A stretch of DNA of 63,166 nucleotides, counting the filler, from Chrysochromulina tobinii (Eukaryota), in NCBI GenBank assembly GCA_001275005.1. It is 9 parts of 9 records of this genome, joined end to end, with 100 filler letters (N's around TTAATTAATTAA, not from the genome) between each part and the next. Parts side by side here need not be neighbours in the genome. Positions count along the whole stretch, not along the records: positions 5,354 to 15,893 come from JWZX01000867.1; positions 15,994 to 18,050 come from JWZX01000868.1; positions 18,151 to 34,529 come from JWZX01000869.1; positions 34,630 to 42,450 come from JWZX01000870.1; positions 42,551 to 53,119 come from JWZX01000871.1; positions 53,220 to 55,585 come from JWZX01000872.1; positions 55,686 to 61,521 come from JWZX01000873.1; 2 more parts are not named here. One strand, written 5' to 3'. Positions 1 to 63,166 of the stretch are shown piece after piece. The translations under genes and the position numbers were made by a program. Below the pieces are notes generated by a model, which was given only the letters and a program-made list of their open reading frames with translations, ran no database searches and was not told the origin of the DNA. How positions within the stretch are numbered: position 1 is the first letter of the stretch; each line of letters starts with the position of its first letter.

Positions 1-183
1 GGTCACGCGGGCAGGGCGGGCGGGCGGGAGAGTGCCGCGCATGCCGCCCCGCCCCGCCCCAAGTGCAGCCCCGTCTCACGCTCGGAGGTCGACTCTCTCT
101 GCACCCGGACAGCAGGACCAGCTGCTGCGGAGCGTGGGTTGTGAACTTATCTGCCGGCCGAACGTGCTCGTGGTCTGCGATCG

Positions 184-3100
184 ATGGCTCGAGGACTCCT
201 GCACGGGATCGTCGCCGTGACAGCCTCGGCACATTCGCCTGTGCCGCCGCCTTTGACCGTAGTGCCGCCTCCGCCACTCCCGCCCGCGCCCGACGACAGC
301 GGATTCCGCCCTCTGCCGCCGCCGCGACCGCCTTCGACGGAGCTCGGGCGAGCCCTCACGAGCAGCCAGCATGATGGGCGGCAGCTTGCGCACTCCACAA
401 CCATCGTGGGCTCCGGGTCGATCGTGGGCGACGTCACCTCGGCGTCCGTTTTGGATTACGTGCGTGCGACTCGACCCTGCTCTTTCGCCTCGGGCGCCGC
501 GGCTCGTCGCCTGTCCACCCCCCGCAAAGCATGCTCGCCCACCTGCCTGGCCGCTCATGCCCTCTCGCGTTCTCACTCGCTCGCTCGCACGTGCTGTGCA
601 CACAGGCTGTTAGCGTCGCCGTGAGCGGCTCGTTCGCTTACGTGGCAGCGTGTTTATCCGACTCGCTGGTGGTGGTCGACATGAGCAACCCTGCGTCTCC
701 AGTCATCCGGGGCAGCGTGGTGTCGTCGTCCCTCCTGGATGGGGTGCGTGTGACCCTGAGCTGCGACCCTGAGCTGCGGATGCATCCGCGCGCCGCACTT
801 GCATCCGCACCGTCCATTGTGCTCGCCCCCTCGACGCCTCCGCTGCTGATGTCCTTACCCACTCTCACTCGCTCGCTCTCATGTGCTGTGCACGAAGGCT
901 TATGGCGTCGACGTGAGCGGCTCGTATGCTTACGTGGCGGCGCATGGGTCCGACTCACTGGTGGTGGTCAACATTATCAACCCTGCATCTCCCGTAATCT
1001 GGGGCAGCGTGGTCTCCTCGTCCCTTATGGATGAGCCCAATGCCGTCGCCGTGAGCGGCTCGCACGCTTACGTAACGGCGGATCTTTCCGACTCGTTGGT
1101 GGTGGTCGACATAAGCAACCCTGCGTCTCCAGTCATCCGCGGCAGCGTGGTCTCGTCGTCACTCTTGGATCATGTGACCGCTCACCGCGGATGGCCTCAG
1201 GCGCCGCGCCATGCGTCCGCCCCGTCCATCATGCACGCGTCCGCGGCGCCACTGCCTGCTGATGCCCTCTCGCGCTCTCACTCGCTCCCTCTCACGTGAT
1301 GTGCACACAGGCTGCTAACGTCGCCGTAAGCGGCTCGTACGCTTACGTGGCGGCGCTCAATTCCGACTCGCTGGTGGTGGTCGACATTAGCAACCCTGCG
1401 ACTCCAGTCATCCGGGGCAGCGTGGTCTCGTCGTCTCTTCTTGATGGAGTGCGCGTGACCCTATTCTGCGACCGCGGACGGCCTCAGGCGCCGCTGCATG
1501 CGTCCGCATCGTCCATCATGCTCGCACCCACGGCGCTACCGCCTGCCGGTGCCCTCTTGCGCCCTCACTTGCTCGCTCTCACGTGCTGTGCACACAGGCT
1601 ATCTCCGTCGCCGTGAGCGGCTCCTACGCTTACGTGGCGGGGCATTATTCCAACTCGCTGGTGGTGATCGACATTAGCAATCCTGCGTCTCCGGCCATCC
1701 GGGGCAGCGTGGTCTCGTCGTCACTTCTTGTTCAGGTGCGTACGACGCGGAGCTGCGACCGTGATTGAACTAGGGCGCAGGCTCGTCGCGCTTGCGTCCG
1801 CACCGTCCATCATGCTCGCACCCGCGGTGCGTCCGCTGCCGATGCCCTCTCGCGCTCTCACTCGCTCCCTCTCACGTGCTGTGCACACAGGCTATCTCCG
1901 TCGCCGTGAGCGGCTCCTACGCTTATGTGGCGGCGTGGATGTCCGACTCGCTGGTGGTGGTCGACATAAGCAACCCTGCGTCTCCAGTCATCCGGGGCAG
2001 CGTGGTCTCGTCGTCCTTTCTGGATGGGGTACGTGTGGCCCTTAGCTTTGTCCATCATGCTTGCCCCCGCGGCGCGGCGGCCGCTGATGTCCTCGCGCTC
2101 TCACTCGCTCGCCCTCACGTGCTGTGCACACACAGGCTCATGCCGTCGCGGTGAGCGGCTCCTTCGCTTACGTGGCGGCGTCTCGAGCCGACGGGCTGAC
2201 GGTGGTGCTTCTGGACCTGCACTCGCCGCCCCCGTCGCCTCCGCGCATGCCGCCGCCGCGCTTGCAGCCGCCGCCCTCGCCGCCGCGCTTGCCGCCATCG
2301 CCCTCGCCGCCGCCGTATCCGCCGGGGACCGCGGCGGTGAGCACTGCCGCCGACCTGACCAGTGCACTCGCCAACACCGCCGTCGGCCGCATCGTCCTTG
2401 CCTCCAGCACCTACTACCTCACCGCCGAGCTCAGCATCACCAGGAGTGTCATCATCGAGGCGGCGGCGGGAGCCACGGTCACCCTGAACGCACAAGCGGG
2501 CTCCTCGAGTCCGCGCCGTGTGCTGAACATCAACCCGGGCTCGTCGGGCGTCGTGCAACTGATTGGGCTCAACATCACCCGGGGGTACGTATCGGATTTG
2601 TTTGGACGGTATCAAACTGGAGGATATGGAACTAATGGGGGCGGTGGTGTTTACATCTACAGTGGTACGGTGAGCTTCTCATCGTGCACCATCACTGGCA
2701 ACACAGCTGATTATGGGGGATGGGATTATGCAGCAAAGGGCGGCGGTGTTTACATCGGCGGAGGCACGGTGACCTTCTCATCATGCACCATCACTGGCAA
2801 CACGGCTGCTAATGGCGGCGGTGTGTCCATCAGCAGTGGCACGGTGAGCTTCTCATCGTGCACCATCACTGGCAACACAGCTACTGTTGGGGAGCGGGGC
2901 GGCGGTGTTTTCATCGACGGTGGCACGGTGACCTTCTCATCGTGCACCATCACTGGCAACTCAGCTCGTACATGGGGCGGCGGTGTCTATGTCCTGGGTG
3001 GCTATGTCCTCCTGGGTGGCACGGTGACCTTCTCATCGTGCACCATCACTGGCAACACAGCTCATAATCATGGCGGCGGCGTTTTCATCTCTGATGGACA

Positions 3101-3351
3101 TGGCGCCGGCGGCGTTTTATCGGTGAGCTTCTCATCGTGCACCATCACTGGCAACGCCCTCACCAACCCCATCACCAACTCAGCTCAAAATTCGGGGCCC
3201 AATGTCTATGTCAGCGGAGGCATGGTCTGCTCCTGGGCGATGACCCTGACCGGCGTCTCTGGCACGGTCTCTATTTGCTCTGCACCGCCGCCGCCGCCGC
3301 CGCCGCTGCCACCGCTGTCACCGCCCTCGCCACCGTCGCCACCGTCGCCGC

Positions 3352-3382
<31 letters not shown>

Positions 3383-5253
3383 GTATGCGCCAGGCACCTC
3401 GGTGGTGGGCACCAGCGCCGACCTGACCAGTGCACTCGCCAATACAGCCGTTGGCCGCATCGTCCTTGCCCCTGGCACGTACATACTCAACGCCGAGCTC
3501 AGCATCACCAGGAGCGTCGTCCTCGAGGCGGCCGTGGCAGGCTCGGTCGTGCTGGATGCACAAGCGAGCTCCTCGAGTCGGCGCCGTGTGCTGCACATCA
3601 ACCCGGGCTCGTCGGGCGTCGTGCAAGTGATCGGGCTCAACATCACCAGGGGGGATGTACAGGATCAAGGCGGTGGTGTCTATGTCAGGGGTGGCACAGT
3701 GTCAATCGTGAACTCCCAGATCTACTCCAACACAGCTTCCACAGGCGGCGGTATTCATGTCAGTGGAGGCTCAGTCTCACTCATCAACTGCCAAGTGCAT
3801 TCCAACCAAGCTTACTCTGGCGGCGGTCTTTTGGTCGACGGAGCCACAGTGTCAATCGTGAACTCCCAGATCTACTCCAACACAGCTGGAGATAATGGCG
3901 GCGGTGTCTATGTTCTCGCTTGGCCGACGGAGTGCACGGTCACGATAAGGTCTTCCTCGATCTACGGGAACTCAGCACGCGGGGCTTACGGAGGCGGTGT
4001 CTTTGTCTATTCTGGCACGGTCACGATAACGTCTTCCTGGATCTACGGGAATACAGCTCGATCAAATGATTGGTCGGAGGGGCCCAATGTCTATGGCTAT
4101 GGAGGCACCGTCTGCTCCTGGCTAACGATCCTCACCGGCGTCTCTGGCACAGTCTCAACTTGCCCAGCACCCCCGCCACCGCCATCCCAGACCTCACTGC
4201 CGCCGCCACCCTCCCCGCCTCCGTCCTCGCCCTCCCCGCCGCCGCCGTCGCCGCCGCCGCCCTCGCCCTCACCGCCGCCGCCGCCACCGCCACCGCCGCC
4301 CTCGCCACCTCCGCCGCCTTCGCCTCCGCTCTCCCCAACCCCCTCACCCCCGCCGCCCTCGCCGCCGCCCCCGCCCTCCCTTCGCCCGCCGCCGTCGTAT
4401 CCGCCAGGCACCGCGGCAGTGAGCACCGCCGCCGGCCTGACCAGTGCACTCGCCAACACCGCCGTCGGCCGCATTGTCCTTGTTTCCGGTACCTACTTAG
4501 TCAGTGCCAGCTCTGTTGAGTTCCTCATCACCAGGAGCGTCATCCTCGAGGCGGCGGTGGCAGGCTCGGTCGTGCTGGATGCACAAGGCATGGGAGGCAA
4601 ACGTGTGCTGAGAATCAACCTGGGCTCGTCCGAGTTCGTGCAACTGATCGGGCTCAACATCACGGGAGGCTACGATCAAGGTGGTGGTGTCTTGGTCCAG
4701 GGTGGCACAGTGGCCATCTCATCATGCAACATCTATGGGAACTCAGCTGCTTCAACCAATGGGGCGGGTGGCGGTGTCTATGTCCAATCCGGCACGCTCA
4801 CGATAACGTCATCCTTGATCTACGGGAATACAGCTGAAGATTGGGGCGGTGGTGTCGCTGCCTGGGGAGGCACAGTGACCATCTCATCGTGCACCATCAC
4901 AGGGAACACAGCAACCAGCGGCGGTCTTTATTCCGGGGGCGGCGGTGTGTACATCTTTAATGCAGCACTTTCAATGTTCAGCTCAGAGATCTACTCCAAC
5001 TCAGCTGTACAGGGGTCCCAAGTCTATAATAGAATAGACAACAATATGCGCACAGTCTGCATCTTGGGCAACGACCCGATCGCAATATGGGCGAGGACCC
5101 TCTCTGGCCCTAACCCAGGCGTCTATGGCACAATCTCAACTTGCGTGGCGCCGCCGTCCTCGCCGCCCTCGCCCCCCTCGCCCTCGCCGCCACCGCCCTC
5201 GCCGTCGCCCCCGCCGCCCTCGCCCTCGCCCCCGCCGCCCTCGCCGTCGCCTC
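184..5253 (+). CDS. Surface/secreted repeat protein: LVIVD beta-propeller plus three parallel beta-helix (PMP/pectin-lyase-like) modules with Pro-rich linkers; 3'-truncated
   Basis: Exons 184-459, 606-743, 898-1173, 1311-1448, 1598-1735, 1891-2028, 2136->5253; all introns GT-AG, phase 0. 46-aa repeats like AxxVAVSGSYAYVAxxxSDSLVVVDISNPASPVIRGSVVSSSLLDG match LVIVD repeats; GGGVxIxGGTVxxSSCTITGNTA coils follow. Confidence 0.85.
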
Positions 5254-5353
5254 NNNNNNNNNNNNNNNNNNNNNNNNNNNNNNNNNNNNNNNNNNNNTTA
5301 ATTAATTAANNNNNNNNNNNNNNNNNNNNNNNNNNNNNNNNNNNNNNNNNNNN
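5254..5353. other. Artificial contig linker (also at 15894-15993, 18051-18150, 34530-34629, 42451-42550, 53120-53219, 55586-55685, 61522-61621)
   Basis: Identical 100-nt N-TTAATTAATTAA-N spacer with stops in all six frames, eight times. Confidence 0.99.
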
Positions 5354-8300
5354 GACGGCCGCCGGCCCCGGCGCCGGCGCCAGGCCGCCGTCGCCGCCGC
5401 CGTCGCCGCCGCCGTCGCCGCCGTCGCCGCCGTCGCCGCCGAGCTCGCGCTCGGTCTGGGCGATCGCAAAGACATCGCAGCTCCGGGCGAGCATCACACG
5501 CATCTCCTCCTCGAGGGTGTCCACGTCGTCTCCCAGCTGGAAGGCAGAGGCGCGACGCTTCATGCGCTGCACCTCGGCGAGCTCCTCGGGGGTGGCCATG
5601 CCGATGCCCTTGGCCGCGGCGACGCGCTCTGCCTCCGTCATGGCGCGGCCCATGTCCTTGCGCACTAGGAGCATGCCCTCCGCCAGCGACGGGTCCGGCT
5701 GCATGGCTTGCTGCACTTTGAATCGTCGAAGGGCCGATTCGGATGAGTCCTCGACCGCACGCTGTTGGAGGTCCTCGCACCACGCGCGCATCTGGGGCGC
5801 GTTCCGTAGCTGCAGAAAGACCATGTGGTGCTCTTTCCAAACCATCGACAGGCGCACAGCCACCAAGAAGCGCTGCATCGGCAGCCGCTCATCGTGGTAG
5901 GCGGGGAGGGCGATTGCCTTCGCACCGAACACACAGATCGCCGAGAGGGCGTATGTGCTCGGCAGCAGCTCACCCTCGGCGGGGAAGAGGTACAAGAACG
6001 AGCCGCGCGCCACCAGCGTGTACGCCTCGAACGGGAGCATCGGACGGCCGTCGGAAGCGCCCAAGCACAGGCGCACGATGCCCGCACGCTCCATGATGCC
6101 GTTGTGGGAGAGGTCGACGAGCCGGGGAAGTGGCCCCTTCATCAGCCTGCGAAGCTTCACCATATGCTTCTTGCGCAGTTCAGTCGGCTTGGCGGCCTTT
6201 GCGGCGGCGCGAACAGCGACGCTGTTCGAGATGACGAACGCTTGCTCCTGGACTCGTAGCTCCTCCCTGACGTTTCCCCACTGTCGCGCGAGAGGACGCA
6301 CCAGGAGTAACGGCCCGTACAGACCGCACGCTGTGGCGCCGACGACGGTGCCGACAACCTTGAAGTCGAGGCGCGGCCCCATGTAGATGAGGTAGATGGC
6401 GACCAACGACGAGATGAGGAAGATGACGTACGAGCCGAGCAGCATCAAGAGATATTTGCGGATCGCGATGCCCGCAAACAGCACGTACAAGACCGAGTAT
6501 GGGGTCGCGAGAAGAAGCGACACAAAGAGCGGCACCTTGTTCACAAGCGCCTGCAGGGCCATTGAAGCCCACCACACACCAATGAGCCACACCGCCACCA
6601 CCATGCCGCGCCGGAAGTTTGCCGTCTTGTCGTGGGCTCCCGCAGCCACCATGCACAGGGGTGGCGTGACGAGCCAGATGAGGAAGATCGCCGTGGCTGA
6701 GACATGGCTGCCAGTCGTCGCATGGAGGGCCACGTGGGCGATGATCGCGGAAATGTAGCCCAAGGATTGGGCTGCGCCCACGAAGCAGATGATTTCGATG
6801 CCCGAGCCGTAGAGCCGGCCCGAGCCCTCGTCCTTCTTGAAGCCCACAGCGACCGCCATCAGCATGCAGATGAGCGAGGCCGCGCAGTAGCCTGCCGAGC
6901 CGCCCACGTCCATCTTGAGGACCGTGATCTCAATGAGGAGGTACAGGACCTGGGTGTAGCAGAGCACGCTCGTGAAGAGGGCGCGCAGCCCGCCCAGCAC
7001 ACCCCAACGTCGGAAGCAGAACCACGCGACCAAGATCGTCGCGAGGCCACTGCTAAAAGGGCCAATGAGCACGGTCGCAGTGCTTGCCCCAAGGGCGAAC
7101 GCGAGCAGGATAGCCGAGATGACGATCTCGAACAGTGGCAAGAGCATCCACACGCCGAACTGGTTACCCTCGCGCGTGGAGACGTCGTACGCGGCGACAA
7201 TCCCGAATTCGAGAGCGAGCATCCCGAGGACGCCTCCAACCCAATTCACGCGGAAGGAGAGTACTGCCGCCGTCACCGCCACGAGATCCTGGAAGAGGAG
7301 CACTCGTGTGAGCACGCGGAAGCCCTCGATGCCACGGTAGTCGAAGGCGATGGCAAGGGCGACGACGGAGAAGAAGATGGTGAGCGATCCGATGGCGAGG
7401 CCACCATTGGTTGGCATCAGATTGAAGAGCTCGAGGGGCACACCGAGCAGGGTACCAATAGCGAGGGGCGCCATGTACCTGGTAAATGAACGCGCTGTGA
7501 TGAGCACTTGCACGCAAGGCAGGTCATCAGGCAATCAGGGGCGCCATGTACGCTTGCAGCCCGATCCATTTCGACTCGGTGACCACGAAGACGTGGGCGG
7601 CCCACAAGAGGACGAAGAGCAGGTCGACGCCGAAGATGATCCCGAGAAACAGGTTCACGTGGAAGATGATCAGCGCGCCGATCCCCAGAGCGAGAACAAA
7701 GTACGACGAGCTGAGCAGCAGCACGTTGCCGAGCCGCCGGTTGTTGCGGTAGCCTGCGAACGCGGACGCCGCCACGAGCAGCCACGCGAGCAGCCCCGAG
7801 ACATAAGACGCGCCCGTCGGGATGCCGATCACGGCGCCGGGTAAGAGCTCGAGCCGAGCAACCCGCTCCGTCACGCCCAGCTGGAAAATGAGTACCAGGC
7901 ACAGGCCAGCAGCGAATGCGACGAGCCCTGTTTGGGCCGCAAACGAAATCGAGTAAGTGTGGCCGACCCACAAGGCGGCGGGCACCGTCACGTACAAATG
8001 CAGCGCGAGGAGCACGCCCAAGACGATGCAATAGATGGAGCCCCACTCGCGCGAGAATGACAATGCGCCGCTGCACTCCTGTGGGCCCGACTCCGAAGGC
8101 AAAGGCATCTCCGGACCGGGGCACAAACAGCCCCAGTAGATGAAGGATATGCATCCGATGGCGACGGCGCTAATGTAGAAGCCATAAAAGAGGGACACGA
8201 TTACTCGTCGTCGCCTCCTCCGATAACGGCTGATCGCCTCTTTCGATGGGCGCACCACGACGGGCGCCACGGCGGTTGTATGCGTGAGTGACGAGTCGCA

Positions 8301-8393
8301 ACATCGCGGGTCGGGTCTAGCAGCCCGCCCTGGGTATCCTGAACGGGACCCTCCTGCAGGCTCATCCTCGGCGAGCCTGCCCCACGCACTCAT
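5354..8393 (-). CDS. Large polytopic membrane protein with C-terminal PH-like domain; 3'-truncated
   Basis: Exons 8393-7552 and 7478->5354 joined by a 73-nt GT-AG intron (7551-7479) that fuses ORFs 7527..8450 and 5306..7534 (LQA|YMAPLAIG). Many hydrophobic segments; LVARGSFLYLF...VFLQLRNAPQMRAWCEDL resembles a PH fold with terminal Trp helix. Confidence 0.75.
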
Positions 8394-8765
8394 TGCCCAA
8401 AGAGCCGTCTTCTCAGCGCTCTCGCGATCGGCCTCACACCATGGCCTCACACCTGCCCTGTGGGGTTTTTGTGGTGGGTGGCAAAGTTTTCCGCTCGCCC
8501 TCTCGGCCGGACACGCGCGGCGCGCACGCGCGCCCGCAAGCCCCGGAGAGGTAGAGAGGTAGCACTAGGGCACTACAACGTCCTCGAGTACATCACGAGA
8601 CTCGAGAGCCGATCAACAAATAATCAACAAACATCGTACAGCCGTTTCGTATTCTGAATTCTCTGAATCCAGTCTGCAACCGAACGTTCACAGTGCCCAA
8701 GCCACGCAGCCACCCTCGAAGTCATGTATGTAACCGACGGATGAGCATCCTGTTTAGCATCGTGT

Positions 8766-11700
8766 CTAGTTGGCTGTGCGGTTGGAGGCCGCGCTTGGCG
8801 CTTCGACGTTGGACCCGCTGGAGGTTTGGTGCGTCGTCACGTCGGAGCGCTCGGTCGACACGGGGCTGATGGCGGTGATGATGTCCTGCGCCATACTGAA
8901 GAACCCGCCTAGCATGTCGACGGGCAACGGCTCCGCGGCTGGCCCTGGTGCGGACGAGGGCGCGCCTGAGCTGCCTGGGCTGTCTGGGCTCTGGCTCACC
9001 GGGAAGACGCGCGCGTGCCGTTGGCGTTGGCCCCCGCGAGAAACGGCGCCGGCGGCTAAGGAGGAGCCCGTCGAGGACGGGCGGGAAAGCTCCATATCTG
9101 GCCATGCCTCGGGTGTGGTCTGCCGCCGGCCGGCCGGCCGCGCCGGCGAGTCGTTGATCGCCCGAGGCGAGCCGCTGGCCTCGTGAGTCTCAAGCTGGTC
9201 GTCCGAGCTCGAGTCTTCGTCCACCGAGGCGGCGCTCTTCGCCCTGGCCAACATCTCTGCTGCTGCTGCGCTGGAGCTGGCGCCTGCGCCGGCGCTGCTG
9301 CTGCTGCCACCGCCACCGCTGCTGCTGCTGCCAGCCGCCGGTCGCGACGGCGCCGCCTGTCGCCGTAACTCCATCGCAGCAAGGGCTTCTGTCGCGGCCC
9401 GGGAGCTGCTGATGGGGATGCTGATGGCATTGCGGCTGGGCATGGTCGCAAGCTCGACGGCGGGTGCTCCGTTGGGCCGCTGCGATGGCCGTCCCAGACC
9501 GCTCTGCCTCTGATGGCGCTGTGGCAGCGGAGGGCTGGCGAGCGGCGGCTGGCGCTGCGCGGCGATGATGAGCCCCGGCGCGACTTGGTTTTTGCACAGC
9601 GGGCACGAGGCAACAATTCCCTTGTGCAGGAGCCAGCCGTGGATGCAACTCTTGTGGAAGATATGCGAGCAGGGGAGTGTCGTCAGCTCCTCCGACTCCT
9701 CGAGCTCGCCCAGGCAGATCGAGCATGCATCTTCGAATTTATCGGACGCAGTGCACACCCTCTCGGTCAGGTATGGGGCCAACCGGCGCATGAGCTCTTC
9801 GGGCGGCAGCACTGGCACCGGCGGGAAGCGGCGCAGCATCTCGCGCCGCTGCTGCACGCGCAGGAATTGCATGCGCACGCACACGAGGAGCGAGAGGCAG
9901 CACAGCGTTACCGCCGCCACGAGCAGCACGAGCATCAGCCACATCTGCGAGCCATACACGCCCGGCTGTGGGGCCACCATGTCGAGCTCACCGTCGCCGA
10001 TCTCCCGGCAGCTGCGGCACTGGATCTCGACGGTGAAGTTGTTCATTTGCTGCTGGTTCTGTGCGCGCACCACCACATACACGAAGGTCCGTTGCCGGCG
10101 CACGCTGATCTGCACTGGCGGCGTGATCCCGTTGACCGTTACCGTCGCACCCGAGTCGGGCATAGCGTTCGCGCTGAGCGTGAGCACGGCGCCCGCACCA
10201 AGATCAACCAAAAAGTAGCGGTTAGGCGAGTCGGGGACGTGCTGTTCGCAGCGTTCACAATTTCCAGGAGTGACCTCGATTTCATTCAAGCGCGCGTCGT
10301 TGGAGAGCGAACGGCTCACGAAGATCTGGGTAGCGGCCCAGTTCCCCGCCTCAGCGTACGTAAGGACTGTGAGGGCCGAGGATCCCACCGGCACGCTCAA
10401 AATGGCGAATAGCTCGCCGCGCTCGCCGCGCTCGGTTCCCTGGTATTGGACTGAGATGCCGGGGGGCGAGAGCAGAACGATGCGGCTGTTGCCCACGCAC
10501 GCATGGCTAGCAATCTCGCAAAAGTTCGAGTGGCTGGTCGTCACGTCGAGTGCCAGTTGCGCCGTTGCGGATGTTGCAGGCATGGACACCTGGGCGCACG
10601 ACGAGGGCATCGAAGACGCAAGGTTCGGGGGGGTGCCGGCCGCTCCCGCTTCCCACCCCTCCCACCTGCACGACGTGGTGGGGAGGGGAGTGAGATTCCA
10701 CTCGTTCCCGCGCTGCTGATTGTCCGCACGCCACTCAAAGAGTGAGATGTCTGCGAGGGACACGTCGGTGGAGCGAGGCCGCTCGAGGGCGAGGTTGACC
10801 AAGCATCGTGTCCCGTCCTCGGCCGTAACGGTGACATCGAGCGAGGAGTTCCCGATAGATGGGCGCAGATGGGCCATCGTCCAATTCGGGGCTGACGAAA
10901 CTCCCCCCGAGACGGTAGGCGTGAGCGGTGCGGCGTCGCGCGTGGGGAAGGTGTAGCTCGCCGTGGCAAGGTAGTGAAACGGCTCGGCCATCACCTTCAC
11001 CCAGAGCGCCGCGTTGGTGAGCGAGTGCACCAGGTTGACGGGCGAGGCCCCGAAGACGTTCGCCCCCCATTGCCTGCTCGGCGTGTACGGATAGGCGGGC
11101 GAGTTGTCGGAATAGCGCAGGTCGGTGTGGTAGAGCCGCAGCCCGCGCAGCCTACAGTCGGACGATCGCGAGCGGTTGAAGCGGATGAAGATGCTCGCCA
11201 TGTGCGTCAGGTCTTCGGCGGTGACGAGGAGAAGACCGCTGGACACACCTACAGGCAGGCTGGCGCAAGCACTGCACTCGAATTGCGCCGTGGCGCCCAC
11301 GGGCAGTTCGAACTGCAGTTGCACGCGGATGACCTCATTAGGCAAGCTCACCACCAAACTGCCGTCCGAGTGCCTGGTGAGGGCCGCCGCGCCCGTGGCA
11401 AACGCAAAGGGCGGGAGGAGGTTGACGCTGAGGCTCTGGGTAGTGCTGTTCGAGCTGCTCGCAAACCCCATGATCGCCGCGAGACTGACCGGTGTCACGT
11501 CCCGCGAGAGGCCGCGCGCGAGCGTGACGTTGTACCCGCATCGGCGACCGGACGATTGTTCGGCGTTGGTGGTGCCAAGGACGTCTGATTCGGAGAGCAC
11601 CATCACCTCCATCGTTGAGCGGTTAAGTGGCGGCGCGAGCGCGATCATGCTGATCGAATGGTTGAACGCATAGCCTGAGTCGCTCAGAACGGAGCCGTTG

Positions 11701-14700
11701 ACGTGGCGCAAGACCACGCGCAGCTGCGCGGGCACCAGGCAGCGTACCCCATTGTACACGCCGGCACACCGCACCGAATGGCGGGTCGTCGCGCTTACAA
11801 ACAGCTCGTTCGTCGTGTTCTTCATCGCCGCCGTGTACGCCAACGTGTTCGTGGCAAAATTGGGGCGAGGGGATAGGCCGGTGGTTCCCGTGTTCGAATC
11901 GGAGGCGACGAGCGACAGCGCGACCAGCGCGCAGTCGGCCGAGGGCTCGCGGTTGAGCTGTATGATGTACGAGGCCACCACGAGACCGTTGGGCGCGGTG
12001 ACCCGCACGGTCACGGCGGAGTGCCCAATCTGGGGTGTGAACGCGCACGAGCGCAGCAGCCGGTGGTGGCTCGTCATCAGCTGCGGGAAGGAGATCGTGC
12101 CGTCAAGAAGCGCGGGATAGCCCGCGAGGCCCGCGAGCACCTCCATCGCTGCCGAGGCGTTCCCAAGCGGCCGCATCTCGAATGCTCCGTGCGCCGATGC
12201 AGATGCGGTGCCGCCGATAGACGCGTTGCACAGTACGGTGGAGACTAAGTTATTGGAAGCTGTGACGACCAGCCGCGAGCCCCACTGATTGGGTGCAACC
12301 ACGATACTCATAGACGTGATGTCATCGCTCACGTCGCCTGCGTTCATTGACCACGACGTGATGCTTCCGAGCGGAAGCGACGCACTGAAGGACGGGACCA
12401 GCACCTCGTTCACGTGCGGCGCGTTGCCGCTGTAAAAGTCGGTTGCCACGAGTGCAAGGAAGTGGAGCGTGGCATCTTCCTCACACTGCGGCGACGAGCA
12501 TCGGCACTCGCCTGAGCCTCCGATGCCTTGAGCGCACACCGTGTTGACCGGACAGTCACACGGCGCGCACGAGACGCCGTACCGCTCCGGCGCGCACGTG
12601 GCGCAGCCAGTGCTCACGCCGATGAAGCCGGTCGCGCACGAGCACTGGCCGTCGCCTGACAGGCCGTCAGCGCATAGCGCGAAGTGGAGTGACGAGTTGA
12701 CCGGGCAGCTGCACGCGAGGCACGAGGGGCCGTAGTAGCTAGGGAGGCACGCGCAGCCGGTGCCGTTGCGACCGTCGATGCACGTGGAGCCGCCCACGCA
12801 CGCGCACGCGGAGCATGCATTGCCCCAAAAATTGGGCTGGCATGCGTCGCACAGAGCTCCTGTCCAGCCGTTACTGCACGCGCAGGTGCCGTTGCCACTC
12901 AGCCCATCGAAGCAGGTGCCGCCCGGACCGCACGCGCACGGCGTGCAGCTCGCGCCAAAAAAGCCCGGCGCACACACGTCGCAATTGGCGCCTGACCATC
13001 CGGCCGGGCAGCAGGTGGAGGCGTTGAACGCGCTCCAGGCGTTGAGCGGGCACACAGCGAGCGGGCCAGTGCGCGGCAGGCACTTGTGCGAGACACGGCA
13101 CCAGCCGCAAATGTTCGACGATCCGGTCGCGCAGCTCGAGCAGCTGCTAAACGCGCTGCAAAAGGTCCTGCCGGACTCGTAGATCGCCTCGAAGCCAAAA
13201 TAGTTGTAGAGCTCGTCTGTGTGGAAGTGGAGGAGAAGGTGCGGTCCAGACGTGGCGACCGCGAAGTGCGTGCTGCAGAAGAAGGTGGCCAGCAGCGGCG
13301 AGGCCACCGTCACGCCGTCGAACACCTTAGCGTAGTCGTATGGGAGACCTTGCTGGTTGGTCACGCACTCCATGTCTAGGCGCGTGAACTTGAGCACGAT
13401 GATGTCATCCGTGTCGAGGGCCACGTGCCACATGCAGTCCTGCCACGAGCAGTACCGCTTGTTCGCGGGGCCCGATCGGAACGTGCCCGCCGAGCCGCCG
13501 AGCTGCACGCCGCCGCTGCATCGCGGCTCTGCGGGCGCACACGCGGCGAGGCAGGAGGAGGGGTGGTGGGGCGGGCGAGGGTTGGGGACATGTCAGCCTG
13601 CGGCGGAGAGGGCGGAGGAGGACTACGGGCAGCGAACGTGCTCTATCGTCGCTGGGGGTGTGTGCGCACCATCAATGCCGGTGCCGGAGCCGTAGCCGCC
13701 AATCTGGATCGTCACGCCCTCCGTAAACTTGGAGCTGAGCCAGTTTCGCCCAGTCGAGCCCACGAGGATGGACGGGATGTCGAGGGAGCGCGAGTCGGGT
13801 TGACGAGCCTCGGCGGCCGCCATGTAGAAGAGTGTGTCGGCCATGTTGTTGCCCATGATGGCGAGTGAGCCGTTGGCTCGCTCGATGTTGAGGGCCTTGG
13901 TGAGGAATGGGCACGAGAAGATGGTCGCCAGGTACGCCGTGCCATTGAGTGAAGAGGCTGCAAGGCGGGCAGAGGGGTCCGGGTCGGGTCAGGCGCGCGG
14001 AAATCCGTCGGGCTGAGCCACAAATCGCAGCGGAGAAGGGGGTGCAGCAATCGCAGCAGAGAAGGGGGTGCAGCAATCGCAGCGGAGAAGGGGGTGCAGC
14101 AATCGCAGCAGAGAAGGGGGTGCAGCAATCGCAGCGGAGAAGGGGGTGCAGCAATCGCAGCGGAGAAGGGGGTGCAGCAATCGCAGCGGAGAAGGGGGTG
14201 CGGCGGGCGCTTTGGGGGTGCGGCAATCGCTTTGGGGGTCGGAAATCGCTTTGGGGGTCGGAAATCGCTTTGGGGGTCGGAAATCGCTTTGGGGGTCGGA
14301 AATCGCTTTGGGGGTCGGAAATCGGGGATACGAGCGTTTGGGCCGCTCACCTATGGGGCGCGTCGTAATGTTGGCGCTTCGCGTCACGGAGGTTACTTCC
14401 GAGCATGCATCTGCAGGTAAGATGTTCGCCAGATCTACCCTCAGCCCACCCGGTGGCAAGCCGGGACCAAAGTGCGAGAGCGTGTACGGAATGGAGATTC
14501 TCGCGCCTAGGACCGTGGTCGCCACGAGGCGGTCGTAGTCTTCGCACCACATGGTGTTGGCGTGCTGCAGCATGAAGGACGGCATGTTCGCCACCCCGCA
14601 GTCCTGCAAGCACAGGTCGTACTCATCGGCGCTGTTCTCGCAGATGCCGTTGCCACACGAGGGGGCGGCGGGCGCCCAGGTGAAGGTGAAGGTGCCCGTC

Positions 14701-15131
14701 GTATTGAGCACCGTGCGAAACAGCAGCATCGCCGAGCCGTTGGTCGATGCGATCGGCGGGGCCAGTCGGCAGGTCAAGTGCGCCAGCATCGTCTCGAGGT
14801 TCGTCGTGTGGTCGTACACGTCGAGGTAAGTGCCGGCGCCAACACAAGGCCCGCCTATGTCGAGATCAAAGGTCGTAAAGTTGATCAGCAGTCCTTGGGT
14901 CACATTGGGCGTAAGGATGACGAAGGCACAGTCCAAGGTGGCAGTGCCACCTGGCAATGTGGTTACGAGATCCGTGTCAAATGTCACGGTGTGCGAGCCT
15001 GTTGAGGAAGTGAAGATGGTCTCACCAGAGCAGCCGATACCCGGCGGCAGCGGCGGGGGTGGCGGAGGCGGCGGCGGCAAAATCGCGCTCGCCAGCTGCA
15101 CGGCCACCGCGAAGGGAAGACCCCTCCACAT
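8766..15131 (-). CDS. ~1943-aa type I membrane RING-H2 E3 ligase: signal peptide, CUB, PA, CUB, PSI, laminin-type EGF repeats, cadherin-like beta-sandwich repeats, TM, RING-H2
   Basis: Exons 15131-14351, 13957-13670, 13528-8766 (phase-1 GT-AG introns) join in frame. PA-like [27 protein letters not shown]...DIPSILV; CUB CSGG...DCMWHV...[19 protein letters not shown]...[37 protein letters not shown]...[16 protein letters not shown]...CPLCK. Confidence 0.85.
14023..14322. repeat. Intronic minisatellites: ~7 x 26 bp (AATCGCAGCGGAGAAGGGGGTGCAGC) then ~5 x 19 bp (AATCGCTTTGGGGGTCGGA)
   Basis: Tandem repeats read directly inside intron 14350-13958. Confidence 0.95.
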
Positions 15132-15993
15132 TTCGGGGCTCGAGAGCCAGAGTGAGGCAAGGACGGGGCGACTCCGCCGCGAGCCAGCGTTGCACGAAAC
15201 TTGCTGCCTCTTCGCTGTGGCTCTCGACGACGCCCCGAAATCCTTCTAGAAACAGGAAAATTCGGAAAATTCCGTTTCGCCTTTCGATTTCGATTCTCTC
15301 AACTTGTTAGCTTGCTTGCATCGGAGCCTACACATATCCTCAATCCTCTACGCAGAACGCTCCGTCCTCAGACCTCACGCGAGTCTGCACCCTCCGTCGC
15401 GGCTCGCGGGGGGTGCCGTTAGTCTGTGCGTAGTCCCTGGCGTAGTCGCTGCAAGGGGAGCAAGGTCCTTGGCCCAAGGTGGTCTCGAGACCACACCACC
15501 ATACAATAATCGAAATCCATGACCACCATGGGTCCATGGCATGAGGCATTGGCACCAATTTCGCACCATGCTACCACGGTTGCACTCCCGATTAACTCCC
15601 GGCCCGGGAGCCCCGACGCAGGAGGGGGTCTTAGGCGCAAATCTCACAGCCACGTCTGGCGAGTGAGCGAGTGGTACACGAGCTCACGACAGCGCCGCCT
15701 TCCACCCATGTGTGTCTCATCCAAGCTCCCATCAAGTCTCATCGAATATCCACTGTGTCCGCCTAATGACACATGCAATTCAACCCACGCAGCGCGACAT
15801 TCCAAATTTCAAAAATTGGACGCGCCGCGAACGGTCGACCGATTAGGAAGCAGGCGACCCAAATTAGGATCCAAATCCTCCAACCCTTTTTAANNNNNNN
15901 NNNNNNNNNNNNNNNNNNNNNNNNNNNNNNNNNNNNNTTAATTAATTAANNNNNNNNNNNNNNNNNNNNNNNNNNNNNNNNNNNNNNNNNNNN

Positions 15994-18050
15994 ACGACGG
16001 CGGCCCCGGCTCTGAGTTCCAGAGCTGCGCCCTCGGCACCGATTGCACTGACTGCGGCCCGCGGCAGCCGATCAGGCCGCCACCGCCGCCGCCGCCGCCG
16101 CCGCACGTCCCCGGCGCTCTCTGCGGCGAGTCGTGCCTCTACACCTCCGACGCCCTCTGCGACGACGGCGGCCCCGGCTCCGAGTACGCAGACTGCACCT
16201 ACGGCTCCGACTGCGCGGACTGCGGCCCGCGCGTGCCGCGGCCGCCGCCCCCGGCTGCTCTCTGTGGCGAGACGTGCGTGTACGCCTCCGACGCCGACTG
16301 CGACGACGGCGGCCCCGGCTCCGAGTTCCCGCTCTGCGCCTACGGCTCCGACTGCACGGATTGCGGCCCGCGCTTCCCGCCGCCGCCGCCTCTGGTCCTC
16401 TGCGGCGAGACGTGCGTTTGGGCCTCCGACGCCGATTGTGACGACGGCGGCCCCGGCTCCGAGTTCCAGAGCTGCGCCCTCGGCACCGACTGCACGGACT
16501 GCGGCCCGCGTCTTGTGCTCTTCCCGCCGCCACCGCCGCCGCCGGCCTACGTGATCCCTCCGCCGTCGCCGCCGCCTGGGCTGTGCACGAACACGTGCAT
16601 CTACACGTCCGACGACGAGTGCGACGACGGCGGCGTTGGCTCCGAGTTCCCGGTCTGCGACTACGGCACCGACTGCGCGGACTGCGGCCCGCGCACGCGG
16701 TCGCCGCCGCCGTTCCCGCCGGCCCCGCCGGCCTCGCCGCCCAAGCAGCCTGGCCTCTGCACGGACACGTGCATCTACGCCTCCAACGCCCAGTGCGACG
16801 ACGGCGGCCCCGGCTCCGAGTCCCCGCTGTGCACTTACGGCACCGACTGCACGGACTGCGGCTTCCGCCTCGCAAGGCCACCCCCGCCGCCGCTTCAGCC
16901 CGGCTTCGTGTGCATGAACAACTGCCTCAACGCGGGCGGCGGCGCGTGCAGCGACGGCGGCCCCGGCTCCGAGTTCGCAACGTGCCCCTATGGCTCCGAC
17001 TGCATCGACTGCGGCCCGCGCGTCTCGATGCCATCGCCGCCGCCACGTGCGCCGCCCCCGCCCCCTTCCCCCCCGTCGCCGCCGTCGCCCCCGTCGCCGC
17101 CGCCATCGCCTCCCATGATTCCTGGCCTCTGCGGCGAGACGTGCAACTGGGCCTCCGACGGCGATTGTGACGACGGCGGCCCCGGCTCCGAGTTCCAACA
17201 GGCTGACTGCCCCTACGGCACCGACTGCACGGACTGCGGCCCGCGCGTGCGGAGGCCACCGCCGCCCCCGAGGGCGCCGCCGCCGCCGCCGCCGCCGCCG
17301 AAGTCGCCCAGCCCCCCTCGGGCCCCGGGCATCTGCTTCGAGACGTGCGTGTATGCCTCGGACGCCGACTGCGACGACGGCGGCCCCGGCTCCGAGTTCC
17401 CGCTTTGCGCCTACGGCACCGACTGCACGGACTGCGGCCCGCGGCAGCCGATCACGACGCCGCCGCCGCCGCCACCAGTCTGCACCAACACGTGCGTCTA
17501 CGCCTCAGACGACGATTGCGACGATGGCGGCGTTGGCTCCGAGTTCCCGCTGTGCAACTACGGCACCGACTGCGCGGACTGCGGCCCCCGCCAGCCAGTG
17601 AACAAGCCGCCGCCGCCGCCCGCACCAGCGCCTCGCTCGCCCCCGCCTGCTATGTTCTGCGGCGAGACGTGCCTCTACGCCTCCGACGCCGACTGCGACG
17701 ACGGTGGTCCCGGCGCCGAGTACGCAGACTGCACCTACGGCTCCGACTGCACGGACTGCGGCCCGCGCATGCTGCGCTCGCCTCCGCCTGCTATGCTCTG
17801 CGGCGAGTCGTGCCTCTACACCTCCGACGCCCTCTGCGACGACGGCGGCCCCGGCGCCGAGTACGCAGACTGCACCTACGGCTCCGACTGCGCGGACTGC
17901 GGCTCGCGCATGCCGCGCGCGCCCCCGCCGCCATTCGTCGCATCGCCGCCGCCTACGCCATCCCCCCACCGCCCTCACCATCCCCGCCGCCGCCCTCGCC
18001 CTCGCCGCCGCCGCCCTCTCAACCGCCATCCCCGCCGCCCAGGCCGCCAT
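15994..18050 (+). CDS. Internal fragment of a Cys/Asp-rich repeat protein (CDDGGPG repeats with Pro-rich spacers)
   Basis: Open frame from 15996; one partial plus 11 full repeats like LCGETCVYASDADCDDGGPGSEFPLCAYGTDCTDCGPR; probable frameshift near 17950; both ends at linkers. Confidence 0.85.
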
Positions 18051-18155
18051 NNNNNNNNNNNNNNNNNNNNNNNNNNNNNNNNNNNNNNNNNNNNTTAATT
18101 AATTAANNNNNNNNNNNNNNNNNNNNNNNNNNNNNNNNNNNNNNNNNNNNATCGG

Positions 18156-19349
18156 ATGGGCGACCCGCTCACGCCGCCCCTATGCGGATGCGCATCGACA
18201 GCATGCTGTGTAGAGACTCCTGCGGCTTGGAGGCGGCCTCGTTCTGCCCGCATCCTCGGAACGCCACCAGTGTCGGCCTCGCCGTCACACAGACCTGCGA
18301 CTGAGCGTGGCCCACCATCGAGTGCGGGCACTACTGATGTGCGGCGCGCTTGCCCTCGCACTGATGTGCCACTCGGCAGCGCTGGCGCAATCACAGAGCA
18401 ACCGCCGCAGCCGCAGCCGCGGCCGCAGCAGCCGCAGCCTCAGCCGCAGCCGCAGCCGCAGCCCGGGTCGCTGCCGCAGGAGCAGCAGCAGCCTCAGCCG
18501 CAGGAGCAGAAGAATGAGAAAGTGCATTCAGCCCAACAGCAGCAAACGCCGCAGCCGCAGCCGCAGCCGCAGCCTCAAGTCTTCATCGGCGCTCGACTCG
18601 GCGCGACTGTGCTCCCGGCAGTGCACTCTTCTGAGCAAGCACGCTTGCTGCATGCTCATTCAAGCTCGTGCTCACACGTTATCATGCACACCGAGCAGGC
18701 GGCGCAGCAGCAGCCGCGCCGACGCGAAGAGACAGAGCCGATGACTCTGCTTGCGCCGTCGGCCACTTCCGCTGAGCAATGGCGAGATTCCATGGGCAGA
18801 TATGTCGTCCTCCTTCTCCTACTCGCCCTTCCCCTCCTACTCATCGGTGTCCTCCTCCGCCACTTCCTCCTCCCCCGCCTTTACGTCATCCCCCTCATCC
18901 TCCTCCTCGTCCTTCTCCTCCACCGCCTCCTCCACAGCCTCCTTCACTTCCAGCCTCCCGCCAAGCTGCAGCGCATCCCACCCATTGATGGGCAGCTGCT
19001 CAAACCAACGCCGGCTCAACCCATGCCACCCGCTCCGCCTTGGTTCGTACCGCTCCGATTCCCCTGTGTGGGCCCTTTGTGGCTCGTCCTCCCCCTGTGC
19101 TATGCCCTGTGTTATGCCCTTGTGCTCATCACCGCCATGGCGCTTAATGGCCGGCAGCCATGCCCGCCGCTCATGCTCCCGTTGGTGTGGCCACCACCAC
19201 CATCACCGTGGCCACCGGACATTCTAAAGCCCCCCTTACCGCCGCTACAGCCCGGCACGTACTTGCGAGAATCTGTCAAGTGGAGCGTTGAGTTTGTAGG
19301 TCCCGAGCTGTTGCCACAGAGCAACCTCACTGGCTGGTACTACATGTAG
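18156..19349 (+). CDS. Hypothetical low-complexity Q/P-rich ORF with hydrophobic stretches; possibly not coding
   Basis: 397-codon ORF; no recognisable domain; Leu-rich stretches derive from CCT/CTC microsatellite-like DNA. Confidence 0.25.
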   Translation: MGDPLTPPLCGCASTACCVETPAAWRRPRSARILGTPPVSASPSHRPATERGPPSSAGTTDVRRACPRTDVPLGSAGAITEQPPQPQPRPQQPQPQPQPQPQPGSLPQEQQQPQPQEQKNEKVHSAQQQQTPQPQPQPQPQVFIGARLGATVLPAVHSSEQARLLHAHSSSCSHVIMHTEQAAQQQPRRREETEPMTLLAPSATSAEQWRDSMGRYVVLLLLLALPLLLIGVLLRHFLLPRLYVIPLILLLVLLLHRLLHSLLHFQPPAKLQRIPPIDGQLLKPTPAQPMPPAPPWFVPLRFPCVGPLWLVLPLCYALCYALVLITAMALNGRQPCPPLMLPLVWPPPPSPWPPDILKPPLPPLQPGTYLRESVKWSVEFVGPELLPQSNLTGWYYM

Positions 19350-19512
19350 TTGTACTAGGCCGAGGCATACATGTAGGCGGATATTGCAGATTCGAGGTCG
19401 ACTCCACATGGACTCCATTTCCTTTTTTGAAAACGCAACCGAACTTGCGGAATCCGATGCGAAACACGATTGACGAGGACATCGAAAGCAACTGCGCGTA
19501 TCTGGGTACGCC

Positions 19513-20271
19513 ATGTTCCTGCACGTTCAAATGTTACTAGCATCGGCTCTCGTCCTACCAACCACACCGCTCAAAATCTTGCTCGGTGGAGTGAGCTCAC
19601 CCATCGTAACTCGAGAGGTCATCACGCCTGCATCGCTGGGCATCGCGCAGTACATCGCAGCCCTGCCCGATCTCGCTGGTCGGAACGTACTCTGTGAGAA
19701 TGACCTGTGCGCCTCGACGGCCGCTGCTGCCGGCGGTAAGGTCAACCGTACTTGGCTGCAGTCGTTCGATCTGGCCGATCTCAACTCGCCGCTGCCCATG
19801 TCCGGCAGGACGAATCACCATTCCTATGGCACAGGCGTCGGAGCTGCGAATCTCGTCGTGCTCACCGATGTGCTGAGGAACGATGACCAAGCTCGTTGCA
19901 TGGCACTGCGCGTGGCCGAATGTGTTCGGCTGGGCGCTTGGGTGATTCTTGGTGACGCGGCCTCATCGTGCCGGCAGACGTTCTTGGACTTGCTCGAGGT
20001 GGAGCTACGTTTCGTCGACTGCGGCCACCCCTCTTTCGACAAACCTTTCCTCATCGAGCAGCCGTCACTGGGCTGGGCGTCCGAACCTGTGCAGCTGCTG
20101 CGCCTCAATTCGCCCGGCTTTGCTCCTGCGCTCGCCTCAGGCTACAGGTCGCTCGAGGAGCGGAGAGGATACAAGCTTCCACCCCCTGTGGTGGAGGTGT
20201 TGGAGTCTGCACGTGAGTCTGCAGGACGAGAGGGGGGGAGAGAAAGCGTGTCCCCCAATTTGTTGCTCTAA
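19513..20271 (+). CDS. Hypothetical protein resembling a degenerate class I SAM methyltransferase (Methyltransf_16-like)
   Basis: PASLGIAQYI...LAGRNVL...AAAAGGKV...LVVLTDVL...VILGD follows the family motif order, but the Gly-rich motif I is missing; hydrophobic N-terminus. Confidence 0.45.
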   Translation: MFLHVQMLLASALVLPTTPLKILLGGVSSPIVTREVITPASLGIAQYIAALPDLAGRNVLCENDLCASTAAAAGGKVNRTWLQSFDLADLNSPLPMSGRTNHHSYGTGVGAANLVVLTDVLRNDDQARCMALRVAECVRLGAWVILGDAASSCRQTFLDLLEVELRFVDCGHPSFDKPFLIEQPSLGWASEPVQLLRLNSPGFAPALASGYRSLEERRGYKLPPPVVEVLESARESAGREGGRESVSPNLLL

Positions 20272-20932
20272 GTATTGCAAGCGAAGTATGCGACTTACGC
20301 GCGACAAAGACTACTCTCGCCGTTGTGGGTAACGGTCGCCGTACGGACTGTGCTCTGCGGGTACCGTGGGAGTCGACCGACGCGGCGACTGGCGACTGGG
20401 TGTGCCCGCATGTGGGGCCGATGGCGCGCGCATGGCGTGGCATCTCAGTGAGATTTACCAAGTAGGGCGTCAGCACCCTTGGCTGGAGCGCTCGCCTCTT
20501 CCGCGGCCCCGGGCAGCGGCCAGCGCGCAGGACCAGGAGGCCAGTACCAATCTTCCCGCATCTCACACCGTCACTTCTGCGCTGCACACTGCAGACTTTT
20601 ATGATGTGCCTTCGGCCTTGGGGGACGAGCAGTTTCAACACTCAGGTACGAGGTAGTTGCCCTATGGTGGCGTGATTAACGGCGTGATTACGAGACTCCC
20701 CCCGCCGCGCCCGCCCCGACGACACGTAATACATGTACAAGTACGGTCTTTCGCGCTCAGCTTAATGTGGCGATGCCAAACGCACCCTACACAGCCTGCG
20801 AGACTTGCACTCCGAAGTCGAATGCCAGACGAGACTCCCGTCTCCGGATACTCGGGCTGCTCTCGTTGCATGCTGACTAGCCCCGGTAGCCCCCATGCCC
20901 ATGCTCTTCCCGTTCAACAGGCGGCATCCCCC

Positions 20933-22702
20933 TCAATTCCACCACCCCCCTTGCTGTGACCAGGCTGAGACGGTATGCATAGTACCCTCCCCAGCTTGCA
21001 TCAGCTTCCTTGCGTAGATCACCGGATTGACCACCTCGGGGACCGCGATCGTGGTCGTGGGCGCTGTCGTGGTCGGATGAGTCTCCGGCAGCACGTTGAG
21101 CTGGATCATATCGGGAACGTCGGACGTCGTGACGGTATGTTCCTCCTTACGGCTCGGGTAGATAATCTCGGGGACATTCGATCGTATCTCCGAGATGATC
21201 CCCGAGATATCCTCGGGGACACCGTCTGGGATCTGCGTGGGCACCGCCTGCGCACGAACGTCATCTCGCTGCAAGAAGAGCTGCACGCTGTCCGGCACGT
21301 TGAGCTGGATCATATCGGGAATGTCTGACGTCGTGACGGTATGTTCCGTACGGACCTTAGGCATGGTCGTGGGCGCTGTCGTGGTCGGATGAGTCTCCGG
21401 CAGCACGTTGAGCTGGATCATATCGGGAACGTCGGACGTCGTGACGGTATGTTCCTTCACGACGAACGCCGGCTCTGATTTGACGAAATCCGCGCGGGCG
21501 TCGACGCCGTTGACGAACAGATTCATGGCAGCCGCATTCTCCGCTGCCGCCGCGAAGTCCTTGGCCAGGGCAGCAGCCGCACCATCCTGCACTGCCTTCA
21601 GTTTTTCGGCCGCCCTGATCTTTTCGAAGGTCGCGGCAGTCTTTTGCATATCGCCGTTGGCGAGTCGCTTGAAGATGGCGGTGGGATCGAGGGCGCAGCT
21701 CGCCTTCATTTTCTGAATGCCCTCTATGTTCCTCGTCCCCGCGTCCATCATCGGCTCGGTCGAGAGCCCGACCAGCTTCAGAGCGTCGGCGAGGCACTTG
21801 TTGGCACCGGCATCCCCGGCCCAGCAGTGCTCGATATCGATCTGGTCGTCGGCGTTGGGATAGCTAGACTCTGCGAGATAGTCGCTGGGCTGGCGCTCAA
21901 TGGCGCAGTCAAACATCTGCTCGGCCAGACCAAACTCCTGGAATAGGGCGAACTGCCTGTCGCGCTCATCTCTTGCGAGCTTGAACGTCGCCACCTTAGG
22001 GTTCTCGGCCATCGAGGTGAGGGCCGCCTTCCACGCGGCCATCGCCTTCGCATTCCGCGCGAGCACGCACACGGACTTGGGCGGGTCGTCCTTCATGAGC
22101 CGCCCGGCCGTGTTCGCGTTGACGAACTGCGGGAGCATGCTGAGCGTGATCGAGCAATCCGAGGGGGCACACACCTCGGCGGGCACGCCCGCACAGACGT
22201 GATCGCGGATGCGGACGACGTAATCGGCAAAGCTGTACTGCAGACCATCATACAGCTCGGCAGTGTCACCGGCGAACGTCATATGGGCCACAGTGCGTTT
22301 CAGCACTGGAAGTGTGCCCATAAGCATGGTGCCGTTGATGGCGGCATGGGCACTCTGAGCCAGGATCCTGGTCGTCAGAGTCGGGTTACTGCTCTTCAGG
22401 AGCGCGCCAGTTTCGGAGTTGAAGATCACTTTGTTCATATCACTCGCCATGGCGCCCGTGCACTCGGGGACCTCGGCATTCGACCAGAGCGTGTCCTTGA
22501 GCGCAAACGGCTCGCCGAGGTTGAACATGCACGGGTGCGTATTGAGCGCCGCCCCGAACTCCATCGTGCCGCTTCCGTGGTCGGAGAGGATCACAAGGAC
22601 TGTCGGGTGATCCGGCGTCAATGGAGCCGGCGCTTGTAGCGTGTTAACTTCATTCAGCACAGCCGCGCCTAATGAGACAGCCCAAAGGGACAGCCCAAGC
22701 AT
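20933..22702 (-). CDS. Secreted protein with sulfotransferase-like N-terminal motif and three C-terminal ~30-aa repeats
   Basis: Signal-like MLGLSLWAVSLGAAVL; ILSDHGSGTMEFGAALNTHPCMFNLGEPF resembles the RSGTT...HP...EP PAPS-binding motif; EHTVTTSD(V/I)PDMIQLNV x3. Confidence 0.6.
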   Translation of the reverse strand: MLGLSLWAVSLGAAVLNEVNTLQAPAPLTPDHPTVLVILSDHGSGTMEFGAALNTHPCMFNLGEPFALKDTLWSNAEVPECTGAMASDMNKVIFNSETGALLKSSNPTLTTRILAQSAHAAINGTMLMGTLPVLKRTVAHMTFAGDTAELYDGLQYSFADYVVRIRDHVCAGVPAEVCAPSDCSITLSMLPQFVNANTAGRLMKDDPPKSVCVLARNAKAMAAWKAALTSMAENPKVATFKLARDERDRQFALFQEFGLAEQMFDCAIERQPSDYLAESSYPNADDQIDIEHCWAGDAGANKCLADALKLVGLSTEPMMDAGTRNIEGIQKMKASCALDPTAIFKRLANGDMQKTAATFEKIRAAEKLKAVQDGAAAALAKDFAAAAENAAAMNLFVNGVDARADFVKSEPAFVVKEHTVTTSDVPDMIQLNVLPETHPTTTAPTTMPKVRTEHTVTTSDIPDMIQLNVPDSVQLFLQRDDVRAQAVPTQIPDGVPEDISGIISEIRSNVPEIIYPSRKEEHTVTTSDVPDMIQLNVLPETHPTTTAPTTTIAVPEVVNPVIYARKLMQAGEGTMHTVSAWSQQGGWWN

Positions 22703-22803
22703 GTTTTTGCCGTGAGCCGAGTTAGGAAGGAAGGCCACTAAAAGTTGCCATTCCAAAAATGGCAATTCCCCCCCCTCCCGCGGAGGGGCTTTTTTACTAC
22801 GAA

Positions 22804-25026
22804 TCAATGCTGGATCTCAACATGCAGGCGGCGGCGCAGGTTGGTGGGGCGAAGGGCCTTCCACATGTCGCACTGCGTCTTCTGCAAATTGACCACCGGC
22901 CCAACGCCTTCGCCGTCGTCAGTGTATTTTGATCTCCTGAAGGCTTCGACGCCCGCCACAACGCCACTCGCTTGCATGGAGCCCTTGAGTGCGCTCGTAT
23001 CGAGGATCATGGTCCTCTCCTCTCCTTTGGCCAGCGGCGGCCAGCGCGGCGGCGTCACGCCCCCAACGCAGCCACCCTCGTCGGCGCTCGGGTTGCCGTG
23101 GTGGATGAAGTTGCGCCAGTAGCAGCCCATCAACAGTGAAAGGGTCCGCTCGGCGTCGGTCGAGAGCTCAAACTGATCTCCAAAGACGAAGGGCACCTCC
23201 GCGCCATGGAAGGCCCCGTACAGTGGCAGTGAATGCGGATCCATATTGATCGATTGGGCGGGGGCGTGGGCAAAGTGGTAGACGAAGATCGGCGCCAGAT
23301 CGGACGCCTCGTCGGCAGTGGTCGCGTCGGCGTCGGTTGCGTGCGCATCCGCCCAACGGTCCCGAAGAGCACGCGCCGCCTCACGCACAGGGCACACAAT
23401 CGCCACATCGCCCAGAGCCCGGCTGGCGGCTAGGCCACCGCCCCACGCGCCCGCGGACAGCCCCGCGCAGTAGGGCAACGGCTTGGCGAGCTGCTGGTAC
23501 GCGGCGGCGATCGTGGGTGCGTCGGCGGCGCAAAAGTACTGCGCGCACCAGCTCAAGAACTGAGTGGAGCTTGCGTTGCATGCAATGGGCGGCGCAAGGT
23601 GGTCGATGAGGAACATCGTCCCTTCATCCTTGTTGGCGCCCATCATCACCTGAAGATCGGAGGCACTCGATGGCAATCAGTGGTACTCAGTGGCAATCAG
23701 TGGCACTCAGTGGTACTCAGTGGTCCACAGTGAAAGGCAATCAGTGTCGGCGCTCCTCATCACCGGAAGATGGGGAGGTGTCTGGCCACTCCCCACAAGC
23801 TCGATGAAGGGCGCACTGAAGGTGACGCCGTCCACGACAGGGCCGTACGAGTCCTGCGCGTTCGTGTCGGAGCGCGGCACCAGAAAAGTCGCCATGATCA
23901 GCTGCGACGCGTTCGCCTGCAGAAGGCAATTGACGCCGTCGGAGCCGCCGACGGATCGCTTCATGCGGACTGAGAGCATCGAGGCCGGGCCTGGGCCTAG
24001 GACCGACATGTCGGCGATGTTCGTGTCGGCGTGCAGTGTGATGGTCGGCACGCCTGTGCGGTTGTCGATGGCGAGCGCGAAGCACGTTGCGTTCGCGTCG
24101 CAGCGCTGCTCGCAGCTGGCCACCTCGGTACTCTTGCACGGCTCAGCGACGACTTGCAAATGCGCAGAGTAGAGCGATGCAGCCTCGATGTTGACGTAGC
24201 CGTCGCCCGCAAAGGCACAGCCCGGCGACTTTGCATGCGCGAGGTACGAGAGCACGTACTCGTTGTTCAGCGCCGCGTCCCCAAAAGGCTTCACCTGCGT
24301 CAGGCCTGGGGACTGAAGCACCGCTCGGTGGAAATAAGGCCAGCTCGACGGCAACGTCATGTGAGCGATGACGGAGGTGCCGCCAGAGCTCTCGCCCATG
24401 ATGGTCACGCGGCTGGGGTCGCCGCCGAATGCGCCGATGTGCGCGTGCACCCAGCGTAGCGCCATCTGCTGGTCCATGATACCGTTGTTTCCCACAGCTC
24501 CGTCGTCGGGAGACAGGGCACGAAGGGCGTCGGACGCCGCGTACCCAAAGATACCGAGGCGCGAGGCGGGCGTCACAAGCACGACATCGTCTGCAAAGAA
24601 GGGGACGTCGCTCTCGAGGTCGCTCGCCGCGCCGTACAGAAACTCGCCCGCGTGAAAGTAGACGAGCACGGGATACAAGGAATTTGACAACGACTCGGGA
24701 GGCGCGACCACATTCAGGAAGAGGCAATTTTCGCTCATGTTCATGGCATTCTCCATTGACGGCCACGACCCTCCTGGTTGCATGCAGATTGGCATAGAGG
24801 CTGTCGCGTTTCGTGTGCTCGGCTTCCAGTTCGTCGTCCACTCGCGAGGTGCCCGGAAGCGTAGATCCTTGCCGACGGGTGGCTCCGCATATGGAATGCC
24901 TCGAAAGTATCGGCGGCCTTGGGCATCAACCTTCCCATGGAGCCGTCCGAATGGCAACCACGCGTACGTATCCTGGTCGAACGCGTTGAACAGCGCCAGA
25001 AGCGACGCGATGAAAACGTGTTGCAT
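22804..25026 (-). CDS. Type-B carboxylesterase/cholinesterase family, secreted
   Basis: Exons 25026-23764 and 23649-22804; FRGIPYAEPPVG, SENCLFLNV, FGGDPSRVTIMGESSGG (nucleophile Ser), GANKDEG (acid), FHGAEVPFVFG (His). Confidence 0.93.
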
Positions 25027-25222
25027 TTTCGAACGAGGAAAAGTGTGGGGACCTTGACTTGGTTCCCAGTTGCCATTCGGAGCGTCCGGTCGCCGCGTCG
25101 GCGTCCCCATCGCGTGCGACGGCTCGGCGCCACGTACATGTATATGTCAGAACGGTCCGAAACCCAAGGAAAGTGTGACATTCACAGGACCAGTCACATC
25201 TCTCTCGCGCTCCTCGGCGGAG

Positions 25223-26464
25223 ATGGCTGACCCGCCGATCTCGGGAAAGCGTAAGGCAGGAGACGAAGCGCCGAGCGTCGAGCCAGAGCGCGTTGCCGCC
25301 GCTTGCTCGTGCGTTGGCACGCGGCCCACGCAAGAGGACCGGTACTGCTTGATCAACAATGGGTGGGCAGACATTCCAAACTCAGCCGGCTGGCCTCCGT
25401 GCCGATTTTATGGTGTTTTCGACGGGCACAACGGCCCCGGGGCGTCGACGCTCGTCGCGACGCTGCTGTGGAGCCAGGTGCAGTCCAGGCTTGTCAGTTT
25501 GCTGCGCGAAGTGCCCAGCATGCCCTCGGGCGCTGCTCTTGAGAAGGTGATCCGGGACGCATTCGCTGCCACAGAGGCGCACTTGTGCGAGGAGGAGAGT
25601 GTGAGCACGAGCGGCTGCACGGCCACGTGCGCCCTGGTGCTTGGCGACGTGCTCGTCGTTGCCAACCTCGGCGACAGCCGCACCGTGCTGTGCCATGGGG
25701 AGCGTTTGCTTTGGCAGTCGGTGGATCACAAGCCGGGCACGGCGTCGGAGAAGGCCCGTATCGAGGCTGCGGGCGGGCACGTGTCGCTGACGCATGCGCG
25801 GGGCCAAATCAATGTTCCACGCCTCAACGGCGTGCTCTCAGTCTCACGGTCTCTTGGTGACGCCGAGTTCAAAGCGGCCGGCATCATGTCAGTGGGAGAG
25901 TCGATCGGTCGCGCCCACTACGGCGCTGCCTATGACGGCGCTGCCCATGACGGCGCTGATCATGACGGCGCTGTGGCCGGCATCATGTCAGTGGGAAAGC
26001 CGCTGGGTGGCATCGAGCCGTTGGGCGCGGGGCCAGGCGCTGAGGACGCTGCCCCCGACGGCGGTGTCCATGACTGCTCGGCGCCTACGCCGCTGGTGGC
26101 GGTGCCTTCGTCGCCGACAAGCGATCGGTGCGCCGCCGGCGCTCTGTCGGCGGAGCCCGACGTGGCCATTCGACAGGTGGCCGCCGGCGCTCTGTCGGCG
26201 GAGCCCGACGTGACCATTCGACAGGTGGCCGAGTTTGATTCGTTCTTGCTCCTTGCAAGCGACGGTCTCTGGGACGTGATCAACAGCCAGTCCGCCGTCG
26301 GCATCGCGCTCGAGCAGCTCCAGAAGCGATGGCCGCGGATGACGATCCAGCAGCGCAGCCAGGCGGCGTGCGATAAGCTCGTGCGCAACGCGCTGCAGTG
26401 CGGGCACTGCATGGACAACGTGACGGTTCTGCTCGTAATGCTCTGTGACGACGTCTTGTCATGA
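25223..26464 (+). CDS. PP2C/PPM protein phosphatase with insertion
   Basis: RPTQEDR, GVFDGHNG, SGCTA, VANLGDSR, DHKP, LSVSRSLGD, LLASDGLWD, DNVTV motifs. Confidence 0.93.
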   Translation: MADPPISGKRKAGDEAPSVEPERVAAACSCVGTRPTQEDRYCLINNGWADIPNSAGWPPCRFYGVFDGHNGPGASTLVATLLWSQVQSRLVSLLREVPSMPSGAALEKVIRDAFAATEAHLCEEESVSTSGCTATCALVLGDVLVVANLGDSRTVLCHGERLLWQSVDHKPGTASEKARIEAAGGHVSLTHARGQINVPRLNGVLSVSRSLGDAEFKAAGIMSVGESIGRAHYGAAYDGAAHDGADHDGAVAGIMSVGKPLGGIEPLGAGPGAEDAAPDGGVHDCSAPTPLVAVPSSPTSDRCAAGALSAEPDVAIRQVAAGALSAEPDVTIRQVAEFDSFLLLASDGLWDVINSQSAVGIALEQLQKRWPRMTIQQRSQAACDKLVRNALQCGHCMDNVTVLLVMLCDDVLS

Positions 26465-26983
26465 CACGGGCGTGGACGCGCGTCGGCACTGCAATAAAGC
26501 GCCACTAAAATCGTGCGCCCTTCCGACCCGCCGAGGCCCGAGCGTCTCCGTTCCTCCCAGTCCTCCACCAGCCGTGCACATCAAGTCATCAACGCCATAC
26601 GATGATAGAACTACCGTAAGCAAAAGTCTCCCAGTCCTAGTCCTCCACCAGGCTCGTGCCAATTGGCTCGTGCACATCTAATCGGTCCGTAATCATGTCG
26701 ATGTCCGTAATGTCCGTAATCCGACATCAAGTCATCAACGCCGCACCAAGAACGCCACACGATGATAGAACTCGTGAGCAGAAGTTTTCCATTTCGCCGT
26801 TTCGGCGCCGTCGTGGCGTATTCGTCGTGTTGGGGCCTCCGTTCATACATGTAGCGATAGGGGCCATCGTGCTTGTGTCCGAAGCGTTGTGTTGAACAAA
26901 ATCGAGGTGGCCACGGTCGTCCTGCTCTCCTGACCCCGAAGGCACAGTGGAGACGCACCCGATCGTCGGAGGCGCCACGCAGC

Positions 26984-28253
26984 ATGGCCCTCGCACGATT
27001 GCACTCGCTCTGTCGATGCGCAGCGTCATCCTCGCTCGCAGTGGCGCTGCCTCGAGCACGTCTTTCGCCGCAGCTTGCTGGCCCGAGTCGCAGCCTGTGC
27101 ACTGCCGTCTTTGACGTGAAGCGTCTGTGGAGTCCAACGAGCCAGCGCGTCGGCGCAATCGGCATGAAATGTGGCATGTCTCAAGCGTGGGCGGCAAATG
27201 GAACGCGGGTACCAGTCACCGTCATCGAGCTTCAGGACTGCCAGGTGGTCAAGGTGCGCCGCGCCATGAGCGACGGGCTCAATGCTCTGCAAGTTGCTGC
27301 TGGCTGGCAGAAGCGTAAGCGGATGCGAATTGACGAGGCGAACCATTTCATCACCAAGGGTCTGCCACTGAAGCGATACATGCGCGAGTTCGCGGTGACG
27401 GGTGCGCGCACACCGCGGCAGCAGCCTGCCCTGCACTTCGGCGCGCCTCTGGATGAGTGGCCTCGCGGGCTGCCTGCGCACTCACCACCGCGCCACTGCT
27501 GCGCCACCGTGTGAGCAGAGGACGCTCTGCTGCCCGTCGGCACCACGATCGGCGCGCGGCATTTCGTGCCGGGCCAGTACGTCGACGTGCAGTCGAAGAC
27601 CAAAGGCAAGGGCTTCGCTGGAGGGATGAAACGGTGGGGCTTCAAGGGGCAGCCTGCGTCACACGGAGCGTCTCTCTCTCACCGCTCCATCGGAGCTTTG
27701 AACGGCTCGACCGGCAACCTGATGAAGACGAACGTCTGGAAGGGCAAGAAGATGCCGGGGCGCATGGGCGGCAAGCGCGCGACGATGGAGGGGCTCCTCG
27801 TGTGGAAGGTGGGCAGGGCCTCTGATGTCCCCTGATGACGCTCTTGATGGCCTCTGATGGCCTCTTGATGGCCACGTGATGGCCTCTGACTGGTTCGGGC
27901 TGCTCGTGTGCCAGGTGCTCCCCACAAATCGGAGTGCCTCTTATGACCTCTGATTGCCTCTAATGACCTCTGTAATGACCTCTGATTGTCTCGTGTGCCA
28001 GGTGCTCCCCAAGTACAACATCATCCTCCTCAAGGGCTCCGTGCCCGGATGCACGGGCACCACCGTGCGCATACGCGACTCCAACCACCCGAAGCTCGGG
28101 TTCAAATCGCCTCCACCCTTCCCCACCTTCCTGCCGAGCGATGCGAAGGAGGGCGACGACGAGAAGGAGTTGCTCTGCGCCGAAGCGCTCGAGCTGCCCG
28201 CCGTCAAGGGTGCCAAGGAAGTGAACCCAGGCAAAGCCGGCAAGAAAGCGTGA
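26984..28253 (+). CDS. MRPL3: Organellar (likely mitochondrial) ribosomal protein uL3
   Basis: Exons 26984-27401, 27519-27808, 28002-28253; GMKCGMSQ, GQYVDVQSKTKGKGFAGGMKRWGFKGQPASHG, KGKKMPGRMG, LLKGSVPG; Arg/Ser/Ala-rich presequence. Confidence 0.93.
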
Positions 28254-28726
28254 CACGACATACCGTAGCTGATCTTCGGCTTCGTGGTCCGTTCGTTCTT
28301 CGAGCACCGCTTCTCCTATATCGTCTACGAATCCAAGAAAGTATCCAAGAAAGTAGAGGACACTAAGAAAGTAACGTAATTACTAATTTGTATTGGTTGT
28401 GTGTGGATCGCTGCTGTGGGCTGTGTAGTTATTTCCAAATTTGGCAGCTTCTTGATTCGGCATTCTCAATAGGGTCCTGACCCGGTTTCTGGTTGAGTGT
28501 ATCACGCAGGAGCCAGGGAGGTGACCGGCGACCACGGGACGCGCCGACCAGGGGTCGGAGCAGGGGCGCGAGGGTACACACTAAGCGAGTCCATCTCCAA
28601 GTGAATCTCCGGCTGCCCGGCCCACTATCTCGTCCGACGCGGGTACCGGTACCGTTGATGAAGGGCACATTCAGCTGCCAGCTCGTCCGATACACTCAAG
28701 ACCGGTACTCAAGAGGAAGGGCGAAA

Positions 28727-29632
28727 TCATCGAGCTTTCTTGCCCATGCCTTCAGGGCCTCGCAAGAGCTTTCGGACAATGTACTGCACCACGGCATAGA
28801 GCGCCTCGAGCGGCAGCACCACGGGGAAGCCGATGATGCGAACGTACTTCCATAGCGCCGCCCGCCGTGCCAGCGCCAGCGCCTCCGACTCCTCCTGCAT
28901 CTGATGCACACTGACCGTCTGCAGCTTGCCGCCAAACAGCACCCGCTGGCGCTCCTTCTCTTTCTGCTCGAGGGCCTTGAGCTTGGCGTACGCGTCGCGC
29001 AGGTTGGCGCCGCCGCCGCCGCCACCCGCCGCCGTGCCGCCGCTCGCGCTGAGCCGTTTGGCCTCGTCGAGCGCGGTGCGCGCGCCAGCAAGGTCCTGCT
29101 GCAGCATGAGCACCTGTGCGCGCCGGAAGAAGGCCTTGGCCTCCTTGGGACGCGCCTTGAGCACCTCGTCGATGGCGAGCAGCGCGTGATCGAGCGAGCC
29201 GTCGGGCAGCGCCGGGTTGCCGTCCTCGTACATGCGCACGATGCATGCGACCAGGTTGAGCTTGCACGGCACCTGGATGCCGTGCGCCTGCTCCTTGTGA
29301 TGGTCGAGCAGGTCGTACATCTGCATCTCGTCGAAGACGCAATGGTAGATGGCGCGCTTGTAGCGGCGCAGAGCGAGCTCCCACTCGGACGCCTTGAAGT
29401 GTGCGTTGCCCTCCGTCTTGTGCACCTCCGCCTCCTCAAGCCTCGATTCGAAGATGTAGCCGCGCTCGTCGCGCTCCCAGTCGTGCACCGGTGTAATCTG
29501 CCACATCTCGGGCGGCGGCGGCGGCTCATCAGGCCATCGGATGATGTCCGGGTCGAGCGGAGGCTTTACCGCCGGATCGGAGGCCTCGGGCGCGGAGGGC
29601 TCGAGCAAAGCAGTGGACGGCACGTCGGCCAT
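28727..29632 (-). CDS. TPR co-chaperone (FKBP/cyclophilin-type TPR, no PPIase domain) with hydrophobic C-tail
   Basis: KTEGNAHFKASEWELALRRYKRAI, CKLNLVAC, KAFFRRAQV motifs; C-terminal IIGFPVVLPLEALYAVVQYIV. Confidence 0.85.
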   Translation of the reverse strand: MADVPSTALLEPSAPEASDPAVKPPLDPDIIRWPDEPPPPPEMWQITPVHDWERDERGYIFESRLEEAEVHKTEGNAHFKASEWELALRRYKRAIYHCVFDEMQMYDLLDHHKEQAHGIQVPCKLNLVACIVRMYEDGNPALPDGSLDHALLAIDEVLKARPKEAKAFFRRAQVLMLQQDLAGARTALDEAKRLSASGGTAAGGGGGGANLRDAYAKLKALEQKEKERQRVLFGGKLQTVSVHQMQEESEALALARRAALWKYVRIIGFPVVLPLEALYAVVQYIVRKLLRGPEGMGKKAR

Positions 29633-29807
29633 ATTCTCCGTAGGCGAGAATCTCACACTACGCAACGCGCACTGTGAACGTTACATGTAAAACGACGGAC
29701 GCGACAACCGGTGCTACGGCACTGTTACTGCCCGCCATAGCCCCGAGATCAAAGAAACACGCGCACTCCCTCGTTTCGTGAATTGCGATCGCCATCCCAC
29801 TCCAGCC

Positions 29808-30120
29808 ATGGTACGCGTCGCCCTGAAAGCCTCGATCCCCTCTGGTGCCTGGCACGCCACATCAGCCTGCGACCCCCACGCCTCTGACGGCTTGGCCTGC
29901 TGTGGCTCTCTCCGCATCGCAGGGCAAGGTCCACGGTTCGCTCGCTCGTGCGGGCAAGGTGCGTGGTCAGACACCGAAGGTCGCGAAGGGTGAGAAGAAG
30001 AAGAAGGAGACTGGCCGCGCCAAGAAGAGGCTGCAGTACAACCGTCGGTTCGTGAACGTGGTCGTGGGTGTTGGCAAGAAGAAGGGACCCAACACGCAGC
30101 CGCTCGGCAAGATGGGCTAA
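29808..30120 (+). CDS. RPS30: Cytosolic 40S ribosomal protein eS30
   Basis: ATG 29808-29810, intron 29811-29922, exon 29923-30120: [23 protein letters not shown]...[12 protein letters not shown]. Confidence 0.97.
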
Positions 30121-30850
30121 GCTGGTGCGCGCTGATGAATGCCGCACACGCTGCGCAGCCTGGCCTGAGGGGTGGCCTGAGAGGGGACAGACGTACGGCG
30201 CTTCGCGGTGGCTTGGGATGTGGCGAGCAGTGCAGCCCCTTTTTTGACCAGCACCAGCGGAGTGCGAAGCGACGGCGACGCGACGCGCTCACAGCCCCAG
30301 CACTGCGTCGCCACTTGACGCAAACCGCTGCCCCTCCCCGCCGCAGGTTGCGCTTACCGCTGCTGCTGCTGCTAGGGCTCATGCATGGTTCCGGACAGCC
30401 GGCGTACGTCTTTTGTTGCCGGCCCTGGTGTTTGCGTGCGATCATTCATTTCGGCCGCTCTCATTCATCAGCGATCAGGCTGCCTCGGTTTGTACTAGAC
30501 GGGGGCGTGCGGAGCCTGTGTATGTCCGGGGCGACCAAATATCTGCAGAGAGTCAAATATTCGTCACTTTGTTGATATGAGATATCAAGATATCAGATAA
30601 AACAGATCACGCCGGCATGCGAGCCGCCACTTCGCTGGGCGTGCTGAACAGACCCCCCCTGCTCGACAAAGTAACCAGAACCGAGGAGTCCGCAGGAACG
30701 AAGGCGAATGAAGACCCGGCGGGGGGGGAGCCGCGATCTCTCGCCCCGCCCGGGCGCGAGCTGACCGGCCAGCACGGCGCGCGAGGGACTCGCGGCCCGG
30801 AGCTCCTCGGTGTCGCGCCATACGTATCATGAGGTGCGTCGACAGCGCGC

Positions 30851-32335
30851 TCACCAAGGGTTACTGCTGTCCCACAGTTCCATCGGCGACCTCCTCGAGC
30901 TGCCGTGCGCACGCGCAGAGCTCGCGCAGCTCTCGTCCACTCTCGGCCAGCCATCTGCGACGATCGCGCGCCATGCCGCAGCGAACAGCGCTGCATGCAA
31001 GCTGGCGCTCATCAAGCTGCCACTCGAAGGCGTCGCATGCGCGGCGGCCGACGCAGCGACGCCGCCCGGCCTCGGTGCGCTCGGCTCGATGAGCGATCGG
31101 GCCGAGGGCGGCGCGGGCTTGTAGCCGCGCAGCGCGACGACGACGGCAGTGACGTTGTCGAGCGAGCCCGCCACAAAGGCCGAATGTGTGAGCAGGTTTG
31201 CCGCCTCTTGCGGCGACGAAGCTGACTGCACTATCTGGACCACCTGCTCGTTGTCGAAGACATCGAAGACGCCGTCCGAGGCTAGCACGACGAACTCGTC
31301 CGTATCCTCGAGCTGCACGGTGGAGATATCAGGCTCGGCCGAGACGTAGGGCTTGAGGAACAGGTCGCCGATCGCGCGCGACATTGCGAGGATACCCATC
31401 GCACGCCAGCATCCAATATGCGACACGAAGCCGCCCAACGCCTCGATGCGCCGCCGTTCGGCCTCGAGCTCCGGCTTGTGATCCTGTGTGATCGAGATGG
31501 TCTCGCCGCCCGCTCGGCAGAGCACCCCGCGCGAGTCGCCCACGTGCGCGACCGTGAGCGTCTTCGCCTCGACCAGCGCCACCACCGCCGTTGTCCCATC
31601 ACGCAGCCCCTCTCGCCCGGCCACCATGATGAAGTCGGCCTCGCAATCGCGAAACGCTTCGTGCAGCGCTTTGGCGAGGTCACGCGCTTTAAAATGGGAC
31701 GATCGCGTCAGGTAGCCCTGCATGCGCTCCGCGCAAAAAATCGCCGCGCGCTGCGGGGAATAGGCCAAAGCCCACGTGGCACGCACCGGTAAGGGAGGCG
31801 CGTGTGAGCGCCAAGGCGGGACGCGCAAGGCAAGGACGGCGCCTGGCGCAGATAGGCATGCGCGGCCGTCGGCAGGGCTGGCTACAGCTGCTGTGCTGCG
31901 GCTGCGTGAGTCAGCCACAGGGTCGCCTAGCAAGCCGCTCGCTCGCTTCGGTCTGGTCGGCAGCCGCCGGGCCAAAATCAACAGCAGCAGATCTCGCCGG
32001 GTTGGGCTGGAGCTCACCGCGCCGCCGTGCCCGTCGTAGACGGCGTAAAGAGCGCAATCTGGATGTCCAGGCAGTCGATCACAGGCATGCAAGCTGCGAA
32101 TGCGCCGAGACGCGCGGCGTGTCAGCTCAGGAAGTGTGGTCCAGCGGGCAGATTTGCCATGCTGCCTCTGGCGGCCGGCGGGCTGGACGGGCTGCATCGC
32201 GAGCGCGCACCGGTCCTCCTGGTTCGGCCGGCGACCCTGGATGGAACTCGACCCGTACCTGGCAGGCGCTGCCTTCCTCGTGCCCAGCCAGCTCGTGGTC
32301 AGCGGCAGGGCGACTCCCAGCAAAGCCCTCGACAT
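30851..32335 (-). CDS. PP2C/PPM protein phosphatase
   Basis: Exons 32335-32211, 32093-32018, 31750-30851; GRRPNQEDR, AVYDGHGG, DGTTA, AHVGDSR, DHKP, AMSRAIGD, LASDGVFD, DNVTA. Start codon uncertain. Confidence 0.92.
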   Translation of the reverse strand: MSRALLGVALPLTTSWLGTRKAAPARYGSSSIQGRRPNQEDRCALAMQPVQPAGRQRQHGKSARWTTLPELTRRASRRIRSLHACDRLPGHPDCALYAVYDGHGGAVSSSPTRRDLLLLILARRLPTRPKRASGLLGDPVADSRSRSTAAVASPADGRACLSAPGAVLALRVPPWRSHAPPLPVRATWALAYSPQRAAIFCAERMQGYLTRSSHFKARDLAKALHEAFRDCEADFIMVAGREGLRDGTTAVVALVEAKTLTVAHVGDSRGVLCRAGGETISITQDHKPELEAERRRIEALGGFVSHIGCWRAMGILAMSRAIGDLFLKPYVSAEPDISTVQLEDTDEFVVLASDGVFDVFDNEQVVQIVQSASSPQEAANLLTHSAFVAGSLDNVTAVVVALRGYKPAPPSARSLIEPSAPRPGGVAASAAAHATPSSGSLMSASLHAALFAAAWRAIVADGWPRVDESCASSARAHGSSRRSPMELWDSSNPW

Positions 32336-32506
32336 GGGTCCGTCAATCGAGATCTTTGCGGAAAATCTCCGATTACTAGTCACCATCCGGTCTAGTGGTG
32401 ACGCGTTTTTGATGTATGATGCAGGTGCGTGGGCGCGCACGCGGCTCGTTCATCGGCATGATCCTGATGAGACGTGGAATTATTGACGGCCTACCGGCCG
32501 GTGCGA

Positions 32507-34529
32507 ATGCGGGCGGCCCCACTGCCTCCCATGCCGACCGAGACGGCTCCGGTGCCTCCCATGTCACCCTCTGCGGCGGTACTCCGCGAGCTGCAGGACG
32601 CGCAGAAGGAGCTACAGCAGACGCGCTCGGTCGTCGCTGCGGCGCGACTGCGCTCGTGCCTGCGCACGCGACGCGCTCTCGCCCTCTCGAACGCGTGGGC
32701 CACATGGCAGCAGGCGTCGCTCTCGTCCGCCGCGTCCAACGTTACGGAGCCGCTGCTGCGTGAGCTCACCGTGATGCGCGAGGAGGTCTCTGCCTCGCGC
32801 GACCGCGGCCAAGTGATCCGTGAGCTGCGCAAGCAGATCAACGAGGCGCGCGAGGCTGACGAGGAGCTGCAGCGACGGCGCGATGAGCAGTCGCGGCTCG
32901 AAGAGGTGGAGCGCAAGCGGCTTGAGCGTGCGCTTGCGGAGAGCCAATCCGCACTCGCGGAGAGCCAATCCGAGGTCGCTGCGCTGCGCGAGGAGGTCGA
33001 CCACGCCGCGGCGACGCTCCGGGAGGGCTTTGCCGAGGCGGCGACGCAGGGCGCGCGGCTTGCGGCCGAGGAGCACGGGCGTCAGATGATCACCGGGCGA
33101 CTGCGTGCGCTGCTGTACGCGGCCGAGGCAACGCGGCTGACGGCGGCGCTGCATGAGTGGGCGCGCTCCGCGCGCGCCATCGGCGTCGACGACGAGCGAC
33201 GGCGGCTGCTCAAGCGCGACACGGACCTCGCGCACGAAACGTACCTCGCGCGCCGGAAGCTTGACAGCACGACGGCCGAGCTCGCGCGCTTCCGGGCGAC
33301 GAGCGAGGCGCGCGAACGCGAGATGCAGCGCGAGGCTTCCGCCCTCCGTTCTGCCCTCCTCGCCGCCGCCCCCGCTCCCTTTGCCTCGCTCTCGGGTATG
33401 ATCTCGGGCCCCGGAGATATAATCTCGGGTATGATCTCGGGCCCCGGAGGCGCCACGCCCTCCACACCGTTGCACGACTACCCGCCGCCGCCGCCGCCGC
33501 CGTGGATGGACAGCCCGCCCCCGCCGCTGCCGCCGCTGCCGTCGGCGGCGGCACCAGCGACGCTCCCGCTGCCGCCCGCGATCACGCCCGCACCGCCGCC
33601 CCAGTGGCCGCCCCCGAGCGTGCCGCTGCCGCAGGACTCCGCCCAGTGGTGTCAGCCGCTCACGCCCGCACCGCCGCCGACCATTGGGACGGATGACGAG
33701 AGCGACGCGGCCGCGGACGCGCCCAAGTCGCAGTTGCAGCGGCAGCTGCAGCTGCAGCAGCAGCAATGGCAGCTGCAGTTGCAGCTGCAGCAAGAGAAAT
33801 GGCAACAGCTGCAGGAGCAACAGCAGAAGCGGTGGCAGCAGCTGCAGCAGCAGGAGCAGCTGCTGCAGCAGCAGCGACAGGCGCTGCCACATTCACAAGC
33901 TGACCAACATCACCAGTGGCAGCAGCAGCTGCTGCAGCAGCAAGAGGAATGGCAGCAGCTGCTGCTGCAGCAGCAGCAGCAGTGGCAGCAGCAGCAGTGG
34001 CAGCAGCAGCAGTGGCAGCAGCAGCACCACCACCACCACCACCAGCAGCAGCGACAGACGCTGCCACATTCACAAGTGCCGCCGCCACCGCCGCCACCGC
34101 CGCCACCGCCCCAGCCCCCGCCGCCCTCGCAGCTCACTTCTCGACCATTATCTGGGCACCCATATGCGACGATCCCTAATGTAGAAGGGCTGCCTTTCTC
34201 CCTCCCTCCTTCTATGCCACCGCCGCCTCTTGCGACACAACCTGCGTGGCCGCCGCAGGCCGCGAACACTGCGGCCGCAGCCGCAGCCGCAGCCGCAGCC
34301 GCCGCCACCGCCGAGCAGCTCCAGGCGCAAGTCGAGCAGCTGCAGTCCCAGCTCCGCCAGGCCGGCGAGCGAACGAGCGAGCGAGTGAGCGAGCGCCGTC
34401 TTGAGCGCGCGCAGGAGCCGGCAAAGGCGCTCCAGCTGGCAGAGGCGCGTGCGGAGAAGGTGCGTGCGCTCGAGACGGCGCTCAAAGCTGCCGAGGCTCG
34501 TGCGGCGGCTGCCGCGGCCGAGGCGGCGG
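32507..34529 (+). CDS. Coiled-coil protein with Pro-rich and poly-Q/W/H regions; 3'-truncated
   Basis: Long open frame with heptad-rich E/R/A segments and CAG microsatellite. Confidence 0.65.
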
Positions 34530-34629
34530 NNNNNNNNNNNNNNNNNNNNNNNNNNNNNNNNNNNNNNNNNNNNTTAATTAATTAANNNNNNNNNNNNNNN
34601 NNNNNNNNNNNNNNNNNNNNNNNNNNNNN

Positions 34630-35207
34630 CGCCTCCCCCTTCGCCGCCACCGCCCTCTCCACCGCCGCCCTCGCCGCTTCCCCCTTCGCTGCCACCGCCC
34701 TTGCCGCCGCCGCCCTCGCCGCCGCCCCCCTCTCCACCGCCGCCCTTGCCGCCTCCCCCTTCGCCGCCCTCGCTGCCGCCGCCCTCGCTGCCGCCGCCGC
34801 CGCCCTCTCCACCGCCGCCCTTGCCGCCTCCCCCTTCGCCGCCACCGCCGTCGCCGCCGCCGTTGGCGCCGCCGCCCTCGCCGCCTAGGCTCCTCTCCGT
34901 AGAAGCTGCGCTCTCCGTAGAAGCTGCGCTTGCCCAGGTACGACCGGATCAGTTCACGTGGGAGCAAACGGCAGCCGCAACGGCGGTCTTCTTCGCCATG
35001 CTCACTTTCACTGGCCTCCTCATCTACGTCGCAGTCAAGAATGGCTTCTGTACCCGCTGCACCCCTGAGAAGCCCTCGGCGTCTGCCTCTTCTGCCACCC
35101 CAGCAGGTGTGTCCATGACGAGCTCCCAAGCGTCGAACAAGGTCCTCGAGGTCAAGATCGACGGAAAACCCGTCCAGCTCCGGGCCAATCTGAGTGATGC
35201 AATCTGA
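34630..35207 (+). CDS. C-terminal fragment of a Pro-rich single-pass membrane protein
   Basis: SPPPP repeats, then TM TAVFFAMLTFTGLLIYVAV, stop at 35205-35207. Confidence 0.65.
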
Positions 35208-36141
35208 TTGGGCCATGATGGTGACCGCGTGTATGCAGAGCCAAGCTTGACCTCGGCGTCTAAGGGAAAGATACGCTGCTGAGTGCCGACGGCGTCCAAG
35301 GGAATGAAGATACGCCGCTAAGTGCAGATGAGCTCGGCACGAAAAGGAGGGTGGGAGCGCACGGCGGTCGAGCGCACCGAAAAGGCGGCGCGTGTGGCTG
35401 CACGCTCGCCGTGTCGCCGATGACGGTCGGGACTCGGGAGGGGCGCTGATCGCCGATGAGGGTCGCAGTCACGAGCAAGATGCTCTATGTGCTCCCGCGG
35501 GACACCGGCTAGAACATGTGCGTATGGGGTGAGGGCGTAGGGGGTGAGGGCGTAGGGGGCGAGGGCGTGTAGGGGTCAAGTGGGTGAGTGAGGAAGCGAG
35601 TGCGTAGGGGATGCGGACGTGCGGTGGGGTTCTGTTTCGAATTGGTGGGATCACGCAAAGCGTTTGCTGTAGCGTGTTAGTAGGGGCGATACGCGACATA
35701 CGTATCCGCTGAATAGGTTACTGACATGAATGGCGCTAGACGAGATTTCAGATCTAGTTTTCTTCCTAGGCAACAAGTTGCACAGGGCGGTAGGCGCACC
35801 AGCTCGACGAGCTAGGTCTGCGCCGGCGGGCGGGCAATATTTAGCAAACTCATCCTTGATCCTACTTTCTCAAACGCGCATACATTTACATAAACAACTC
35901 AATGGTCGACGTACGACGACACGTTTCCTTGAAGAAACGACGAACTTGTGTCACGTTCGCCCGTGTCGCGGCGCCCAGGTGTCGCGCGTGGTTGTTGTCG
36001 TGTGTCGAGCGCAGCGCGCGCTCGCTCGCCACGTTTGTCGTGCATAGGGACAACGATATACCCACGCGCTCCCGCGCCTCGACCCTCGAGGTCGAGCCGT
36101 GCCCCCGTGCTCGTGCGTGTCTACGCTCAGCATGACCAAGG

Positions 36142-39100
36142 CAATGGGTAGGTACCACTAGTCGCGCGCCGACGGGGGTGGGGGCGTTCTGGAAGGGGTG
36201 ATTAAGTTGCCCCTTTGCCTACCGCAGGCGCGAAAAAATTGGCGATATTGACTGTAAATCACTTCATTTAAAGGCCCTGAAATTGACGCCACTCACACAC
36301 TATTTACTGCGACGTACATGTAAGTACCGACTACTACGATGGCACACTAGCCACAATGACAAAAGCAACTGTCTCGCTCCCTTATCCGCCCGCTCTCTCG
36401 ACTGCATGACACACCACCCTGTAGAGCACACGAGAGCCAGCAACGAGCACAAGCTGAGTCGTCATCTGCGTGGAGTCAGTCGAGGCTCACAAGGCGGTTA
36501 TTACACTGTTTGCAGTTGATTGCTGGTCGACTACTGCTCATCACAGTGCTTGGCCAACTGCTTCCGGTGGTTGGTGGCCGCCGCCTTTGCTGCCTCTTCC
36601 TCGAGCAATTCTTTCGCTTTTGCTGCAGCCTTTGCTGCGGCTGCTGCGGCGCGACCACCCGTCGCCTCCTCCCTCGCCGCCGCCCTCGCCGCCACCCTCG
36701 CCTCCGCCCTCGCCTCCGCCGTCACCGCCACCATCGCCGCCGCCCTCACCTCCGCCGTCACCGCCACCATCGCCTCCGCCCTCACCTCCGCCCTCGCCGC
36801 CGCCGTCGCCGCCACCCTCACCGCCTCCGCCCTCGCCACCTCCGTCACCACCACCCTTGCCCCGCTCCTCACCGTCGTTACTCGACGCCGCCGTAATCAC
36901 GGCGGCGTCGAGAGACTTTTGCGTTCCCTTTTGGGGCCGGCTGTTTTGTACCTCACGGAGAATCTACTCGTTAGGGTGGCCTCTCCCGCGGTTACATCAG
37001 TCGGTACGATCAGTATGTCCTCGCAGAAGCGGCCGCCCTCCACTCACCCTCAGCCGAGCCGCACACCCACCCGCGGGTGGTGCCCATCCACTAGCACCAC
37101 ACTAAAACGAACCCCACAGGTTCACATACTTTTAATACAGCTTTGCACATGATAGTTACGCGGGCCCCGACTGTTATGGCTTATGCCGACTGTCCATGAG
37201 CGATGAGTGCTATTGCCGGCCAGCACGCGGGTGAGTTTCAGAGTGGCTCCAGCGTAAGCCAAGCAGAGCACCTTGAGCAGCGCGGGTACGTTGCGTTGCC
37301 AATGTGACGAAGAGCAAGCTGCTCTTCAGTCATCCTGCGGACAAAGTTGGGCGCGGAGAGCGCTAGCCAACGCTCGTCCGGGTCGTCGTTGACTTCCCGG
37401 AATTCGCGCCAGGCAAGGTGGCACTCATCGCAGAAGGACGTGCATCCGCACGAGTCGACGACGATTGCCATCCTAACATGGCACTGTAGGCACTCTTGGG
37501 CAGTGTTGTACGCACTGTTGCCCTCCTCCTCCTCCGCGGCGGCAGCTGCCGCAGCAGCCTGGCCGGCGCTGGAGTTTGAGAAGTTCCTTGACAACGTGGC
37601 GAGCTGTGCCATGATCGAGGCCCGGCGTCCCATGAGTGCGTCCCGGAACCCCCGGGCGGCAGATGCGACTGGCGTCGTCCAGGGACGGGGCTGGCTAAGT
37701 GTGCCATTGTCTTCGGCTAGGGCGCCCCCTGCCAAACCCACCTCCGTCGCCCCCGCCGCTCCCGCCCCCACCTCCGATGGGCAGAGATCTATGATCTCTT
37801 GGGCAGGGGCAGCCTCTGGCTCTGCAGCAGCGTTTTGAAGTGCGTCGAAGGCAACACGCCTCGCGCGGAGGCCCTGAGCTCCTTGATTTTGGAGCGCATG
37901 CCGCCGGGCGCGACGGTAGTCGCGAGGCGTTGGTGAGGCCATGTCGCCATACTCGACTAAGTCTGGAATGTGTGCTGCACCTCCATCTCCGCCGCCCCCC
38001 TCTCCACCGCCGTCACCACCTCCGCCATCTCCACCTCCGTCGCCGCCGCCGTCTCCTCCTCCGTCGCCGCCGCCCTCGCCGCCGCCCTCCCCGCCTCCGT
38101 CACCGCCACCATCACCACCACCATCACCGCCAGGGCGCGTGTCCTCGACGCCGCGGGGCGAGGACAAGGAAGGCTCGGCGGTTGCCGCGGTGGCAGCGAC
38201 GGCGGGGGCGGGGGCGGCTGCGGCTAGCTCACGCTCCCACTCACCAATCATCTCCTGCAGACGCGCGAAGAGTCGAGGTGACTGCGACAGGAAGCCCTCC
38301 TGCGTCACACCAAGACCCTCGCTCACCAGTGGCCATGACTGTGTCATCGGGTCCTCAGGCTCCTGCCCGAGCGGAGCCGCGTGAAGGTATGGCCAGCGGT
38401 GCTCAGCGGGCATAGAAGAGCACGGCTGTGACCGCGTTGTACGCTCATGTACAACTCCCGGGCGCAGATATGGAGCCAGCGCAGCCGATCGGGCATAGAA
38501 GGCACGATAGTTGTGGACGAGGTCCCCCCAGCGAAAATCACCGTGAGCCCATGCATACTGGTATGCCATGAGCTCACCGTCATCGAGCACGGCATGGATG
38601 AATGGCACGTATACCAGTGAGTACTGGCGTTGGGCGGCAGGCCGGGCAGCAAGGGCGCGGAGGCCATCCCGCAAGCGCAAGAGCAAGCCATGGCGTCGAT
38701 CCCAAGCTTGCGCCCGTGACCATCGCCGTGGAGAATCTGGCGCTGAGAGGCTGTAACTTCCAAAATCGTCACCATGGCCAACGCGGAGGCCATCTTGGTC
38801 GCCATCGCCACGATCATCTCTGCCACCGTCGTCACGGTGTTCTCCGTGCATGTCGCGTCTGCTGCCATGTTCACCATTGCCGCGTGAGTCGACGCCCTCA
38901 ACGCCACCATGACCATCGCTGCCGCCGTCGTCGCCGTCGTGTCTGCCGCCACCATCGTGTCTGCCGCCGCTGATGCCGCTGCCGCCGCTGATGCCGCGGC
39001 CGCCGCTGACGCCGCTCACACCCTCGCCGCCGCTGACACCGCGGCCGCTGACGCCACCGCCACTGCCGCGGCCATTGCCGTCGTCCTCGATACCGCCGTG

Positions 39101-41216
39101 GCCCTCGCCACCGCCAGAGCCGCCGAGAGGCCACCCACCGCCGTCACTGCCATCCCCGCCCCCGCCGCCGCCGCTTCCATTGCTCTCCATGTCCAACTCT
39201 TGATTGTCAGTTGAGATGAGGAGTAGAAGGTTGCCTAACTGGTCCTGCATATCGTCTAGACGACGTTGCATCTCGAGGAGGCGCAGCGCTTGCGCTTGAA
39301 TTTCGTTTCGGAGCGGGGCAACTTGCGCTTGAATTTCGTTTCGGAGCGGGGCAACATGAGGTTCGACGAGAGGTTCGAGGAGCCGTGGAGCGAGCTGCTC
39401 AACGGCCTGCTGGATCGCCCTTCGAATAGCTTGGCCGCGCTCGTCATCAACGGCGAGCGCAATGTCGAGAACGAGTGGAAGAACTTCGCGCACTTGACTT
39501 GCCAAAGATGGTGCGGGCGTGGTCGCCTGCGCAGGTGCACGAGGTGTGGGCACCGCTGGCGCTGCGGCTCCCACAGGTGCACGCGGCAGGACATGAGGTG
39601 CGGGCGCAGGCGCCACGGGCGCGGGCGCGGGAGCCGCTCTCTGTGCTACTCGCGCATGAGGCGGCGGGCGCTCATGCGCCGCTCGCACAGGAGGTAGAGG
39701 CTCAGGTGCCGCACGCGCAGGAGGACGAGGCGGAGGCTCGTGCGCCGCTGGCGCAGGCGCACGAGGCGCTGCTCGCACAGGCGCCATCGCGGCGGCAGGT
39801 GCATCCGCGGGTGAAGGTGCCGCTCGAGGTGCTGCTTGCGCAGGCGCCCTGCTGGGCGGCGGTGCCCTTGGCAATCCATCTTGCTCATGAGCAGCGACTG
39901 TGAAGAGGAGCCTGAGCTGGCCAGTGCTGTTTGCGAAGAGAACAGCGCCGTTGCTCTGGTCACGCGCGAGGAACCCATCCGGATTGGCGATCCGAATCTG
40001 GCTCATGACCAGGTCTGTCATCGCGACGCCAGCTGCGAACACGGGCTCTGCTGCTGGGTCTGTCATGGCATGCCTGATCCTGCCAAGGCTGAAGCTGATC
40101 CTGCCGTCCCCATTATGATCACATGGCACCTTGATGGTGTAAAACTGCTCTGACATGTCCGGTTCGAGCTGCCCATTAGCGACAGGCTGATCGAACCGAT
40201 CATGCTTGACCTTGCCCATCTGCACGCGCACTGCGCGCAAGGAAGACTGCTGAGCTGACTGCTGCACGGCGCCGCGACCGCGGCCGCGCCCGCTCGTACG
40301 CCCGTGCCCACGGGTCTCTGCCGCCCAGCTAGAGGCGTGATTCGATGAGCGCCGCCGGTCGTCTTGGTCGTCCTCGTCACGGCGGCTGTGTTCATCACGG
40401 TGGCCGTGGTAGTCTCGGAAAGAACTCCCACGGCGCTGGGGAAGGCGCTGATGAAAGCCAGCCTCGTTGTCGTCGTCGCGTCGCGATCGCGAACGCGATC
40501 GATCGCGCTCGCGACGACGATGGTTGCTGGCTCCTTCGTCCCCATGATCGTCGACAGCTTGCTCATAAGAACGGTCCATCTCCTCCATCGCCTCGCGGCG
40601 GGCGGCATCACCCCATCGCGGACGATGTTGAAAGTGATGTTGAAAGGCTTCGTCATCATCTTCGTCATCTAAGTGCACGGCGCGATGCATCAGACGTCGC
40701 GCTCTCTGCGTCCCGTTCAATGGGCGTCAGGTGGAGTCCCGGCCTTTGCGTCCTGCGCGGAGCAGCGAGGATGGTTTCGGGAAAACTTGTGGAAACATCT
40801 TTTTGACTTGTGAGTTCTTTCTTATTTTTCAAACAATAAACTATGAACTCACAACTTCGGGGTTCGGGTGCCGGGTTAGTTTCACGTTGCCCGGCGCGGC
40901 AGTTTGAGGTTGTTGGTTCAAATTTGTTCATTTTCCAAACTTCAAAGTGCAAACTGACTTCTGCGACCGAAGTTGTAAGTTGTTTGTTGTTGAACAACTA
41001 ACAACTATGAACTTGAAACCCGAAAACGCGAGTTGTATGTTATTATTTCGCGTGGCGCCTCATAGATTAGTACCCTTAGATTATGTGGATTATTTGACTG
41101 CCTAGCTGCTGCCTAGTTCGTAATCATGTTCGTAATCAAGTCTTGCCCCATGTGCCATGAGGGAACGCGCCCCCCGTCGGACTTATCGGTCCGCGACTAG
41201 TGGTGCCGACCCATTG
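36142..41216. mobile_element. 5,075-bp non-autonomous hAT-like DNA transposon
   Basis: TIRs CAATGGGTAGGTACCACTAGTCGCG (from 36142) and CAATGGGTCGGCACCACTAGTCGCG (reverse strand from 41216), 23/25 identical; perfect 8-bp TSD GACCAAGG at 36134-36141 and 41217-41224; subterminal GCCTAG and TTCGTAATCA repeats at 41100-41140. Confidence 0.85.
37238..40690 (-). CDS. Transposon-borne ~1150-aa protein with C-terminal RING-like Zn finger
   Basis: Uninterrupted ORF; charged N-terminus, Pro/Ala-rich region, coiled coil (VAPLRNEIQAQ x2), Gly-rich tracts, CLQC...CGCTSFCDEC...CSRC. Confidence 0.65.
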   Translation of the reverse strand: MHRAVHLDDEDDDEAFQHHFQHRPRWGDAARREAMEEMDRSYEQAVDDHGDEGASNHRRRERDRSRSRSRRDDDNEAGFHQRLPQRRGSSFRDYHGHRDEHSRRDEDDQDDRRRSSNHASSWAAETRGHGRTSGRGRGRGAVQQSAQQSSLRAVRVQMGKVKHDRFDQPVANGQLEPDMSEQFYTIKVPCDHNGDGRISFSLGRIRHAMTDPAAEPVFAAGVAMTDLVMSQIRIANPDGFLARDQSNGAVLFANSTGQLRLLFTVAAHEQDGLPRAPPPSRAPAQAAPRAAPSPADAPAAAMAPVRAAPRAPAPAAHEPPPRPPARAAPEPLPPVRAAHERPPPHARVAQRAAPAPAPVAPAPAPHVLPRAPVGAAAPAVPTPRAPAQATTPAPSLASQVREVLPLVLDIALAVDDERGQAIRRAIQQAVEQLAPRLLEPLVEPHVAPLRNEIQAQVAPLRNEIQAQALRLLEMQRRLDDMQDQLGNLLLLISTDNQELDMESNGSGGGGGGDGSDGGGWPLGGSGGGEGHGGIEDDGNGRGSGGGVSGRGVSGGEGVSGVSGGRGISGGSGISGGRHDGGGRHDGDDGGSDGHGGVEGVDSRGNGEHGSRRDMHGEHRDDGGRDDRGDGDQDGLRVGHGDDFGSYSLSAPDSPRRWSRAQAWDRRHGLLLRLRDGLRALAARPAAQRQYSLVYVPFIHAVLDDGELMAYQYAWAHGDFRWGDLVHNYRAFYARSAALAPYLRPGVVHERTTRSQPCSSMPAEHRWPYLHAAPLGQEPEDPMTQSWPLVSEGLGVTQEGFLSQSPRLFARLQEMIGEWERELAAAAPAPAVAATAATAEPSLSSPRGVEDTRPGGDGGGDGGGDGGGEGGGEGGGDGGGDGGGDGGGDGGGGDGGGEGGGGDGGAAHIPDLVEYGDMASPTPRDYRRARRHALQNQGAQGLRARRVAFDALQNAAAEPEAAPAQEIIDLCPSEVGAGAAGATEVGLAGGALAEDNGTLSQPRPWTTPVASAARGFRDALMGRRASIMAQLATLSRNFSNSSAGQAAAAAAAAEEEEGNSAYNTAQECLQCHVRMAIVVDSCGCTSFCDECHLAWREFREVNDDPDERWLALSAPNFVRRMTEEQLALRHIGNATYPRCSRCSAWLTLEPL

Positions 41217-41627
41217 GACCAAGGGCTGCAGCGCGCCAATGGTGCCGCCGGGCGCTGGAGCTCCGGTGCCGCTTCCGATAGCCCCTCTTCTTCCGCCTGC
41301 GATGTCCCACCTCTTTTCACTATAGGGGCAAGCGGAGCCTGTTCTCTATGAGTCTCGTGTTGGATGTTACGAAAGGGTGTGTTGGCTCTGCATGTTGGCT
41401 CGGGGGCGGCTTCGCAACGCATGGGGTGTGCGCGCCCTGCAGCCTGCACGACTCGGATGGGGACCTGCATGCATGCAGAATCTCCGGCGCGTCAGCTCAT
41501 GAGAAAACGCTTGAGGTGCCGTGTTCGAGAGCACTTCGAAATGTCTCGTTATCGAAGCATGCAAGACTCTCTGGCGCGCGTCTCTAAATGACGCAAAACC
41601 GGCGATTCTGCCTTTTGCGGGCCAGCA

Positions 41628-42450
41628 ATGCCGATGCTGCCGAGGAAAGCGATTGTGCTGCTCGCGATCGCCCTGATAAAACCGAAATACGCTCAGACGA
41701 CTTCGCCGTCGCCGTCGCCGCCCCCGTCGCCACCCCCGCCGTCGCCGTCGCCGCCTCCGCCGTCGCCGTCGCCGCCTCCGCCGTCGCCGTCGCCGCCCCC
41801 GCCGTCACCGCCGTCTCCACCTCCTGCGCCACCGGCACCCTATTTTCCGCCCTTCCCGCCCATTACGGAGAGCGGGCAAAGCATAGCTTCTGTAGTGGCG
41901 ACGGTCGTGAGGCTCGGCCTCACAATTGGTGGTGACGTGTCTAGCTGGGATGCTCCCATGATTCGCAGTGTGCTGAGAAACCTCCGCGGACCCCTGAAAT
42001 GTCAACTTCCGACCTGTGTCATTAGCGTGCGCGCCTCCGCGGGCAGCGTGCTGCTCTCCATCGACCTCATCATAGACCAAAACGGCCCAGACAACCCCAG
42101 CATCACCGTTGCCGTCGCCCGAGCCGCCGCCATCGCGCTGGTTAGCAACATCACCGAAGTGTCGAGCACCCTCGGCGTGACTGTCCTGGCGACGACTGGC
42201 GTGACTACGACGACTGGTCTCTCCGTGCCGATCTTGGCCGCTCCGCCGCCGCCGTCGCCGCCGCCAAGTCCACCATACCTGCCCGGCACCGTCTGCACCG
42301 ACGAGTGCATCGGATTCCCTACTTACGCCTCCGATGGCGCGTGCGACGACGGTGGTCCCGGCGAGGAGTTTTCGTTTTGTGCGTACGGCACTGACTGCTA
42401 TGACTGCGGCGTGCGCCAAGGGCCGTCGATGCCGCCCTCTCCTCTGCCCT
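41628..42450 (+). CDS. Secreted Pro-rich protein with one CDDGGPG repeat; 3'-truncated
   Basis: Signal-like AIVLLAIALI, SPPPP tract, globular segment, VCTDECIGFPTYASDGACDDGGPGEEFSFCAYGTDCYDCGVR. Confidence 0.8.
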
Positions 42451-42550
42451 NNNNNNNNNNNNNNNNNNNNNNNNNNNNNNNNNNNNNNNNNNNNTTAATT
42501 AATTAANNNNNNNNNNNNNNNNNNNNNNNNNNNNNNNNNNNNNNNNNNNN

Positions 42551-43175
42551 CATCAGAGGCAATCAGAGCTCATCAGAGGCAATCAGAGCTCATCAGAGGC
42601 AATCAGAGCTCATCAGAGGCAATCAGAGCTCATCCGAGGTCATCAGTGGTCATCAGAGGCTATCATCAGAGGCTATCATCAGAGGTTATCAGAGGTCATC
42701 AGAGGTCATCAGAGGTCATCAGAGGTCATCCAAGGTCATCAGAGGCCATCAGAGGTCATTGGAGGTCATCAGTGGTCATCAGTGGTCATCAGTGGTCATC
42801 AGTGGTCGTCATCAGCGATCATCAGAGGTCATCAGTGGTCATCAGTGGTCATCAGAGATCATCCGAGGTCATCCGAGGTCATCTGGCCGCGCACCCTGAC
42901 CCTGATCTAGGTGCATCAGGTGGAGCTCTGTCCACATAGCCCACGCCTCTAGTTGCCAGCCATGAGCACCTTGTTTTACCTGATGAGGGAGGTCATCCGA
43001 GGTCATCCGAGCTCATAAGAGGTCATTAGAGGTCATCAGTGGTCATCAGTGGTCATCAGAGGTCATCAGTGGTCGAGCACGAACCTGCAGGCCACCATAC
43101 GGTCATCAGTGGTCATCATTGGTCATCAGAGGCCATCAGTGGTCATCAGTGGTCATCAGTGGTCATCAGTGGTCG
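42551..43175 (-). repeat. Intronic arrays of the 10-mer GATGACCTCT/GATGACCACT/GATTGCCTCT
   Basis: Dozens of tandem CATCAGAGGT/CATCAGTGGT units on the plus strand. Confidence 0.95.
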
Positions 43176-43248
43176 AACACGAGAACCTGCAGGCCATCAG
43201 GTGAGCTCTGGGCGAGGAACCCAAGGGGGGGAACCTCCTCTGACGAAC

Positions 43249-43970
43249 CTGGTGGACGGAGCCGCGGCAGCGAGCGCGGCGACTGATTTGAGGTCGTCCG
43301 CACGGACGCAGAGCTCGAAGACGAGATCGAAATCTCCCGCGAGCTTCGCCTTCGCCACGATGTCGTCGCGCAGGCAGGTGCCCGCCGGCTGCGGGTGCAG
43401 CACCTGGCGCACACCCTTGACCGATGGCACCGCCGACCATCGCTCCACCCAGGCCGCGAACTCGTCGACGGTCCCATCGACGACGGGAGCGCCTATGACG
43501 GCGCCGCATAGCCGGTTGCTTGGGTCGGCGCACAACGCGACAAGCGCCGCCGCCTCCTTGGCACGATCCTCCGGTGCCACATCCACCTCCATGTAGACGC
43601 AGTGCGTCACGTTGGGAACCTGGGACGCGTAGTCTGCGATGGAGGCGTCGACGGCGATGGAGGTGAGGCTCGTGTCGCCGATGAGCCAAGGCGGTAGCGA
43701 CGAGGCCGACCACAGGTGCACGTGCGTGTCCACGATCGTGCGGGAAGTTGTCGCAGCACTCGCCTTCTTGGCCGCCTTCTTGGCCGCTTTCTTGGCCGCC
43801 TTCTCAGCAGCGAGCTCGCGCTTGGCCTCCTCGAAGGCGGCGTCGACGTCGTTCGCGAGGTCCGCCATCGAGCTCTCGAGGTCGTCGACTTCTAGCGCCG
43901 CCCAGTCCGACGGCTTCGCTAGACGCGACTCATCGAAGGGACGCAGAACCAGTTGCTCGTCGGACGCCAT
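43249..43970 (-). CDS. Amidohydrolase_2-family (lactonase-like) enzyme, exon 1; remainder probably beyond contig end
   Basis: IVDTHVHLW, CVYMEV, VKGVRQVLH, DLVFELCV; expected continuation RFVLDHC is seen as abortive copies inside the following intron. Confidence 0.85.
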
Positions 43971-44180
43971 GTCGCCCAAGCCGCGCGCGCTCGTCGGACG
44001 CCATCGCCCAAGCCGACATCGACCGTGAATGATCGGTTGACTCTGTGAATGAACGGCGGGGGGGCCGACGGGCGCGCGCGCCAATAATCTCCTCGACTTT
44101 CACATTGACGCCTTTCTCGCTTGCATGCATGTCTAGGGGAAACACAAGACTAGCCCACCACTCTCACCTCAAGGAGAGCC

Positions 44181-46010
44181 ATGGAAGTGACGCAAGCGAA
44201 CGCGTGCGCACTGCACTGGCTCGATGCAGGCGCTTACATCTTCGACGCGGTCAGCCACAACAACGTGCAGGCGCTCGAGCTCTACCTGCGGCATGTCCAG
44301 AAAACATGCAGCTTCGCGAGCTCTGCAATCGCGCGCACCGGCGACGACGAGTGCATGTGGCCGCTTCTCAAGGCCGCGCAGGAGGGGCACTACGAGTGCG
44401 CGAAGCTGCTGCTCGAGCACGGGTCGCCGGTCGACATGCCCGCCGAGTACGTCGACCGCGCGCCCGATCTCCCGCTCACGACACCGCTCATGTGGGCAGC
44501 GCATCGGCACGACGTCCGGCTGGTCGAGCTTCTCCTCTTTCACGGAGCGGACCCGCGGCGCATCGACGACGTCAACGCCGACGATGAGAATGGGAGCGCG
44601 TAAGAAGCCCCCGAGCCTCTCACTGACCTCTCACTCGCTCACATTCGAGTAGTGTCCTCCTCCAAGTGCTGCACTCGCGCCCTGTGCACACTGCGCGCTG
44701 GACGCGACGCTGTGGACCGCTCGTCGGACTCACTGACAAACAGTACGACCGTCACTGACAGTGCGAGATCCCCACTCCTCCCCACAGGTACGAGTACGCT
44801 CTGGGAGGCGATCTGACGACCTTCCAGCTCGACAACGCAGGCGAGCGATGCCTCGAGCTCCTCACCGACGCGCTGGACGAGGCTGAGCGCGGAGAGCGCG
44901 AGGAGGGCTGCGCGTACGCCGACTGTTCGTGTCCGTGGCATGGTGGCTACGGCAACAGACCGTGGAGCTATGCCCAAAAGGGCTCGAGCAGTGGTTACGC
45001 CCAAAACGGCTCGAGCAGTGGCTCGAGCACCGACGGTGACGACGCCACCTTGGACGACGTCCACGACGAGAATCACGACGACCGGCGTGAATCTCGTGGG
45101 AATCTCGACGAGAACGGCGAGCCCGTCGAGCTTCTGGAGTTTCGCACGGGCTGTGGCAAGGCAGCAGTGCCGGCACTCGTCACGGCGCTCGGCGCGGGAT
45201 GCCTCGAGCTGCTCAGTGATGACGGCACTGCAGCGTCCTCCGTGCCTGCACCCGCACCGGCGGCGGTGCTGTGGCACAAGAAGGGAGTGAGCTACACGGC
45301 CCGGCCTGTCAAGTCGGGTGTGAATGGCAAGTCGGGTGTGAATGGTACGGATCGGCCTTTGGCCACAGCGAACGTTCGGACGAGCGAAGCGCTCGACATG
45401 GCTCTCATCGACGTCGACGACGCAGCAGACGACCGTGTGCTGCAGCCGCTGTTCAGCCTCGAGAGCGGCTTCACGCAGACCGCCGATCTGCCCCTCGGAG
45501 CTCTCCCCTCCGACCAGCCCTCAGACCTGCTGGTCTTGCACCTGCCGCCCGAGCCGCTCACCTCCCTGACCTCCCCCACGGCGCGACAGCAACCCCGCCC
45601 GGCGCATGCATGTGCTCACTACGGCGCGCGTCCGCGAGACGTCCACCTGAGCTTCTCGGCCCACCTGCGTCGCCGGTTGGGCGCGATGAGCGACTCAGCC
45701 GTCATCGGACCCTGCGCCGCCATCATCAAGCGGCGCTACCCGAGCGGGTAAGTTCCGTCACTGATTGCCACTGAGTGCAACTGATTACGCCGCCATCATC
45801 AAAGTGGCGGTACCCGAACGGATGACCAGAGGCCCCAAGCCCCTGCCCCAATGAGGGCGCATGCAAGCGCTCACCTCGGAGCCCCCCCCGCTCCCCCACA
45901 CTCTCCACAGGTACAACAAATCCAAGCTCGGCCCGAACCAGGGCCATCGGTCGCATGGTGGCGGCACTCGGGTGGCGGTCGTCGAGTACATTTACACGGC
46001 TGGCCAATGA
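44181..46010 (+). CDS. Ankyrin-repeat protein
   Basis: Exons 44181-44599, 44788-45747, 45911-46010 join in frame; PLLKAAQEGHYECAKLLLEHG, TPLMWAAHRHDVRLVELLLFHGAD, GSA|YEYA. Confidence 0.75.
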
Positions 46011-46943
46011 ACGAGTCATTCGACGAGTCATGACCTCTAATGACCTCTAATGACCTCTAATGACCTCTAATGGCCTTGCCCAAGGAAGCACCGCGTGATG
46101 GCAGCCGCCTAGCCGCCGCTTGGACGTCGACGCTGATTGACGGATCAGAAAGTGCAGCCACGCGCGGTTGAGCTCCCTACAGAGACAACCTAGGGAGAGG
46201 AAGGGAGAGGTAGGGAGAAGAAGATCATGTGGAGATCATGTGGAGATCTTGAACGGAGCCCCGCTGGCCGAACGGAATACAGTCACTGGGTTCCCCAACA
46301 TACCTCTAAACCTCTCTCATGACCTCGCCTCTCGTCTCTTCATACGAGCCTGCAGCCTGGCCGGTCGCCCACCTTGGCGCGTGTGCGTGCAGTGACCAGA
46401 GTGGGCTGTGCGGCACGGCCGGGGTGGCACGGGGCACGCACCGAGCCAGAGAACGCGACGTCGGAGGTCATAGAAGCGTACGGTAGAGAAGCGAAAAAAG
46501 CATGCTTGTACAGTCACGTGGAGGTGTCTGACTGGTCGCACGGGTCTGACAGCCCTGCGGTGTGTACACCGTAGTAGTACTGACATTCGTCTCGCTACGA
46601 CCTTCGGCCGGCTGAACGGCTAAAAGTCGCGCTCCCCACCCTACAGTCACGCTCTAAACACGCTCTCGAGGTGCTCCCGTCCGCTGCTCGATCTCCATCT
46701 CCTATCCACCTCCATCTAGATCTCGATCTCGATCTCCGCTGCTCGATCTCCTTCCTGCATCCATCTCCTACAGTACAGCTACACTCGGCTCGCTTGTACC
46801 TGCCAAGACGCGCGGCACACCGAGCGTCCCCCGGCACCACGAGCAGCCGAGGGGGGGGGGGAGCACCCCGAGTCACCGAGCGTTCCGACCTTCCGTCAGA
46901 GGCTCTACAGGCTAAGCTTTGCGTCCATCTCGAACACCACATC

Positions 46944-49900
46944 TTACAGCTTGCTTGCGAACTGGGCCTCGCGGCCCCGCGCCGCCAGCGCAACGAACGC
47001 GGTCGTCACACCCTCGCTCGGCGCCGTCACGGGCGCATCCTCACGCGTCGTCGCGGGCAAGAGCGCCGCCGCGAGCAGCTCTTCGGCGGTGGAGCACCAG
47101 ATGAGCGTGAGCTCGGCTTTGACCTAATTTGGGCGATGCCAAGAGTCGGCGCTCAGGCATGCAGATAGGAACACTCAGATGCACCATCAGTGGCAATCAC
47201 TTCGGGGGCGAGATCATGCACATCCTAATTAGGAACACTGAGATGCGCCATCAGTGGCAATCACCTCGGGGGCGAGATCATGCACATCCTTCTCGTTCCT
47301 ACGTGGCAGCAGCACGCGCTGCACGCCCGACCGATGCGCCGCGAGCACCTGTGAGGGATGCAATCAGAGGTCATCATCAGAGGTCATCATCAGAGGTCAT
47401 CATGAGAGCATCGCGAGCACCTGATGAGGGAGGCAATCAGCGGTGCAATGAGGGCTCATCAGTGGTGCTCAGCGGTCATCAGTCCGCCCGGTGCACCGCG
47501 AGATCGCCGCGAGATCACCTTCTCGCGCACGCCGCCCACAGGGAGCACTTGACCTCGCAGTGAGATCTCGCCCGTCATCGCGGTATCCGAGCGTGCCAAC
47601 CGGCCTGTGAAGAGCGATGCGAGCGCCACAAGCACCGCTGCTCCGGCGGAGGGGCCGTCCTTCCGGATGGCGCCCGCGGGGAAGTGCACCTGATGATGGA
47701 GGCCATCAGCCGCCCATTAGCATGCAAGTAACCCCTCGCAATCGGCCTCGCGATCCGTGGCCATCAGTGGCCTTCAGTTGCAATCAGTGGCCTCCAGGGG
47801 ACGCGTACGTGCACATCGATGCCTGAGAGCAGCGAGGTGGCCGAGATCGCGCTCGTCTCGGCGCGAGATGCGCTCGAGATCGCGTCGTGCTCGCCGCTTC
47901 CCGAGGGTTTCGTTATGAGTTTCGTCGAGGGTCTCGTCATTGCCGCATTTGGCGCCGAGGCGGCGGCGGCGGGCGGCGGCAGCTGCTCCTCAAGCCCGAG
48001 CTCAGCCGCCTGAAAGCGAGGCAACCAGCGAGGCCATGGACGTGGTCATGAACGTGGCAATGAGCGAGGCAATCAAGAGAGGGCCATCGGCGGCATGCAC
48101 CTGCGAGCGAAGGTAGGAGAGGGCCGTTTGCACGGACTCCTGCATCACCTCCCCAATCTGGCCTGTCAAGATGAGCTGCGATGACGGAGACGATGCACAG
48201 CAGCACTCAGTGGCCATCAGGCGCCTATCAAGCCCCGCTCACGAAGCAATCACGCTGGAGATGCGCGTGAGATCACGGGAGATGCGCGGGAGATCGAGGG
48301 AGATGTGCACCTGGCCCGAGCCGCGCATGCGTGAGGACTCGATGAAGAGCAGTTCGCCCCCCGCCGGCGTCCAAGCGAGCCCGAGGGCAATCCCCGGCCG
48401 TGTGAAGACCTCCCGCGCTTCCCTCTCGTACTTACGGGGGCCGAGTAACCGCCCGAGCTCCTCCGGGGGCACCTGATGAGGGATGCAATCAGAGGTCATC
48501 ATGGGCCGAGTAACCGCCCGAGCTCCCCGGGTGCGTGTGAGTACCGAGGTTGGGAAGGAGGCGGCAGGTCATCAGGGAGGCGATCCGGTCAGCCTTCATC
48601 AGGTTGGGCCATCAGGGAGATTGTGGGGAGGTTGGGTCATCAGGGAGATTGTGGGGAGGTTGGATCATCAGGGAGATTGTGGGGAGGTTGGATCATCAGG
48701 GAGATTGTGGGGAGGTTGGGTCATCAGGGAGATTGTGGGGAGGTTGGGTCAATCAGGGAGATTGTGGGGAGGTTGGGTCATCAGGGAGATTGTGGGGAGG
48801 TTGGGTCATCAAGGAGGCGATCCGGTCAGTCCTCATCGAGAGGCGTCCAGATACTAACGCATCTGTGGCAATCCAGATAGTATCTGGTCAATCTGCGTTA
48901 GTATGTGACACCACGTGCGGCGCAATCTCGTATCTCCCCGCAATCTCGTATCTCCCCACAATCTCGTATCTCCCCACAATCTCCCCAATCAAGAGGAGCA
49001 CTCACCGTGATCGCGGGCGCAATCAAGAGGAGCGCTCACCGTGATCGCGGGCGCCGCCTCGCGCTCCTTGCCAGGTGGCAGCTTGGCCAGTTCCACAGCG
49101 ACCGCCCGACACAGCGCCGCGACCTCGCGCTCGAGAGATCGCAATCCCGCCTCTCGAGTGTAACCGTCCACCAGCGCGACGAGCGTCGTATCGGGCAGAC
49201 GCACGAAGTCCGCAGGCAGTCCACTCTGGCGCACCTGCTCCATCAATGGTAATCAGTGGCAATCAGAGGTCATCAGTGGCAGTCCACTCTGGCGCACCTG
49301 CTCCATCAATGGTAATCAGTGGCAATCAGAGGTCATCAGTGGCAGTCCACTCTGGCGCACCTGCTCCATCAGCAGAGAGGCGGTAATCAGTGACAATCAG
49401 TGGCCATCAGTGGCCATCAGTGGCCATCAAAGGTCATCAATCAGAGGCAATCACCTGTCGCGGCAGCAGGTGGCGCTGGGCGATGTGGAGCTTCTCATCA
49501 AGCGTGTAGCCGCTGATCTCGATAATCTCGAGACGATCGAGCAGCGCCGGAGGTAATCGGTCCGTCGCGTTCGCCGTCGCGAGGAAGAGCACCTGATGAG
49601 GGAGGCAATCAGAGGTCATCATCAGAGTAATCGGTCTGTAACGTTCGCCGTCGCGAGGAAGAGCACCTGATGAGGGAGGCAATCAGTGGAGGGAATACTT
49701 GGTCATCAGCGGCCATCAGCGGCCATCAGCGGCCATCAGAGATCATCAGTGGCCATCAAGGGTCATCAGCAGCACTCGCAGGAGACCGTTACCTTGGAGA
49801 GGTCCACCGGCAGGTTGAGGTAGTGGTCGGTGAACGCGCCGTTCTGGGCGGGGTCGAGCACCTGATGAGGGAGGCAATCAGAGGTCATCATCAGAGTAAT

Positions 49901-52606
49901 CGGACGCGCCGTTCTGGGCGGGGTCGAGCACCTCGAGCAGCGCGGCGGACGGGTCGGATCTCCCATCTCGGCCGAGCTTCTCGATCTCGTCAAGCATGAG
50001 CACCTGATGAGGCATGCAATCAGAGGTCATCATCAGAGTAATCGACCGAGCTTCTCGATCTCGTCAAGCATGAGCACCTGCAATCACAAGAGGTCATCAA
50101 GAGGCCATCAAGAGGCCATCAAGAGGTCATTAAGAGGTAATCAAGAGGCCATCAGTGGCAACCAAGCTCACCGGATTGCTCGTGCCCGCCCGGCGCAGCG
50201 CCTGCGCAATCAGCCCTGGCAACGCGCCCACATATGTGCGTCGATGTCCCCGGATGTCGGCCGCATCCGACACACCTGATGAGAGGTCATCATCAGAGGT
50301 CATCATCAGAGGTCATCACATACCTCCGAGCGAGATGCGCTCAAACCTGATGAGGGATGCAATCAGAGGTCATCATCAGAGGTCTTCATCAGAGGTCATC
50401 ACACACCTCCGAGCGAGATGCGCTCAAACTTGCGCCCGAGTGCACTCGCAATCGACTTGCCGAGTGAGGTCTTACCGACGCCGGGGGGGCCAACGAGGCA
50501 CCTGACGAGGGAGGCAATCAGCGAGGGTCATCAGCGAGGCTCATCAGCGAATGTCATCAGCGAGGGTCATCAGCGAGGGTCATCAGCGCACAGGATCGGC
50601 CCGCGCGTGTCTTGATGAAGGGAGGCAATCAGACTGATGAGGGAGGCAATCAGTCATCACGCACAGGATCGGCCCGCGCGTGTCTTGACGAAGGGAGACG
50701 ACAGCGAGATACTCGTAGATGCGCCGCTTGACGGAACTCAGGCCATAATGCTCCTGGTCAAGCACCTGATGAGGGCGGCAATCAGTGGCAATCCGCCGCA
50801 CTCAGACGTCAGTCATCAGATGCACGCAAGCCATCTGAGTGCCATCTGATTTCAATCTGAGTGCAATCTGAGTGCAATCTGGGCGCACCTCGCGCGCGTG
50901 GCTCAGGTCGAGCTGATCTTCGGAGGTACGCCCCCACGGCATGGCCGCGAGCCAATCGAGGTAATTGAGCAGCACCGAGTACTCTGCATGCATGGGCTGC
51001 ATCTGGCGCAATCTGCGCAGCTCGCGCTCGGCAACGGCGCGCGCCGTGTCGGGCAGCTGGGCCGTCCTCAGCCGAGCGTGCACCTCGGCGACCTCGTCTT
51101 TATCTCCCGCCTCGACCGCCTCAGCTGAAGGGGGGTCTCCTCCGAGCCCACTGCCGCCGCCGCCGCCGCCCAGCCCGCCGCCGCGGCCAGCGCCGCCGCC
51201 GCCGAGCCCGCGGGCGCCGTGCCGGCCATCCCTGAGGCCGCCTCCCGCGCCTCCATTGACGAACCCGCCGCCATTGACGAACCCGCCGCCGCCCTCGCGC
51301 AGCTTCTGACGAATCGCCATTAGCTGCTGCTTGAGCCACAGCTCGCGCGCCGTAGCGAGCGCGTCGTCTCGGGCGCCGGTCGTGCGGCCTGGGAGCGTCG
51401 TAATGAGCGCGAACCGCCGTGCGAGGTCGAGGCGCCGTAGTGAGCGCATCAGCTCGAGTTGCCTGTTTAGGATCGAGATCACGAGCTCGGCGCGCTCGCT
51501 GATGAGCGCCGTCTCGAGCACTGCCTGCTTCTCGATGGGACTGGCGTCCGCAGCCGCCGCCAGGCCGTCGACCTGCGAGCCAAGAGGTTATCCGAGATGT
51601 CATCAGAGGGGTCATCAGAGAGGTCATCCGAGAGGTTATCCGAGATGTCATCAGGGAGGTCATCAGAGAGGCCATCCGAGAGATTATCCGAGATGTCATC
51701 AGAGGGGTCATCAGAGAGGTCATCAGAGAGGTCATCCGAGAGGTCATCAGAGAGGTCATCAGAGAGGCCATCAGAGGTGATCAGGCGGCACTCACCAGCA
51801 GCGCGAGCGTGCTCGCATCCATGCGGCCGCCCGAGCGGCGCACGGCGGCGAGCAGGGAGGCGGCGCCGTGGTGGGCGAGCAGCGACGACGCGCCGTGCTG
51901 AGCGTCCTGAGCGTCCTGAGCGTCCGCAGCGCCGCCGCCTTCGAGCTCAGAGTTCGAATTCGACTCGAGGCCGGACGCGATGGCAGCTAGGGCGCCGTGC
52001 TGGAGCGAGCGCAGCACCTGAGGCACGAAAGAAGGGCAGAGGCACTCAGTGGCACGCCGTCGCACTCACTCGAAGGCCTATCAGTGGCTCTCAGTGGATC
52101 GGCGCCGTGCTGGGCACCTCCTGCGCCAGACTGTGCAACGCGAGCCCGTAGGTCGTCGCGCTCTCGTGATCTAGCTCCGACCCCGGCTCGAAGCGGCGCG
52201 CTGTGAGGCGTAGGTAGGGCTTCTCCTGCGCGGTGGCGCCCGCCGGCTCAAAGGTCAGCCGCTCGACGCCCTGCACCACGATCACGTACACGGCCGCAGC
52301 CGAGAGGCCGCTGCCGCCCGCGCCGGCGCCGACCATGGCCTGCGTGACCGCGCGCACCTCGAGCAGCCGCACCGCCGTGCCGACACGGTGGATGGGCGGC
52401 TCTTCGTCGGGCTTGGCGAGCGACACCGCCAAGAGCGCCGCCGACGAGGAACGCGCGAGGTCGTCGAGCGGCCCAAAGGGCTGGCCGAGCGCATCGAGGA
52501 GCCGTTCGATGAGCGCGACGGAGGAGCGCTTGCCAACGGCGTACGTGGCGACCTGCATCGGGAAGAGCACGCGGCGCACCGGGAGCACCGAGAACGTTGC
52601 CTCCAT
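46944..52606 (-). CDS. LONP2: Peroxisomal Lon protease, 16 exons, ~1013 aa
   Basis: Exons 52606-52118, 52017-51796, 51572-50889, 50765-50665, 50501-50407, 50275-50172, 50003-49932, 49861-49793, 49592-49455, 49234-49040, 48472-48311, 48175-48101, 48009-47809, 47689-47519, 47348-47265, 47123-46944 give one frame: Walker A GPPGVGKT, Walker [16 protein letters not shown] (Ser), GGVREK (Lys), C-terminal SKL (PTS1). Confidence 0.93.
48610..48988. repeat. Lon intron 10 minisatellites: ~7 x 28 bp CATCAGGGAGATTGTGGGGAGGTTGGGT plus opposite-orientation 18-bp units
   Basis: Read directly; TCCCCACAATCTCC at 48971-48984 is the reverse complement of the GGAGATTGTGGGGA core. Confidence 0.9.
51585..51780. 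repeat. Lon intron 2 array of 12-bp units (CATCAGAGAGGT variants)
   Basis: Tandem units read directly; 12-mer variant of the GATGACCTCT motif. Confidence 0.92.
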
Positions 52607-53219
52607 GGTTGTCCCGCTCCTCAGTGCTTGCAGTAAGCGTCACGCTCGGTCCACGGAAGCAGGAAGTTTTTGTCCAAATTAGGAGGGCAGTCCACATGCA
52701 ATTGGGGGAACGGGGGAGGGGGGGCAAGTTCAACCCCCCTCTGCACGGGCGACCATGTACCGGTGCCCGACGAGAAGCTTGATAGTGAGCGTTGGTCGAG
52801 GGTCGGCAGCGGCGTGCATGCAGACAAGTAAGTCAAAGTCGCAGTGTCCGCAGGCGAGGGAGTTAAAACCCCAGGTGCTTACCCTGCCGGGCAAGTGCAG
52901 GTGCAGGTGCTAAGTAGAACATCGATGTGTCTGTCGGGGAGCTGGGCGACTTGTCATCCGCTGGGCTGCCCATCGCATACAGCTGGCCGTCCCATGGATT
53001 ATTGTTGATTATGCATCGCGCTGTTCTCGCCGCTGCTCTCGCCGCTGCTCTTGCCGCTGCCGCTCCTCCCGCATCCGGCGCCGCTCCCCTCCCCGCCCCC
53101 ATGAGCCGCTCCCCTCCCCNNNNNNNNNNNNNNNNNNNNNNNNNNNNNNNNNNNNNNNNNNNNTTAATTAATTAANNNNNNNNNNNNNNNNNNNNNNNNN
53201 NNNNNNNNNNNNNNNNNNN

Positions 53220-54778
53220 CGCTCTCCATCTTGAGAGAGTCCGTCGACGCGACCTGCTTGAGCAGCTTGGCGATGAGCGAGACGCCCGACTCGATGAGAT
53301 TGATGTCGGAGCGCACCTCCTTGAGGAACACGCGCGCGGCGTCCGTCTCGGGCTTGATGGACGCGAGGACTTGCCGCGCGAGCCATCTGTTCGCGTCGAC
53401 GTACTCGTCTGTCGAGTGCGACTTGGAGAGGGTGTACGGTTCGGCCCGCAGCGTCATGCCCACGAGCTCGCTGGCCTTGGCGCTGAGTCCCGACGCCGCG
53501 CCCGCGAGCGTCGTCGCCCACTCGCGCATCTCAGTGGCGTTCTTATCCATCGGGCAGGGCGGGATGATTCCGTCGCGGATGTCCTTGGGCGTATAGACCT
53601 TGGGCTCCCGCGGCTCGGGCTTGAGCTGCTTCATCGTCTCCATGAGGGCGACGAGTACGGCGTCACGCGACGTGGTCTCCTTGTGTTGCATGCTCGCCAG
53701 ACTGATCCGCATCGTCTCGAGCTCTCGTGCCATGTGCCGCTCTTTGGCCTCTGCCTCGGCCGCCCGCTGCTGCGCGAACGCCTCACGGACGTCGCCTTCG
53801 ACGTGTCTCGCCTCAGCTTGGGCTCGCTCCGCTGCGAGCCGTTCGCGCGTCTTGCCGCGCTGCATGATCTCCTCGACCGTGGTCTCCGGCTCTTCGTCCG
53901 CGATGGCCTCTTCGGTTGGATGGATCGTGCTCAGGCTTGCACGTAGCGAGCGACGGCGCTCGGCTACTCTCTGCAGCTCAGCTAGAAGCGCACGCTCCGT
54001 GCGTTCGATGTCCGCGCTCTCGTCGGCTTCTGCTGACGCCTCTTCGGGCGTGAGCTTGCGGGACGTTCGTCCTGCAACTTTGGTGCTGGCGTGCTTCGTC
54101 GCTGCATCGACCTCCGTTGTTCTCGGAGACATTTGCATTGTTTTTGCCCACAAATTGTCAGCATTTTGACCCGCACCGGAGTCCCGAACCTGCGGTTCGC
54201 GGCCGAACTCGCTGGGCGAGCTGCGCCATTGGGTGGACGTACCGTCCTTCGTGTCCTCCGGTTCGTACGAGTTCTCGTCGTACGGCGGGGCCTCTGGCGG
54301 TGCCTTGGTTCCGGCACCTGTTCTGGGGTTCGCCCAGGGATCGTTGAGGATCGTTGAATTACCACTCGATACCATGGGAACGGGAGCCCTCGGCTCCAGG
54401 GACCCTTGCATGCCGCTTAGGAGGTCCGGCGAGTAGACCTGACCTCTCGAGAGCGGGTCGAAGTCCGTAAGAGGTTCTTAGATGTCACCACTGGACAAAC
54501 ACTCTTCGACTCGCGCGCGGAAACCCCGCGCGCCCTTTCACCGGGACGGCGCTTGACGTAACTCTACGTGCATGCGACCGGAACGTCCCGGACCCGGTTT
54601 ACCGACTCGCACTCGTTATCATGCGCACGCCTCCCGAGTGTGCGCCTTCTGAGGGCCGACGCTTTATTCGTATTTGTATGGTCCTCGGAATTCTGAAGAA
54701 GCCGAGCGCTTTCGGAGTCCAGAGTCGGCAAGTCGGCCGGTTCTCTCGGCGCACTCTGTTCGGGGGTTTGAAGCGACA
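53220..54778 (-). mobile_element. 5' part of an LTR retrotransposon: putative LTR 54778-54492, PBS from 54490, gag-like ORF 54411->53220
   Basis: Minus strand TG...CA segment containing AATAAA (54668-54663), followed after one base by TGGTGACATC (complementary to a tRNA 3' end), then a long ORF with coiled coil and helical gag-like region running into the linker. No pol visible. Confidence 0.55.
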
Positions 54779-55473
54779 GAAATACAAATGGACGTTGTCG
54801 AGAATGTCGAACGCAACGTACGCAACACGGGCCTGCCGAGCAAGGAGGAGCGCCGCATGCTGCACAATCCTTTCTCTGCCGCGGAGCCTGCCGTCCCAGC
54901 CAGGCCGACAGATGAGCAGCTCGCCGCGCTCGGCGAGGCACAGGTCAAGGCAGCGCAGGCGTGGCAAGCGGCTTCTGAGGCGGATGCCCCGCGCCGTGAG
55001 CGCGTGCTGCAGATGAAAGGCTGCCTCGATGGACAGTGCTGCTACATGGTTCCTGGACAGATGCAGAACGGTCCGTCGGTGTACAAGTGAAGAGAAATTT
55101 CCGGCCCTCGGTTCCTGAACGTGCGAGTTACTTCGATGTGACTGACCTAATGACGGAGCAAGCGTCGAGCTCGCGTCGAGGGCAGTGTATGTGGATACAC
55201 ATGTCCGGGTTCATGTCATCGCATGAGCCCTAGCAACGAGGGCGCCAGAGCGGACCCCTGGAGCCTGGTTTGTGTGAGGGTGTGTGGTGTCTGACTCTGC
55301 ATGTTTGCCGGTGTGCGTGTCGCCTTTGGTGGTGCCTGGCGTGGTTCCCGTTGACAAGTGGCCGATCCTGTCCACTGCCACACGTCCGTGCCGGCGATAA
55401 GTGCGGCCGGCAGATTCATGATCATGTGTCTCGAGCCAGAGGATCTTTCTGATTCTCCGGACGGAATCATTAC

Positions 55474-55585
55474 GATTGGGTAGGTACCACTTGTCGAGGA
55501 CCGACGGGGGGGCGCGTTCCCTCGTGGGGCAACTTGATTACGAACTAGGCAGCACCTAGGCAGTCAAATAATGCACATAATGCAA
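55474..55585. mobile_element. Terminus of a second copy of the hAT-like family, truncated by contig end
   Basis: TGGGTAGGTACCACTTGTCG...GCGCGTTCCCTC...CTTGATTACGAACTAGGCAGCACCTAGGCAGTCAAATAAT matches the reverse complement of 41080-41216. Confidence 0.85.
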
Positions 55586-56919
55586 NNNNNNNNNNNNNNN
55601 NNNNNNNNNNNNNNNNNNNNNNNNNNNNNTTAATTAATTAANNNNNNNNNNNNNNNNNNNNNNNNNNNNNNNNNNNNNNNNNNNNATCGCTGCGACTAGA
55701 GTTTCACGTCGGGCCTGTCCAGTTACAAAACAGAGAGTTTATGCATGCATCGTACCTTTTATGCATTCACGTTCACGTTCACGTTAATTTGCCATCTCGG
55801 CAAGACGCACAGCCACAGGTCCCGTGGAGACACAACGTGGGGGGCGCAGACCTTTTATGCATTCTATTCCCAAACGCAAAAAATCTGGTCTGGACCAACC
55901 GCCCCTTTTGCCGGGTCACTTTGATATAAAACACGATAGAACGTGCCGCACGCCATATACGCACCACTGACCACAGGCGTAACCGAATGGCTTCAATGGG
56001 AGGCACTAAGGAGGCACCGATATCGATCTCTGACGTCCTCTGCGATTGAAAGCGGAATCTAAAGCAAAAGTTTGCACAGTAGCCAAACTAACACCAAACG
56101 AGTTGAGCGCACGAGATGACTGCGCGCGTAACGCCTTGGGTACACCTTAAAAAGAGATCGGCGTGCAAAACGCCCTCTGACCCAAACGAATAAACGCGCA
56201 GAACCGGCGCCCGTTCCGGCCCACGAGAGGATAGCGCTCGAGAGGGCTGCCGCACACCTGCGTGGGCGCCCCAAAGGAGTTTGGAGGGCCCCTCGAGCCG
56301 CCCACCCGCTGGGAGGGCAGCCCGAGAGGCCGGGTGACGCAAAGACGGCTGCTGGCCTGCTTACAGGATAAGCAGGCAGCAGCCGTACGAAGCTGCCCTG
56401 ATGAAGCACACAACCAGGCACTGCGGCGGGCACACACGGCGCGCAACGCACAGCCGCTGCGTTTCCCCTTGGAAGTAGGCATTCCGAGCCGTGCTGCCGA
56501 CGAGCTGCGATGCTGCCTACCACACCCACGCATTCACAGGCGGCTCGGTCCACGGACTAGTATCCCGAACTCGTCCAGCCCAAGGCGTAGGGCGTCGTAG
56601 TAGCACACCGCCTCGGACTTGTCGTAGTACGGCCCCGCTGTCATTCGCCCCATCGATCGCCTCCGCCCGCTGCAGGCAGCTCCCCCACGATGCACGCCAG
56701 CGTGTCGACGAAAGGGGGTGCCAGTAGAGCTTCGCGGCGCACTCGGCGGACGTGCCTGCAGCGGGCACGGCTCGAGGAAGCGGCTGGGGACGTGGTGCAA
56801 GGTCGTCAGATATGCCGCGCTCACCACGGGGGGGGAGGAGGCCATTGCGGCCGCCGATCGCTTGGCAGGAGGCATCGCTGGCAGGGGCAGCGCGGCTCGC
56901 GGGGCGACTCGCGGAGCGG

Positions 56920-57150
56920 CCCGCGAGCGAGAACGCGTGCGAGAACGTGTCCGAGGCCGCGCGCGAGGCCGCGTGCGCTATTGCGCGCGAGAACGCGTGC
57001 GCGACCGCGCTGCGAGGCCGCGTGCGCCAGTGCGTGCGATCCGGCATGCGATATCGCACACGAAAGGCGAGCGGGATCGCACGCGAGAACGCACGCGATC
57101 TCGCCGCGCGGCCCGCACGCGAGATCGCACGCGGTTCGTGTGCGAGATCG
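56920..57150. repeat. CpG-rich degenerate repeats (GCGAGAACGCGTGC / GATCGCAC), probably transposon-associated
   Basis: Multiple short direct and inverted units next to a frameshifted coding-like segment at 56530-56875. Confidence 0.5.
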
Positions 57151-57625
57151 CAGTGCGCCCCGCGGGGGATCCCCGCGCGACTCACTTACCCGCTGCGACT
57201 CACTTTGTGTGTCACACCTTCCTATCACGTCGAGTGTGATACAATGTAGGCAAGAAGGAGGCTCCGAAGAAGTGTCCTCATCACGAGTTTGTAGTCAGTT
57301 TCGTCGCGCACCACTGCTTTCATCACGACACCGAACAAAGGTGGCTCCGCACCTTCAAAACAAGTACTACGTACTCGCTCGCTCGGGCTGAGTGTAGGTC
57401 GGTCTCTCCCAGAAGACAGGGTGGACCGTCGTGTGGACGCTCGGGATTGGTTTTTCTTTAACTCTAGTATGTGTTTTTTGTCAACTCTAGTATAACATTG
57501 CTCATTGGGAGTGCGGAATAAAAGTTTTACATTTTATTGTCAACCGTCTGTGAATTGCGGATGAATCTCATTAGTAAAATAACCACAAATAGCAGTTTCG
57601 GAGTTCGGAAAGCTCCACTAGACCA

Positions 57626-60424
57626 CTAGTAACCACCTGAGCGGGCGGCGCGCCCTCCACCTCCATACGGACTGTACCCCCCGCCACGCCCACCGCCGCC
57701 GCCTCCCCCACCTCCATACGGACTGTACCCCCCGCCCCCGCCACGCCCACCGCCACCGCCTCCGTCTCCGCCAAACCGGCGTGCACGCCCCCTGTCGCCG
57801 CCGCCGCCGCCGCCGCCGCCGCCCCGTCCGCGTCCGCCGCCGCGCCGGCCGCCACCGCCGCCCCGGTTGGGCACCATGTCCGCGAGCCACTCGGGCACCT
57901 CTTGCTTCGAGGCGGCGAGCATCTGCGTGAGCTCGCGCGCGAGGTTGCGGTTCGCGCCAGTGATCATCGTCGTGGCAATGCCCAGGTGGCCCGCGCGCCC
58001 GGTCCGTCCAATGCGATGCGTATAGTCCTCAATCTCATCAGGGGCGTCGTAGTTGATCACGTGCGTCACCTCGGGCACATCGATGCCGCGGCCGAGCACG
58101 TCAGTGCCGATGATCACTTCGATCCGGCCCGCCTTGAAATCGCCCAGGGCGCGCTCGCGCTCGCGCTGATCCTTATCGCCGTGCACCGACGCGGACGGGT
58201 GCCCGAGAGCATTCAAATCGTACTCAAGGTTGTCCGCCTCGCGCTTCGTATTGACGAAGACGATCGTCTTGCCGGGCACCTCGCGAAGGAGCTCGGCGGT
58301 TTTGTCCGTCTTGTCGCGCCCCTCGACGCGGATGACGCGCTGCGTGACGCTCGTGGCGGCGCCGCCCACGCGCCCCACTTTGAGCATCAGCGGGTCCACG
58401 AGGAACGAGTCGGCGATGGCACGGACCGCCTTCGGAAACGTGGCCGAGAACATGAGCGTCTGCCGGCCGATGCTCACGCCGCCGCCGACGGCCTCGTCGC
58501 CATCGTCGTTGTCGCCAAAGCCATCCTCCTCCTCCACGCGGCCGCGGCCCTGGCTGCTGCGGGCGCCGCCCTCACGCCCACTCGAAGGCATGTCCGCCTC
58601 CTCCACTAGCGATCGAATCTGCGGCTCAAAGCCCATATCGAGCATCCGATCGGCCTCATCAAGGACGAGGACCTCGACGTTGCGCAGCGAGACGCGCTCG
58701 CGGCTCACCTGATGAAGAATGCAATCAGAGGTCATCAGAGGTCATCAAAGGTCATCAGAGGCCATCAGGCGCTCGCGGCGAACCTGATGAGGGAGGCAAT
58801 CATCATGCAATCAGCATGCAATCAGCATGCAATCAGGGTCGAGGATTTGAAGACGCGCTCGCTGCTCACCATGTCGTTGACGCGACCGGGCGTCCCGATG
58901 AGCACGTCGCATCCGCGCTCGAGCTCGCGCATCTGGGAGCCAAAGGGGGTGCCGCCGTACGCGAGCCCGATCCGCAGCCCGGTGCGGAAGGCAAACTTTT
59001 CGCTCTCAGCCGCAATCTGCTGAGCGAGCTCGCGCGTCGGAGCGAGCACAAGCGCACGGATCGCGACCGGATCCCCATACCCGCGGGGGCGAACTCGGGG
59101 AGCCCGCGCCCGCCGCCGTACGAACCGCCACCGCCGCCGCCCACCGCGCCTCGTAGCCGCCGCCGCCGCGCCCGCGCCCGCCGCCGCCGTCGCCAGAGGC
59201 CTCGTCCCTCTCGACGCGCACGGGGGTGCGCACCTCGAGGAGGCGCTTGAGGATGGGCAGCATGAACGCGAGCGTCTTGCCGGAGCCCGTCTGCGCCACC
59301 GAGATCACATCGAGACCTGCGAGGGCGACCGGCATCGAATGCGACTGGACCGGCGTCGGCTGCGCAAAGCCGGCGAAGCCCAGGTTGCGACGCAGCACGC
59401 GGCCGCACGCGAGGTCGTCAAAGTGTGCGACCGGCGCCATCTCGGGCGGCAGCTCGTTCCGCAGCTTGCGTGGGAGTTCCACCTCAACAGGGATGTCTTT
59501 GGCCTTATCGCCAAAGTCGATGCCCGACGAGCGTGCGGGGCCAAAGGCCTCCCGGAAGGCCGCCTCGTCGTCCTCCATGCTCACCTCGAAGCTCTCGTCA
59601 CCTTCCAGGCCTTGCCATGCCCACGAGGCACCCCCGGGAGCGTCCCGACGCTTGCCGGCCGAGTCGGGGTGCCACGGCGGGGTGCCGCGGCCCGACGAGC
59701 GCGCGGCGGCGGCGGCGCGTGCGTCCGGGTCGGGGTTGATGGTCCCGCACTTGTAGCATCGCGTCTTGGACGCAAAGACGCTCGCGCCGCAGTTGGGGCA
59801 CGTCCAGTCTCCCGGTTTGACGTTGGCACCCTGCTCTTGCCGGCGCACGTCGCGGCGCTCCCGGGCTCCCGTGCCGCCAGCGCCGACGTAGCCTCCTCTG
59901 CCACCACCGTTGCCGTCAGCGTCCTCGTCTCCACCAAAGTCGCGGCGGCCGCGACGCCCGACGTTGCCGTACGCGTCCTCGGCCCCGCCAAATTCGCGGC
60001 GGCCGCGACGCCCGATGTTGCCGTAAGCGTCCTCGTCTCCGCTCATGTCGCGAGCTCCCGTGCCAGCACCGCCGTCGTCATCGCCCGAGCGGTATCCCGA
60101 GTCTTCTTTGCCTCCGCTGTTGCTGTACGCGAGCTCATTTGCGGCCGGGGCCTCTGCACGTGCCCCATTTGAACGCAAATGTGCCTCGAGACTCTCACGC
60201 AACTCGGCGGTCTTGCCGGTCGCACTCAGCCCGTTCGCTTTGCACATCTGTTGCAGCTCACGGTAGCTCATCAATTCCGGATCGGCGACCATGGCTGGTC
60301 GGATGGCACGTGAAGGCGCGGAGGCCCATCGGGCTTGCGGGTGCACGACGACGAATGCTGACACGTGCTGGCTGATAAGGGTGAGAAGGAGGATGATGCT
60401 CCATGGAAGTGGCATCGTCGTCAT
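57626..60424 (-). CDS. DED1/DDX3-like DEAD-box RNA helicase with signal+transit-like N-terminus, SAP domain, RanBP2 Zn finger and RGG tail
   Basis: PTPVQ, AQTGSGKT, LAPTRELA, GTPGR, LDEADRMLDMGFEPQIR, MFSAT, GRGIDVP, HRIGRTGRAG; intron 58869-58709; apparent frameshifts at ~59075-59155; WTCPNCGASVFASKTRCYKC. Confidence 0.88.
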
Positions 60425-60837
60425 CAGCAACAGGAAAAAACTCCAGATTGGAATTTTCTCCAGATTGGAATCTGGCCCTCGCCAGATTGAGATCTCCGCC
60501 GCCTTTCAAACGTGCCACTGGAAGTTACGATTCCGTTTCTCACAACACTCGGCCAGACGCGCACACCCGCAAGCCCCGAAGTGGCGTGCGCGGGTGGCGC
60601 TTACGTAAACTCAACCTCAACGACGTCGCCCCGCGGATGTGTACACAAAGAGGCGCAGAAGCGCCCCTCGGGCGCGCCGTATCGAGCAGGTTCGCGCCCG
60701 TCGGGTCCGACGCGCCCGAGACAGCGCCGACCCCGTTTAGGAAGGTCCTGTCTTCGAGTCCTGCCTAGAGCAGGTGCGCGCCCGTCGGGTACGAGGAGCC
60801 CGAGACAGCGCCGCGCCCGTTTAGGAAGGTCCTGTCT

Positions 60838-61521
60838 TCAAATCAGGTGCGCGCCCGTTGGGTACGAGGAGCCCGAGAGGATGCCTGAAGTTCCACAGAC
60901 CTGGATGGTCGAGGGGCCACCCGCGCAACCGAAGCCGTCCCCGGGGCGTGCGTCGGTGCCACAGGGCTCCTTGCCCTCGCCGAAGCGCTCGATCTTAATG
61001 TAGCCCTGCTCGCCCCACGACGCGCCCCATGAGTTGCGCACGAGCCAGTAGTCCTTGCCGCCCATCGTGCCGTAACCGACCAGTTGGACAGCGTGGTCGA
61101 TGTTGGTGTGGATGCCGGACTTTGGGTCGGAGAAGACGCCGCCCTCGTACGCCCCCCACGAGGCATCGACCGAGATCGCGATCGGGCCCGCCGTGACCAG
61201 GGCGTGCATCAGCGACGTGTAGTTGTTCGTCGGCAGCTCCACCTTGCCTGTGATCCCGATTTTCGGCGCGTGCTTGCTGTCCTCGCACGTGCCGTCGCGC
61301 CCCTTGTAAGGGTAGTCGGCCTCGGAATCGTGGCCCTTGGCCATGACGAGGTAGTCGAAGGCGAGGGGCTGCGTCGAGCCCTCGCACCCGCCGGTGCCGC
61401 CGCAGTGCTTCGGGTTGGGCGCGCAGTCGACGAGCTGTTGAGGAGCAAGGATGGGGATGGAGGCGGCCTTGCCGTCACGCGCGAGGGTCGCCATGCCGTA
61501 GGCGGACTCGACGGTCTCAGC
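60838..61521 (-). CDS. Papain-family (C1A) cysteine protease, C-terminal part; 5'-truncated
   Basis: QQLVDC, CGGTGGCEG, IDHAVQLVGYG (His), YWLVRNSWG (Asn), WGEQGYI. Confidence 0.95.
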   Translation of the reverse strand, partial: AETVESAYGMATLARDGKAASIPILAPQQLVDCAPNPKHCGGTGGCEGSTQPLAFDYLVMAKGHDSEADYPYKGRDGTCEDSKHAPKIGITGKVELPTNNYTSLMHALVTAGPIAISVDASWGAYEGGVFSDPKSGIHTNIDHAVQLVGYGTMGGKDYWLVRNSWGASWGEQGYIKIERFGEGKEPCGTDARPGDGFGCAGGPSTIQVCGTSGILSGSSYPTGAHLI

Positions 61522-61621
61522 NNNNNNNNNNNNNNNNNNNNNNNNNNNNNNNNNNNNNNNNNNNNTTAATTAATTAANNNNNNNNNNNNNNNNNNNNNNN
61601 NNNNNNNNNNNNNNNNNNNNN

Positions 61622-62715
61622 ATTCTCGACATGTTACATTTTGATGCATTTTCATGCATCCAGAAGGTCCGCTTCATGTTGATGCATTCGCCACGTGATG
61701 CATACGTGGTGTGACGCATTGTAATGCATTCTGATGCAGTTTTAATAGCTGCATCTTAGTGCATTCCGATTACGGTGCATTCATATGTATTAGTGTGCAT
61801 TTACAGTGCGTTGCATTCTACATGAGTTGCATTCAAATGCATTTGTATGCCTCCCTTTATAAGGTGCATTCTGTCGACACGTTGCATTCTGACGCACTCG
61901 CATTCTTACGCATTCTTACGCATTCAAGCGCATTCAGATGCATTCACTCACACACGCATTCACTAGTGTACGCAGATGCATTCACTCGTGTATGCTCACT
62001 CGTGTATGCATTCGATGAAGACTTGGATGACATGTAGTGGCACATGGGTGCTGTTATGGCACGCCTTATGGCACGCCCACAGCCCGTCCAGCCCATAACC
62101 GTCCATGTGAGTTTGGCCTTGAGTCCGCTCGGCTTCTCTTGTGTAAGTATGTGTCTGTGTGGTCCCTGGTGTATTCTGGTGCATTCTGACGCATTCTTGT
62201 GCATTCATGTGCATTCATGTGCATTCTTAAGCATCATGAAGCGAGTAAGATTGCGTCCCGGCGCTCATCGAAATCGGGTATTTTTCCTCCTAAGTGCACT
62301 GGAATACATAATGATGCATTCAGATGCATCACAGGTAGAATGCAGCACATTCAAAATGCACCAAGCTGAGAATGTATTGGAATGCGTTAAGATGCGGCAT
62401 GTATAGAATGCAACATACAAAGAATGCACATGAATGCATCTTGTGCAATGAATGCACGAGAATGCAACAAGCTAAGAAAATGCAACCAAAAAAGGATGCA
62501 TTCAAATGCACATGAATGCACCTTGTACCAAATGCAGCAATGAAAATGCGTATGAATGTAAGCGAATGCATCAATATCAGAATGCATCATACATGAATGC
62601 ATATAAATGCATTTATATGCAGTACCATGCAGCCGGTGAAGAATGCATCTGGATGAAATGCAATGAAAATGATAAAAATGCATCAAAATGCAGTAATATG
62701 CATTAGAATGCGTAT
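61622..62715. repeat. AT-rich array of TGCATTC motifs (left) and GAATGCA motifs (right), likely decayed transposon end or foldback
   Basis: Motif orientation switches around 62230-62320; no credible ORF; CpG-poor relative to the rest of the window. Confidence 0.75.
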
Positions 62716-63166
62716 GTTAAAAAACAACACCACTTTCGTTAAAAAACAACACATATCCCCACAGCATGAGGTCCTTCGCCCGTGTGCATATTTGGGTTGT
62801 GTTGTTGTGCTTCAGATTACTTATCACTAATGCAGTTCAAAATCAGGTGCGGTGGGGTGGCCGGCCGGGATGGTCCGGACCAGATGCACGTGGTGTGTGC
62901 ACGTGGGCCCTCACGTGACGTGTACACGTGGGTGTGTGATTCCAGAATACCTCCTCATACAATGTACCCCTTCAAGTTCAACTTGATCTTGAACTTGAAC
63001 TTGAACTTGAACTACCCCTTCGGAACAAATATTCAGTTGAAGTTGATGATGTACATGTAAACGATCTTTGAGGACTTCTAGGAAGGTCGGAGGTACCAAC
63101 CCAGAGTGACAGACCAAGTCAGAGTGTCACACTGCACGTCACACTGTGAGGTGTAGTGTGGGGGAA

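What the first reader, a model, noticed from the sequence alone, without database searches (positions are those of the whole stretch)
7464..58869. Candidate intron-generating system: acceptor cassette inserted between direct duplications of GT-starting exon sequence
Seen: introns in 7 genes on 4 contigs (membrane/PH protein, carboxylesterase, uL3, amidohydrolase, ankyrin, Lon, DEAD helicase) contain GATGACCTCT/GATTGCCACT-type repeats, always on the sense strand, often end ...GATTGCCTCCCTCATCAG, and contain a 9-40 nt copy of the neighbouring exon. The cleanest layout is exon|GTxxxx-cassette-AG|GTxxxx, so splicing restores the original mRNA exactly. In Lon 13 of 15 downstream exons start with GT and 10 with GTGC. 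Established: Introners (e.g. Micromonas, Aureococcus) are DNA transposons with TIRs and short fixed TSDs. Here no TIRs are visible, duplications are long and variable, and junctions show microhomology. Inference: a templated-insertion process (template switching, Pol-theta-like repair, or an RT adding a short repeat template) is creating and re-creating introns. I cannot exclude that it has already been described for this lineage.
Basis: partly seen in the sequence, partly recalled or inferred. Interest (0 to 1): 0.92.

Follow-up and report, generated by a model that had tools for sequence, protein, structure and literature searches.

The report
Alga copies intron ends into exons
In a Chrysochromulina alga, many introns consist of a short duplicate of the neighbouring exon plus a reusable splice-signal module, and in the Lon gene the RNA keeps exactly one copy of each exon, which likely means the genome makes new introns by copying pieces of existing ones, probably without a transposase.

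Summary
Confirmed and larger than reported. The window is Chrysochromulina tobinii/parva-like. Lon has 16 intron positions; splicing them gives an intact 1013-aa protein, and 5 of 5 RNA-contig distances match the model exactly. In 138 metagenome loci plus the window, 84 of 184 acceptor cassettes have a copy of the downstream exon start upstream (control 1.8). Copies are 10-69 nt and about 4% diverged, with synonymous excess, so they are not assembly artefacts. Additions: a second 24-nt module (27 of 39 sites with flanking repeats; control 0.8), mirror layouts where the exon copy supplies the acceptor, a few antisense copies, short inverted repeats, and two Lon cassettes traceable to a neighbouring intron by matches at both junctions. 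Best reading: frequent short duplication with filler copied from existing intron ends, filtered by exact splicing. Retro-insertion is the main rival. No intron presence/absence polymorphism was seen, so gain is inferred. An introner survey lists C. tobinii with 0 families. The scan's look-ups returned no earlier report of this.

The parts
7479..7551 (-). Intron in membrane-protein gene: copy of the downstream exon start (14-15 nt) + family-1 repeats + family-2 core + CAG
   Evidence: Removal gives 989 aa, 0 stops; layout
23650..23763 (-). Carboxylesterase intron: one degenerate 27-nt duplication straddles the splice site (donor in copy 1, acceptor in copy 2), repeat array between
27809..28001 (+). 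uL3 intron: first unit ends (27914) in a copy of the upstream exon end; a second unit repeats the acceptor region
   Evidence: spliced junction in P0046/P0049/P0050
42551..43248 (-). Amidohydrolase 3' region: exon copy, long 10-mer arrays and a cassette end at about 42980-42997; runs off the contig, splice sites not verified
45748..45910 (+). Ankyrin-gene intron: degenerate copy of the upstream exon end + family-1 repeats + family-2 acceptor
   Evidence: splicing not covered by listed RNA contigs
46030..46076 (+). 10-mer array downstream of the predicted ankyrin stop, sense strand, no acceptor cassette
46945..52606 (-). Lon protease gene (end approximate), 16 intron positions, spliced ORF 1013 aa
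   Evidence: RNA contigs X11-X13
49862..49931 (-). Lon intron 7: clean exon|28-nt GT copy-42-nt cassette-AG|exon; cassette identical to that of intron 8b
   Evidence: absent from the RNA contig distance
49593..49666 (-). Lon unit 8b: about 40-nt exon copy (3 mismatches) + cassette, directly after acceptor 8a; likely donor of 6b and 7 because its CCGATTAC is exon-derived
50004..50077 (-). Lon unit 6b: 32-36-nt exon copy + 8b-type cassette, directly after acceptor 6a
50276..50429 (-). Lon 5a/5b: 23-nt exon plus intron duplicated; either splicing route gives the same mRNA
   Evidence: the first junction lies in independent DNA contig X1 record 5
49235..49454 (-). Lon intron 9: intron followed by two identical 63-nt units (exon start + intron end)
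   Evidence: copy number of the identical units not independently verified
48473..49039 (-). Lon intron 10: 34-nt donor-side duplication, 28- and 18-nt arrays, downstream-exon copy, cassette
   Evidence: RNA distance 430/430
47349..47518 (-). Lon 14a/14b: intron followed by a 9-nt exon copy + 13-mer array + acceptor
   Evidence: identical in independent assembly L119
47124..47264 (-). Lon intron 15: 64-nt duplication across the donor, no family-1 acceptor
   Evidence: L119 and X1 record 2 identical
58709..58869 (-). DEAD helicase intron: 19-nt exon copy + cassette, then a second copy + cassette

Best explanation
These introns are short exon duplicates with a splice-signal module between them, and they likely arise when a staggered DNA break or a stalled polymerase copies a piece of an existing intron end before rejoining. 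Shown: duplicate-filler-duplicate anatomy, exact splicing in Lon, two dispersed modules (family 1: 10-mer repeats ending TGATTGCCTCCCTCATCAG; family 2: a 24-nt core, a pyrimidine tract and CAG), and local donors. Inferred: the genome has a high background rate of 10-70-nt tandem duplication; the filler is copied by template switching from a nearby or distant intron; selection keeps only products that are in frame or spliced exactly. That selection would explain the GT start of the copies, the G/AG before them, the sense bias and the 60-95-nt length. Each new intron would become a template for the next, so no dedicated transposase would be needed. Events next to an existing splice site only lengthen or rebuild that intron; events inside an exon would create a new position.
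For: Acceptor sites with an upstream exon copy: 84 of 184, control mean 1.8. Repeat arrays with flanking direct repeats: 118 of 210, control 7-11. Family 2: 27 of 39, control 0.8. RNA: 5 of 5 Lon distances exact; in L060, RNA contigs join across three introns. Local copying: the 12-mer CCGATTACTCTG occurs only in Lon among all loci, with shared CCGA entry and AGGTGCTC exit; L094 has two introns sharing 42 nt plus GTGAGT. Suffix sharing of 35 nt or more: 8 of 141 same-locus pairs against 15 of 16,644 others, but only 3 of the 8 are clearly separate intron positions. Either splice site, or both, can come from the copy. Duplications without filler are common: 19 of 20 exact repeats in window coding sequence have periods divisible by 3, and 4-, 8- and 16-aa tandem duplications differ between alleles. 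Antisense copies sit where they are tolerated: inside an intron (L114) or at gene ends (L054, L024). Staggered breaks give such repeats in Daphnia (PMC4202315, passages) and in mammalian cells (PMC8355091, abstract).
Against: No intron presence/absence polymorphism: L060 has the same introns in DNA runs X3 and X7; none of 7 orthologous locus pairs differed except L102/L112, which is probably a transcript, and all pairs were selected for carrying a cassette. Entry microhomology is not significantly above control overall. The family-2 core is sharply bounded and 87-100% conserved per position, which fits a master template as well as serial copying. A related haptophyte-like genomic read-through (P0002) appears to break at Lon position 3, so not all positions are new. 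No enzyme was identified and no whole genome was available. Counts come from loci chosen by a GT-containing 20-mer, and by eye only about 38 of the 54 script-called clean sites are truly exon-flanked.
Confidence: 0.5

Rival explanations
1. Retro-insertion: a non-LTR or Penelope-type reverse transcriptase inserts short RNA modules (intron ends or a small master RNA) by target-primed reverse transcription; the exon copy is a long variable target-site duplication, and splicing selects orientation and register.
For: Variable 10-69-nt duplications, one fixed and one ragged end, no long TIR; a sharply bounded, homogeneous family-2 core; a compound unit with an exon-like 14-mer at three loci, L105, L111 and L133. 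TPRT gives variable TSDs (10.1101/2021.04.23.441226 and PMC9977147, passages); about 5% of classified introners are non-LTR-derived (PMC12130899, passage).
Against: Donor-side and filler-free duplications of the same size need no insert; local donors matched at both junctions; strand flip at a GCATGC palindrome in L114; no poly(A) tail seen; no Rfam match at gathering threshold in window 42551-61521, and none near it in 6 loci; no partner RT found, though it could not be sought genome-wide.
Confidence: 0.25
2. Remodelling without net gain: old introns at AG|GT sites are repeatedly lengthened or partly overwritten by local slippage or cDNA conversion, so the positions themselves are ancient.
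For: 25 of 84 duplicated sites follow an existing acceptor and 5 are cassette tandems; most Lon units are of this kind; P0002 appears to share Lon position 3, with its own donor-side duplication; no polymorphism in L060.
Against: It does not explain 14 of 16 GT-starting exons across a whole gene (baseline assumed from recall); about 38 sites have plain exon on both sides; P0002 aligns without insertion across Lon positions 1 and 2; four relatives at about 65% identity have an uninterrupted Lon ORF on 3.3-5.2-kb contigs, DNA or RNA origin unknown; the published average for C. tobin is one intron per gene (PMC4580454, passage).
Confidence: 0.12
3. A Replitron-like HUH transposase moves tiny non-autonomous modules, inserting after RG with variable duplications and fuzzy ends.
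For: Replitron-1 inserts after RG with variable TSDs and a parent-derived fuzzy end (PMC10288648, section 9 part 1); a Replitron-like fragment is listed for C. tobinii; mirror-layout inserts often follow AG.
Against: Only 29 of 54 script-called clean sites are preceded by RG; the C. tobinii element is a single incomplete copy; no fixed direct-repeat termini; the author calls that insertion signature non-canonical.
Confidence: 0.06
4. A conventional TIR (MITE-like) introner whose copies have decayed.
For: 5-7-bp inverted repeats in family 1; marine Chrysochromulina MAGs do carry introners.
Against: Duplication length 10-69 nt, not fixed; no constant 5' end; either splice site may come from the copy; C. 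tobinii has 0 families in the 2025 survey table.
Confidence: 0.04
5. Assembly artefact at repeats.
For: Independent DNA contigs break in 49244-50355; 9b and 9c are identical.
Against: Copies differ by 63 mismatches in 1502 nt at script-called clean sites; 29 of 63 scored mismatches are synonymous against 25% expected; L119 is 100% identical over 620 nt; the same structures occur in a strain about 2% diverged.
Confidence: 0.02

Closest known systems
Staggered double-strand-break intron gain in Daphnia pulex (Li et al. 2014, PMC4202315; matched passages read)
   Same: New intron flanked by a direct repeat of adjacent exon; repeated rounds add internal repeats and lengthen young introns.
   Different: Daphnia exon-intron repeats are 4-12 bp and the inserted DNA is mostly of unknown source. 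Here they are 10-69 nt (median 25) and the filler is one of two recurring splice modules with identifiable donors.
Tandem genomic duplication of an AGGT-containing exon segment (reviewed in PMC3443670; matched passages read)
   Same: The duplicated exon supplies the donor, the acceptor or both, and the mRNA is unchanged.
   Different: Here a copied branch-point/acceptor module sits between the copies, so short duplications become spliceable, and it recurs at many loci.
Introners, including Chrysochromulina sp. family 5 (Gozashti 2022, 10.1101/2022.06.06.494994; Gozashti 2025, PMC12130899; passages and supplement rows read)
   Same: Dispersed similar intron sequence; one splice site carried, the other co-opted from the target duplication; that family also lacks TIRs.
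   Different: That family has a 4-bp TSD and carries the 5' site. Here introns are not similar end to end, a large part of each is locus-specific exon copy, and C. tobinii was scored 0 families in 2025.
Non-LTR/Penelope target-primed insertion (10.1101/2021.04.23.441226; PMC9977147; passages read)
   Same: Variable TSD, truncated short inserts, no TIR.
   Different: No poly(A) tail or known partner here; local donors and filler-free duplications of the same size.
Replitron-1 (Craig 2023, PMC10288648; passages, section 9 part 1, one supplement row read)
   Same: Variable TSD that includes the target dinucleotide, parent-derived fuzzy end.
   Different: Modules are 20-60 nt, lack fixed termini and are not restricted to RG.
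Reverse-transcriptase template switching model of intron gain (named in PMC3443670; details recalled, original not read)
   Same: An intron piece is moved to a new position by switching templates.
   Different: Antisense copies and filler-free duplications point to double-stranded DNA templates at least in part.

Membership tests
TIR (MITE-type) introner | Terminal inverted repeat of 6 nt or more at both ends of the insert | tested here: not met
   CTGATGA/TCATCAG pairs inside some cassettes but is not at the insert's 5' end, which varies.
TIR (MITE-type) introner | Fixed short target-site duplication | tested here: not met
   10-69 nt, median 25.
Introner (broad sense) | Dispersed introns similar over their length | tested here: inconclusive
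   Only 19-55 nt are shared; suffix sharing of 30 nt or more in 88 of 16,644 between-locus pairs.
Introner (broad sense) | Insert spliced with the mRNA restored | tested here: met
   5 of 5 RNA distances in Lon; RNA joins in L060.
Introner (broad sense) | Presence/absence between strains or species | tested here: inconclusive
   None in L060; P0002 lacks Lon positions 1 and 2 but appears to share 3.
Introner (broad sense) | Autonomous partner transposon | not testable with these tools
   No genome held.
Non-LTR/SINE-like insertion | Variable-length TSD and one truncated end | tested here: met
Non-LTR/SINE-like insertion | 3' tail shared with a LINE/PLE, or a discrete RNA | not testable with these tools
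   Only contigs of RNA runs were available; Rfam gave no match at gathering threshold.
Replitron-1-like | Insertion always after RG | tested here: not met
   AG 22 + GG 7 of 54.
Staggered-break / template-switch repair | Direct repeat of flanking DNA around a filler with an identifiable template | tested here: met
   Lon 6b/7 from 8b, the L094 pair, L114.
Staggered-break / template-switch repair | Microhomology excess at junctions | tested here: inconclusive
   Clear in single cases; overall 1.96 against 1.41 +/- 0.27 nt. G before the copy in 46 of 54 against 28% background is equally explained by donor selection.
Staggered-break / template-switch repair | Dependence on Pol theta or another repair enzyme | not testable with these tools
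   A family-A polymerase gene is present (L055, PF00476); its assignment to Pol theta rests on recalled motifs.

The most novel reading that the evidence does not exclude
Self-propagating splice modules: 20-60-nt branch-point/acceptor units are the mobile entity, turn ordinary short exon duplications into perfectly spliced introns, seed further copies from every new intron, and are generating introns across this genome today, unseen by whole-intron similarity searches. This would be a transposase-free route to mass intron gain.
Probability: 0.4. Interest if true: 0.92.

Novelty: new variant of a known kind. Interest (0 to 1): 0.8.

Why it matters
The source of new intron sequence is a long-standing question, and current surveys credit transposons for most recent gain. 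Here the donor, both junctions and the spliced product can be read from single genes in a culturable, sequenced alga that the largest introner survey scored as having none. If gain is confirmed, similarity-based surveys miss a whole class, the AG|GT 'proto-splice site' bias gets a direct cause, and the competing repair and retro-insertion models become testable by strain comparison and mutation accumulation. In practice, gene models for this species are probably broken at these introns.

Tried and rejected
No whole genome was held and metagenome records could not be searched by handle, so there is no genome-wide census. Viral contigs had 0 hits for the family-1 20-mer and 1 for the family-2 24-mer, at a contig end (L139); prokaryote genomes had 0. 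L102 vs L112 looked like an 81-nt intron polymorphism, but L112 also lacks the next intron, so it is probably a partly spliced transcript. Laying DNA runs X3 and X7 on L060 showed the same introns; 362-394 had no listed piece and cannot be judged. Joint tables of both read-laying runs were swamped by repeat-to-repeat joints and were not used. L120 gave no window match at the thresholds used. A search for shorter Lon relatives listed only proteins at 53-61% identity, the named ones bacterial. Hairpin stability of cassettes is not above shuffles in 3 of 5. The negative correlation of copy length with cassette length (rho -0.66) follows largely from constant total length and was not used as evidence. 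The coding-strand test for family 2 (31 sense, 11 anti) is confounded by intronic flanks. My first automated DEAD splice failed because the long ORF upstream is in another frame or holds another intron; the junction was then checked locally. Literature searches listed no description of this pattern; most subscription journals are not covered, two supplement files of PMC12130899 were not searched, and the PMC9860276 supplement was cut when stored, so introner consensus sequences were not compared.

Full report
Setting. The window is nine contigs joined by spacers, 62% GC. Cluster members of its proteins are named Chrysochromulina tobinii and C. parva, and the best named hit of another protein is from the haptophyte Haptolina.

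The observation. All seven genes have the described introns. For Lon I set 21 intron units at 16 positions by hand from the sequence. The spliced frame is 1013 aa without a stop and aligns with a relative, P0001, at 65% identity over residues 391-976 with 5 gap positions. RNA contigs test the model by distance: 818/818, 430/430, 202/202, 238/238 and 800/800 nt, where the genomic distances for the two longest are 1893 and 1712. These distances overlap and cover positions 3-13; positions 1, 2, 14 and 15 are not fully bridged. Every duplicate in that span is therefore removed and one copy is kept. Fourteen of 16 downstream exons start GT and 10 GTGC.

More than chance, and not an artefact. Of 190 cassette ends, 69 have an exact copy of at least 10 nt of the downstream sequence within 200 nt upstream; shuffled pairs give 2.7. 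Allowing mismatches and a looser motif, 84 of 184 against 1.8. The script split them into 54 clean, 25 after an existing acceptor and 5 cassette tandems; by eye about 38 of the 54 are truly exon-flanked. Copies are 10-69 nt (median 25); inserts have a median of 83 nt. GT was forced by the search pattern at most sites; among 26 variant sites not so forced, 19 are followed by GT and 3 by GC. Copies differ from the exon at about 4% of positions, and 29 of 63 scored mismatches are synonymous, above the 25% expected if only the intron copy mutated and in line with 40% if the exon also drifted. An independent assembly is identical over 620 nt that include two duplications.

The pattern is wider than reported. 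Starting from repeat arrays instead of acceptors, 118 of 210 arrays have flanking direct repeats against 7-11 in five shuffles. The copy can be the downstream exon start (it supplies the donor), the upstream exon end (it supplies the acceptor, as in L060, L016 and uL3), a segment across the splice site (carboxylesterase), or intron-internal. A second module, a 24-nt core followed by pyrimidines and CAG, shows the same layout in 27 of 39 sites against 0.8; degenerate copies lie in the window at about 7500 and 45860. The repeat unit begins CTGAT, a plausible branch motif (recalled consensus), whose reverse complement ATCAG is the acceptor.

Where the filler comes from. In Lon, unit 8b is a 40-nt exon copy whose last bases, CCGATTAC, run into the cassette. 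Introns 7 and 6b, 270 and 410 nt upstream, carry the same junction, enter it at CCGA, which their own exons also contain at or near that point, and leave at AGGTGCTC. The 12-mer occurs nowhere else among the loci. L094 shows a second such pair. Distant copying also occurs: an exon-like 14-mer between two cassettes is found at three loci. Overall entry microhomology was only slightly above control and not significant.

Strand. Neighbouring cassettes lie on the same strand in 80 of 83 pairs, and the downstream sequence scores as sense coding in 105 of 121 scorable sites, near the 181 of 201 ceiling on training data (63 sites were too short). Antisense copies exist where harmless: inside an intron with a strand flip at GCATGC (L114), and at two gene ends where the core supplies the stop codon (L054, L024). 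This favours selection over an obligatory sense mechanism.

Background process. Short duplications without filler are common: 19 of 20 exact repeats in 20.9 kb of window coding sequence keep the frame (several are low-complexity runs), and tandem duplications of 4, 8 and 16 aa differ between alleles. Array length differs by 80 nt between two alleles.

Gain or remodelling. No polymorphic intron was found. L060 has the same introns in two DNA runs about 2% diverged. For gain: the GT bias across a whole gene (P=2.6e-7 against an assumed 25%), the exon-flanked sites, a genomic read-through from a relative that lacks Lon positions 1 and 2, and a published mean of one intron per gene (PMC4580454). 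Against: the same relative appears to break at position 3, and many events only rebuild existing introns.

Comparison with known systems. It works like staggered-break intron gain in Daphnia (PMC4202315) combined with tandem genomic duplication (PMC3443670), but with longer copies and recurring, traceable fillers. It fails the TIR and fixed-TSD tests for classical introners. Gozashti 2022 describes a Chrysochromulina MAG family with a 4-bp TSD and no TIR, and the 2025 survey table lists C. tobinii with 0 families. Retro-insertion remains open, and a Replitron-like signature fits only partly. I read matched passages of nine texts, one section, supplement rows of three papers and one abstract, as itemised under Closest known systems and the rivals; PMC8469720 (passages) describes fungal stwintrons without flanking duplications and does not match. 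Nine searches listed no description of this pattern.

Verdict. Real, widespread in the loci sampled, exactly spliced where RNA covers it, and not found described in these searches. Template-switch copying of intron ends into short duplications is the best reading (0.5), and retro-insertion is the main rival (0.25). Interest 0.8, held below 0.9 by the lack of a polymorphic or de novo event.

Noticed in passing
window 600-2110 (+): Gene with repeated exon-plus-intron units of about 287 nt (LVIVD-like repeats by eye); the introns are near copies ending ...GTGCACACAG, a different duplication mode.
   Followed up: no
window 25873-26231 (+): PP2C-like coding sequence with an in-frame copy-array-copy insertion (22-nt repeat, 15-mer array) and a 48-nt duplication; both differ between alleles.
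   Followed up: partly
window 13989-14350 (-): Intron with 26-nt and 19-nt tandem arrays containing GATTGC, possibly a further derivative of family 1.
   Followed up: no
L054-L056: Family-A DNA polymerase gene (PF00476), Pol theta-like by recalled motifs, itself full of both modules; an antisense family-2 core supplies its apparent stop codon.
   Followed up: partly
P0002 (related genomic read-through of Lon): Shows a donor-side duplication (DLARAHEV twice) at the position of Lon intron 3, without the family-1 repeats, so junction duplications may be general in related haptophytes.
   Followed up: partly
L102 301-420 / L112: A cassette whose acceptor is mutated to CATG stays in a probable transcript while both neighbouring introns are removed: a possible failed or retained intron.
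   Followed up: partly
window 37238-40690 (-) and 53220-54411 (-): Long ORFs; the first has no Pfam match, the second was not scanned. Both contigs share a motif block near 36130-36180 and 55480-55560 and near 41060-41120, suggesting a repeat or mobile element.
   Followed up: no
window 61622-62720: AT-richer, low-complexity tract built on ATGCAT/GCATTC words with an apparent inversion of strand midway.
   Followed up: no
L062 minus strand near 1776: Family-2 core inserted with a 24-nt duplication in frame inside coding sequence, apparently translated and not spliced.
   Followed up: partly
window 59006-60424 (-): The DEAD helicase 5' ORF ends at 59006 before the motif-bearing exon, so a further intron or frameshift lies near 59000-59220.
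   Followed up: no
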